The position numbers were made by a program, and so were the translations under genes. Shown here in pieces: positions 1 through 64,000 of a stretch of 64,000 bases of DNA. How positions within the stretch are numbered: the stretch's first letter is position 1; each line of letters opens with the position of its first letter. The DNA is from Malacoraja senta (taxonomy: Eukaryota): NCBI GenBank assembly GCA_038087875.1, contig CM075995.1, positions 6,016,001 to 6,080,000 of the forward strand. The letters are read 5' to 3'. The notes under the pieces are model-generated. The model was not told the origin of the DNA, made no database searches, and saw only the letters and a list, made by a program, of their open reading frames with translations.

Positions 1-769
1 AACCATCCACCATTACTCTCTGGCATCTCCCATTCAGCCACTGTTGAATCCATCTTGCTACTCCACCATTAATATCAACCATTGAACCTTCTTATCCAAC
101 CTTCCGTGAGGAACCTTGTCAAAGGCCTTACTGAAGTCCATATATACAACATCCACGGCTTTACCCTCATCAATTTCCCGAGTAACCTCTTCAAAAAATT
201 CAAGAAGATTAGTCAAACATGACCTTCCAGGCACAAATCCATGTTGACTGTTCCTAATCAGCCCCTGTTTATCCAGATGCTTATATATATTATCTCTAAG
301 TATCCTTTCCATTAATTTGCCCACCACTGACGTCAAACTAACAGGTCTATAATTGCTAGGTTTACTCTTAGACCCCTTTTTAAACAATGGAACAACATGC
401 GCAGTACGCCAATCCTCCGGCACTATTGCCGTTTCCAATGATATTTGAAATATTTCTGTCATAGCCCCTGCTATTTCTACACTAACTTCCCTCAATGTCC
501 TAGGGAATATCCTGTCCGGACCTGGAGACTTATCCACTTTTATATTTCTCAAAAGTGTCAGTACTTCCTCTTCTTTGAATCTCATAGTTTCCATAGCTAC
601 TCTACTTGTTTCCCTTACCTCACATAATTCAATATCCTTCTCCTTGGTGAATACCGAAGAAAAGAAATTTATCAATATCTCCCCCATCTCTTTTGGCTCT
701 GCAGATAGCTGTCCACTCTGACTCTCTAATGGACCAATTTTATTCCTTGTTATCCTTTTGCTATTAATA
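1..769 (-). mobile_element. CR1 LINE ORF2 fragment (linker + start of RT), 5'-truncated, runs off window edge
   Basis: Translation KSPGPDRIFPRTL..NYRPVSLTSVVGKLME..QHGF..DFSKAFDKVPH; near-identical by eye to 61790-62530. Confidence 0.9.
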
Positions 770-2700
770 GCCCATTTGATGTTTTCCTGGAGTTTATCCA
801 GCAGGCCTTTGGTGCATGCTTCTGTTGTTGTTATTGTGGTCAAGTCATCCATGTACGCCCTGATTGGAGGAAGACGCAGCCCACCCTTCAAGCGTTCGCC
901 TCCGACCACCCATCGTGATGCTCGAATGATGAGCTCCATTGCCATGGTGAAAACCAGAGGAGAAATGGTACAGCCAGCCATTATGCCTACCTCAAGGTGG
1001 TGTTGTCCTGTGTTGTGACGCAGTACTGGAGGTCCTGGAAGTAAGCGATTACCAGCTTTGTGATGACCTCTGGGACCTACAAGAAATTAAAAGCTGCCCA
1101 AAGAGTCTCATGGGGCACCGAACCAAACGCATTGGCAAGATCTAAGAAAACCACATTCAGATCTCTCTTTTCCTTCTTGGCAGTTTGTATCTGGTGCCAG
1201 ATGACGTTTGCATGTTCCAGACATCCTGAGAAACCACGTACCCCTGCTTTCTGCACTGATGTGTCAATTAAGTTGTTGCTCTGCAAAAAAGCTGAGAGTC
1301 TTTGGGTCACAACACCAAAGAAGATATTTCCTTCCATGTTCAGATTGGCTAATGGTTGAGGAGTTCTTTTCTTTGGGAATTAAGATCCCCCCTGCCCTTC
1401 GCCATGCCTTAGGTATGATTCCTTTCCCCCATGCCACTTTCATTAACTTCCAAAGGTATTTCAGGGCACCAGGGGTGTTCTTATAGAGCCTGTATGGAAT
1501 CCCATTGGGCCCTGGGGCTGATGCTGTTGTGCCCGTTTGACTGTGTTCTCCACCTCCTTCAATGTAGGAGGCCTTATGTCCATCTGGTGCTCAGGTGGGT
1601 GGATAGGTGGCATGTCATCTGGAATGGTGACTGGCTCATGCCTCCGGTTGTCAGAGTACGTCTTCCTCAGGTGCTCCTCCAGTTCCTTTACAGGTACTCT
1701 CAGGATCCCGCTCTTCTCCTTGACAAAGCGGCTTTTGCCAAACTTATACGGATCTCTGTAGAAACTTGTCCTCGCCCGTTCTTTCTTCTTGTGTTGCTTT
1801 CTCAGGCATTCTGCTCTTCGCAGGATTGCCAGGTGCTGCTTTATTTCTGCCTGCAGTGCCTCGAGTCCTTTCCTTTCTGCCTTGTGGCCTTCCTCCACTG
1901 TTTTCTCGGCTCCTTTCTTTCACCAGTCTTTTGATCTCGTGCTGCCTCCTGGACCTGTACTGGAGTGCTGGTTCCTTCTGTGTCCACTGTTTCATGACCT
2001 TCACCCCAAATCTCTCCGCCTCATAGTTGTATATGTTGACTCCCATCTTCTCCAGTTTTCTTTCCACACATCCCTTCAATCCTTCCAGAAGATGGACGAG
2101 GTCAGTGTTAATGGTCTCCCACTCTTTCCTCTGGCAGGATTTAGGCCACACGATTTGAGGCTTTTCCCCGTATATTTTTATCTCTACCGCTGACTGTGGC
2201 TGGTTGGGCTCTGGACTCGTGTCCGTTGGTGGTACTGTACCTGGTTGAGCTTCGCCTGGGGTGCTGATACCCTGTGGACTGTGGTGGTTATCCTGCCACT
2301 GGGCTTCACTCAACTGATTTGGCCTACCTCTTAGAAAGTAATGGTCAATGCGAGGCCCCAAGCTCTCTCAGGCACTTTTTCCTGCCCTGGTGGATCTTGA
2401 GATCCTTCTCTGATGTTATCTTTTCCCAGCCACAGATACAACTTCGTAGCTTATGTCCTGCAGGTGCTGCTGCTCTGTCAATTGCTGAGCAAGTTGTAAT
2501 ACTCATAGTCAATTCCGTTCCTAGGTCTGTTGCCATGTGGTCTGTCGATGAGTCATCTTGCGCCCCCGCTCTCGCAGACTCGAGGGGTATTCTTCGTCTT
2601 GTCTTTTTCGTAGCAATATATGGGTGGATCCAAAATGCTGATTAGCGATGGATCCTGCTGGCATGAGGAGCTAGCCCATGCCAGCCCCGGTGGGGTCTAT
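770..2700 (-). mobile_element. HERO-clade (R2-superfamily, RLE-type) non-LTR retrotransposon, 5' part, frameshifted
   Basis: N-terminal zinc finger CICG..IHQGRKKC (ORF 2345-2536); RT motifs QKAGVRGFSGCLEH..FLDLANAFGSVPH (1077-1337), MAGCTISPLVF and YMDD (ORF 58-981). Confidence 0.8.
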
Positions 2701-2874
2701 TGGATTGTATGCGGATAATGGAGGTTTGAATAGATTGAAATTTGTGTTAATACAGGAAAATCATGACCTTGTGGGAGTAAAAGCACCAATAAACCTCAAA
2801 CAAAAACCTGCATAAGAGAGTTTGAAGCATACTCCAGTGATTTTATTTTTAGAAATGTATATTACAAAAAGTAG

Positions 2875-3917
2875 GAGTGAACGGGTCCTTTTCAGAATGA
2901 CAGGCAGTGGCGAGTGGAGTGCCGCAAGGCTCGGTGTTGGGGCCGCAACTGTTTACCATATATACCATATATATTAATGATTTGGAAGAGGGAATTAGGA
3001 GCAACATTAGCAAGTTTGCGGATGACACAAAGCTGGGTGGCAGTGTGAACTGTGAAGAGGATGTTAGGAGGTTGCAGGGTGACCTGGACAGGTTGAGTGA
3101 GTGGGCAGATGCAGTATAATATAGATAAATGTGAGGTTATCCACTTTGGCGGCAAAAACAAGGGGGCAGATTGTTATCTGAACGGGGTTAGTTAAGGGGG
3201 AGGTACAGCGAGACCTGGGTGTCCTTGTACACCGGTCACTGAAAGTTGGCGTGCAGGTACCGCAGGCAGTGAAGAAAGCTGGCCTTCATAACAAGAGGAT
3301 TTCAGTATAGGAGTAGAGAGGTTCTTCTACAGTTGTATAGGGCTCTGGTGAGACCACATCTGGAGTATTGTGTGCAGCTTTGGTCTCCTAATTTGAGGAA
3401 GGACATCCTTGTGATTGAGGCAGTGCAGCGTAGGTTCACGAGATTGATCCCTGGGATGGCGGGACTGTCATATGAGGAAAGATTGAAAAGACTAGGCTTG
3501 TATTCACTGGAGTTTAGAAGGATGAGGGGGGATCTTAGAGAAACATATAAAATTATAAAAGGACTGGACATGCTAGATACACGAAAAATGTTCCCAATGT
3601 TCGGCGAGTCCAGAACCAGGGGCCACAGTCTTAGAATAAAGGGGAGGTCATTTAAGACTGAGGTGAGAAAAAACACTTTCTCCCAGAGAGTTGTGAATTT
3701 ATGGAATTCCCTGCCACAGAGGGCAGTGGAGGCCAAATCACTGGATGGATTTAAGAGAGAGTTAGATAGAGCTCTAGGGGCTAGTGGAGTCAAGGGATAT
3801 GGGGAGAAGGCAGGCACGGGTTATTGATAGGGGACGATCAGCCATCATCACAATGAATGGCGGTGCTGGCTCAAAGGGCCGAATGGCCTCCTCCTGCACC
3901 TATTTTCTATGTTTCTA
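2875..3917 (+). mobile_element. CR1 LINE 3' fragment
   Basis: [27 protein letters not shown] motifs; ends in TTCTATGT tail. Confidence 0.9.
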
Positions 3918-4694
3918 TTACATAATCTGCCTCATCTATAGTAAGTACAGTTGGGAACCATTGTAAATTCTATGGAATAACATGCAGAGAATAACTTAGG
4001 CTCTTCAAATCGTGTTTGGTCATTAAGCGATATAAGTTGCTTGATTTAATTAAGTATAATTTATATTGATTATTTGAATTGGTTTCAATCATTGGATCTT
4101 ATTTTGTAATTTGTGAATTCTAAGGAGAAATAACAAATGTTCATAGAAGAAGTAATGGAAGATGTGGGATGACTGGAGGGAAATAAGAAACTGCATATTA
4201 TCACTTTTAAATCTACAAATGCTCTTCTCCCCATTTGGCTTCATAGACGAATAATGGAAATGATACATACTTGACAAAGTCTGGGCCTCTTTTGCTTGAA
4301 GTTGTTACCTGTGCAACAATCTATAGCGAGTCCTTGGTAGACAAGCAACATTAATATACATCATCTGTACCTAGGATGTTCGAAAAAAAAATTAAAGTCT
4401 TTCATTCCCCCGATTTGTTAAGCAGAACTTTGAACATGCAATGATTAAAATCTCCCTGGGCTCTTATTGCAACCATTGTAGTTTACTGAATTAGGTCATT
4501 GTGACCTCAAGTACATGCTATTTGTGTATAATTTACTTATTTGTGATAAAACAAGCTAACGGTAAGATATTTGATCTCTCTCTCGGGTCTTGTCTTTGGT
4601 CCTTAATATTGCAAATATTTTTTCTTTCTTGACCAATGCAACTTGACGCTGAGCTTTTCACTTTTTTTGTACATTATGAAGAATGGTGCAGATT

Positions 4695-4717
4695 GTATGT
4701 GTGTGTGTGTGTGTGTG
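4695..4717. repeat. (GT)n microsatellite
   Basis: Direct reading. Confidence 0.9.
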
Positions 4718-5122
4718 GGAGATGTGAAAGACAATTGTGAAAACATCTCCGTGTAAAAACAAATTCAACTGGATTTCACAGAAGAATTGGTTGAATTATT
4801 TTAATATCAGCTCCCCAGCAGTGACATAGCACGTGATGCAATCAAGAATTTAGTGGAAAAAGTTGGTATTTTCTTGCATTGCTTTGTCGAATAACTTTCC
4901 AACTATAGCTTTTGAACAACACATGGGAAATGCTGTAGGTTTCTTAATAGGATAGAAATATGTGCATTATGGTCCCATGGGTGAGAGTTTTATGCATTTG
5001 CCAGCTATTTAAATTATCTCAAAATTTGCATTTGTGCCTATAGCCATTGGATTTCAAGATGAGTCACCACAGATAAGATCTTATTGTTGTATAATTGTAA
5101 ACATTATTTTAATGTTTTGCAG

Positions 5123-5231
5123 GTTTAATTACCGATCTACACATTATCTTGCATCCCATGGATTCTATGATTTTCTAAATTGGTTTGATGAAAGAGCATG
5201 GTATCCTCTAGGAAGAATAGTTGGAGGAACG
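5123..5231 (+). CDS. STT3B: STT3B coding exon (ortholog of exon 2), 109 bp
   Basis: tgcAG|G..ACG|GTaag; [36 protein letters not shown] matches STT3B rather than STT3A. Confidence 0.95.
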
Positions 5232-5890
5232 GTAAGAATGGAATATTCTAAAAATATTGGTGTTTAAATATGCAAGTCAACATGAAGTGAAAAATTAAAA
5301 CTTCATGACTGGTACAACATTGTTGGGTAGAACAAATTGTACCATAAAATACAGGATCTGATTTATTTTGTTTAGTAACATTTTTATCAACAAGATACGA
5401 TAATTCCTTAAATTAGGAGAGTCCTTATCACTAACATGAATAAATCCATTGTCATGTTTTGCAGTATTCCATAAAGCTGAATAAGCATTTATGAATATTA
5501 TATATCATGGTATGGTGGGAAGAGTGGTTAGTTTGAAGATTGGAAGAGTCGTAGCAGCAAGTAGTAATTACGCTGAGCAATAAGTTGCATTCAGTAATAA
5601 GTAAATTGAAATAATTAGCATCAACTTGCATACTCTAAGAGCTTTCACATTGTGTACGGTATTATCATCAGTGAGATGAATTTCCTCGGGATGTATTTTT
5701 ACAGGCACTTGACTGAAAAGACTTTCCAATAGGCATATGGATATGAAGAGATTGGGGTTATGTGCAGATAGAAAAGTGACAGCCTCGAAATCATGTTTGG
5801 CACAGACATTTTGGGCCAAAGGGCCTGTTCTTGTGCTGCACTGTTCTATGTTCTTTAAATGAGCCCATCTCCGCAAAATGAAAATTAACA

Positions 5891-6716
5891 GAGATGCTGC
5901 CTGTCCCGCTGAGTTACTCCAACATTTGTGTCTACCTTCGATTTAAACCAGCATCTGCAGTTCTTTCTTACACATATTGTCTGCTCCACTGCAAAATCTC
6001 CTCACGGTATGTCTACTTTGAAGAAGCTCTCCTCCTCTCTCTGATGAGAGTTCAACAACATCCTCTCACTGCTCCCCCTCTGTGATTCCTCCTTCCTTCT
6101 ACGACCACATCCTAACCCAGACCCTCACCCAGACCTACAACAGACCCCAACTGCACTTCAATCAACGCTAGATCCATGCCCTCAACAAATGCTTCCTTTC
6201 CTACCTGGACTCCACAAAGGATCGCAGACTTGTCCGCCTCCAGACCGGTTCACCATACCCCTTGACCTCCCCCTTTTTGATACGGAACGGTCGTTTTATC
6301 TTCTCCCCAAAATAGTCCTCATGCCCCCCTCCTCTCTGAACACCCACCATCCCCCCCCCCCCCCCCCCCACCAGACATCGGCTCGGCCTCCATCTACTCA
6401 CCTGCCTTCCTCCAACCCCAACCCCCACCCTTGCCATATTACGTGATCTCCCGGTTGCTCAACACTGCAACTCCCCCTCCCATTCCCAATCTGATCTTTC
6501 TGTGACCTCTAACTTCAAATAACCCTTGCTTTCCCTCTCTATCCCCTCCCCTTTCCCAGTTTCCCCACCAGTCTTACATGTCTCTGACTACATTCTATCT
6601 TTGTCCCGCCCATTTCCCTGACATCAGTCTGTAGTAGGGTCTCAACCCGAAACCTCACCCATTCCTTTTCTCCAGAGATGCTGCCTGAGTTACTCCAGCA
6701 TTTGTGTCTATCTTCA
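5891..6716 (+). mobile_element. Internally deleted Penelope-like element with partial direct terminal repeats and a degenerate hammerhead core
   Basis: TSD AAAATTAACA at 5881-5890 and 6717-6726; repeat GAGATGCTGCCTG..GAGTTACTCCA at both ends; FTIPLDLPLFDTERS resembles the PLE ORF N-terminus; 3' end matches 55660-55990. Confidence 0.75.
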
Positions 6717-7644
6717 AAAATTAACATTTGTTCCTTTTGAATGATAATCGTTCTTAACAAGTTGCTTTAAGTACTATTATTATGGGGTGGGGTGTATAAT
6801 TTAAGGCTAGAAATTACAAACATGCCAGGTGGAACTTGACTCAATAGCCTTCAACAAACAAAAGCAAGCTGACTTTCATATCAACTGCATGGATTGGATT
6901 TGAACTTTGATTTGAAAGGACATTGTGGAGATTTGTCATTCAATTACCCACATTTTTAAAGTTCTGGATCTGGTCTTCTGCTCTTGGTGCAGGTATAGTT
7001 TAATTTATTGTCACGTGTACAGTGAAAAGCTTTTGTTGCGTGTTAACCAGCCAGCAGAAAGACAAAACATGATTACAATTGATCTTTGGGGGAAGATCAT
7101 TTCTCTGTTAAAGATCTAAAACATGGCAGAGTGAATCTGCATTCACATTCTCATCTCCCAATGTGGAAACTGGAGAACATAACAGGGGATCTAGGTGATG
7201 GCTAACTCAAGACCATCTTCAAGCTTTGTACAAGATGTTGGCGAGACCACATTTAGAGTGTTCTATGCAGTACTGGAAGGATGTCATAAAGCTGGAAAGA
7301 GTCATAAGTGATAGGAGCAGAATATAGTCTGTGATCATACCCTGTGGTACAGCAGCAGTTCCAACCTCAGTGAAGACTGGTGTCAAGTAAAGCTAGGTCA
7401 TTGTCTCAGCATTTAATCTTTCATGTTGCAATACAACATTTGGCCTCCCACAGGTTTCCTGCTGGAATGGGGCTAATCTGTAGGGCAAAAATAAACTCTT
7501 GAATCTACATTCCCTCCATTCCAGAACCAAGGTCACACCAATTTTTATCAGGTGGCTGCGGTTTGCTGTTTTGTCTTGTGCAAGTGGATGTTCAGAGCTC
7601 CCAGTCCTTGGCAACTCAAACACTGAATGAGTTGTACTTTCATC

Positions 7645-8108
7645 CACAGGACTCGGGAACAGCCTCTTCTTCCTGTTATCAGGCTTCTAAATAGTCCTTC
7701 AATAAGATAGGATTCACCTCAACCGCAAGGGACTGCATGGAATGTAGGTTCAACTGCAGATGCAGGTTTACAAGAGAAGACCACAATTAGTCTGAAGAAG
7801 GGCGCCAACCTGAAACATCACCTAGGCATGTTCTCCAGAGATGTTGCCTGACCTGCTGAGTTACTCGGGCACTTTCTCATCATTTTTTAAAAAACAGCAT
7901 CTCCAGTTCCTTCTTTCTACTTGTCTCTGGAATGTTGTGCTACAATGCTGAGAGTTATATTCTGCACAATCTACCATTTCCTTTGCTCTACCCATTACTT
8001 GAGTTCGGCTTGATGTATCTATATATAGTATTATCTGATTTGATTGGATAGCATACAAAACAAAGCTTTTCACCTTACCTCAGTACATTTGACAGTAATA
8101 AACCTAAA
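7645..8108 (+). mobile_element. Rex1/Babar LINE 3' remnant interrupted by a PLE-LTR fragment (about 7742-7920)
   Basis: Matches reverse complement of 9561-9860; CTGAAGAAGGG..GAAACATCA core at 7792-7820. Confidence 0.6.
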
Positions 8109-8444
8109 TTTAAAAAGTGCCATTGCATCGTGACCGACCGCTACCTAATCTAAATTGCCAGTTTTATTTTCCTAGCTTTGCTTTTAAGCCCTTAAAATTT
8201 CCTTTAATTTTAAAATACTGGTATTCAATTCCTATTATGATCACTGGTAGCTGGAAGTGATGGTCATTAACTAATCTTGTCTCTTTGCCCAATACACCTT
8301 AGATGCAAAAGTGGTGTTTAAGAAGCTTTCAGATAGACATGTGGAAGTAGATCATGTACAGGCTGATGAGATCAGATTAACTTGGTGTCATGTTCAGCAC
8401 AAACATTGTCGACCATTATGGCCAGTTCCTGTGCTGTACTGTTC

Positions 8445-9018
8445 TAGAGTCATAAAGTTCTACAGCATGGAAACAGGCCCTTCGGTCCAACTTGATCACA
8501 CTGGCCAATGTGTCCCACCTACACTAGTCCCAGCTGTCTGCATTTGTCCCATATCCCTCTAACCCTGTCCTATCCATGTACCTGTCTAAATGTTTCTTAA
8601 ACGCTGTGACAGTACCAGCCTCAACTACCTCCTCCGGCAGCTCGTTCCATATACCTACCACCCTTTGTGTGAAAAAGTTACCCCTCAGGATACTAGTAAA
8701 TCCTTCCCCCACTCCTTAAACCTATGTCCTCTGGTTCTCGATTCTCCTACTCTGGGCAAGAGACTCTGTGCATCTACCCGATCTATTCCTCTCATGATTT
8801 TATACACCTGTACAATCATTGCTCATCCTCCTGCGCTTCAAGTAATCGAGTCCTGGCCTGCTCAACCTCTCTCTATAGCTCAGGCCCTTGAGTCCTGGCA
8901 ACATCCTCGTAAATCTTCTCTGCACCCTTTCCAGCTTGACAATATCTTTCCTATAACATGGCGCCCAAAACCGAAAACAATACTCTAAATGTGGCCTCGC
9001 CAACGTCTTATACAACTG
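8445..9018 (-). mobile_element. CR1 LINE 3' fragment
   Basis: YKTLARPHLEYC; NFFTQRVVGIWNELPEEVV. Confidence 0.85.
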
Positions 9019-9480
9019 CTATGCGAAGGATGTTGTTAAACTGGAATGAGTACAGCGAAGTTTGAAGAGGATGTTATCAAGACACTAACTAGGGCCTGAA
9101 ATGTAGGGAGAGGTTGGACAGGCTTACACTATATTCCTTGCAGCGCAGGAGGATAAGGGGTGATCTTATAGAGGTTTATAAGACCATGAGGAGAATAAAT
9201 GGAGTAAATGCAGTCTTTTACCCGAAGTAGGGGAATCAAGAACCAGGCTGATACCCGGTTTAAGCTGAGAGGGAAAAGATTTAAGAGGAACCTGAGGGGT
9301 AACTTTTTTGCACGGGTATATAGAATGAGGTGCCAGAGGAGTTAGTTGAGGCAGGTACTATAACAACATTTAAAATACATTTGGACAGGTACATGGATAG
9401 AAAAGGTATGGAGAGATATGGGCCTAACACGGGCATATGTGACCAGTGTAGATGGGGCATCTTGGTCAGCATGGGCTAAT
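9019..9480 (+). mobile_element. CR1 LINE 3' fragment (older), back-to-back with the previous copy
   Basis: Degenerate CR1 ORF2 C-terminus and 3' UTR. Confidence 0.7.
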
Positions 9481-9560
9481 TGCGCCAAGGGGCATGCGTT
9501 AGTGTTGAATGGCTCAATGACACTAAGACAGAAATAAGAGTTTTAGATGAACTCGAGCCA

Positions 9561-10050
9561 GGTTTAGGTTTATTAATGTCACATGTACAGAGATACAACG
9601 AAAAACATTGTTTTACTTGCTGTTCAGTCAAATCAGATAATACTGTATGTAAATACAATCAAGCTGAATTGAAGTACAATGGGCAAAGCGAAAGATACAG
9701 ACTGCAGAATATAGTTCTCAACATTGTAGCGCACCAGTGCCAGATACAAAGCCTGATGTTCGCAATAGGGTAGAGCTGAATCAAGCAGGAAACTTAGCTT
9801 ATGGAAGGACCGTTCATAAGCCTGATAACAGGGTAAGAAGCTGTTCCTGAGTCTGGTGGTGCGTACTTTACTGTTTCTGTATCTTCTGCATGACAGTAAC
9901 GGGGAGAAGAAGGAATGACCTGGGTGGGACAAGTCTTTGATTACATTGGCTGCTTTCCCGAGGCAGCGTGAAGTAGATGGAGTTAACGTGGGGAGTCTGT
10001 TCCACATCCACAACCCTGGAATTTCTTGAGGTCTTGGACGGAGCTGTTCC
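9561..10050 (-). mobile_element. Rex1/Babar LINE 3' fragment
   Basis: CLGKAANVIKDLSHPGHSFFSPLLSCRRYRNSKVRTTRLRNSF is a typical Rex1 C-terminus. Confidence 0.75.
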
Positions 10051-10994
10051 CATATCAAGCTGACAGTATATTTTGGAGTAGTCTGCAAAATAGCAGCAAC
10101 CATGGACAGAATTCCTGACAATGCAAAGCTATCATGTATTACCAGTTCTGGCAGCGCTGTGCTAGTTCCAACAATCTTCATACATGCTGCTATAATCATA
10201 ACAGAAAATTAAACTGTTGTTATTCAATCCATGAATTTTGTTACCTATTCACCAGTTTCTCATTAAAAGATGAATGCATGTCAAGAGGCCTTGGCAACAT
10301 TGACACTTGTTAGATTTGGGACAGTTGAAATGTAAATTTTGGCATGAATGCATCCCTGTTGGCCTGATCCACCGTATCTGTATATACACATAAATTAATG
10401 AACAGGCTTGTAAATCAGCTTGATAAAAACGTTTAGAAGTGTTTTGGATCCAGTAAATGAATTCAAGTAATTGTTTTTTGTTTAAAAGATATTGTTTTTC
10501 TATTCACTAAGTTCCTAAAAATTAAAGCAGCCTACTTGTAAATCTCTGCTCCTACTCCAAAGCTACAGATCAGGGCGGTTTTGTCTTTTTTTAAACATCA
10601 CCAATTCCTTCTCTCCAGAGATGCTGCCTTTCTCTGAGTTACTCGAGCATTTTGTGTCGATCCAGAGGAGTTTAATTTATTCTAACTTGTGACATGTCAC
10701 TATCTTTACTTCAGCAGTTCCTTGCAAAGATTATCAAAATCTGTAAGTCTGTTTAGAGAGTGGGGCTCAACTTCATCCTGCATCATGATGGACCTGCCTC
10801 AGAGGATACTCAGAATCTGCTACAGAATACAGACTGGAAACCGAGCCACCTGCAGGAAAGCTGGCTGCTCATTTTGTAATTTGCATTCAGGTGTTTAGTC
10901 ATGCCCCTTTGTTCACTGAGCTCAGTCACAGTCTCATTTTAAATTGTCGATTCCTGTTGCCTACTGAATTAAGATTTAACAATATGTAAATGGA

Positions 10995-11318
10995 AGGCAT
11001 GGTAGAGTTGCTACCTTACAGCGCCAGAGACCTGGGTTCGATCCTGACTAGGGGTGCCGTCTGTAAGGAGTTTGTACGTTCTCCCTGTGACCGTTCGTAC
11101 GTTCTCCCCTTGACCGTTTTCTCCGAGATCTTCATTTTCCTCCCACACTCCAAAGACGTACAGGTTTGTAGGTTAATTGACCTACAAATGTAAATGTATA
11201 AATGTAAATTGAGCCTAGTGTGTGCAAAATAGTGTTAATGTGTGGGGATCGCTGGTTGGTTCAGACTCGGTGGGCTGAAGGGCCTGTTTCCATGCTATAT
11301 CTCTAAACTAAACTAAAT
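10995..11318 (+). mobile_element. tRNA-derived V-SINE (HE1-like)
   Basis: B box GGTTCGATCC, V-domain GGAGTTTGTACGTTCTCCC, CR1-like tail GGGCCTGTTTCC..(CTAAA)n. Confidence 0.8.
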
Positions 11319-12609
11319 TGAAGAGCATTGATTGAAAAGAGAGCTGAATCTTTTTATACACATTTAAAAAAATTGTTGAACATCTTCCTTAATGATGTTT
11401 AACCATTTGGTTAACGTTTTTCATATCGTTTAGAGCTAAATCTCTTCCTTACCAAGATACAAAAGTACTGTGAATTAAAAAATAAAAGTTGAAGTACAGG
11501 GTTAAAAGAACACAAATGCACATATCTCTCTAAAAAGATGAGGTGCTAGCTTTATCTGTAAAGAACCACAATGGATTTGGTGACGATGATGCCTGCAAAA
11601 GGCTGCCAGTAATTCCCTGATTTCCACATTTCAACAGTGCATGTCCAGCCAATCACAACAATAGAATGCCCATAGGAATTCATCAGGTCTATGCAATCAA
11701 AATTTAACACTGAACCCTGAGCTTCTACCAAAGGCTTAGCCAGAGAAGTATATTTGAAATGAGAGGTTAAATGCTGGAAACTAACAGGCCAGATAGAAAG
11801 GTTCAGATTAAGTATTCCATAGAGGGAAGGTTGAATGTCCAGTACTAAAGGTGAAGAAAGTTAAAGGAATAACTTAATTTCTGGAAGGCGTGAATAAGAG
11901 AAAGTATAAATTACCCAGCTGAGTGCCCCAACACAATGAAGAGACAATGCAAAGTGATCATTATTACCACTTTATTGTATAATCTAATTATAAACTAGCT
12001 TACACCATTCTCCATGTAGAATTGGAATCACATATACATATGGCTCAAACTTGTTACATGCATCAATCAGTAGCTTTAAAACCATCTGGTAGGTGAGAAA
12101 CCTTCACAATTAAAAGGTACGACTGTAACACACAAAACTCATTTGTGACTGGCAACCATCCATTTATCCCACTTAAAAGATATATAGATGTAATCTCTCT
12201 GCAGCCACACGCCCTCTTAACTTTTGAGGAACCTCGACTGTGCCACTCACCCAGTTGTATAAAAGTTCATTACAGTTTTTAAGTCACCGGGCATAATGAG
12301 TTTACATTAATTCCAAAAGTCTATTAATTCCACATGCAGGGAACCCGACACCATGGCTTCTACTCGCACAGTTGATGGCACAAAATGATAGCCATACAAA
12401 TATTGACCAGACTTGCTCTTAAATTTTTATACTTTATGCAAGTCTCCGGATGTCAATTATGTTTATTACTGTTCAAATCAGTTATGGCTTTGACAAAGCA
12501 AAGCTTCAAACCCAGCTGGATTGAAATGATCTGGTTGAGTATGTATTATCAACACCAAATCTATGCAAACTTTAGGAACTGTAAAATTTAAACCTACATT
12601 TAAACCTAC

Positions 12610-12930
12610 ATCGATGCACAGAATCTCTTGCTCAGAGTGGGGAAATGGAGGACCAGAAGACATAGGTTCAAGTTGATGGGGAAAAGATTTAATAGGAGTC
12701 TGAGTGGTAACTTTTTCACACGAAGGGTGGTGGATGTATGGAACAAGCTGCCAGAGGAGGTAGTTGAGGCTGGGACTATCCCAACGTTTAAGAAACAGTT
12801 AGACAGATACATGGATAGGACTAGTTTGGAAGGATATGGACCAAATGCAGGCAGGTGGGACTAGTGTAGCTGGGACATGTTGGCCGGTGTGGGCAAGTTG
12901 GGCATATTTCCACACTGTATCACTCTGACT
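12610..12930 (+). mobile_element. CR1 LINE 3' fragment
   Basis: NFFTRRVVDVWNKLPEEVVEAG. Confidence 0.85.
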
Positions 12931-13045
12931 CTTTTTGTTTTTTTTCTTAGATCTTTAAGTACAGTTTTTAAAAATTAAGTGCATGCATAAATGTTAATTT
13001 AAAGATAACTTAATGAGGTTATTGTGTTGCTATTTTCCCCTGCAG

Positions 13046-13333
13046 GTGTATCCTGGTTTGATGGTCACAGCAGGCTGCATTCATTGGATTTTGAACACGC
13101 TTCATATAACAGTCCACATACGGGATGTCTGCGTCTTTCTAGCACCCGTGTTCAGTGGTCTTACGTCAATATCAACTTTTCTCCTCACAAAAGAGTTGTG
13201 GAACCAGGGGGCTGGACTACTTGCTGCCTGTTTCATCGCCATAGTGCCAGGCTATATATCTCGATCGGTAGCAGGCTCGTTTGACAATGAAGGAATAGCA
13301 ATTTTTGCATTACAGTTTACATATTACCTGTGG
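13046..13333 (+). CDS. STT3B: STT3B coding exon (ortholog of exon 3), 288 bp
   Basis: tgcAG|GTG..TGG|GTaag; [31 protein letters not shown], including the catalytic DxE motif. Confidence 0.97.
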
Positions 13334-14649
13334 GTAAGTCATCTTACAGATCCAGCTCTGAAATCTGGAGAATGTTTTTTTCCCCTCTGTGCAAAATTGA
13401 TGAGGAAGTTCCTTTTTTTGTGACGGTAGGTGATGGATAATATTGGATTGATTAAACATTAAAATTGATCTACTCATTTAAAAGTTGGAACTTGGATTTA
13501 AATTGATTTTCCTAGTTAGCAGCAAAATTACGTGGTATGGTATTTGTGTTTTCAAAACTGCTCCTGAAAATTTTTCTATGGGCTCAGATTAATTTGATAT
13601 GATTACTTTTTAACCTGTATTCAAGGGCACAGTGGTAATTCTGTTTGATCTAAAAATGGAATAAGTTCACTTTAAACTTTACAACTGCTTTGTAATCATT
13701 GGTATTAAAGGAGATTAATAACACTCTCTAATTTTGAAGTTTACATTTGATGATGTCTGTTAAAATGTAGGGAATCCGCACAGGGATGGCCGTAACTTCA
13801 GAATCCTATCCGTCAGTGCACTGGTTTTTAATTGTTTTGCTTTATTTGCATTGTCCCTGAGCCATTTTTGTTTTGCGGGTCCTGGTGATCTGGAGCCATA
13901 GATTTTTAACTCTTATAGCAAAGCTAATGAGAGGTGGAAAGTTTCTATCTTTAAATCTTTACCAAGATTCTTGGGGGAGTGATGGGGGGGAAAAATTATC
14001 AGGCTAGAAGGTAGGAAAATGGAGTTTGTCTGCAAGAAACAAAGCTGAGCTGCACCAACACTTTTTGTTTAAAAGCAGCTCCAGCACCCTGATTTAAAAA
14101 AAAAAACATGGCTAGTAGTTAAAGGGTTGTCCTATGCACGTCAGAGATACCTGCCTGAAGGGATGGTAGTTATAGACCCTTAAATCGTTAAATGATGATA
14201 CATTTTAGGGAATGTACCATGGCAACACTTTTTCATCAACCTATCTTATTGTTTTACATTCCCACAGCAAACGTTTATACAGCCATCCAATTTTGCAATC
14301 AAAATCTTGATTATATTTTAAAATGTGATATTGGCAAGCCAAGATAGTGTTTCTTCTGATTTGCCTAATCTGGGGATTAGAGTTGGAAATTGTATGTAGT
14401 ATAGATATGAGTGCCACTTATTGAACTATTTCAAACTCTATGCACATTTTGTCTGATACTGGCTGGCATTAAAATTAATTGGCTACAGATTTGTTCCCAT
14501 TATGCATTGAAAAGCTGCATTCCAGAGAAATGATGAGTGTCTGTCCTTTTATCAGTATGACATTTGACAAAGATTTACCAAGAGGCCCTGTTAAAACTGA
14601 AGTAAATGGGCATTGGAAGAAAACACTCCAATGTTAACATTTACACCAT

Positions 14650-15660
14650 AATGCCAGACATCAATCCTCTCCAGTAATCACCCACCCATTCTGTATCATT
14701 AACTCCATTGAGTATCCCTAAAACAGCCAAACTAGCTGGATCAAGTGCAGAAACACAATGACCACAAGAGCAGAGCAGAGAGGTGTCTCACCTTCTAACA
14801 AGTCAAAGCCTTTTGATCATCTGCAAAGCATAAATAAGAATGTACACACAAAAAGCTGGAGTAACTCAGCGGGACAGGCAGCATTCCTTCTTTGGTGAGA
14901 AGGAATGGGTAACATTGCGAGTTGAGACCGATTCTCGACCTGAAACGTCACCCATTTCTTCCCCCCAGAGATGCTGCCTGACCCACTGAGTCACTCCAGC
15001 TTTTTGTGTCTATCTTCGGCTTAAACCAGTATCTGCAGTTCCTTCTTACATAGATAAGAATGTGATTGATTACACTCGATTTGCATGGATGAATTCAGCT
15101 CCCAAGAATTTTTTTAAAGCTTGACAAAATCCAGAACGTAGCACCAACTTGATTGACACCACATCTACCATTCTGAACATTCATTCTCAGCACCACTAGT
15201 GCAGAGTTACTGTAGTGTTTGCAGGTTATGAAATGTGCCACATTTGCTACTCCAACAGTTCTTTCCTTGCTCATCTTCTACTGCCAAGAATGTCTGTGGG
15301 CAGCATATATGCAGACATAAGAAAGTGCAGATTCTGGAATCTTGAGCAAAGCATAAAGTGCTGGAGTGGACCAGGCAACATTTGTGGAGGGAATGGATGG
15401 GTGACGTTTTGAGTTGGGACCCTTTTTCAAACTTCAGACAACATATATGGGAAAGCCACCACTCGCATGTCCCCTACCAAGTCGTACTTGAAAATATATT
15501 CTCATTCTGTCATGGTCAATGAATCTTAAATCTTGGAAGATTCATAATGCTGTTGGATTGGGAACGCCTTTGCCAGAAGTACTGCAACAGTTAAAAGCAA
15601 ATGGTTCGCCATCATCTTTCGGAGGGCAATAATACTGGCCTTTTCATCAATGTCTGCATT
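14650..15660 (+). mobile_element. Ancient decayed CR1/L2-group LINE remnant containing younger PLE fragments
   Basis: Residual YTRFAWMNSAPK..LDKIQ..LNIHSQHH peptide; similar old LINE at about 27150-28200. Confidence 0.45.
14844..15053 (+). mobile_element. Fold-back PLE-LTR mini-element
   Basis: TSD ATAAGAATGT at 14834-14843 and 15054-15063; inverted arms of about 90 bp. Confidence 0.8.
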
Positions 15661-16399
15661 CTAAAGTAATCAACTAACAGCAATTGTTCACTGTTCCAGA
15701 TCACCAAGTTCAATTCATTATCATGACCACGATTAGGGTGAAGTGCAGCTACAATGAAAAATCTTGCTTGCAGCAGCATCACTGGCATATACTCAGACAA
15801 ACAAATTAATTCATAAATTATACATAAGTTACACATAAAAGAAAAGACTGGAAAAAACTTAATCAGAAAAAAAACAAGTCCATTGTAATGCTAGGAATGG
15901 GCTGTGGTGTTCCATTGAGGTAGGTTTAGTTTGTGCAGCTTTGTTCAAGAATCTGATAGTTTTCAGGAGAAATATTTTTTTGGTGATATAGTACACATGG
16001 ACTGGTGGCATTGTTTGATAAAGTAGGTGCTTTATCTGCCTTCTATTTAATCATTAATTTAGACAAAAATATACAATTTAGCAGCTTGGACTTTCATTGT
16101 CAGATGCAAACTCTGATGCATTTCAGTAGTTAAAATGAAACCTCATGAGGTATGAATGCTTTTGTCTGTCCCCTTTTCAACTGGCTGGACAAGATTGTGT
16201 TCACCAACCTATCAGTAACGTAGAATGTGAAGTACGGTGATCCAGTTGTAACACTGGAATAAGCAGCTCATTCTGAAGTGACAATGTACAAGAAATCTGA
16301 AATAAAACAAAATCCTGGAAACACTCAACAGGTCAAGCAGCATGTATAGGAAGAGTTTAGTTTAGTGTTGAGAAAGAGTCAATGTTTCGGGTCAAAGAC

Positions 16400-16800
16400 C
16401 TCCTAGGGCTTTATTCCTTGGAATGCAGGAGGATGAGGGGTGATCTTATAGGGGTGTGTAAGATTGAATGGAATAGACGGGATAAATGCACAGAGTCTTT
16501 TACGCAGAGTAGGGGATCAAGAACCAGGGGACATAGGCTTGGGGGGAGGGCAGAGATTTAATAGGAACCTGAGGGGCAAATTATTTACAAAAGGATAGTG
16601 GGTATATGGAACGAGCTGTCAGAGGAGGTAGTTGAGGCAGGTACTATCACAACATTTAAAAGATATTTGGATAGGTACATGGATAGGATAGGTTTAGAAG
16701 GATATGGGCCAAATGCGGTCAGTTGAAACTAGTATAGGTGGGACATGTTGGTCGGCGTTGGAAAATTGGGCCGAAGGGCTGTTTCCATGCTGTACGACTG
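16400..16800 (+). mobile_element. CR1 LINE 3' fragment
   Basis: Similarity to other CR1 3' ends in the window. Confidence 0.8.
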
Positions 16801-17010
16801 ACTGTGACCTTCATCAGGAGTTTTTGGTGCTTCCTGGGCGCTATGAAATGCAATATTAATGCATGATATTTTGAATGAATCTGTCCCACTTTGCGGAAAA
16901 GCAAAGATTTTAAATTTGTTTCCCGTAATTTAAAGAATTGAACAGGACCAAATTGCTGGGTTTACTTTATTTTTTATCACTGTCACCAAATATTACCTGG
17001 AAAAATTATT

Positions 17011-17081
17011 GGTAGACAAAAATGCTGGAGAAACTCAGTGGGTGAGGCAGCATCTATGGGGCGAAAGAAGTAGGCAACTTT
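17011..17081 (-). mobile_element. 71-bp PLE-LTR fragment insertion
   Basis: TSD GAAAAATTATT at 17000-17010 and 17082-17092. Confidence 0.7.
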
Positions 17082-18134
17082 GAAAAATTATTTATCATTT
17101 GAAATTTCTCAAATGAATTCAGTGATTCAGTGGAGCCACGTAGCAAACCTTAACTGAAACACAAGCAAGTTTGAACCTAGTATATGAAATTTCTGTCACT
17201 CTCCCATATAGAAGACAAGAGAAACATTGTCACATCTGATTCTAGGGATGTGGAATTGTTGAGATAAAACAAGATTGCGTGGAGTCCTGCGGGTTCAGAG
17301 TTGATGGTAAAATGGCAGGACGTAGGTGTTTTATTTTTAACCGGGAGAAATTTACCTTTGTTGATGAAGTTATAAAAAAGTGAAAAGGAGGAAGGAGAAA
17401 ATAAATCCTAGCTCTTCCTTTTTTCCATTGCTTACTGCTTTTGAACCCTGGGATGCACTTTTGAACAACTAATAACGGAAGAATATAGGCAATGAATGGG
17501 AAAGCCCTTGTAATTTTGGGGAACAAGAATCCCTGGTGGCAGCATAAGTAGATAAGCTGATGAAGAAGGCATGTGGGATAATTGACTTCATGGTAAAACT
17601 TTTAAGTTATTGTAAAACTTTATAAAACACTGCCAAAAGCCATAGTAGAGTAATTCAAAATTCCCCAAAAAGAAGTGATTCAGTCTGAAGAAAGGTCATG
17701 ACGCAAAACACGTCAGCTATTTCCCTTTACAGATGCAGCCTGACCTGCTGAGTTCCTACTTCCTACAGCACTTTAATTTGACACAAATGACAATAAAACA
17801 CTCTTGACTCGTATTGATGTGGTAAAGGATGGGTAGGAGTGCTCGTTAAGTGGAATTATCAGTCAGGATGGGGCCCAATACAGAAAGCACAAATACCAAG
17901 GCTGCACATTGAATGCAAAGTCCCAACAGAATACCTGTGGTCAAAGGGAATTAATTATCACTGTGAACCAGACTTCAGACAGGTTCTGTATGTCAATAGA
18001 TTTATCAAAGTTGAGGTTGTGAATCCGGTTGACTTTACTTACAATAGAGCAAACACCCATGGTTGGTGAATATTGAATAAGAATTTAATTCACTATGTAG
18101 TCTATAGAGGAAAAAAATCTATACACCGTGGCAT

Positions 18135-20357
18135 AATATAATTTGGCGAAGGTCAGAACTGGACCAAGGGTTGAGATTTTTGATTGGAGAAAGGGTAACT
18201 TTGAGGAGATGCGAAAGGATTTAAAAGGAGTGAATTGGGACATTTTGTTTTATGGGAAGGATGTAGAAGAGAAATGGAGGACATTTAAAGGTGAAATTTT
18301 AAGAGTACAGAATCTTTATGTCCCTTTTCAGTTGAAAGGAAATAGTAATAATTGGACAGAGCCATGGTTTTCAAGGGAAATTGGACACTTGGTTCGGAAA
18401 AAGAGAGAGATCTACAATAATTATAGGCAGCATGGAGTAAATGAGGTGCTTGAGGAGTATAAAGAATGTAAAAAGAATCTTAAGAAAGAAATTAGAAAAG
18501 CTAAAAGAAGATATGAGGCTGCTTTGGCAAGTAAGGTGAAAGTAAATCCAAAGAGTTTCTACAGCTATATTAATAGCAAAATGATAACGAGGGATAAAAT
18601 TGGTCCATTAGAGAGTCAGAGTGGACAGCTATCTGCAGAGCCAAAAGAGATGGGGGAGATATTGAACAATTTCTTTTCTTTGGTATTCACCAAGGAGAAG
18701 GATATTGAATTATGTGAAGTAAGGGAAACAAGTAGAGTAGCTATGGAAACTATGAGATTCAAAGAAGAGGAAGTACTGACACTTTTGAAAAATATAAAAG
18801 TGGATAAGTCTCCAGGTCCGGACAGGATATTCCCGAGGACATTGAGGGAAGTTAGTGTAGAAATAGCAGGGGCTATGACATAAATATTTCAAATGTCATT
18901 AGAAACGGAAATGGTGCCGGAGGATTGGCGTACTGCGCATGTTGTTCCATTGTTTAAAAAGGGTTCTAAGAGTAAACCTAGCAATTATAGACCTGTTAGT
19001 TTGAAGTCAGTGGTGGGCAATTTAATGTAAAGGATACTTAGAGATAATATATATAAGCATCTGGATAAACAGGGTCTGATTAGGAACAGTCAACATGGAT
19101 TTGTGCCTGGAAGGCCATGTTTGACTAATCTTCTTGAATTTTTTGAAGAGGTTACTAGGGAAATTGATGAGGGTAAAGCAGTGGATGTTGTCTATATGGA
19201 CTTCAGTAAGGCCTTTGACAAGGTTCCACATGGAAGGATGGTTAAGAAGGTTCAATTGTTGGGTATTAATGGTGGAGTAGCAAGATGGATTCAACAGTGG
19301 CTGAATGGGAGATGCCAGAGAGTAATGGTGCATGGCTGTTTGTCAGGTTGGAGGTCGGTGACTAGTGGGGTGCCTCAGGGATCTGTGTTGGGACCACTGT
19401 TGTTTGTCATATACATCAATGATCTGGATGATGGTGTGGTAAATTGGATTAGTAAGTATGCAGATGATACTAAGATGGGTGGTGTTGTGGGTAATGAAGT
19501 AGAGTTTCAAAGTCTACAGAGAGATTTAGGCCATTTGGAAGAGTGGGCTAAAAGATGGCAGATGGAGTTTAATGCTGATAAGTGTGAGGTGCTACATCTT
19601 GGCAGGACAAATCAAAATAGGACGTACATGGTAAATGGTAGCGAATTGAGGAATGCTGTTGAACAGAGGGATCTCGGAATAACTGTGCATAGTTCCCTGA
19701 AGGTGGAATCTCATGTAGATAGGGTGGTAAAGAAAGCTTTTGATGTGCTGGCCTTTATAAATCAGAGCATTGAGTTTAGAAGTTGGGATGTAATGTTAAA
19801 ATTGTACAAGGCATTGGTGAGGCCAATTCTGGAGTATGGTGTACAGTTATGGTCGCCAAATTATAGGAAAGATGTCAACAAAATAGAGAGAGTACAGAGC
19901 AGATTTACTAGAATGTTGCCTGGGTTTCAGCAACTAAGTTACAGAGAAAGATTGAACAAGTTAGGTCTTTATTCTTTGGAGCGCAGAAGGTTAAGGGGGG
20001 ACTTGATAGAGGTCTTTAAAATGATGAGAGGGATAGACAGAGTTGACGTGGATAAGCTTTTTTCATTGAGAGTAGGGAAGATTCAAACAAGAGGACATGA
20101 TTTGAGAATTAAGGGACAGAAGCTTAGGGGTAACATGAGGGGGTACTTCTTTACTCAGAGAGTGGCAGCTGTGTGGAATGAGCTCCCAGTGGAAATGGTG
20201 GAGGCAGGTTCGATTTTATCATTTAAAAATAAATTGGATAGGTATATGGACGGGAAAGGAATGGAGGGTTATGGTCTGAGTGCAGGTAGATAGGACTAGG
20301 TGAGAATAAGTGTTCTGCACGGACTATAAGGGCCGAGATGGCCTGTTTCCGTGCTGT
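18135..20357 (+). mobile_element. Young CR1 LINE, 5'-truncated ORF2 with RT (premature stops at about 18881 and 19027)
   Basis: ORFs 18143-18883 and 19103-20293 with PQGSVLGP and YADD; 3' UTR continuing to a (TTATATGG)n tail at about 20378. Confidence 0.95.
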
Positions 20358-20859
20358 AATTGTTATATGGTTATATGGGATAGCCTTTAAATTCTGTTCA
20401 AAGACAAACTGCAATCCATTACTAAATTGCACTCATTTTTCTTACCTTATTGCTTTCATGGCATGCATCTTGAATGTTTATCTTAAAGTCAAATCACTTT
20501 TTTCAAAGCGATTGAACACAATATTTCACTAGACTTGTTGGCAGTAAAGTGATTTAAAAGGAACTTCAGTCCCTCAGGATTAAGGAAGCAGAATGTACAT
20601 AAAACTTTTGTCATATCTCTTACTAGTTTGGAAATATGTCAAGAAATCTTAGAAAAGAAACCTCATCTATCTGTTCAGAGCTCTTCTCTGTTCAGAAAAT
20701 TTTGCATGCTGCAAAATACAAAGCTAGAAGCAATAGTGGGCTGATGATAGAAATGGTGCCAGCCACAGTTTTGGTGACGAGAAAGATATTTATTCCCACC
20801 ATAGGCGTCACACCTGAGATATTTCCAACTTCTTTTTTAAAAAAAACACTGACAAAGTC

Positions 20860-21125
20860 TTACCCAGGGTAGGGGAATGCGAGAGGGGCAAAATTTAATA
20901 CGAATCTGAGGGCCAACTGTTTCCACTCAAAGGGTGGTGGGTATATGGAACAAACTGCCATAGGCGGTCGTTGAGCCAGATACTATAACAGCATTTAAAA
21001 GACTCTTCGATGGCTACATTGCTATGAAAGGCTTAGAGGGGCGTGCCAAACGGGACGAGCTTAGATGGGGGACCTTGGTTGGCATGGACGGGCTGGGCCG
21101 AAGGGGCTGTTTCTGTGCTCCATCA
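20860..21125 (+). mobile_element. CR1 3' fragment, degenerate
   Basis: Similarity to CR1 3' ends. Confidence 0.65.
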
Positions 21126-23129
21126 CTCAAATTATTCTAAAAAATGACTGGATTAAAATAAAAGTGAATATCTACATTCATAGCAGTAATACCTCCCAAT
21201 ACAGAGCAAAATGTAATTGTGTGGTGCCTGACTACAGACCAAAAGATGAAAATTAGAACTTGTTTATGGGTGGTGGCGATAAGATGGTAATTATGTTTAT
21301 CACAAGGCTCAAAGGAGTTCAAATAGGTTAAGTCATTTGAAGACTTCTGAGAACAGGCCTCTTAGAATTATCAATAGAATTTCAGAAGTATAATGCCAGA
21401 ATGCGAAGTGCTTGCACAGTAGCCATGGAAATTGTCTAAAAACTATATTTTCTCAATAATTTAACAATAATTGTCTAAAAACAATATTTTCTCCTCCGCA
21501 ATATTATTACAAGCAGTCGAATACTGGGTTAAGTTCCTGAGGATATGTCACTGGTGTTAATGATGAAAGTAATTAGGGGAGTAAATTGAAAGTATCAGTG
21601 GAGAAAACTAAAGCAATAACATCAGTGCAAGTAATCTGCAATTTCTTCCCTTTCTTGCCATTGTGGTTACGATAATTCCCATTCATTGATATTAATTTGA
21701 GGCTTATGCCACTTATTCGATTTCCCACTTCCATCAGCGATGTAAAAAAATAGCATTACCTATGTTATTCATGCGTAAAAAATAACAATGTACTGAAATA
21801 TAAAGCATGATTACTGAAAATGCAATTATCTATAAACATTTAAGGTGTTTTGCAGATTATGGTAGTGGAAAGATATTGATTGCACTGGAGGAGGTGCAGA
21901 GATGACTTACAAAGATACAGCCTGACTGGAAAATGTAGCTCTGAGGAAAGATTATTTTCTTTGTAACAGGAAGTTAAAGAGATACTTAATTGAAGAACCT
22001 ATTTTCTGACTCGGGGGTTAAAGTTAGCATGAATCGAATTAAAGTAATTGGATTAGAGGGAAATTTAGGAATAAAAATTTCACTCGTGGTGATGAAGACC
22101 TGAAATGCACTCCCTGAAAGCATGATAGAGTTAGAAACCGCATCACATTTAAACACTACTTGATTTGTACTTGAAGAGCCACGACTGGCAAGATTAGAGA
22201 CCTAGGGGTAGAAGATGCAACTAACTAGGTTAGGCAAGTCTTTTTTAACCAGCAGAGATGTGATGAGACAAATGGCTTTCTTTAAAAATCTTCTTCAATT
22301 CTATTCATTGATATTCCTTTAAAATTAAAATGGAAAACGATGAAGATGATCTGGCAACATATGTTGGAAAATAAACAGTTTGCATCTCGAGCAGATGACC
22401 TTTCACCAAGCACGAGAAATGCTGCAGAAAGGGGTGGGATAGAGTGGCAGAGCGTTGTGCCATTAATGTACTTTGCAGCGGTGACGCCTTAATGCAGCAC
22501 TCATTGAAATTGAGTAACTCGGATGCAATTTCCGTAATAAGCACATTATCTATTAAATGGTCAAATGGGTTCGCTTGAAAATTAAAGCACAAAACAAACC
22601 TTCATAGGTCAACTTGCCTACTCCTGGAATTAATCATGTGCCTCTAATGCAAGTATATCCTTGTTTAAATTAGAAATCAAAAGAGCATGAAGTATGTTAG
22701 GTGTTGTGTTGGTTGTGCCTATACAGTCATAGCAACATTTCCACATATTTGTACAGCATCCCCTTTTCAATAAACGTCTACATTTCACTGACTTTTCAAA
22801 TAGATGTTCTACCTGCATGTTAATTGTGTTTACTGAGGTATTTAGCAGTCCAGTCTATGGAAGGAAATAATTGGTAGAGATCTTGCTATTGATTTCCACA
22901 ACATGTAAATGTTCTCCATGTAAACAATATTATTTTCTAATCTTCCAACCAAAGGGGATAACCTCACATTGCCTCGCATTATGCCCCATCCAACAAATTT
23001 ATATTTAGTTGGTTAACCCATCTACATCCTCATGCAGACTTTATCATCCTTTCCAGGTACAATTTGCACTTCTTTGGAAAGCCCACCAAAGCCATGGCAC
23101 CAATCGATAACCCATTCACATTGGTTCTA

Positions 23130-23348
23130 TGTTATCCCGCTTTCGCATCTTATATATTCAATTTTTTAGCGACCAATTAACGTATGATCCCGCAGGTTTT
23201 TGAGATGTGGAAGAAAACTCATGCACCCGGAGGAAACCCACGCAGTCACGGGGAGAATGTGCAAACTCCACACGGACAGACCTACGTTCACAATTGAACC
23301 CGGGTGTCTGGTGCTGAGAGGCAGCACCACTGCACCACTGTGCTGCCC
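23130..23348 (-). mobile_element. V-SINE copy
   Basis: Reverse complement of the tRNA head and V-domain. Confidence 0.7.
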
Positions 23349-23549
23349 TCATAGCTTCCTGTGTGATCAGGAAATTTGGTTGCAATACACTTGGTCATGG
23401 AGTCATAGAATTGCACAACACAGGAAAATGTATAATGCACATCATGTCCTTGCCGACCATCAAGTGTCTACCTCTACTAATCACATATTCCAGCACTATG
23501 TCCATATCTTTCTTGATGTTGCTGATTCAAGTGCACATCTAGATACATA

Positions 23550-24610
23550 AGTCAGAGGGTAGTTAATCTGTGGAACTCATTGCCACAGAGGGCTGTAGAG
23601 GCCAAGGCCAAGTCAGTGAATATTTTTAAGGCAGAGATAGACAGGTTCTTGATTAGAACTGGTGTCAAAGGTTATGGGGAGAAGGCAGGGATTAGGTGGC
23701 AGAGATCAGCCATGATTGAATGGCGGAGTAGACTCGATGGGCCGAATGTCCCAATTCTACTCCTATAACTTGAGAACTTAAATGCTGTGAGAGTGCCTGT
23801 TCTCCACTCAGCCATGCGTACTAGTTCATAACCACGCTGGGTGAAAGCATTCTTCCTCATGTTTCTTCTCACCTCCTACCACAAGTCTATGCCGTCTGAT
23901 TTTAGGCACCTCCGCTATGCGGAAAGGATTCTTACTATCCACTTTTCCGATGCTTCTTGTAATTTTCCAATTGTTCCTCTTCGGCTGCCTCTGCTCCAAA
24001 GAAAACAAACCCAACTTATCCAGTCACTCTATATAACAATTGTCATTTACTTTTCCAATGCAATCATGTCCTTCCTTGGTATATTGATCAGAACTGCACA
24101 TACTTCAGCCTAATTAGTGTTTTATCGATTTGTACCATAACTTCTCTGCATTTATATTTTTATGCCTTTGCACTAATTAGGATTAAATTCTGTCTGCCGT
24201 TGACCCAATAGATTCATTTCACCAACTGATCATCATCACCTGTAACCTACGACTCATACTTGCCATCAAATTTTATATCATCTGAAAATTTACTAATCAT
24301 CCCTCCTGCATTCATATCCAAATGGTTAATGTATATAACCAACAGTAAGAGTTCCAACTGTAATCTATGTGGTAGATCAAACATTGTAGATTTCCTATCA
24401 CAAAAACAACCCTCCACCATTATACTCAGCTTTCCATTATCAAGTCAATTCTGAATCCAATTTATCAACTTGCCCTGACTTAAATGGGCTCTAATCTTTT
24501 GGACCAGTCTCCCATGTGGTACATTGTCAAAGGCCTAACCTATCCTGAAGTCCATGTAGATTACATCACCCTCACCAATATATTTTGTTGTTTCTTCAAA
24601 AAAATTCTAG
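23550..24610. mobile_element. CR1 fragments: + strand 3' end (23550-23775) and an old - strand RT remnant (23780-24610)
   Basis: PQRAVEAKSVNIFKAEIDRFL; decayed RT motifs on the - strand. Confidence 0.6.
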
Positions 24611-25757
24611 ATAATGCATAGCGTCAATGGAACAGTACAAATTACTGTTATGTTAAGGCTCATCATTGGAGCTAGACTGAGAAATATACATGCATTTTTA
24701 AGAAGAAGATGTTCAAGTAAACTCTGTTTTAGTGTCCAATACCATGATATATGCTTTGATGGATGCAGCAATAATGCTGATCCTAGCGGCATAAAGCATT
24801 TGCCATCATTTAGATGCTTTCACCTGCCTCGTTTCTTCACCAAATCTTGTATCGCTTTGTTATCCTTCAACTGGAACAATGCAAAGCACCGTGACTCTTC
24901 ATTTAATACCTTGCTTCTGCACGTTAATAATGGTTGTATCAGTGTAATCTGTGTGTTCCTCAAGAAAGTAGATGGTCTTCATTTCACTGAGCTGGGCTTG
25001 CCATCCACGCATTGCAAAAATATGCTATTCTTCTGAATTTGCAGAAACTTAACCCTGAAGAACATATTTATGGCACATTCCAGACCCGTTTGTTAAGGTC
25101 CAAAGTGGGACTTAAAAAGTCCCAATGAAATTAATGAAAAAGTCATTAATACATCAAACAAATTAAATGAAATAATTTGAAAATATCTACAACATTTTTA
25201 AATATTTGGAAACTTCACAGTAAACATAGTTTTAAAAAATTGAAGCCTAACCTTACTTTCCTTTACTCCACATAAGTGTATATATTCCATTCGTATGAAT
25301 GAGTTGGTGGATTACATTGCCAAATCTAACATGGTACGTAATTTGAGAGCAGATGCCATGTTTGTAGCTGCTGAGCAACTCCAACAAGCTCCTACTCCAC
25401 CAAAACCAGACAGGCTGGGGTCAATGGAGATTTTTTTTATTATTTACTTGAAATATTTTTCTTTTATGCTCTAAATCACTGTACAAACTAGATATTCCTC
25501 TTCATTTAGTTTTTACTTTTAAGTTACCAAAATAGCATAGTGGTCTAAGGAAGATTGATCACTTCAAGTCGAAACAGTTGTTGGTGCTGTTTCTTGCGTG
25601 AAAATAGGCTATGACTGACATATTGAATACTACATGTTTTGAGCAGAGCTCTGAATTGTATCAGATACAAACAATGGAGAAAAGTTTGATCTGATCTTGG
25701 GATTCTTTTTTGGTTTAAAACTCAAAAATCTTAAACCCGATAACCTGAAAGCGGTAC

Positions 25758-26425
25758 AGGGTGGCGCCGAGATGGCAGCCTCACCAGCAGCCTGTGTGTT
25801 ATTTTGACTTTTTTTGTTATTTTTAGTGTGTTTAAAATGTATGTTTTAATTTGTCTTGGTATGTCTTATGTGGGGGGTGGGGAATAGGGGGAAACCGTTT
25901 TCAGTCACTACCTCGACAGCGATGTGATCTTTTTCCGTCCCGTTCCCCCCCCCCCCCCAACAACTGGATTGGTGCGGCCTTTCCTGGAGACCAGCCCGGA
26001 GCTTCAAGCCGCAAGCGCGGCACGGACTTACCATCGCGGAGCGGGCGAACCTTTGCCGAGGATCGCCAGTGAAGGATCTCCGACCGCGGGGCCTGTGGAC
26101 TTTATCCCTATGAAGCCCGCGGTCTCCGGTAAGAAAAGGCCGACTCGGGAGTGTTCCGATCTGTCCCGATGCCGGAGTTTCCATCATCCCGACGAGAGGG
26201 CTTGAACAGCGGACCGTCGCCAAAGGCCCCGACCATGGGTGAACAAAGGAGGAAGATGACTGAACTTTTTTGCTTTCCATCACAGTGAGTAATGTTGATT
26301 CCACTGTGGTGGATGTTTATGTTAAATTTTTTGTGTATTGCGTTCTTTTTACTTGTATGGCTGTATGGTAATTCAAATATCACTGTACCTTAATTGGTGC
26401 GTGACAATAAATGTGAATTTGAACT
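25758..26425 (+). mobile_element. Non-coding GC-rich interspersed repeat with Rex1-like 3' tail
   Basis: Ends CACTGTACCTTAATTGGTGCGTGACAATAAA, like the Rex1 tails at about 8070 and (reverse complement) about 7000 and 38580. Confidence 0.5.
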
Positions 26426-26869
26426 ACTTGGAATGTGACTTCATTTTTAGTAAGAAGAGGAGGAGAATAAGGAAGATAAGGAGAATAAGTAAGATTTTTC
26501 AGTGGAGTTCCCAAGGCTTCCAAATTTTTAACTTTGCAGTTAACCTTTTTGTCATTAGCCCTCATCCCTTACACCATATAGAATTGCTGTATTTCACACA
26601 ATTGCTGGAATAAATTGTACTATCCTACAGCAGGTTATCTGTATTTTTGCATGTTTTATGTTCTTTTTGCAGAAAGTTCAAAATTTCCTATCATTTATGT
26701 TAATCATGTTAATTTGTTTTTGGCGACTGACCTGCATTTTTCAGGATGTATCAGTGGTTTTGAATCAAAAGAGTGAAAAAATAAGTTTCTGTTGCCTTTT
26801 AATGATGAAAGATATGCAGTAATTCTTTAGTTCTAATGTTTAGCTTAATCTTTGCATTATTCATTTTAG

Positions 26870-26935
26870 GTAAAATCTGTGAAAACAGGATCAGTTTTCT
26901 GGACTATATGTTGCTGCTTGTCCTACTTTTACATG
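26870..26935 (+). CDS. STT3B: STT3B coding exon (ortholog of exon 4), 66 bp
   Basis: tttAG|GTA..ATG|GTaag; VKSVKTGSVFWTICCCLSYFYM (absent from the ORF track). Confidence 0.95.
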
Positions 26936-28269
26936 GTAAGAGATCTAATCCTGTTTTCTTATTCCTTGGAGTTCTATTAATGCTAAAAATAATTTGATGG
27001 AGTGTGCTTCTCTTGTTACTTGTATGAATAAAGCTTGTGCATGCTATTTTGTCCTCTTCCCAGAGCACCATTTCCTATTTTGTGTTGTAAAAAGATGATG
27101 TTTCTAGTGATTCAGGGATAGCTTAATGATTATATGGGTATATCTCGTATATGTCACTGCCTGATATGTGTGGGCGATCCACAAGGATCTTGAGGATTAA
27201 TTATCAAGGACGCTAATCTTCAATCATTTCAGTTTACACCACGTGGTATAATAACCAGTGGACATCATGAAGCCTTGGACCTTGATATGTTTCCTGTCTG
27301 CATTTCTGGTCATGGTTCAGAGCTTGCTGTGCCCCTTGTCAAATTGTTCCAGCGCACAATTATCCGCAGGTATCTCTCCGAAAGTGTGGAATGATACGCA
27401 GACACGTCAAGTCCACTAAAATCAGGTGAAATCTAATTATTACCCAATTTTTCAACTGTTCATTATCAGCAAACTGATTGGCAATGAAAATGCTATGAAA
27501 TAACACCTACTCGTCAATAATATACTCACTGATGCTCAATTTAGATTTGGCCAGAACTGCAGCTCCAGATATCAATACAAACTTGATCATGGGTGAATGA
27601 GTTGAATTTCAGAGGTGGGCTTCGAGAAGCACTTTATACTTTAATATAAAAAAAACCTTTATCAACTAAAAGTTCCAAGCACACACCACAAAAAGGTTAC
27701 TAAAAGACGTTTTTGCAGGAATCTAAAAGCAAATAAACTACAGAAATGAACTAATAACTACATAACAAACGAATAAACTACAGAAATAAACTAAACTAAT
27801 AAGCAAATAAACTGCTGGAAATCTGAAATACAAACACAATACTAGACATAAGGATTTAGCCAGGCAGCATCTGTGGGGAGAGGAACAGAATTATTGTTTG
27901 AGATTGATAACCTTTCATCAGCTTGCTTCAATCATCAGCAGAGTGATGAAAATTGTTAATGCTGCCAGGTTGCAGAGTATTTCTGGCAGTTTTTGTTTTT
28001 ATTACATACCTGCAGGAATTTTTGCAACAATGTCAAAGATCCAACTGTCTTGCGATGCTTTCAGGACCTTCCCTCCATCATGAGGTCAAAATGGGGTTGT
28101 TTGCATTTTACATCGTTAAATTCTGTTTATAAATCCTCACAATGAAGAAGTTCATGCCTGTGCAGAAAGACTCAAATAATATTAAGGGGCTAGTATCATT
28201 AACACTGCACGTGTAGCAGGGTTCCCCTTATTTAAGAAAAAGGGGTAAGCCATTTAAAATGGAGAAGAG

Positions 28270-29517
28270 CTCTCTCCCATAGTTAATAATCCGTCGTTTA
28301 AACCATACATTATAGATAAATCATTTACACACTGGGAAAGAATAGGAATTAAAATGTTTGGAGACATGTATGAAAATGGAAATTTTTTATCATTCCAACA
28401 ACTACAACTTAAATACAATCTGAGAAGTAATCAATATTTTAAATATTTTCAAATCCGTGATTATTTGAAAAAATATACACAAGAATATCAAAATTTGTCT
28501 CCAGACCTATTAGAAGAAGCAATGAATATAAAGGCGGAATCAACTAATTTAATATCATACTTGTATAATATCATCCTAAATATAGAAATAACATCATCCG
28601 ATATAATTAGAAGAGATTGGGAACAAGAACTAGCTATAAAAATCTCGAAAGAGAGTTGGGATAATACACTTGCTATATGTGCACAAATGCTCGATCAATG
28701 TAAGACATATTCTAATCCAATTTAAAACCTTACATAGACTATATTACTCAAAAACTAAAATAAGTAATTTTTTTCCAAATGTCTCCCCCATCTGTGATAA
28801 ATGTCTATCCCAAGAAGCAACTATAGCACATTCCTTTGTTTTTTGTATAAAAATCCAAAAAGTTTGGAATGAAATCTGAAATATTTACAAAATTATTTAA
28901 AATAAAACGGAAACCGAACGCAGAATTGATTATTTTTGGAACAATGGAAGCCAGCTTTGAGCTGACCGTTCCAAAAGAGCTTCCTTAATTACGGCTTAAT
29001 AATGGCAAAAAAACATACTTAAATTCTGGAAAAACGCTCCCCCACCAACGATAAAAATGTGGATTTCAAATATGTCTGAAATGTTATACCTAGAAGACAT
29101 GAGATTCCTCCTAGCAGGCAAATCAGACCATTTCCAAAAGATTTGGTCTCCATTTATCGACTTATTACAAGCATCGGGTGCAACATAACTTTGAAAATAA
29201 ATGGTTTCAGGACCTGGTGAGGGGTGTGTAAAGATACGAAGTAGGTAAATCCCTTTTATCTTATTTTACTTTCTTATATCTGTTTTCTATTTTTCTCTTT
29301 CTTTTCATTTGGTTTTCTTTTTAACTCTTTCTCATGTTTTACGTTTCTACGGGTTTCTCCTGATCACTCTTTCACACACTTACTATCTTATCTAACTCTC
29401 TATTCTTCTTCTTTTTAAAGTTTAAAACAAGAAGTGGTACAGGAAATGTATTATGTTATCTTTGGCTTATATCACTGTAATGTACATTACTTCTAATAAA
29501 TAAAATATTTTAAAATA
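28270..29517 (+). mobile_element. L1 LINE, 5'-truncated, inserted into a CR1 3' fragment (about 28230-29776)
   Basis: ORF2 C-terminus with CDKC..H..C knuckle; AATAAA and A-rich tail; 14-bp TSD AAAATGGAGAAGAG at 28256-28269 and 29518-29531; TTT/AAAA nick site. Confidence 0.9.
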
Positions 29518-30125
29518 AAAATGGAGAAGAGGAAACACTTATTCACTCAGAGTTGTGAGTCTGTGGAATTCTCTGCCTCGGAGGGTGGTGGAGGCCGGTT
29601 CTCTGGATACTTTCAAGAGAGAGCTAGATAGGGCTCTTAAAGATAGCAGAGTCAGGGAATATGGGGAGAAGGCAGGAACGGGGTACTGATTGGGGATGAT
29701 CAGCCATGATCACATTGAATGGCGGTGCTGACTCAAAGGGCTGAATGGCCTACTCCTGCACCTATTGTCTATTGTCTTTAACATCAATTTCTTGATTAGG
29801 AAGTTAACCAGACTATCCACATAACTATTCATGTAACAAGCGGATCAGAGCCTGGACGCCAATAAGGATCAGCACGAGACATATTTCCCATATTATTAAC
29901 CACAATTAGTATATTTCTTGTGACATAACATATGCAATGCCAAAACACACTTGTGCAGTTCATCTTGGTTTCCTGGATGGATTTAACTAGTTTAGGAGGT
30001 GTAATCATCTGGAAGGACAGTGACAAAGTGTACGGCAATAACTGCACTTTGAAGATTCCCCCCATAAACCCTGTACCATCTGAGCTTTTAAATAAAGACC
30101 TACCACCTCGTTATCACTCATTATC

Positions 30126-30263
30126 ACTTCAGAAGAAAGGTTCTGAATAAAAAAACGTCGCCTATCCATGTTCTCCAAGAGATGCTGCCTGACCCATTGA
30201 GTTACTCCAGCACTTTGTCTTTTTTTTGTTGTAAACTTGCATCTGCAGTTCCTCGTTTTTACA
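30126..30263 (+). mobile_element. PLE-LTR fragment with decayed hammerhead core
   Basis: GAGATGCTGCCTGACCC..GAGTTACTCCAGC..GCATCTGCAGTTCC shared with other copies. Confidence 0.65.
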
Positions 30264-30592
30264 CGGTTTAACTATTTGGTTGTAAATATTTTGTTTACCT
30301 AGTGAGTGAAATTAGTTTGTGGCTTAAGTTTTCCAATCTTTACCTAAATTCAACAACGTTACGAAACTTTGTCAACTATCATGTCAATTGTGATAGATAA
30401 AACACATTCCCGACCCAAAGTGTTTTAGTTCAAGGGACCAAACGCCAAAACTGAAACTCGGAGGCATAGAACATATCAAGTGAAGTCTTCATGGTTCAGT
30501 ACTGGTCTTGAGAACCATCGTTTTTTTGTCTTGTCATGCTTTGAAGATTTACATGTATTTTATTAATTTTTATTTTTGCACCTTGATTTCAG

Positions 30593-30692
30593 GTATCAGC
30601 ATGGGGTGGCTATGTGTTCATCATCAACCTTATCCCACTACATGTATTTGTATTGCTACTGATGCAGAGATTCAGCAGAAGGGTTTATATAG
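30593..30692 (+). CDS. STT3B: STT3B coding exon (ortholog of exon 5), 100 bp
   Basis: ttcAG|GTA..ATAG|GTcagt; [33 protein letters not shown]. Confidence 0.95.
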
Positions 30693-31604
30693 GTCAGTAA
30701 AGAAATCTACAGACTTAAGTTATTCGTTCTACCACTAATTACCTTAGTGCGGTTATTTTAGAATGTATCCTAATATATTGGCCAACTTTGATCTACTGTG
30801 GAGTAACAGATGGCAGTCTGGGGTCTGAAGCCCTCTTGTGATATCTGGGCTTCATCCATACTAGATTGGAAACTAATTCAGCGATGGCGGTTTACAGTTA
30901 AAATCATGGATGTCATGAACATGGGGCCAATGTAATTTTCCTTCAGGTGACTTTCAACTTCAATTTGGCTAATTTATTCGATGCAGTTCTGCACACTTGC
31001 TACTACTATCCAGGTTATCACAAGAGGACCCGAAGGGTCATTACTGGAATAACTGCCTGTTATGAGGCTACACACTGCTCAGTACAGGGCTTGCTCTAGG
31101 AAAGCAATATGTGTATGTATGGAGTCAATTGAATGGTAGTTGTCAGAAAACTGACCCAGAATATGGAGTCAGTAGCAAATAAATCACACCTCGCTCTGGT
31201 GAGGAAACAAGTTCCCACAAAGATGTAGTAAATTTTTTTGGTGAGGACTTGGCATTTTTCTGCCATCTCTTTCAATTGAAAGTACAATGGAATACCTTCT
31301 GTGTTTGGCATGCCATTGGGCAGACTGAATAGACAATCACAGTGCAAAATTCTCAGACAGCACATCAAGGCGCATTTGTTTACGAAGGAATGAAGTACAT
31401 ATTAAAGTTGCAGCAGAAAAATGAAATAACTTCAAATGAGGGGTTTTATTTTTGTACGTTCTAACTTTTACCGGAATACATTTGTTATGTGCAACAAAAA
31501 TAATCTGCTGCCGGAACTCAGCAAATCAAGCAACATCTGTGGGGATGGCAGGAGGGGAGGGAGGAACTTTCAATCGCTCGGGTTGAAATCATACACCACT
31601 GCAA

Positions 31605-32260
31605 AGTTGCGCAGTGGTAGAGCTGCTGCCTCACAGTACCAGAGATCCAGGTTCGATCCTGACTATGGGTGCTATCTGTACTGAGTTTGTACACGCTCCC
31701 TGTGACCGTGTGGGTTTTCTCTGGGTGCTCCGGTTTCCTCCCACATTCCAAAGACATGCAATATAACCATATAACAATTACAGCACGGAAACAGTCCATC
31801 TCGGCCCTTCTAGTCCATGCCGAACACTTATTGTCCCCTAGTCCCATCTACCTGCACTCAGACCATAACCCTCCATTCCTTTCCCGTCCATATACCTATC
31901 CAATTTATTTTTAAATGATAAAATCGAACCTGCCTCCACCACTTCCACTGGAAGCTCATTCCACACAGCTACCACTCTCTGAGTAAAGAAGTTCCCCCTC
32001 ATGTTACCCCTAAACTTCTGTCCCTTAATTCTGAAATCATGTCCTCTTGTTTGAATCTTCCCTACTCTCAATGGAAAAAGCTTATCCACATCAACTCTGT
32101 CTATCCCTTTCATCATTTTAAAGACCTCTAACAAGTCCCCCCTTAACCTTCTGCGTTCCAAAGAATAAAGACCTAACTTGTTCAACCTTGGTGTAGGTTA
32201 ATTAGCTTCTGAAAATTGGGTGATCGATGAGCCTTTTTCGTGCTGCATCTCTAAACTTTA
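31605..32260 (+). mobile_element. V-SINE split by a - strand young CR1 3' fragment (about 31761-32188)
   Basis: SINE stops at CCAAAGACATGCA and resumes at TGTAGGTTAATT; CR1 ORF 31838-32185. Confidence 0.85.
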
Positions 32261-33629
32261 AAAACGTCTGATTCCAACGTCTGCAGTCTCTTGTGTCTGC
32301 ATATTTTTGTTAGGATCAAAAAACATTAGTTTGATGGGCAGAGTTTGTTGAATTTTAATTCGTTTAACTAATTTAGACATCCCAAAAAAAAGTGTAGGGG
32401 ATATTGGTTTAAAAAAATCCAAAATTTCATATCCTAGAGATTTCAGTTTGTTTGCACCAGAGAATACTAAGAACATTAAGCTTGTGTAGGTACACCAGCA
32501 AGTTTGAGGAAAACTATGTTTAACTACATATAAATGGCGATCCTGTTGCAGTATAGAGTGACGTTTGCAAACACCAGTAGCTTTGATATCCTTCCAAATC
32601 TGACCATTATTCTTGGATTTGAAAATCCAAATTCCCCCTTGGAGTTAAATTGGCAGTGAGTATTGGCATGCTCTGTAATTCTCGGCTATTTGAAATTTGC
32701 ACTCGTATCAGTTTCAGTGAATTGTGTTCACAATAAGCTGAATTCTGGAAATTGTTATCCACGAAAGTAAAGTACAGAGAGTGGCTCCAGGATTCCGGAA
32801 GTGATACGCAATATAGAGCTCAGTCATTAAAAGTAATAGTGGAAGCTCCAGGAGGGTGAAGAACTCAAGCCTCCAGCCCTGAAGTGCAAGTCAGCACAGT
32901 ATAGCTATTTTAATAAAATTATTAAGAACCATTTTATTCTTAATGGTTTACTGTACGTCGTGTTGTTACTTGCGAGCAGAGCACCAAGACAAATTCCTTG
33001 TATGTGTACATACGTGGCTAATAAACTTATTCATTCATCTATATCCCCATGGGTGAAATAAATTGTTTATTATGCTTAAATGCTGTTTTTCACCACATTA
33101 TGTGTGTTGATAAAGATGGCAACGCCAAACACTTTCACAAAATGTTCCAAGCTCTTAGTTGCTTTATATGTTGTTTCCTTGTGATTTAATTACTGAATGG
33201 TGCCTTTCCTGCTGGGTTTGTGTCATTCAGTTAATTGGCTTTTGTTTTTTTGTGAAAGCATTAGTCCAAGTGTGAAGATACATTAAGCGATATTTTGAAA
33301 TGTGATGGATCTTATGTAGCAGAGATGTGCATGATAAACTAAACTTCCAATTATATTGGAGGATGGTTTTGCAGGCAGTGTCGTGAAGCTACTTTCATAG
33401 CACTAAGAGAGAATGTACAGTAGTCTTTCAGCAAATATTTCATTCATAATTTGTGAACGGGTAGTTGCAATTTACTGGATTTATTTTCTCTTTATTCTAA
33501 AGCTTGAACCTTTGCCATGACACCTGAAAAATCGTGGCTGTATTTTGCAATTATGTGGTTATATCTTTTGTGAATTTCAATTGAGTTGATAGGAAGGAAA
33601 GCAAATGCAATTTTACCATTTATTTTGAG

Positions 33630-34210
33630 AGGACTACGATATAAAAACAGGAATGCATTGCTGAGGCTTTATGAGGCACTGCTCAGACCACATTTGATGT
33701 TTTGTGAACAGGTTTGGGCCCCATATCTGAGGATGGCTGTGCAGGATGAGCCAGGATGAGAGGGTCCAGGATGAGCGTTTGATGGCACTGGGCCTGTACA
33801 CACAGGAGTTTCGAAGGATGAGGGGAGACCTCATTGAAACTTACCGAACAGTGAAAGGCCTGGATAGAGTGGATGTGGAGAGGATGTTTCCTCTAGTGGG
33901 AGAGTCTAGGACCAGAGGGCACAGCCTCAGAATAAAAGTACATAGCTTTTGAAAGGAGATGAGGAGGGATTTCTTTAGCCAGAGGCTGGTGAATCTGTGG
34001 AATTCATTGCCACAGACTGCTGTGGAGGCCAAGTCAATGGCTATTTTTAAAGGGGAGACTGACAGATTCTTGACTAGTAAGTGTGTTAAAGGTTATGGGG
34101 AGAAGGCAGGAGAATGGGGTTAAGAGGGAAAGATAGATCAGCCATGATTGAATGGCGGAGTGAACTCAATGAATGGAATGGCCTGATTCTGCTCCTATGA
34201 ATTATGAACA
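33630..34210 (+). mobile_element. CR1 3' fragment
   Basis: LGLYTQEFRRMRGDLIETY. Confidence 0.85.
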
Positions 34211-35769
34211 TGATTTTGACGTCAAGTTGCAGTTGAATGATGTGGGGAAAGGAAAGAAACAAATTCCACGATAAAAAAAATCTCAGTCTAGTTAAGTCAT
34301 AAAGTCACAGACCGTGCAGCTTGAAAGCAGGCCCTTTGGCCCACCATGTCCATATCGACCAAGATGGCATTCTTCCATTTGCTTGAATTTTCCCATGCTC
34401 CTCCAACCTTTTCTATCCATACTTAGTATTTTCTCCCCATACCAGCCTATTTGCAAATTAATATTTGCAATATACAGGGGCGGGTGTGCGTGTGAGAGAG
34501 AGAGAGACAATTATTTAAATATTAATATTATAGTTGGATTTTCACCTTGAGTTGTCGCGAGGTGATCTGGGCAAAAGAAAGGAACTAATTCTTACTAGGA
34601 AAAAATCTCAAACTCGTATGTGTGTGTGAGGGAGGCATATTTAACAGTATCATTATATACAAGTATTCAAACTTTAATATTTTGGCCAGATTCCATTGTT
34701 GCAGTTACTTCAAAGTGTGGCTAAAAATAAATATCCTGCAAAATTAATGAATTCAATAAATAATATTTCAGAACCTATTTACTTGAGATGGGCTTGTTAT
34801 GAATATATTAAGGTAAAATTAAGTAACTGCTGTCATTGGGGGAAGAAAAATATATTGGTAGCAAATGTGGTTGCAAACAATCATTCTAATGAAAGGATGA
34901 CTTAACTGTTGTGCAGCTTGAACAACAATATATGTGTGATTGGGAATTGTGTGATATACATCAAAATGGCAAACTAATTACCTAATTAAGGTTTTCATAT
35001 GCTGTTGAAATCTGTTGTGCTGGATAGCTCATTGAAAAACTTGGCCAGAAGGTTTTAGGAGAATATTTGCAGTAATTTGATTTTTGGTGTAATAGGATAA
35101 TTTCATAATATTGTAGCGAAAGATAAGGCAGTAAATCAAACTTGATGAAAGCTGAATGGAATTCTCTTTTACAGTATTTCCCAAATACTTCTAAAATACA
35201 ATTTCTGAATGCATTGGTTGATAAAGCCGTAAATGTATACATGGTGTGATAATTCTTACACTGTTTTGAGCCAAATCCTGATAAAATTAAATTCAACCCA
35301 CATGGTATAAAATAGTTTTCATTAAATGATTGAACATTGCTATCAACATTAAAAAAGTAGCATGAAGAACAAATTGCTTGCTGTTCCACACTCATCACTG
35401 GTGCAGATGGGCAGAGGATGGAACATGCTGGGATTCATCTTAGCAGTAAATTGTCCAGGCTTTGTTCTTTATCAACCAATGCACTCAGAAATTTTACTTA
35501 CGAAATATTTGGGAAATGCTTTAAACACACTTAGCGTTCCACTCAGCGTTTATCAAGTTCAACAATGCCTTGGAGTCATAGAGTGATACAGAGTGGAAAC
35601 AGGCCCTTCGGCCCACACCGGCCAACATTGTCCCAGCTACCAGAGTCCCACTTGCCTGCGCTTGGTCCATACCCTCCAAATCTGTCCTATCCATGTACCT
35701 GTCTAACTGTTTCTTAAACAATGGGATAGTCCCAACCTCAACTACCTCCTCTGGCAGCTTGTTCCATAT

Positions 35770-36367
35770 GCGGTGACCGCCGAGATCAACACCTCCGGGC
35801 TGCCAGTCTGCGGAGCGACCAGCTGCGGGCGGCGGCGCCGACTTTAACATCAGGAGCCTCGTGGCTCTAACTCGGCGCGGCCCTGTCGGCTTCAGGTGCC
35901 ATCGACTCCGCTGGGAAACCGGCCGTTCCAGCCGCTGCGAGGACTCTCCCGATGGCCAGGAACATCGGGCCTCCGTAGAGGCAACTGTGGCGGCCTCGAT
36001 GGGCCTGACTCTGGGGAGAACTGGGTTGGGGACTGGACATTGTGCCTTCCCCCACAGTGGTAACCATTGTGGGGGGATGATTTTGTGTGTAGTGTTAAGT
36101 GTCTGTGTTAGTCTATGTCCAACATGGCGGGCGGAAGGGAGAGTGTACGCTGGCGCGGTTTGGCTGCCGCTGCTCTCCCTTCATGTTGTGTTTTCTGAAT
36201 TTTGTTGTCTTTTTTTGGATCGAATTTCTGTTTTTAATTTGTGTATTTGTGATGTCTTTATAACTTGTTTTACTCTGATTATATGTTTATATGTTTCTTA
36301 AATTGTAAGGTGTCCTAGAGACCTCGGTATTAGGCGCCCTTAAAATAAAATCTATTATTATTATTAT
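35770..36367 (+). mobile_element. Non-coding GC-rich element with L2-type 3' tail
   Basis: Ends AAATAAAATCTATTATTATTATTA, as in the L2 tail at 47011-47035 (reverse complement); interrupts CR1 between GTTCCAT and ACACCCACC. Confidence 0.65.
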
Positions 36368-36380
36368 ACACCCACCACCC

Positions 36381-36710
36381 TCTGTGTAAAAAAGTTACCC
36401 CTCGGATTCCTATTCAATCTTTTCCCCTTCACATTGAACCTATGTCCTCTGGTCCTCGATTCCCCTACTCTGGGCAAGAGACTCTGTGCATTTGTGTAAA
36501 AAAGTCACCCCTCGGATTCCTATTCAATCTTTTCCCCTTCACATTGAACCTATGTCCTCTGGTCCTCGATTCCCCTACTCTGGGCAAGAGACTCTGTGCA
36601 TCTGTGTAAAAAAGTTACCCCTCGGATTCCTATTCAATCTTTACCCCTTCACATTGAACCTATGTCCTCTGGTCCTCGATTCCCCTACTCTGGGCAAGAG
36701 ACTCTGTGCA
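36381..36710. repeat. Tandem triplication of a 110-bp CR1 segment
   Basis: Units start at 36381, 36491 and 36601 and are nearly identical. Confidence 0.95.
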
Positions 36711-36998
36711 TCTACCCGATCTATTCCTCTCATGATTTTGTATACCTCTATAAGTTCTCCCCTCATCCTCCTACGCTCCATGGAATAGAGACCCAGCCTA
36801 CTTAACCTCTCCCTATAGCTCACACCCTCTGGTCCTGGCAACATCCTCGTAAATCTTTTCTGAACCCTTTCAAGCTTGACAATATCTCTCCTATAATGTG
36901 GTGTCCAGAACTGAACACTATATTCTAAATGCGGTCTCACCAACATCTTATACAACTGCAAAATGACCTCCCAACTTCTATACACAATACTCTGACTG

Positions 36999-37371
36999 AC
37001 TTGGACACGCTAGAGGCAGGAAACATGTTCCCGATGTTGGGGGAGGCCAGAACCAGGGGCCACTTAAGAATAAGGGAAAAGCCCATTTAATTACCCCATT
37101 TAAGAATAAGGGTAAGCCTTTTAGAACGGAGACGAGGAAACACTTTTTCTCACAGAGAGTTGTGAGTCTGTGGAATTCTCTGCCTCAGAGGGCGGTGGAG
37201 GCCGATTCTCTGGATACTTTCAAGAGAGAGCTGGATGGGGCTCTTAAAGATAGTGGGATATGGGGAGAAGGCAGGAACGAGGTACTGATTGGGGATGATC
37301 AGCCATGATCACATTGAATGGTGGTGCTGGCTCGAAGGGCCGAATGGTCTACTCCTGCACCTATTGTCTAT
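36999..37371 (+). mobile_element. CR1 3' fragment nested in the - strand CR1
   Basis: Host ACTCTGACTGA|TGAAGGCC is split; ATTGTCT-type tail. Confidence 0.8.
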
Positions 37372-38679
37372 TGATGAAGGCCAAAGTGCCAAAAGCCTTT
37401 TTGACCACCTTACCTACCTGCGACTCGACCTGCAAGGAACCATGGACTTGTACTCCGAGATCTCTCTGCTCTACAACACTACCCAGAGGCCTACCATTTA
37501 CTGTGTAGGTCCTGCCCGTGTTCGACGTCCCAAAATGTTATTATATTTCTCCACAATATTATGGAATTATCTAACCCTTGAACAACTTACATTACTGTCT
37601 TAAAGTACACACTTGTCGCAATGAGTTTAGACAATAGACAATAGGTGCAGGAGTAGGCCATTTGGCCCTTCGAGCATTCAATGTGATCATGGCTGATCAT
37701 CCCCAATGGGATGGGATTTACAATGGTTACGGTTGTATATTCTTGGTCTGTAGTAATAGTTGTGCCTTTTTAAATCTTATAGATGAGATTTTTTAGAGCA
37801 TTATCATAACATTTCTGTGCATGACGTTGATTGCGATAAAAGTAAAATATTCTGAATTTGAACATAAAAAGTTACAGTCAGTTGGTCAAGCGGCAGGTGA
37901 AGCGTGGGACTGAAGGAGACCAAGGCAGGTCTGAGAATGAGGGGGAATAAGAGGAGGTAAGCCCAGATTCACAGCGAGTGTAGGACAGTACTGGGTGCTT
38001 GGTTATCCGTGCATCGCTCAGGAACTGGTCATACAGAAGGAGCTGTAACGCGTTGCCTTTACTGTCTGTGCTATCGTGAGCTGCCCACTTTCTCATACTA
38101 CTAGGGCTGGCTGTCCCCTGACCTGAGTGCCTGCCTGAACCAGACTCACGCAATACACCCCCGCACTGACAACAGGACCATGCTGCCCACTGGCCTGTTT
38201 ATAAAATCATGAGGGGCATAGAGAAAGTAAATTGCCACATTCTTTTTCACAGGGTAGGGGAGTCCAAAACTAGAGGGCATGGGTGCACCTCTGAGTCTAG
38301 GATCTTAACACTGGAGTGACTGCATCGTTGCACCCAGCCACTCTGGAACAATTCTTTGCTGGGGTGTGCCAGTGGAGGGCACAGAAATGTGCCAGGTTCC
38401 TTGAGTAGTAGGTAGTTGGAGGGGAAAGGGGGGAATGGTGGGGGATACTAATTGGTTCCTGGCACACCATCATGCAACTCGCACGTCTCTATTCTTTAAA
38501 ATAATGTGTGTCATGGGTGAGTTTAGTGTTGAGGACTGGAGAACCAAGAGCACTTAAAGTGCAGGATACCATTAGTTTAGTTTATTGTCACATGTACCGA
38601 GGTACAGTGAAAAGCTTTTGTTGCATGTTAACCAGTCAGCGGAAAGATTACAATTGAGCTATCTGCAGTGTACATAGGT

Positions 38680-39712
38680 CCAGGGGGTCACAGCTTAAGA
38701 ATAAGGGGTAGGGAATTGAAGAATGCAGGTGAACAGAGGGATCTTGGAATAACTGTGCACAGTTCCCTGAAAGTGGAATCTCATGTAGATAGGGTGGTAA
38801 AGAAAGCTTTTGGTGTGCTGGCTTTTATAAATCAGAGCATTGAGTATAGAAGTTGGGATGTAATGTTAAAATTGTACAAGGCATTGGTGAGGCCAATTCT
38901 GGAGTATGGTGTACAATTTTGGTCACCTAATTATAGGAAGGATGTCAACAAAATAGAGAGAGTACAGAGGAGATTTACCAGAATGTTGCCTGGGTTTCAG
39001 CAACTAAGTTACAGAGAAAGGTTGAACAAGTTAGGGCTTTATTCTTTGGAGCGCAGAAGGTTAAGGGGGGACTTGATAGAGGTCTTTAAAATGATGAGAG
39101 GTATAGACAGAGTTGACGTGGATAAGCTTTTCCCACTGAGAGTAGGGAAGATTCAAACAAGGGGACATGACTTGAGAATTAAGGGACAGAAGTTTAGGGG
39201 TAACATGAGGGGGAACTTCTTTACTCAGAGAGTGGTGGCTGTGTGGAATGAGCTTCCAGTGAAGGTGGTGGAGGCAGGTTCGTTTTTATCATTTAAAAAT
39301 AAATTATATAGTTATATGGACGGGAAAGGAATGGAGGGTTATGGTCTGAGCGCAGGTATATGGGACTAGGGGAGAATACGTGTTCGGCACGGACTAGAAG
39401 GGTCGAGATGGCCTGTTTCCGTGCTGTAATTGTTATATGGTTTATATGGTTATATAAGACTGAGATGAGGAAAATCTTTTTCGCCACAAAATTTGTAAAT
39501 CTGTGGAATTCTCTGCCACAGAAGGCAGTGGAGGTCAATTTACTGGATGTTTTCAAGAGAGAGTTAGATTTAGCTCTTAAGGCTAACGGAATCAAGGGAT
39601 ATGGGGAAAAAGCAGGAACGGGATACTGTTTTTGTATGATCAGCCATGATCATATTGAATGGCAGTGCTGGCTCGAATGGCCTACTCCTGCAACTTTTTT
39701 CTATGTTTCTAC
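38680..39712 (+). mobile_element. Young CR1 (about 38712-39450) nested in another CR1 3' fragment
   Basis: ORF 38668-39369; host resumes at AAGACTGAGATGAGG. Confidence 0.85.
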
Positions 39713-40057
39713 ATTTGCACGATAATGGCGATAACGTTTAGTGCAAGATATAGTTCAGTAAAGTCCGGTTAAATATAGATATTAAAGATAAGGATGCTTG
39801 TGTTGAAGCTCCCAATGAACTAATCCACGATCCCACCACAGATGTCGCATGACCCGTTGAGTTCCTCCAGCATTTTTTTGCCAATAAAATACCTAGTTGT
39901 TTATCTAGCTGTTGTTTGTGGGTCCTTGTTTTATGTAAATTGTTTGTCCTATTTACTTACAATAATAAATATATTTTGGAAGTACTACTTCTATAACAAT
40001 ATTCCCAATTAATGTTAGGAGATCTTTTGTCCTCCAAATGTTTTAATTTACTGCGTG

Positions 40058-40601
40058 GAAACATAGAAACATAGAAACATAGAAATTAGGTGCAGGAGTA
40101 GGCCATTCGGCCCTTCGAGCCTGCACCGCCATTCAATATGATCATGGCTGATCATCCAACTCAGTATCCCGTACCTGCCTTCTCTCCATACCCTCTGATC
40201 CCTTTAGCCACAAGGGCCACATCTAGCTCCCTCTTAAATATAGCCAATGAACTGGCCTCGACTACCCTCTGTGGCAGAGAGTTCCAGAGATTCACCACTC
40301 TCTGTGTGAAAAAAGTTCTTCTCATCTCGGTTTTAAAGGATTTCCCCCTTATCCTTAAGCTGTGACCCCTTGTCCTGGACTTCCCCAACATCGGGAGCAA
40401 TCTTCCTGCATCTAGCCTGTCCAACCCCTTAAGAATTTTGTAAGTTTCTATAAGATCCCCTCTCAATCTCCTAAATTCTAGAGAGTATAAACCAAGTCTA
40501 TCCAGTCTTTCTTCATAAGACAGTCCTGACATCCCAGGAATCAGTCTGGTGAACCTTCTCTGCACTCCCTCTATGGCAATAATATCCTTCCTCAGATTTG
40601 G
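40058..40601 (-). mobile_element. Young CR1 3' fragment with (AACATAGA)n tail
   Basis: ORF 40161-40565; near-identical to 60287-60732. Confidence 0.9.
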
Positions 40602-40904
40602 TTAAGCAATCCTGCTTATTGACTGTCAAACCCCAATGATTAAATTGCTAACAGCCATGCACCTACTTATTTGGAATGAAGTTTGCATTTTAAACTCTCT
40701 GATACGTTGACACAATCGCTTCCTTCCTCAAAATTTCTCAGTAAAATAAAATATGTTTTACAATCTTAATCAAAAATAATCTTAATTTGTTTACGGACTT
40801 TTTCCAGTACTTAGAAATAAATTTTTACAAGTTTGTCTGTGTTTGAATAAGTCATTTATAGAATGTATCCTGGTGAACAAGATATTTGTATGGAATTTGA
40901 TGAT

Positions 40905-41361
40905 TTAGGCCAAAGGAATAACATGTGAAGACCATTTGAAGGCACTGGGCCTGTACTGGCTGGAGTTTAGACGGATGAGGGGACGCCTCATTGAAACTTA
41001 CCGAATAGTGAAAGGCCTGGATAGAGTGAATGTGGAGAGGATGTTTCCACTAGTGGGAGATTCTAGGACCAGCGGCCATAGCCATGGGGAAAATAGGACA
41101 TACCTTTAGAAAGTTAAGGAAGAATTTCTTTAGGCAGAGGGTGGTGAATTCAGAGGCTGTGGAATTCATTGCCACAGACGACGATGGAGGCCTTGTCAAT
41201 GGATATTTGTACGGCGAAGATTGGCAGATTCTTGATTAGCAAGAGTTATGGGGAGAAGGCAGGAGAATGGGAATGAGAGGGAAAGATATATCAGCTATGA
41301 TTGAATGGCAGAGTAGACTTGATGGGCTTAATGGCCTAATTCTGCTCCTAGAACTTATGAA
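40905..41361 (+). mobile_element. CR1 3' fragment ending about 35 bp before the exon 6 acceptor
   Basis: Same subfamily as 33630-34210. Confidence 0.8.
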
Positions 41362-41396
41362 TAATATTTGCTTCCTTAAAATGTAAATGTTCACAG

Positions 41397-41495
41397 CTTA
41401 CAGCACCTTCTACATTGTTGGCTTGATCTTATCAATGCAAGTGCCATTTGTGGGGTTTCAACCAATCCGAACGAGTGAACACATGGCGGCAGCAG
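41397..41495 (+). CDS. STT3B: STT3B coding exon (ortholog of exon 6), 99 bp
   Basis: cacAG|CT..GCAG|GTaag; [32 protein letters not shown]. Confidence 0.95.
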
Positions 41496-42887
41496 GTAAG
41501 TGACCTCATTTTAAAGTGCAGAACAACTTGGCTCTGAATTCTGCAATCCTAGGCTGCAAGCCATTCAACCCTACAGTATGAATGCCATAAATCCCAGTTA
41601 GTCATGCTGTCACTTGCTCTTTCCTCCTTTGGCTATATTAATTAATTCTTCAGAAAAGCATTCAGCAAAATAAATCCAGAAAGTAGCAGCTGAAAATTCA
41701 AAATGTTTATCTTATTAAAGATGCAGCAAATCCAGGATGTTTGCCTTATGCTGTGCTTTCAAGGTGGATTTGGTACAATATGTCAGAGGTGAAGTCTTAG
41801 CAACCACAGTTCTGACATAATTATTTCTAAGCAGCTAAGTGATTTTTGAATTGGTTTTCTATGTTAAGTGGACATTGTTAAATTGTCCAAATGCCAGTAT
41901 TTACTCTAAACACCCTGTTAATGCCCTCTTTATATATAACTTAAAACCTGAGTAAGATGTTGAGTTTCCAGAATGAAAATTATGTCATTTTGCCTGCACT
42001 TGCTAATAATTTTATTTTACATAGAATTAAGTGTGGCAACTAAATACTATTGAATGCAACCATTTTAAGGGCTACTTTGCCATTAAAGTAGTAACTCCTA
42101 CACCCACCCCCAAGGCCCAAGTTCCAGAAAAGAGCTAGGAAATGGTCTAAAATTTCCCATTAAAACCCAACACCACCATGTGGAAATGCCAAACTTGTCC
42201 CTCGTAACATTACATAGGTTTGGGACCATCGCACAACAGGGTGGAAATGCAGAGTTGCACATTGCCACTGGCAACCCACTGCACTTCAACGTTGTAGTTA
42301 CTGGTGTGAATTAACTCTGTCTGTTCCATTGGAGATTGCTTTGGTCAACCAAGCACAACTTTGTTATAATGACAAAGATAGACACAAAAAGTTGGAGTAG
42401 CTCAACGGGACAGGCAGCATCACTGGAGAGAAGGAGTGGATGACGTTTCGGGAATGGCCCCTAGATTAATATTGTTAAGTGCCACTCATGTTATAGTGAC
42501 ACAAATACTGTAGGCAGTTAAAATTCCGCTTTTATCAGTTTGTTACGAAATACACAAGTTTACAAATTGAGTTCAATTTTAATGATTAAAATAATATTAA
42601 TACAAGCTATCCCATGCTTCCCTCACTACATCTCCATTATTCCACCTTCTCATGCTCTTCTAAGATGCACTCAAGTCTCCCTCTGATCAGAATGAGTGCA
42701 ATCAAACCTTAACAAGAAGGCGACCGTGATCTCATGTGCAGTACACCAGTTTCACAGTACTGGGATCCCTTCCTAATTGGGTTTGTCTTTAATAGTCATT
42801 TCCCTAATCGATCAACACGGGGGGGGGTGTTAACCAGCTTAGCAAGGAATATAATATTATTGAAATGAAGCTTCGTCAAAATAAATG

Positions 42888-43028
42888 TGTAGGAAGGAAC
42901 TGCAGATGCTGGTTTAAACCAAAGACTTAGTCTGAAGAAGGGTCTCGACCTGAAACGTCATCCATTCCTTCTCTCAAGAGATGCTGCCTGTCCTGCTGAG
43001 TTACTCCATCATTTTGTGTCTATCTTTG
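42888..43028 (+). mobile_element. 141-bp PLE-LTR mini-element carrying an intact minimal hammerhead core
   Basis: 13-bp TSD GTCAAAATAAATG at 42875-42887 and 43029-43041; inverted 5' part followed by a sense part. Confidence 0.8.
42928..42965 (+). ncRNA. Putative minimal type I hammerhead ribozyme
   Basis: CTGAAGA (42932) - A - GGGTC/tc/GACCT stem II - GAAAC - GTC; stem I is weak, so activity is unproven. Confidence 0.55.
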
Positions 43029-43166
43029 GTCAAAATAAATGCTGAATGTCTTGGGCCATGGGTTGAGAAACTAATTGAACAATGTTACGGGCTTTATTTT
43101 TTAACATGTTTGTACCTCTTCTTTGGGAGTGTAGATCATTTCACCCTCTTGTTCTCTTGCAATCAG

Positions 43167-43313
43167 GTGTATTTGCCCTGCTCCAGGCCTATGCCTTCTT
43201 GCAATATTTGAGAGACAGGCTGACAAAGCAGGAGTTCCAGACATTGTTTTTCTTGGGAGTGTCTCTTGCAGCTGGAGTGGTGCTTCTAAGTGTTATTTAC
43301 TTAACTTATACAG
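43167..43313 (+). CDS. STT3B: STT3B coding exon (ortholog of exon 7), 147 bp
   Basis: atcAG|GT..ACAG|GTgag; VFALLQAYAFLQYLRDRLTKQEFQTLFFLGVSLAAG..TYT. Confidence 0.96.
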
Positions 43314-43419
43314 GTGAGTCCATGTACGCGGCGTTATTGTACCACCTATGTGTTCCTACCCCCACCTCTCTCTCTAGTTGCCTGATCATATACAAAAGTA
43401 GGACAACTTGGTTTTCATT

Positions 43420-43702
43420 TGTGCGGCACGCTTGCGCAGCGGTACAGTTGCTGCTTTACAGCACCAGAGTCCCGGGTTCGATCCTGACTACAGGTGCTGT
43501 CTATACCGAGTTTGTATATTCTCTCCGTGACCTGCATGGGTTTTCCCCGGGAACTCTGGTTTCCTCCCACATTCCAAGGTTTGTAGGTTAATTGGCTTGG
43601 TAAAATTATAAATTGTCCCTCGTGTGTGTAGTGTTAATGTGCAGGGATTGCTGGACAGCGCGTACTCAGTGGGCCTGATTCCATGCTGTATCCCTAAACT
43701 AC
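43420..43702 (+). mobile_element. V-SINE copy
   Basis: B box GGTTCGATCC, V-domain, CR1-like tail. Confidence 0.8.
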
Positions 43703-43771
43703 ATTAAAAAAAATATATATGAGAGGTACCTAATTCTTTAGTGCAGCAAAGCATTTTGCTATCTTGGTGGT

Positions 43772-43958
43772 TTAAGAAGGAACTGCAGATGCTGGAAAAA
43801 TCTAAGGCAGACAAAAATGCTGGAGAAACTCAACGGGTGAGGCAGCATCTATGGAGCGAAGGAATAGGTGACATTTCGGGTCAAGACCCTGAAGAAGTAT
43901 CTATGGACCCATGGACTATGGCCTCACCCGCTGAGTTTCTCCAGCATTTTTGTCTCCC
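43772..43958 (-). mobile_element. Fold-back PLE-LTR mini-element
   Basis: 15-bp TSD TGCTATCTTGGTGGT at 43757-43771 and 43959-43973. Confidence 0.8.
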
Positions 43959-44504
43959 TGCTATCTTGGTGGTGATGCCTTATCATGACTTTCAAAATAA
44001 GGTTCTTGAATTTATATGTTTCTGATGAATACGATATTTTATCAATAACCATCACTACACAAATCCTTCACTTGTTATCCTGTCCTTGTCCTCTTTGTTG
44101 CTGAAATAATTTTCAAAAAACAATCGTGAGAGTCAACTTTAAAAACATAGAAGTGAAATATAATTGAAAGAATGAATAATATGGTTTTTTTTTAAAGCTT
44201 GAAGGAAGATATCCTGGCTTTAGGAACAGCTGGTTAAAGAAGATTACTTTTATATCCATTGATTATTGCATTTCTGATTTATCATTTTGTAAAAAGCATG
44301 ATAACAGATTAAATCAGTGGAGGCAGTAGGGGAAATTCTGTTGTAAGCAGATTGAACTCACATTGTTATTAGGATGCAGCTTCAGTATTTCAGACAGTAA
44401 CAGTGTCTCTGCTTACAACCGTCACTGATTACAGGCAGCTAAGATAAAGTCACTGACATTTCAAAGAAGAAAATAATAATTTGGACATTTTGAAATCATT
44501 TTTC

Positions 44505-45646
44505 AATAGACAATAGGTGCAGGATTAGGCCATTTGGCCCCTGGAGCCAGCACCGCCATTCAATGTGATCATGGCTGATCATCCACAATCAGTAGATTGT
44601 TCCTGCCTTCTCCCCATATCCTTTGACTCCGCTATCTTTAAGAGCTGTGTCTGGATCTCTCTTGAAAGCATCCAGAACCAGCCTCCATCGCCATCTGAGG
44701 CAGAGAATTCCACAGACTCACAACTCTCTGTGTGAAAAAGTTTTTCCTCATATCCGTTCTAAATGGCTTACCCCTTATTCTTAAACTGTGGCCTCTGGTT
44801 CTGGACTCCCCCAACATCGGGAACATGTTTCCTATCTCTAGCGTGTCCAAACCATTAATAATCTTATATGTTTCAATGAGATCCCCTCTCATCCTTCTAA
44901 ATTCCAGAGTATATAAGCCCAGCCGCTCCATTCTATCAACATGTGACAGTCCTGCCATCCCTGGAATTAACCTGGTGAACCTATGCTGCACTCCCTCAAT
45001 AGCAAGAATGTCCTTCCTCAAATTGGGAGACCAAAACTGCACACAATACTCCAGGTGTGGTCTCACTAGGGCCCTGTACAACTGCAGAAGGACCTCTTTG
45101 CTCCGATACTCAATTCCTCTTGTTATGAAGGCCAACGTGCCATTTGCTTTCTTCACTGCCTGCACGCTTACTTTCAGTGACTGATGAACAAGGACCCCCA
45201 GATCCCATTGTACTTCCCCCTTTCCCAACTTGACTCCATTTAGATAATAATCTGCCTTCCTGTTTTTGCCACCAAAATGGATAACCTCACATTTATCCAC
45301 ATTAAACTGCATCTGCAATGCATCTGCCCACTCACCCAACCTGTCCAAGACCCTGCATCCTCATAGCATCCTCTTCACAGTTCACACTGCCACCCAGCTT
45401 TGTGTCATCTGCAAATTTGCAAATGTTACTTTTAGTCCCTTCATCTAAATCATGAATGTATATTGTAAATAGCTACGGTCCCAGCACCGAGCCTTACGGT
45501 ACCCCACTAGTCACTGCCTGCCATTCTGAAAGGGACCTGTTAATCCCTACTAAATCCCTACTCTTTGTTTCCTGTCTGCCAACCAATTTTCTATCCATGT
45601 CAACTCCCTACCCCCAATACCATGTGCTCTCATTTTGCCCAATAAT
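44505..45646 (-). mobile_element. CR1 RT/3' fragment; host of the DIRS insertion (continues at 51051)
   Basis: 236-aa ORF 44638-45348; ..TTTTGCCCAATAAT|CTCCTAT..CCTTATCAAA rejoins across the DIRS. Confidence 0.9.
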
Positions 45647-47010
45647 AGTAAGATTAAATGCGAACTTACCAGTTTGAAGTTTGATCTTTATTTTATGAGG
45701 AGTTACGATGAGCGATTATGTGAAGAAGGCCGTCAGCACGCATGCGCGTTAATCTTCAAAGCAGCGGTGTGAAATCACAGATAACAGTTGTTGAACTAAC
45801 ATAGTAAGATTAAAGATGACTAGAACTTCCAGAAGATCTTTATGTTACGAGGGTTGGGAGCGGTGGGCACGTAATCGCTCATCGTAACTCCTCATAAAAT
45901 AAAGATCAAACTTCAAACTGGTAAGTTCTCGTTTAATCTTACTATTTTACTTCGGAGTCACGTGAGTGACTACGTGAAGATTTTGAAGCTCTGTGATTTC
46001 ATGCTGTGGAAAACGAGTCCACACAAGCACAACTGCATAAATTGACCACAGATAAAGGAAACATTCATAATGCATACAGACATGACATAGATTTAAAACA
46101 TGCTGATGCTGATAAATGAACAAATAATAATAATAAAAGTAACCCCTCTCATCTGAGGGGGAAACTATGAAATAGAACCTAAACTAGAGTTGGCAAATAC
46201 CCCTGGTCTGGCAATGGGTTAAAATAAAATGTTTGGAAACCTCGTACGTTAGACCATCCTGCAGTCGGCAGGACGTGGTCCAGAGGACCGTATATAACCC
46301 TTGCTGCTGATGTAGTGAGATTAGAAATTAGTATCTACTCCTGTATGAGCCAGAACCCCGATTTAACCACCTGGAGGTGGTCTAAACTGATACCTTCTTA
46401 TGAGGTTATTAGTAACTAACTACATAGGTAGTATGAGAGCCTCTAAGGCTCTAGGTGACCTTGACGTAATGTTGTAAACGTGTGACCACACATAACCGAA
46501 GGTGCATGGGGTATGCCATGAGAACTAGTTTAAGACCTGACACCTCTGGGCTACCCTGCGTAAATAAATCGTAAAAATGAAATATTATATAAGTAGGTAT
46601 AACCATCCTGTCCAGTCGCAATTTATGTAATGACTGGACCCGTTGTGCTGAGAACAGCAGCAATGGGATACCTTATGAGCCCCGAGCCCAAGGTAGGGAT
46701 ATAGCTAGAGCCCCCTGGCGAAGCAGTGTCAACACAATGTCAATATCCCATACTCCGTGTACTTGGGTCTGGGAGAACATGTAAAGATATCCTTAATAAA
46801 CTAGAATCAGAGGGAGAGACCCGACAGAGCTGGGCCCGCTCGCTGCAGCATATATGATGAGAAAGCACGTTAAGCACAGTTAATGGGGCTATAACTTAAT
46901 TTATTGTCAAGGGCCCATAGAAAATGAACTCTAAGACGTCAGTGTCCGTGCTGTATTATATGTAACATAACATTTAAGCAGAACGCTTCCCATCTCCTGA
47001 AGAGGAAATG

Positions 47011-47735
47011 TAATAATAATAATAGATTTTATTTATATAGCGCTTTTCAGGACTCAAAGTCGCTTTACATTCAGAGTCCAGAATAAACAAAACAAAATAG
47101 AGCAGTAAGACAGAGATGCAAAGGGGAGGGGAACATGGGACTAAGGGTATGCAGAGGTGAAGAGATGGGTCTTGAGGCGGGACTGGAAGATGGTGAGGGA
47201 CTCAGAATTTCGGACCAGTTGTGGGAGGGAATTCCAGAGCCTGGGAGCTGCCCTGGAGAAGGCTCTGTCTCCAAAAGTGCAGAGGTTTGATTTCGGAGTG
47301 GAGAGGAGACCAGCTGATGTGGATCTGAGGGACCGTGAGGGTTGGTAGGGGGAGAGGAGGTCAGTGAGATAAGGGGGGGCCAAGTTGTTGAGGGCTTTGT
47401 AGGTGAGGACCAGGGTTTTGTAGGTGATCCGGTGGGAAATGGGAAGCCAGTGAAGTTCTTTGAGAACTGGGGTGATGTGGTGCCAGGATTTGGTCTGGGT
47501 AATGAGTCGAGCGGCTGCATTCTGGACCAGTTGGAGTCGGTTAATGCTGCTGGAATTAATTCCAAAGAGAAGAGAGTTACAGTACTCCAGTCGGGAGGAG
47601 ATGAAGGCATGGATGAGTTTCAGCAGCGGGGGGTGTGAGAGAGGATCTGATTTTGGCAATGTTGTGGAGGTGAAAAAATGATGTTTTGACAACATGGCGG
47701 ATGTGAGGCTCAAGGGAGAGGGTTGAGTCAAAGAT
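47011..47735 (-). mobile_element. L2 LINE 3' fragment nested in the DIRS YR region
   Basis: HAFISSRLEYCNSLL..QNAAARL..HITPVLKELHWLP..GDRAFS; (TAT)n tail. Confidence 0.92.
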
Positions 47736-49239
47736 CTGCACCCTGCACCTGCACCTGCACTCTGCAGTGAGCACATACATGGATTGGTCTGACAACCCAA
47801 GCCGCAGGAGCTGTCTTCTCAGATTCTGTAAGGCAATGAATTGATTAATCATACAGAGGCTGGTTCCCCGAGTCCCAGTCTGTACCAGCAAGTTTTATGT
47901 TTAGAAACCCCATATAAGGTTCTACTATAATTCCCAACATTTGCAGGAAACCAGGGCTACATAGGCCAGTCAGACAGTACGAAAACCCTAAAGCGGGATC
48001 TTGCTGAATATTGCAAGACCCGACTGATGAGGTAAAATGGAGCAACGCCACAAAAGAACATTCCTCCATCGTGTAGCAAGAATGTATCTCTTGCCACATG
48101 TCTTTACAACCTGGTGAATGAGGCTGGATGCAAACATATCGATATTTGGTGTTCCATCGAGGCATAATGTCATAAAATACTAGTGATGCAACATCCATTC
48201 TGTGTTGTCATTGATTTACATGATGATACACCAGTGCCAAATAAAGTTGGGTAAATTATGACAGGATACTTTGACTTCATAGCACCCATGTGACCAACAT
48301 AAGCCACCAGCACAGTGTATCAACCTGGAATTGAGCATGCAGATCATGCATATCCGCACAACAAACCTTTTAACCCATAGTATGCACCTAGTGTCTATAG
48401 GTAGTTGATACCAATAACTGAAGAATTGGTAATTCAGGCAAATCCCATCCCTCCATAACTAGAGATGGCATTTGTAATTTCCCATCTTTAAGCACTAGCA
48501 TCAGTCTGTAAATACAACTGAAGATTATTGACCAAAACTGCTGGAGCAGTGCTGAATATTGTTCATCCACCATAGTGACCCTGATGGCTTCAGCTGCTAA
48601 TAGCATAGGTCTGTAACAATGAGTTAACTGGCACTTAAGAGATTACTACTTTGCACATTGTAAGTTCTGATAATGCAAAGACCCAATTGCATAGCTGAAA
48701 CACAGCTGTTAAATGCCAATTACATTTAATGAATAGAAGACTGCTTGATAACAAGATTGTTACAGGCTTCTATTGATTCCAATCTCTTACCCCAGAGCGG
48801 AGTCACAGATAAATAATAGTTAAAGGTACAACCGAAAACAATAGCTGTAGTTGATATCAACCTAAATTTACCTCAATCTCAAATATAGTTGCGGCTGAAA
48901 AACAGTTGATTTTAGCAAAACACAGCATTAAGAATCTCATCCAGTTAAGGCATAACAAGTGTTTTTTGAGCTCTGAGCAGTCCCAGCACCAGTTTAGTAA
49001 ATTGGTAGATGAGCTGGGAGCTGAAATTAGCCCATTTACAATGCATTAACTGTTATCATGCCCCATCCAGTTAATTCCATACTATGCATCTTTGAAATCG
49101 ATGCATGCCATAAAGATCTTTAAAGAAATCAGTTTGTTAGACAATAACGAAGTAGCATATACTGAAAATCTATGTTGCAAATGTGAGTTTAAATCAATTA
49201 TGAACCGACATCCTCCATCTTTTACAATAAAACAGGCAA

Positions 49240-49582
49240 TGCCTGCCATAATTCCGTGCCTGCCTTAAATCACAACTCTGGCCAGATTCTCGAGCCTGTC
49301 TCGGGAGGTGATCCTGACCATAATACTGAGGCTGCCTTGAAAGACAACTCTGGCCACAATACTGGGTCTGCCTTGAAAGGCTACTCCGGCCATAATTCTG
49401 AGCCTGCGTAGAAAGACAACTCTGGCCAATTCCCGAGCTTGTCTCGGAAGACAATCCTGGCCGTAATACTGCGCCTGCCTCGAAAGACAACTCTGGCCAT
49501 AATTCCGAGCTTGCTCCGTAAGGCAATCCTGGCCATAACACTGAGCCTGCCTCGAAAGACAATTCTGGCTCCAAATCCAAGC
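49240..49582. repeat. 36-bp minisatellite, about 9.5 diverged units, inside the DIRS
   Basis: Consensus approximately CTGGCCATAATACTGAGCCTGCCTCGAAAGACAACT; 12-aa periodicity in the - strand ORFs. Confidence 0.9.
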
Positions 49583-51074
49583 CAAGCTTGGTACCCTTGT
49601 ACTGTGCAATAACAACCCAATCTCATTATCATTTGTACAAAAACCAATTGTAAATATTACCCTTGTAAATGGTCTACTTACCCCATGTTTCGGAAGAACC
49701 AGGCCCACCTACCTCCATGGTTACCGGTGGTCTATGGTAAGCCCAACGGCTCCTGATGTGGGTTCTATTCCCGTCCTTGATTGGAGAGTAGGAATGGTAG
49801 TGTATGTGGATTCCATTTCCTGAGACTGGCTTGGACTTTGGCCTCTGCGCAGCTTTCAAGCTGCCACCAGCTTCAGTGAACTGCTTACTGCCCATGAGGC
49901 ATGGGGTGTGTCGTCGCCGATACGATGAAGCTTTGTTTGTTGTTGGTACCTTAATCAACCCGACATCTTTAGCTTCCTCATCCAGGTATACCTGTTGGAT
50001 AAGTCTTACCTGAAGAGAAGATTCGGCGGCTGGTTTCATTTCCTCCAATGTCACCCCTGATAGCGCTGTTCACTGCCGGCACTTGTAGCGTGAGGGGAAA
50101 CTCTGGCCCCTTCCGGGTTTTCTGCCCACAGCAGTAACCCTTTCATATGCGAGTATTTCCTTAGAGCCATATGCACGTGCCCCAGTATGTTCCACGGACA
50201 TACTTTGAATTTGAAGTCAGTTACATACTGACCACTCGCACTCCCCTCCACAGAGAGGGAGATTCGTAGGCAGCCCTGAGAACAGGTGCTGCTGCAGGCC
50301 TCTGAGGATACCTGCATCTGACTCAGTATAAAACTGGCCTCTTACGCTCCCCTCCTCAGAGAGGGAGACATCAAGCAGCCCTGACACAGGTGCCGCTGCC
50401 GCGGGTTCTCCATAATACCCGGGCTCAGATAGCTCCCTTCTACGGAGCACATCTCTTTGGAGCAACCTCTCTCTAGATGGATCAGTCTTCGAAACACACT
50501 GCCCATAGAAGGAGGACAGTCCTCCTGGCCCAACTCCAGGCCCTGGTCCTCCTGGCCCTGGTCCAGGGCCCTGACAGACTTTTAGTGGCTTTTTCTCCCC
50601 TGCGGGGTAGCCAAGGTGCTCACTGCCGGCACCAAGTCTGTAGCCGCTGGCTCTACCGCCTGTGACTCGAAAAAGGAGAATTTTGACCGCTATCCGCACT
50701 TCCGCGGTATCCGTAGCGGGTTCCCCACGGTCCGTGACTGGGCTTTCCCGAGGTCGTGACCGGGATTCCCTGTCGTCAGTGACTGGGCTCCCTGCGGTCC
50801 TAAAGGTCCCCCCGCGGCCCGTCCGGACTTCGCCCCGAATCCAGCAGGCAAGCTCTGCAAGGAGCTTCCTGCAACACAAAACACAAATCCAAGAAATTAA
50901 GTTTGAAACTTACCTTTAGGTTTAAACTAACCGCTGGCAGGCTACAGCGCGCCCACCAGTCCGGCGTTGCGCAATGCATCAGACGAATTGACGCGCATGC
51001 GTGCTAACGGCCTTCTTCACGTAGTCACTCACGTGACTCCGAAGTAAAATCTCCTATTTTGGCCTTATCAAATG

Positions 51075-51400
51075 CACACAATACTCCAAATGTGACTAAA
51101 CTAAAGTTTGATACAGCTGTAACATAATTTCCTAATTTTTATACTCAATGGCCCACCGATGAAGGCAAGCATGCCATGTGCCTTCTTTGCCATCCTAATC
51201 ACTTGTGCGGGGAGCTGTGGACTTGCACCTCAGGATCACTCTATAAATCATTGCTTCTGAAATTGCCTGCCATTTACTGTAAACTTTCCTCATGCATTTG
51301 ACATCTGAAAAAGCAACACCTCATATTTGTGTCAACCTCCATCTGCCATTTCTCCACCCAAACTTTCAACTGTTTGATATCCTACCTCGTTACCTGCAAC
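51075..51400 (-). mobile_element. Old CR1 fragment
   Basis: Similarity to - strand CR1 at 37373-37535 and 58820-59070. Confidence 0.6.
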
Positions 51401-51844
51401 TTCACCAATTTATTATTATTTGAAGTGTTGAAAGGTATAAAGCAATGTGTTAGATGATAGAGGAGGACTCAAGCTGAAGTAAATTTCAAGAAGCCGTTTC
51501 CCTGTAGGATTTGTGGATGTGGAATGTAAATCTTGTAAAGACCTAAGCAAATATCTGGGAATCAGATTTATGAATAAATATAAATCTGGGAGAAGGTTTC
51601 TTTCATTCTGAGGTAAGAGTGTTTGTGTGGATAAGGTTGACTAAATATTGAGCAGTTTCAGAGATTTACTGAGGTCAAGAGGAGGTCTTGGAGAAACTTT
51701 ATCTGGAAAGGATTTGTACCAATTAAGTTGTTCATCATTAGAAGGAACAGATATTTCTTATTTTATATTTGTTACTGCTCTTGAACGCCCAGTGACTTAT
51801 GCCACCACTCTTTCTCTGATGGTAAATGTTTGGAGTTATAGGTA

Positions 51845-52862
51845 CCGTATTTCCCGGCAATGAAGACGCTATTTATTTACCCAAAAATAAGGCATGAACA
51901 TTTATCTACATCTTGGAGGCCAAAGGTTAGGTTGTTAGCCAAGAAAGATAGACTTGGCTATCCCTCAATACAGCAACATGAAAAACGATGTTGCTGTTCT
52001 GAGGGATAGCCAAGTCTATCCCTCATTGCTGGCAGCTGATGGGGCGCGGCTGTAAAGTGGGAAGCGGCTGTAAAAGGACAGCGCCGCTGGGGGGGGAGAA
52101 GAGTTCCTATCTCAGCGTGTGGGGAGTCTGGCCCGGGTCAGCATGGGCAGGAGCATTGAGAAGGAGGGGGTTGGGGTTCATGCCAGCAACTCACTCACTC
52201 ACCGCTGCTGCGGCGGTCCGGGCGCAGAGCCACCGCATTGTGGCCGGGGAGGGAAGTAGCTCGGGTGGCTGCGAGCGGCTGCCGGGACCGGACAGTGGAA
52301 CCGGCCGCTCACCTCTGGTAGTGCTCCCCGTCTGAACACCTCTCTCCTTCCGCTCGCCGGCCTCGCTCATATCAACCGCTTCCCGCAAATCCTTAAATTC
52401 TGACTGCCGCCAGGAGCAGGACATGGCCTCACTTGCTGCGCTGGGTGACACTGCATGGCATTCACTGCCCTGTCCGTGTCTTTCAATGTAGACCAGACAG
52501 TGAGGGGACCAGCTCAAGAGCAATGATCATAGAGCGGAGTGGGTCAGCGGGCGATGGATAACAGGACAGCGGGCGATGGAGCTTCCTCCTGTGTCAGCGC
52601 GAGTAACCTCAATTGGTATTGTCATTCAATAAGATCACAACTGATTCAACTCGTCCCATTTTTCACACCATCTCCACCTGCCGTCACCCTCCACCCCCCC
52701 ACCCATTCAGTCTTTCAGAATGGAGGAGATCTGGAAGCCTTGGGCAAATTGAATTTTTTTGGGGGGGGGGTTTTGAGCATGAGAAATTCTATGTCCCGCC
52801 AGCCATTTTACAAAATTTAGCAACTCAAAATGGAGGTGCGTCCTCATTGCCGGGAAATACGG
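51845..52862. mobile_element. Non-autonomous Tc1/mariner (Tc2/pogo-like) DNA transposon
   Basis: TIRs CCGTATTTCCCGGCAATGAAGACGC / GCGTCCTCATTGCCGGGAAATACGG with TA TSDs at 51843-51844 and 52863-52864; no transposase ORF. Confidence 0.85.
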
Positions 52863-52920
52863 TATATACACTGTAAGTGGAGAAACATTTTTCCAAGTGT
52901 TGCTGCTGTTTTTGTTTCAG

Positions 52921-52969
52921 GATATATTGCGCCATGGAGTGGAAGATTCTATTCACTTTGGGATACAGG
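52921..52969 (+). CDS. STT3B: STT3B coding exon (ortholog of exon 8), 49 bp
   Basis: ttcAG|GA..AGG|GTaag; YIAPWSGRFYSLWDT. Confidence 0.95.
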
Positions 52970-53762
52970 GTAAGAATGTTTAAGACCTCTCTTATTTTTT
53001 TTATTTGGGTTTGGCTTGGATCAAATGAGCAATGTTTATAATCATGATAATTGCACTTACATTTCAGGCAGAGAGCTGATTTAACTGGGTAGTCCCATTT
53101 TAAGTTTAGTTTAAATGGCTTTGACATATTTAACTTGAAGGATGAATTGCCTCTGCATACTTCTCCACCAATAGTAGCGGCATGTTTTCAGAACAAAGCA
53201 CCTTAATCAAAGTCTGTAGCTTTTATTAAATTTGTGTAATTACTCTCATTGTTCTCAGAATAACATCTAGATGATTGTTTCCATAGTGATGGAGATATTT
53301 GGGATTGGCTGTTCCTACAAAGCCACTTGGAGTGACTTGTTGGGACATTTAACTAGTAATGGAAACAGTTTACCTGTGGATACTCATTGTTCATTGTTCA
53401 TTTTGGTCGAGTGACTGTCAGTATTGTCACCTGTTTTTGATCCAGATGCATCTATTTTCATTCAGACATGGGTATGGGCATTAGTTGCCTAGCCAATAGG
53501 TGCTCTCTTATCTTTATCTGAGAAAGTGGTGTGCTGCCACTGCAGTCTTTCTACTTAAGGGATTCCCATTGAGTTGTTAGTTTGAGGGATCTAGAGTTTC
53601 GATCAAGTGAGTATCAAAAGGATTATTTATATATTTCCACATCAGGAAGGGAACTTTATATAGAAGATCCCCATTAATTCCTGTTAATACCACAGCAATG
53701 AATCGTGAACTGTATGACTTGACACAACTTGAATTCTTTACCTGTAATTTCCCTTGCAACTG

Positions 53763-54060
53763 CAGCACAGTGGCATAGAGGTAGAGCTACTGCCTTACAG
53801 CGCCAGAGACCCTGGTTTGATTCTGACTACGGGTGCTTGTCCGTATGGAGTTTGTATATTCTCCCCGTAACCTGCGTGGGTTTTCTCCGAGATCTTTGGT
53901 TTCCTCCCACATTCCAAAGACATACACATTTGTAGGTTAATTGGCTTGGTGTAAATGTAAATTGTCCCTAGTGTGTGTAGGATGGTGTTAGTGGGCAGGG
54001 ATGTGGACTCGGTGGGCTGAAGAGCCTGTTTCCATGCTGTATCTCTAAATTAAACTAAAC
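53763..54060 (+). mobile_element. V-SINE copy
   Basis: tRNA head, V-domain, (CTAAA)n tail. Confidence 0.82.
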
Positions 54061-54358
54061 AAAAATATTACTGATACAGGATTGGATACTGGTTTTGGTT
54101 CATCCTGTTTCCTATTCATCTTGTGGGAACAATTTATGTCAGACAATGTAACAGTTCTCTGATGGGAAAAAGAGATGGGATTTTCAAGCAAATACATAAA
54201 GTGCAATGGTTGGATAAAGGTAGTTTTGAGAATAAGAAATCTTGAAAATGGTATCGAATTGCCCATCATATGAGCCGAAAGAATTGGTGAGGTTTGCATT
54301 TGGTTGAAAATATGTTATAGAATCTAATGTAACACAATGCAGAGTTGATAAGATGCTA

Positions 54359-54907
54359 TACACTCCATTGGTACTCTGAAACGATATCATGTTTAAATTT
54401 AGAAAAAATCAGGAGTGACATTGTTGAACCCTTGGTTAAATTTGATAGGACTTGGGGAAGATTTATTCAACATTTTCACACAACATAAATTGTCCCCTCT
54501 CCAACCGTTATAATAATTCTTTTACCATTATACGGTGGAACGGACTTGACGACAAACAGGGACTTAAATTGTTTAAATTCTTTGCAGCCCAGATTCTGTT
54601 TTTGGTTTTTTTTTTCCTCTAGTTTAGGAGGGTTTTGTTTTTTCCTTTTTTCTCCTTTTTTTTTCTTTTTATCTTTTTGTTGTTTTATAGATAAGTTTTC
54701 TTTTAAACATTTAACTATATTTACATAGAGGTCTATATTCAATGTGTATTTTGACACTGGACTCATATTTAGGTTATACCTGTTATTAATGTAATCCTGA
54801 TCCCTATGTATCAATATAATTGTTATGTTTATCATTTTTCTTTTTTTTTGTTTTGTTTTTGATTTTGGGAAAAAAAACTAATAAAAAGATTTTAAAAGAA
54901 AGAAAGA
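54359..54907 (+). mobile_element. L1 LINE 3' end
   Basis: HWYSETISCLNLEKIR..KFDRTWGRFIQHF; AATAAA and A-rich tail; TSD AAGATGCTA at 54350-54358 and 54908-54916. Confidence 0.8.
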
Positions 54908-54994
54908 AAGATGCTACGTATAACTTGGCATGATTCTGTTGGACATTCTGTAAGTGAAATGTGTGCAAGCTAATCTTTCTGATTTATTTTATAG

Positions 54995-55149
54995 GTATGC
55001 AAAAATCCACATTCCCATCATTGCCTCGGTGTCTGAGCATCAACCTACAACATGGGTTTCCTTCTTTTTTGATCTTCACATACTGGTCTGCACATTCCCA
55101 GCTGGCCTGTGGTTCTGCATCAAAAACATTAATGATGAAAGAGTGTTTG
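54995..55149 (+). CDS. STT3B: STT3B coding exon (ortholog of exon 9), 155 bp
   Basis: atAG|G..TTTG|GTaag; [28 protein letters not shown], including the SVSE motif. Confidence 0.96.
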
Positions 55150-55423
55150 GTAAGGATATGAGTCAGTTATCAGGTTGACTTCCAATTTGGGAAAAAAATG
55201 CAGGATTGATTTGCATCAAAAGCCCAAGTATGTAGTTAATTACTTGTAACATCAGAGTTTTCATCTAATTTATGTTCAAGAATTATGCTGTAAATCACGT
55301 CTGTCAGTTAAAAATATTATTTTTGTGAGAGCGCAGAAATCAAAAAATGGGGAGGGTAGACTTATTATGTAGGACGGTTATTTTATAAGGTTGATTTTCA
55401 ATAACCCTCGTTTTGTTCCATAA

Positions 55424-55992
55424 CGATCGTTTCACTGAACACCTTCGCTCAGTCTGCCTGAACCTACCTGATCTCTCGGTTGCCAAACACTTTAATTCCC
55501 CTTCCCATTCTGACCTTTCTGTCCTAGGCCTCCATTGTCAGAGTGAGGCCAAATGCAAATTGGAGGAACAGCATCTCCTATTTTGCTTGGGCAGCTTACA
55601 ACCAATGAATATTGAAGGTAGACACAAAATGCTGGAGTAACTATGGTATGATTATTGATTTCTCTAACTTCAAGTAACCCTTGCACTCCCTCTCTCTCCA
55701 TCCCTCCCCAACCCAAGTCATACCAGCTTCAAGGTCGTCTTGTTGAGTCTCATTGTCTGTACTCGTTCTCACCTAGGCCACAGCTAACAATGGCCTGTTT
55801 CCTTTATCATCATTACCTTTTTTGCATATCTCTTTCATTTGTTCTATATCTCTCTACAAAGCCATCTATATCTCTTCTCCCCCTCTCCCCTGACTCTGTC
55901 TGAAGGAGGGTCTCGACCCAAAATGTCACATATTCCTTCTCTCCAGAGATGCTGTCTGACCCACTGAGTTGCTCCAGCTTTTTGTGTCTGTC
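55424..55992 (+). mobile_element. Penelope-like element 3' end: GIY-YIG endonuclease C-terminus, 3' UTR, and pLTR with hammerhead-like core
   Basis: RFTEHLRSV..PDLSVAKHFNSPSHS..KLEEQHLLFCLGSLQP; CTGAAGGAGGGTCTCGACCCAAAATGTCA at about 55900-55929. Confidence 0.85.
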
Positions 55993-56197
55993 TATGATTT
56001 TCCATCGACACAGTTTTCAGAGAAAGATTACAGGTTTGTGTCTGTGTTGCTTCCTGAATTCAACTGTAGTCTGATGAGGAAACATACTTGCCTACTGGTA
56101 GTCTGGCAAGGATCATGCAAATAATCTCTTTGGGTGCTGATGCATATAAGCAACAAACAAGTAATATGAGGGTTATGGGCATCCAGTGTCTGATCTA

Positions 56198-56645
56198 AGG
56201 GCCTGTCCCACTTACGTGTCCTTGGCACGCAAATTACGCGACTTCCTGGTCGCGTTGAGGTGTACGGGCATCGTGTGGCCGCGCGGGGCCGGTCCCACTG
56301 AGAAGCGCGGAGCGGGCTCCAAAATTTTTGTAGGCCAAGAAGATTGAAGCTGGACACAAAATGCTGGAGTAACTCAGCGGGACCGGCAGCATCTCTGGAG
56401 AGAAGCAATGGGTGACGTTTCGGGTCAAGACCCTTCTTTCAGACTGAAGAAGAGCCTCGACACGAAACGTCACCCATTGTCACCCAATGCTGAGTTACTC
56501 CAGCATTTTGTGTCCATCTTCAAATGACGTCACGCGCTCCAGACGGCTGTGCGGATGAATGAAGTCGCGCGGGACCGACGCGCCTCAACACGACCACGAG
56601 ATCGCGTAATTAGCATGCCAAGGACAGGTAAGTGGGACAGGGGCT
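56198..56645. mobile_element. Palindromic MITE (PIF/Harbinger-like) containing a fold-back PLE-LTR insert (about 56344-56523)
   Basis: TIRs GGGCCTGTCCCACTTAC / GTAAGTGGGACAGGGGC flanked by TAA/TTA; long subterminal inverted arms. Confidence 0.75.
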
Positions 56646-57749
56646 TTAGTTTCTTCCTAGCCAAGATGGTTGACAATGTATTGGTTGGTGAGAAAACTTC
56701 ACTCTTTGTAAGTAATAGATTTCATGGCATTCTTGTGATGATTGTTATTTGGAATGGAACGCCTATTCCTGAGAGATGTTTTTAAAATCAGAGCTTCTGC
56801 TGTGAGTGTCGTGAATCCAGATATGTCAGCTTCAACTGTGCCAGCATTCGCAATATTTGTGAATTAACCTCCTTTAATGATTAGAGTGCACCAATATTTG
56901 CAGAAATGTAATACTTTTTAATATCTCTAAAAATAATTATCAGCATAAGACAAGACAAGAGACATAAGTGAAACATGATAAATGCTTGTGCCAAATCGAT
57001 TCCTTGAGATCTGCAGATTGAACACTCAGATTGCTGCATTACCAGTTTGAGCTCATTTCGTTTGATAAACAGTGTTGTGCCACCCCAACAAGCGACATGT
57101 GTTTAAAGGCGTTCGTTTTCTGCAGTCATTTAAATTTGATTAAAATGTGCCGTTAGTTGGAGGAAAAGGTCAACTCATTGATCTGGAAATGTTAATGTGC
57201 TTTTAAAATGATTGCAGATATCTGAAAATATAATATTTGAACTGATTTGATTATTTTCAGTCAAATGGTTGTGTATTAAATTTACTATTTTGCAGTTGGA
57301 GACATTTTGTTTGTCCGAAAACCAGGGCAAAAACATGGAGAAGTGAAGAGCATGGATTAATTGGACGTTTCATTGAAATCCCTAATTCTTATTTTGAAGG
57401 TTTAAAAACAATTCTTGTACCTGAGCCAAGGTGTTCACCCTTTAGGACAGATAATTTCCAAAGTGAATGGGTTAAGAAAACAACACAATGTATTCAGTTC
57501 TTTAGTTCTGCTTTGCTATTAGAGATACCAGCGTGTGAATTTGGAGAATGGCCAATGTACACCAAGTAGGCATGTGCATTTGCAAACTGGCAAAATGAAC
57601 TCAATTTATTTCTATATACATTATGGCTCCTTTACATTCCATGTTAGTAACCAGGGGTGATGGCTTTTTCAAGCACTGACTTTGGGAGGGAAAAATAATT
57701 AACTTGTTTTCACTTTTGTGACATTGTGGAATTTCACTTTTATGACATC

Positions 57750-59085
57750 TTTCAGCCCAACTTGTCCACGCCGACCATCATCCCCCATTTACGCTAGTCT
57801 CACCTCCTGGTATTTGGCCCATATCCTTCTAAACCTATCCTATCTATGTACCTGTCCAATTATATTTTAATCATTGTTATATCTGCCTGAACTATGTCCT
57901 CTGGCAGCTTGTTCCATATACCTACCGCCCCATTATGTAAAACAAAATGTTTTCCCCTCCCACCTTAAACCAATGTCCTCTGATCTTGATTCCCCTACTC
58001 TACGTAAAAGACTCTGTGCATTTACCCTAACTATTCCTCTCATGATCTTATACACACCTCTATAATACACCACTCATCCTCCTGTGCTCCAAGGAATAAA
58101 GGCCTAGCCTGCTTAACCTCTTCCTATAGCTCAGCCCTTACAGGCAACATCCTCGTAAGTTTTCTCTGCATCCTTTCCAGCTTAGCAACATTTTTCCTAT
58201 AACAGGGTAATCAAAACTGAACGCAATACTAAAAATATAGCCTCACCAATGTTTTGTACAACTGTAACATAACCTCCCAACTTGGTTCCACCAAGATGCA
58301 GGACAGAATGCCACAGGAGATCCTTCTTCCCTGTGGCTATCAAACTGTACAACTCCTCTCCCCTCTGTTGTGGGGTAGACTGAGTGCCCCCCCCCCCCCC
58401 CAATCTTTGGCTCTTAGAATAAAGGGGAGGTCATTTAAGACTGAGGTGAGAAAAAACTTTTTCACCCAGAGAGATGTGAATTTGTGTGTAATTCCCTGCC
58501 ACAGAGGGCAATGGAGGCCAAATCACTGGATGGATTTAAGAGAAAGTTAGATAGAGCTCTAGGGGCCAGTGGAGTCAAAGGATATGGGGAGAAGGCAGGC
58601 ACGGGTTATTGATAGGGGACGATCAGCCATGATCACAATGAATGGCGGTGCTGGATCGAAGGGCACCGATCCTCCTGCACCGATTTTCTATGTTTCTATG
58701 TTTGCAACTCCCCAATCCTTTCCACTCGCCACTTTAATTTCATATATTTTGTGTTTTTATGACTGTTGGCAGATCAATTTCCCTCCTGGGATAAATAAAG
58801 TTCTATCGTATTGTTTACTCATTACTCTGACTGATGAAGGCCAATGTGCCAAAAGCCTTAGTGACCATCCTATCTGTCCATGATGCCACTTTCAAGAAAC
58901 TATGGATCTGCACTCCTAGATCCCTCTGCTCCACAACACTCACCAGAGCCCTGGCATTCACTGTGAAGGTCCTGCCCTGGTTTGACTTCCCAAAATGCAA
59001 CATCTCTCACTCATCTGTATTGAACTCTTTTAACCATTATTTAGCCCATCTGCCCAACAGATCAAGATCCTGCAGCAATTTTTGA
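57750..59085 (-). mobile_element. CR1 fragment containing a Rex1 3' end (+, about 58283-58815), which itself contains a CR1 3' end (+, about 58411-58702)
   Basis: Host AACCTCCCAACTT|..|TACTCATTACTCTGACTGATGAAGGCC is split; Rex tail GGGATAAATAAAGTTCTAT. Confidence 0.75.
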
Positions 59086-59143
59086 TAAATTGTTGTGAAT
59101 GTGAGAAGCATTAGCTGACACTGGGAATCTAATCTCTCCACAG

Positions 59144-59355
59144 TTGCCCTTTATGCAATCAGTGCTGTTTATTTTGCTGGAGTCATGGTACGCCTGATGC
59201 TGACTCTCACACCAGTTGTCTGCATGCTGTCTGCCATTGCTTTCTCCAATGTCTTCGAACACTACCTGGGTGATGACACGCAGAGGGAAAATCCACCTGT
59301 TGAAGACAGCAGCGATGAAGATGATAAGAGGAATTCTGGCAATCTCTATGACAAG
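59144..59355 (+). CDS. STT3B: STT3B coding exon (ortholog of exon 10), 212 bp
   Basis: cacAG|TT..AAG|GTaag; ALYAISAVYFAGVMVRLMLTLTPVVC..ENPPVEDSSDEDDKRNSGNLYDK (STT3B-type acidic loop). Confidence 0.96.
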
Positions 59356-60244
59356 GTAAGGAAAAGGGACACAGATGAATATGTTTCCATGATACCACTA
59401 GATGCAAGTTTCTGCTAAGTTCCTGCTGTCAAACTTCTAAAACTCTCTTTGCTGCCAGCGAGGCAGCTGTGGATATGCCAACATCTGTTGTCTTTTTTAT
59501 AATCCCAGAAGTGCATTGGTGTTGGGTTTAAATGAGGCACGTGTATGTTTTGATGTCAAGAGAAAGAAGCACAAATAATAGAGTAACCTCGTGGTCATTA
59601 AACTTCCCGGAAGTTTGCCATTTTTCGATGTACATGTCTTCTGTTTGAATTTTATTTAAAGATGAACCATTTTATGCAGAATCAAAGTTTGGGGATGTGT
59701 ACTTTATCAGGAATATTTCAAGAGTTTGGTGCAGAGCTGACAAGATGGGGCACTTAGCACATGGTTCATCATCCCTTCCCTCTTAGAATAATTTATGGAC
59801 AATGGTTTGCAATGGAGAATTCCACAAGTTAGCCACGATTTGTGTAAAGGACCGTTTCTCTTACTTTTGTGAGTGATATATATAGGTGCATATTTGTTCG
59901 GCTGTTGCTAACCTACAGAGATCACATATCACTATTTTCCCTCATTACATTACATAGACCTTCATGAAGTCATTCTTTAATAGTCTTGTGAAAGGAGGCC
60001 CAAAATTAATCGTTCTTGTTCAGAAGAGCCAATGTCCTAATGAATCTACATGCGCTTATGCCATTGTGTCCATATTCTTCTTCTAATGGAACACTCAAAA
60101 TTGCGTACAATGTTCCAACAATGACTCAATCAAGGTCTTGAATGTGTAATATCTTCTCATAGTGTCAAATACAATTTTCTCCCATTCTGCTTTTTTTATG
60201 AAAGGCAAGATAAGGTGCTGTAGTAACCCAGTGGGTCAGTCATC

Positions 60245-63200
60245 ATATAACCATATAACCATAACAGCACGGAAACAGGCCATCTCCTGGATAGACTGGA
60301 TAGACTTGGCTTATACTCGCTAGAATTTAGGAGATTGAGAGGGGATCTTATAGAAACGTACAAAATTCTTATGGGGTTGGACAGGCTAGATGCAGGAAGA
60401 TTGTTCCCGAAGTTGGGGAAGTCCAGGACAAAGGGTCACAGCTTAAGGATAAGGGGGAAATCCTTTAAGACCGAGATGAGAATAAACTTTTTCACACAGA
60501 GAGTGGTGAATCTCTGGAACTCTCTGCCACAGAGGGTAGTTGAGGCCAGTTCATTGGCTATATTTAAGAGGGAGTTAGATGTGGCCCTTGTGGCTAAAGG
60601 GATCAGGGGGTATGGAGAGAAGGCAGGTACGGGATACTGAGTTGGATGATCAGCCATGATCATATTGAATGGCGGTGCAGGCTCGAAGGGCCGAATGGCC
60701 TACTCCTGCACCTATTTTCTATGTATCTATGTATCTCGGCCCTTCAAGTCCGTGCCGAACACTTTTATTTAAAAAAAAAATGTTTTTGTATTTTTTTTTT
60801 AACTTCCCCCTAGTCCCATCTACCTGCAATCAGACCATAACCCTCCATTCCTTTCCCGTCCATATACCCATCCAATCTATTTTTACAGGATAACATCGAA
60901 CCTGCCTCCACCACTTCCACTGGAAGCTCATTCCACACAGCTACCACTCTCTGAGTAAAGAAGTTCCCCCTAATGTTACCCCTAAACTTCTGTCCCTTAA
61001 TTCTCAAGTCATGTCCCCTTGTTTGAATCTTCCCATCTCTCAATGGGAAAAGCTTATCCACGTCCACTCTGTCTAACCCGCTCATAATTTTAAAGACCTC
61101 TATCAAGTCCCCTCTTAACCTTCTGCGCTCCAAAGAATAAAGACCTAACTTGTTCAACCTTTCTTTGTAACTTAGTTGCTGAAACCCAGGCAACATTCTA
61201 GTAAATCCCCTCTGTACTCTCTATTTTGTTGACATCCTTCCTATATTTAGGCGACCAAAATTGTACTCCATACTCCAGAATTGGCCTCACCATTGCCTTG
61301 TACAATTTTAACATTACATCCCAACTTCTATATTCAATGCTCCGATTTATAAAGGCCAGCACACCAAAAGCTTTCTTTACCACCCTATCTACATGAGATT
61401 CCACCTTCAGGGAACTATGCACAGTTATTCCTAGATCCTTCTGTTCAACTGCATTCCTCAATTCGCTACCATTTACCATGTACGTCCTATTTTGATTTCT
61501 CCTGCCGAGATGTAGCACCTCACATTTGTCAGCATTAAACTCCATCTGCCATCTTTCAGCCCACTCTTCCAAATGGCCTAAATCTCTCTGTAGACTTTGA
61601 AAATCTACTTCATTATCCACAACACCACCTATCTTAGTATCATCTGCATACTTACTAATCCAATTTTCCACACCATCATCCAGATCATTGATGTACATGA
61701 CAAACAACAGTGGACCCAACACAGACCCCTGAGGCACCCCACTAGTCACCGGCCTCCAACCTGACAAACAGCCATCCACCATTACTCTCTGGCATCTCCC
61801 ATTCAGCCACTGTTGAATCCATCTTGCTACTCCACCATTAATACCCAACAATTGAATCTTCTTAACTGACCTTCCATGAGGAACCTTGTCAAAGGCCTTA
61901 CTGAAGTCCATATAGACAACATCCACTGCTTTACCCTCATCAATTTCCCTAGTAACCTCTTCGAAAAATTCAAGAAGATTAGTCAAGCATGACCTTCCAG
62001 GCACAAATCCATGTTGACTGTTCCTAATCAGACCCTGCTTATCCAGATGCTTATATATATTATCTTTAAGTATCCTTTCCATTAATTTGCCCACCACTGA
62101 CGTCAAACTAACAGGTCTATAATTGCTAGGTTTACTCTTCGAACCCTTTTTAAACAACGGAACAACATGCGCAGTACGCCAATCCTCCGGCACTATTCCC
62201 GTTTCTAATGACATTTGAAATATTTCTGTCATAGCCCCTGCTATTTCTACACTAACTTCCCTCAATGTCCTAGGGAATATCCTGTCAGGACCTGGAGACT
62301 TATCCTTTTTCAAAAGTGTCCGCACCTCCTCCTCTTTGAATCTCATAGTTTCCATTGCTACTCTGCTTGTTTCCCTTACCTCACATAATTCCATATCCTT
62401 CTCCTTGGTGAATACCGAAGAAAAGAAATTGTTCAATATCTCCCCCATCTCTTTTGGCTCTGCAGATAGCTGTCCACTCTGACTCTCTAATGGACCAATT
62501 TTATTCCTTGTTATCCTTTTGCTATTAATATAGCTGTAGAAACCCTTTGGATTTACTTTCACCTTACTTGCCAAAGCAACCTCATATCTTCTTTTAGCTT
62601 TTCTAATTTCTTTCTTAATATTCTTTTTACATTCTTTATACTCAAGCACCTCATTTACTCCATGCTGCCTATAATTATTGTAGATCTCTCTCTTTTTCCA
62701 AACCAAGTGTCCAATTTCCCTTGAAAACCATGGCTCTTTCCAATTTTTACTATTTCCTTTCAACCGAACAGGGACATAAAGATTCTGTACTCTTAAAATT
62801 TCACCCTTAAATGTCCTCCATTTCTCTTCTACATCCTTCCCATAAAACAACATGTCCCAATTCACTCCTTTTAAATCAGCCTTTCTCCAATCAGCCTTTA
62901 AGTTAGCCTTTCTCCAATCAAAAATCTCAACCCTAGGTCCAGTTCTGACCCTCTCCATAATTATATTGAAACTAATGGTATTGTGATCACTGGACCCGAA
63001 GTGCTCCCCGACGCATACCTCCGCCACCTGCCCTGTCTCATTTCCTAACAGGAGGTCCAGCACTGTCCCTTCTCTAGTAGGTACCTCTATGTATTGCTGC
63101 AAAAAACTATCCTGCACACATTTTACAAACTCCAAACCATCCAGCCCTTTTACAGAATGTGTTTCCCAGTCTATGTGTGGAAAATTGAAATCTCCCACAA

Positions 63201-63597
63201 TCACTACCTTGTGCTTACTACTAATATCTGCTATCTATAATACACCCCTATAAGTGTTGCTACACCTTTCCCATTTCTCAGTTCCACCCAAATAGCCTCC
63301 CTAGACGAGCCCTCTAATCTATCCTGCCAAAGCACTGCTGTAATATCTTCCTTGACAAGCAATGCAACACCCCCACCTCTTGCGCCTCCAATTCTATCAC
63401 CCCTGAAGCAACGAAATCCTGGAATATTTAGTTTCCAATCACAGCCCTCCTGCAACCATGTTTCACTGATCGCCACAACATCATACTTCCAGGTGTCAAT
63501 CCAGGCTCTAAGCTCATCCACCTTTCTTACAATGCTCCTAGCATTAAAATATACACATTTAAGAAACCCACCACCACTTATTCTCCGTTTATTATCT
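60245..63597 (-). mobile_element. Young CR1 LINE with nearly complete ORF2 (APE endonuclease + RT), disrupted at about 63230 and 61200
   Basis: ORFs 63231-63521 (DVVAISETWL), 61198-63204 (GDFN, SDH, YADD) and 60810-61196. Confidence 0.95.
60287..60732 (+). mobile_element. CR1 3' fragment nested in the 3' UTR of the long CR1
   Basis: TSD ATCTC at 60282-60286 and 60733-60737; ORF 60335-60640. Confidence 0.88.
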
Positions 63598-63800
63598 TAT
63601 CTCTGGGGGACATGGATAGGTGATGTTTTGGGTTGGGACCCTTTATCAGACTAATTGTAGCCTGGAAGAGAGACGGGAGGGGCGAGACTAATCCAGGCAA
63701 GTGATAATTGAAGGAGGGTTTATTTGGTATATGGGTGATCGGAGATGAAAAGAAAACAAAAAGGCTGTGAAGTAAGGAGATATGAAATATTATGCAACAC
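63598..63800 (-). mobile_element. PLE 3' UTR/pLTR remnant with decayed hammerhead core
   Basis: Reverse complement reads CTGATAAAGGGTCCCAACCCAAAACATCACCTATCCATG. Confidence 0.55.
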
Positions 63801-64000
63801 ATGAAGTTAAAGGAGGTGCATCCAAACATCTAGAAAGGTTGCTGGGGTCCTATTTTTATGATCTCATCTACTAATGGTACCCATTTTTAATTGTCACACA
63901 TTAAAGTTTCTCTCCTTGTCTGTTCCCCTCAAACTTTACCATTTAAGAAATAGTTTGATAGCTTTGAGCAAGTCAGTCAGAAGACATTTCAAATACTTCT

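Follow-up and report, generated by a model that had tools for sequence, protein, structure and literature searches.

Short pLTR inserts in a skate-like genome as likely end pieces of endonuclease-bearing Penelope-like elements

Which RNA gave rise to the short pieces of pLTR sequence scattered over the window (the whole 64,000-nucleotide stretch analysed here), and what fixed their ends? A first-pass annotation had taken them for a mobile unit in its own right, a short RNA defined by the hammerhead ribozyme of a Penelope-like element (PLE) and acting as a SINE equivalent outside Pol III transcription. Short inverted PLE ends with tails are known already, and as a class of element the skate inserts are ordinary; their value is that of a test bed. 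With very many mini-insertions bounded by target-site duplications (TSDs), a cartilaginous-fish genome allows two questions to be tested by counting breakpoints: by which route the tandem and inverted insertions of PLEs arise, and what purpose the hammerhead serves.

The four insertions first named, with TSDs of 10, 11, 13 and 15 bp, are genuine, exact direct repeats being present at every locus; TSD scores of at least 10 and at least 8 were reached by 0.3% and 2% of 300 random intervals, respectively. All four consist of pLTR sequence only, and three are fold-backs of an inverted and a sense piece, listed without strand. In what follows, -1 is the base before the predicted hammerhead cut, and arm ends were placed by eye; the 3' ends of arms fall into two classes about 35 nt apart, the spacing of the PLE 'tail'. 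The fold-back at 14844..15053 consists of an inverted arm (about 14844-14930, from start site 1 as far as hammerhead stem II) head to head with a sense arm (14933-15053) running from stem II to the tail end, within a TSD (14834-14843/15054-15063) that is exact over 10 bp and reaches 15 bp with one mismatch. The single 71-bp arm of family B at 17011..17081 (minus strand) begins about 6 nt before the predicted cut and stops at start site 1, with an exact 11-bp TSD (17000-17010/17082-17092). At 42888..43028, placed by profile match and arm mapping, a tail-only inverted arm (about 42888-42923) is followed by a sense arm that begins 34-36 nt upstream of the cut and stops at start site 1, so that the two scarcely overlap on the element map; the TSD is an exact 13 bp (42875-42887/43029-43041). 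The family-B fold-back at 43772..43958 carries an inverted arm with tail (43772-43890), whose join, a 2-nt overlap, leads into a sense arm beginning at the first box of the hammerhead core, after which come about 24 nt of scrambled filler and a 3' part ending at start site 1 (exact 15-bp TSD, 43757-43771/43959-43973). As had been claimed, each of the four is joined or truncated within or next to the hammerhead motif, at about -21/-16, -6, -35 and -20/-27, and none at the cut.

The family extends well beyond these loci. The 28-nt motif quoted in the annotation has three matches with at most three mismatches in the window, against 0.00 expected (100 shuffles), and a profile built from 13 window stretches gives 28 matches in the window and none in the reversed window. 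After nhmmer matches at 14044 (E 0.046) and 33195 (E 2.8) had been discarded as doubtful, 26 arms were scored, namely the 25 remaining matches and a second sense piece within 43772, the family-D arm being mapped via its split-off half. Each of the nine further fragment sites proposed earlier has a profile match, the one near 27800 weak (E 0.002). An older family-C insertion (7746..7927, fold-back) has an inverted tail-only arm, a 4-nt overlap at the join and a sense arm beginning 34-38 nt upstream of the cut; its 8-bp TSD (7738-7745/7928-7935) has a score reached by 2% of random intervals. A decayed single arm with tail (15312..15438, minus), whose start lies about 30 nt before the cut, has an 11-bp TSD with one mismatch, as has an arm of about 32 bp (55616..55647, minus) inserted into the end of a PLE ORF and skipped by reads (joints 55600/55603 to 55644-55655). 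The fold-back at 56340..56523, which sits inside an inverted-repeat element, is joined at a 9-nt palindrome overlapping the start of the hammerhead core. No TSD was found for it, nor for the single arms at 10593..10662 (plus; begins 7 nt upstream of the cut), 42371..42461 (minus; 11-21 nt) and, decayed and with a soft end, 17676..17774 (plus; 33-37 nt). The family-C arm with tail at 30129..30264 (plus) has a soft 5' end at about -26 to -33 and is possibly a longer copy carrying a deletion. A family-C piece with the hammerhead motif (63599..63730, minus) lacks the 3' part and seems to run on into upstream pLTR(-like) sequence, an extension with no second copy for comparison. The divergent family-D arm (16305..16826, minus; soft end) has its stem II split by a later insertion at about 16403-16794. 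An old weak fragment (27800..27886, minus), placed by profile match and arm mapping, seems to begin downstream of the cut, as do those at 31497-31545, 39831-39877 and 60195-60246. At least four sequence families are intermixed in the window, and AT makes up 74% of eight TSDs (8-15 bp), compared with 59% of the window. Pattern scans for copies elsewhere gave none in viral contigs and none in genome contigs; three metagenome matches had unrelated flanks and were judged chance.

Judged from sequence, the family is an endonuclease-bearing PLE of a skate-like genome. The annotation had drawn this link from the copy at 55424, and the PLE origin holds through homologues; the copy itself contains neither GIY/YIG words nor a Pfam match. 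It is a 5'-truncated PLE end (55422..55996, plus) with the C-terminal part of a GIY-YIG endonuclease, of which 55422-55613 reads open, followed by about 220 nt of pyrimidine-rich upstream pLTR, a hammerhead motif (55900-55927) and a stop at start site 1. Because only the C-terminal part of the endonuclease is present and a Pfam search of this piece gave no match, the link rests on its 52% identity to the homologue P0042 and 64-71% identity to skate proteins with GIY-YIG matches. P0042 combines RT, Cys linker and GIY-YIG, its RT and GIY-YIG both scoring under Pfam's curated cut-off, and no RT was found in the PLE copies of the window. The C-x4-C-x2-C linker occurs in 22 of 118 stored proteins, close homologues among them, and the window copies end short of it; the element is probably of the Neptune type. 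The internally deleted partial-tandem PLE at 5891..6716 (plus) comprises a truncated pLTR with tail, about 465 bp of interior, an endonuclease remnant and a second pLTR with hammerhead motif up to start site 1, so that a pLTR unit stands at both ends of the element body within one 10-bp TSD (5881-5890/6717-6726). Searches found no homologue of the interior, a candidate ORF start from its position only; a 26-residue match was set aside for its C-terminal context. Both the optional tail of 30-40 bp and the inverted 5'-truncated copy known from PLEs are present in the window.

A strict descriptor of the minimal type I hammerhead has one match in the window (42932..42959, plus; predicted cut between 42959 and 42960) and none in the reversed window; the core boxes and stem II are present in the pLTR, and helix I of this match has only 2 bp. 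The Rfam scan of the window returned no hammerhead, only two sub-threshold microRNA matches over fold-back hairpins, and because the minimum-energy folds of seven arms are no better than those of shuffles (z -1.1 to 0.9), folding gives the ribozyme no independent support.

The 5' ends of the arms bear directly on the proposed role of the ribozyme-cut RNA. A hammerhead-cut template would begin at +1, and none of the 23 short arms does, a zero that is weak alone, since 1.3 would be expected by chance. Bases upstream of the cut are present in 15 of the 23, which speaks against such a template; nine of these begin at -24 to -38 and so keep essentially the whole core, uncut. The earlier idea that a cut RNA is the mobile unit is thus not borne out, and ends upstream of the core argue for uncut RNA as the template in vivo. 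As for the predicted clustering of breakpoints at the hammerhead, within the window they are non-uniform and near the motif, but never at the cut: eight of 21 loci fall in one 10-nt window (P=0.011), a modest excess that becomes five of 21 (P=0.34) when three soft ends are treated as open.

We consider it likely that each insert is an end piece of one of several endonuclease-bearing PLE families, made at insertion and dead on arrival. The GIY-YIG nuclease would nick both strands of AT-rich DNA at an offset of 8-15 bp, yielding the TSDs observed here; such nicking is known in vitro for a Poseidon PLE. Reverse transcription would then begin within the RNA at one or other of two adjacent sites separated by about 35 nt, which would account for the two 3' ends observed, with or without tail; two start sites are likewise known in vitro. 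One or both nicks may prime, leading to single arms or, where two cDNAs converge and are joined by overlaps of 2-4 nt or a short palindrome, to head-to-head fold-backs. In fold-backs with a tail-only arm, both primers probably used one RNA, one per start site; such arms speak for priming by each target nick, at the two start sites already known. Synthesis of the cDNA would end prematurely, whether at random, within stem II or at a boundary that precedes the hammerhead core by 1-10 nt. The template would be uncut RNA, the ribozyme a passenger. An inverted arm, a one-end tail, a TSD and a palindrome at the inverted join belong to PLE architecture as described in PMC8557442 and PMC3846280. In vitro, a PLE of another clade than the skate family cleaves and extends both strands, starts at two internal sites equal to the tail, and inserts uncut RNA, ribozyme mutants inserting normally (PMC11167929).

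The boundary upstream of the core may be the 5' end of the RNA. Tentatively, we suggest that most inserts could be complete run-off copies of the 5' leader of the PLE mRNA. The enzyme would bind just downstream of the tail, prime at two start sites from two target nicks, and copy up to a capped RNA end that precedes the core by 1-10 nt. Were this so, the genome would preserve, as a fossil record resolved to the base, both the PLE start site and twin priming by a dimeric enzyme; no non-autonomous master would be needed for an abundant short repeat to arise. No statement of this run-off origin was found in the literature searched, which excluded subscription papers and Repbase. Four runs were compared with the window; no RNA data set was listed for the stretch, and X17 is probably DNA. 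In every run, loose ends behind 55989/55993 show the tail consensus, and loose ends pile up before 55898 (-30) in three (561, 661 and 1158 records), a pile inflated by a private reference base at 55897 and by unrelated upstream pLTRs of other families; its flanks are near-random (agreement 0.32-0.35). In raw reads, bin 55900-19 is 8.5 times as deep as bin 55880-99, the step into the bin holding the cut being only 1.6-fold, and no pile at the cut was seen among the top-ranked loose ends and joints listed. The ratio of bin 55900-19 to the ORF peak is 4.9 in raw reads, against 0.57, 0.38 and 1.35 in contigs, where runs disagree; as the tool itself warns, contig depth is no measure of copy number, and it was not accepted as one. 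No RNA start was found, nor a begin/end pile in poly(A) raw reads of another organism.

A somewhat unlikely alternative keeps the same insertion route and attributes the boundary at -30 to DNA or the RT instead of an RNA end: a 9-nt palindrome (-33 to -25) would anneal or self-prime cDNA ends, or the RT would fall off at the pyrimidine tract or a 3' splice site. The join at 56343 sits on that palindrome, and palindromes at inverted joins are interpreted as self-priming in PMC3846280. The core here follows a pyrimidine tract and an AG, and in Drosophila Penelope the intron extends as far as the 5' edge of helix I, transcription starting about 120 nt farther upstream (PMC4209133; PMC2377424). 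However, the tail-only fold-backs at 42888 and 7746 and the single arm at 15312 stop nearby without a palindromic join, three arms retain 4-9 nt upstream of the AG, matching unspliced pLTR, and no GT..AG skip ends there among the best 15 of 946 joints. A spliced template is not favoured, the arms retaining bases upstream of the AG.

Improbable, in our estimate, is a pLTR-only non-autonomous sublineage, in which neighbouring promoters would drive transcription of some short copies, these being remobilised in trans with ends not set by the ribozyme. pLTRs sufficed in cis to mobilise a host gene in a rotifer (PMC3846280), and non-autonomous PLEs are known, MRC1 and Chlamys-N (PMC8557442; PMC9977147). 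In each of the four runs, depth over the 3' segment is 4-12 times that at the ORF end, and two single contigs show a fold-back-type joint at depths of 2629 and 1343, its short side only 21-23 letters long. Yet the five fold-back joins all differ, at least four families are involved, and the short arms are no closer kin to each other than to ORF-bearing copies (family A, n=6: mean likeness 85.5% among themselves vs 90% and 82% to two such copies). The sublineage supposed by the annotation was thus not seen, nor, among 21 loci of one window, was the common join or closer kinship of a fixed SINE-type structure. For activity, the anole PLE needs RNA about 55 nt past the tail (PMC11167929); should the skate family share this need, its short copies would be without that segment. 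When distant TSDs were sought, the one convincing case was an ORF-remnant element, two more matches being judged chance. The non-Pol III nature of the inserts was upheld: an A+B pair, which also counts against this rival by its absence, occurs in none of the four and is present in a V-SINE-like control at 43422; no tRNA gene was found in the window.

That hammerhead cleavage frees a short linear or circular RNA, retroposed SINE-like by PLE protein, is very improbable: none of the four named breakpoints is more than about 36 nt from the cut, two arms begin at a distance of 6-7 nt and PLE-derived hammerhead retrozymes exist in animals (PMC7229834; bioRxiv 10.64898/2026.07.22.740005), but 15 of 23 short arms extend across the cut and none begins at it, the sole descriptor-positive copy has its 2-bp helix I, retrozymes need two ribozymes in tandem and no array of the unit is among 15 Tandem Repeats Finder rows, the permuted or tandem copies predicted by a circular template number zero among 21 loci, the ribozyme is dispensable in vitro with no RNA ends at the cut in anole (PMC11167929), and Chlamys PLEs, without canonical hammerheads (PMC8557442), insert at a median of 128 bp (PMC9977147).

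Among known systems, canonical endonuclease-positive PLEs (Penelope/Poseidon, Neptune; available parts of PMC8557442, PMC3846280 and PMC2377424) share with the skate inserts the head-to-head inverted arm, the optional one-end tail of about 35 nt, a TSD of 8-15 bp, a palindrome or short overlap at the join, the partial-tandem copy and the minimal hammerhead in the pLTR. They differ in that most skate units are without any ORF and have TSDs slightly longer than the 8-10 bp of the rotifer; the pile of 5' ends just above the core and the tail-only inverted arms are not described in those parts. The anole Poseidon PAc (PMC11167929) is alike in its two adjacent internal RT starts equal to the tail, AT-rich targets, extension of both strands and a hammerhead about 60-100 nt upstream of the starts, but belongs to the Poseidon clade, with an ORF starting in stem II, whereas homologues of the skate family carry a Cys-rich RT-EN linker (a Neptune/Nematis trait). 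The Chlamys PLEs of Chlamydomonas (PMC9977147; PMC8557442) likewise make very short 5'-truncated insertions (median 128 bp) and have non-autonomous partners, but possess an N-terminal endonuclease, microsatellite targets and no canonical hammerhead. Animal non-LTR retrozymes (PMC7229834; bioRxiv 10.64898/2026.07.22.740005) are also non-coding and related to PLE pLTRs, with a type I hammerhead and dispersed monomers among them; they differ in their head-to-tail tandem repeats, fixed unit and circular RNA. The skate inserts, by contrast, are single or head to head and variable in length, with the core mostly broken, and Tandem Repeats Finder detected no head-to-tail tandem hammerhead units in the window. 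In L1 twin priming, a second target nick primes a second cDNA, leaving an inverted piece within one TSD; the first priming occurs at the poly(A), and the second site is variable. In the skate inserts, unlike in L1, the two primers seem to start from a pair of fixed internal sites, and the arms often overlap on the element map.

The short insertions in the window are quite probably independent, dead-on-arrival products of target-primed reverse transcription by a Penelope-like element (PLE). Synthesis would begin from one or both target nicks, cDNAs would initiate at two internal start sites on the RNA, and a palindrome or a few overlapping bases would link those from two nicks, yielding fold-backs in which an inverted arm meets a sense arm head to head. 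Such joining has been published for PLE insertions, in the accounts drawn on here (PMC8557442; PMC3846280), and the architecture of the inserts is already known for these elements.

The four insertions described in the first-pass annotation (14844-15053, 17011-17081, 42888-43028 and 43772-43958) are real, with exact target-site duplications (TSDs) of 10, 11, 13 and 15 bp and TSD scores matched by 0.3% of random intervals (300 trials). The nine further places at which it had reported fragments were all matched by a family profile which, derived from 13 stretches of the window, gave 28 matches in the window vs none in the reversed window. Additional TSDs were found at 7738 (8 bp), 5881 (10 bp), and 15301 and 55605 (both 11 bp with one mismatch), while a TSD search around 21 loci returned no convincing one at 13 of them. 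The eight TSDs are 74% AT, compared with 59% for the window. An inverted 32-bp arm of the same family (55616-55647; 11-bp TSD) interrupts the PLE's own ORF at its end, and the fold-back at 56343 is hosted by an inverted-repeat element with matching ends (56197-56645), presumably MITE-like.

With regard to the source, the proposed Penelope origin was upheld through homologues with GIY-YIG and RT. The 64 residues encoded at 55422-55613, within a 5'-truncated PLE end (55422-55996), had no Pfam match, but one search matched them to 21 proteins, with Leucoraja and Rhinoraja supplying the best, and another to 103. Since several of the homologues carry GIY-YIG matches upstream of the aligned part, and one database protein (P0042) combines RT, a cysteine linker and GIY-YIG on a single chain, the family is taken, on protein similarity, to be a PLE that is endonuclease-positive and belongs to a skate-like genome; judged by the cysteine linker, it is probably Neptune-type, as defined in PMC8557442. 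Four annotated host proteins (P0003, P0008, P0033 and P0060) contain a PLE endonuclease end, probably as gene-model artefacts or exonised fragments. In a distant-TSD search, a single 10-bp TSD proved to flank two entries among the listed loci, namely the arm at 5889 together with the long copy whose end lies at 6716; they are therefore one insertion, an internally deleted partial tandem PLE (5891-6716). Two other distant-TSD matches, neither adjoining an arm, were taken as chance. Behind its tail, 5891-6716 has a 465-bp interior, possibly the 5' body of the element, for which a homologue search gave no match.

The arms, each a piece of the PLE terminal repeat (pLTR), have 3' ends of two classes, 60-70 nt downstream of the predicted hammerhead cut or about 35 nt beyond that, and loose read ends behind 55989-55993 carry the same extension in each of the four runs. 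This extension of about 35 nt between the two sites is the PLE tail. In the anole PLE, the tail is reported to be the segment bounded by two internal reverse-transcription starts, and the protein to cleave and extend both target strands, favouring AT-rich DNA (PMC11167929). Three of the five fold-backs have one arm terminating at each 3' site; in those at 42888 and 7746, the inverted arm is tail alone and hardly overlaps the sense arm on the element map, as we would expect from two primers on one RNA. The two arms of 14844-15053 differ at +32 from the cut, a position distinguishing subfamilies elsewhere in the window; this single site could reflect two different RNA templates.

Mapped by eye from the predicted cut, the 5' ends of 26 arms lie far upstream (three), at -24 to -38 (nine), -11 to -24 (four), -6 or -7 (two) and +6 to +40 (six), none at the cut, with two arms being tail only. 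Per locus, a single 10-nt interval takes in 8 of 21 ends (P = 0.011 for any such interval, if truncation occurs at a constant rate), or 5 of 21 (P = 0.34) with three soft, uncertain ends treated as open; the suggested clustering of breakpoints near the hammerhead is modest in the window, with none at the cut itself. Loose read ends pile up before 55898 in three of four runs (561, 661 and 1158 records, among the top entries listed), next to near-random, AT-rich flanks (agreement 0.32-0.35). Raw-read depth rises 8.5-fold across 55898 vs 1.6-fold into the bin containing the cut, in poly(A) RNA from another organism; the pile is read against 55420-56019, which has a private base at 55897, upstream pLTRs differ in other families, and contig depth is inconsistent between runs.

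The boundary site upstream of the hammerhead core matches the initiator consensus YYANWYY. The favoured reading is that this boundary may be the 5' end of the RNA because, besides that match, PLE promoters are reported to be located in the pLTR (PMC2377424), and the anole protein is described as requiring RNA beyond the tail (PMC11167929), which comes from no copy but the upstream one in a partial tandem. We give less weight to an effect of a palindrome, of stalling or of a splice site, in line with which an intron, not a start site, is reported to end at helix I in Drosophila (PMC4209133). The idea that a ribozyme-cut RNA is itself the mobile unit is not supported: 15 of 23 short arms keep bases upstream of the cut that such an RNA would have lost, a stronger point than the lack of arms starting at the cut (1.3 expected, weak on its own), and an anole PLE with a mutated ribozyme is reported to insert normally (PMC11167929).

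A strict minimal-hammerhead descriptor recovered one copy, at 42932, with a helix I of 2 bp; an Rfam scan found no hammerhead, and seven arms fold no better than shuffles. Helix I is longer in family D than in family A, with different first pairs. Minimal PLE hammerheads are described as widespread, both as single motifs and in opposite-strand pairs 100-700 bp apart, as poorly cleaving, and as already attributed to truncated PLEs (PMC4209133). The shortness of the inserts would require no ribozyme, because the Chlamys PLEs, presented in PMC8557442 as lacking canonical hammerheads, give new insertions with a reported median of 128 bp (PMC9977147).

In the poly(A) reads, strands are balanced over the hammerhead-to-tail segment (e.g., 1932 vs 1938), 98% of the reads on it continue into unrelated sequence, and no position with many starts or ends occurs over 55420-56019. 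This fits PLE copies embedded in host transcripts; such a library misses short, uncapped or circular RNA. In run X22, the ORF end and pLTR start (55420-55720) show an approximately 2:1 one-strand bias, while the hammerhead-to-tail segment is unbiased.

A pLTR-only sublineage was not seen in this one window: the five fold-backs have five differing joins, the arms belong to at least four sequence families, and six family A short arms share a mean mutual identity of 85.5%, whereas comparison with the two ORF-bearing copies gives 90% and 82%, the 90% being inflated because the copy concerned carries a deletion. The window contains no tandem array of the hammerhead unit, and short-only clades are possible elsewhere in the genome. 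The non-Pol III character ascribed to the inserts is borne out for the four described at first pass, which contain no Pol III box pair, unlike a control repeat at 43422, which we take to be V-SINE-like.

Other repeats include 79-bp inverted repeats of 96% identity (45644-45946) with a partner segment 5 kb off (50987-51050), which presumably resemble DIRS terminal repeats and an internal complementary region; a 36-bp tandem repeat (49234-49569) lies between them. A multi-copy repeat at 16403-16794, presumably a CR1-like 3' end, interrupts a family D arm within stem II, and a 110-bp unit is present three times, at 97% identity, within a dispersed repeat at 36381-36713.
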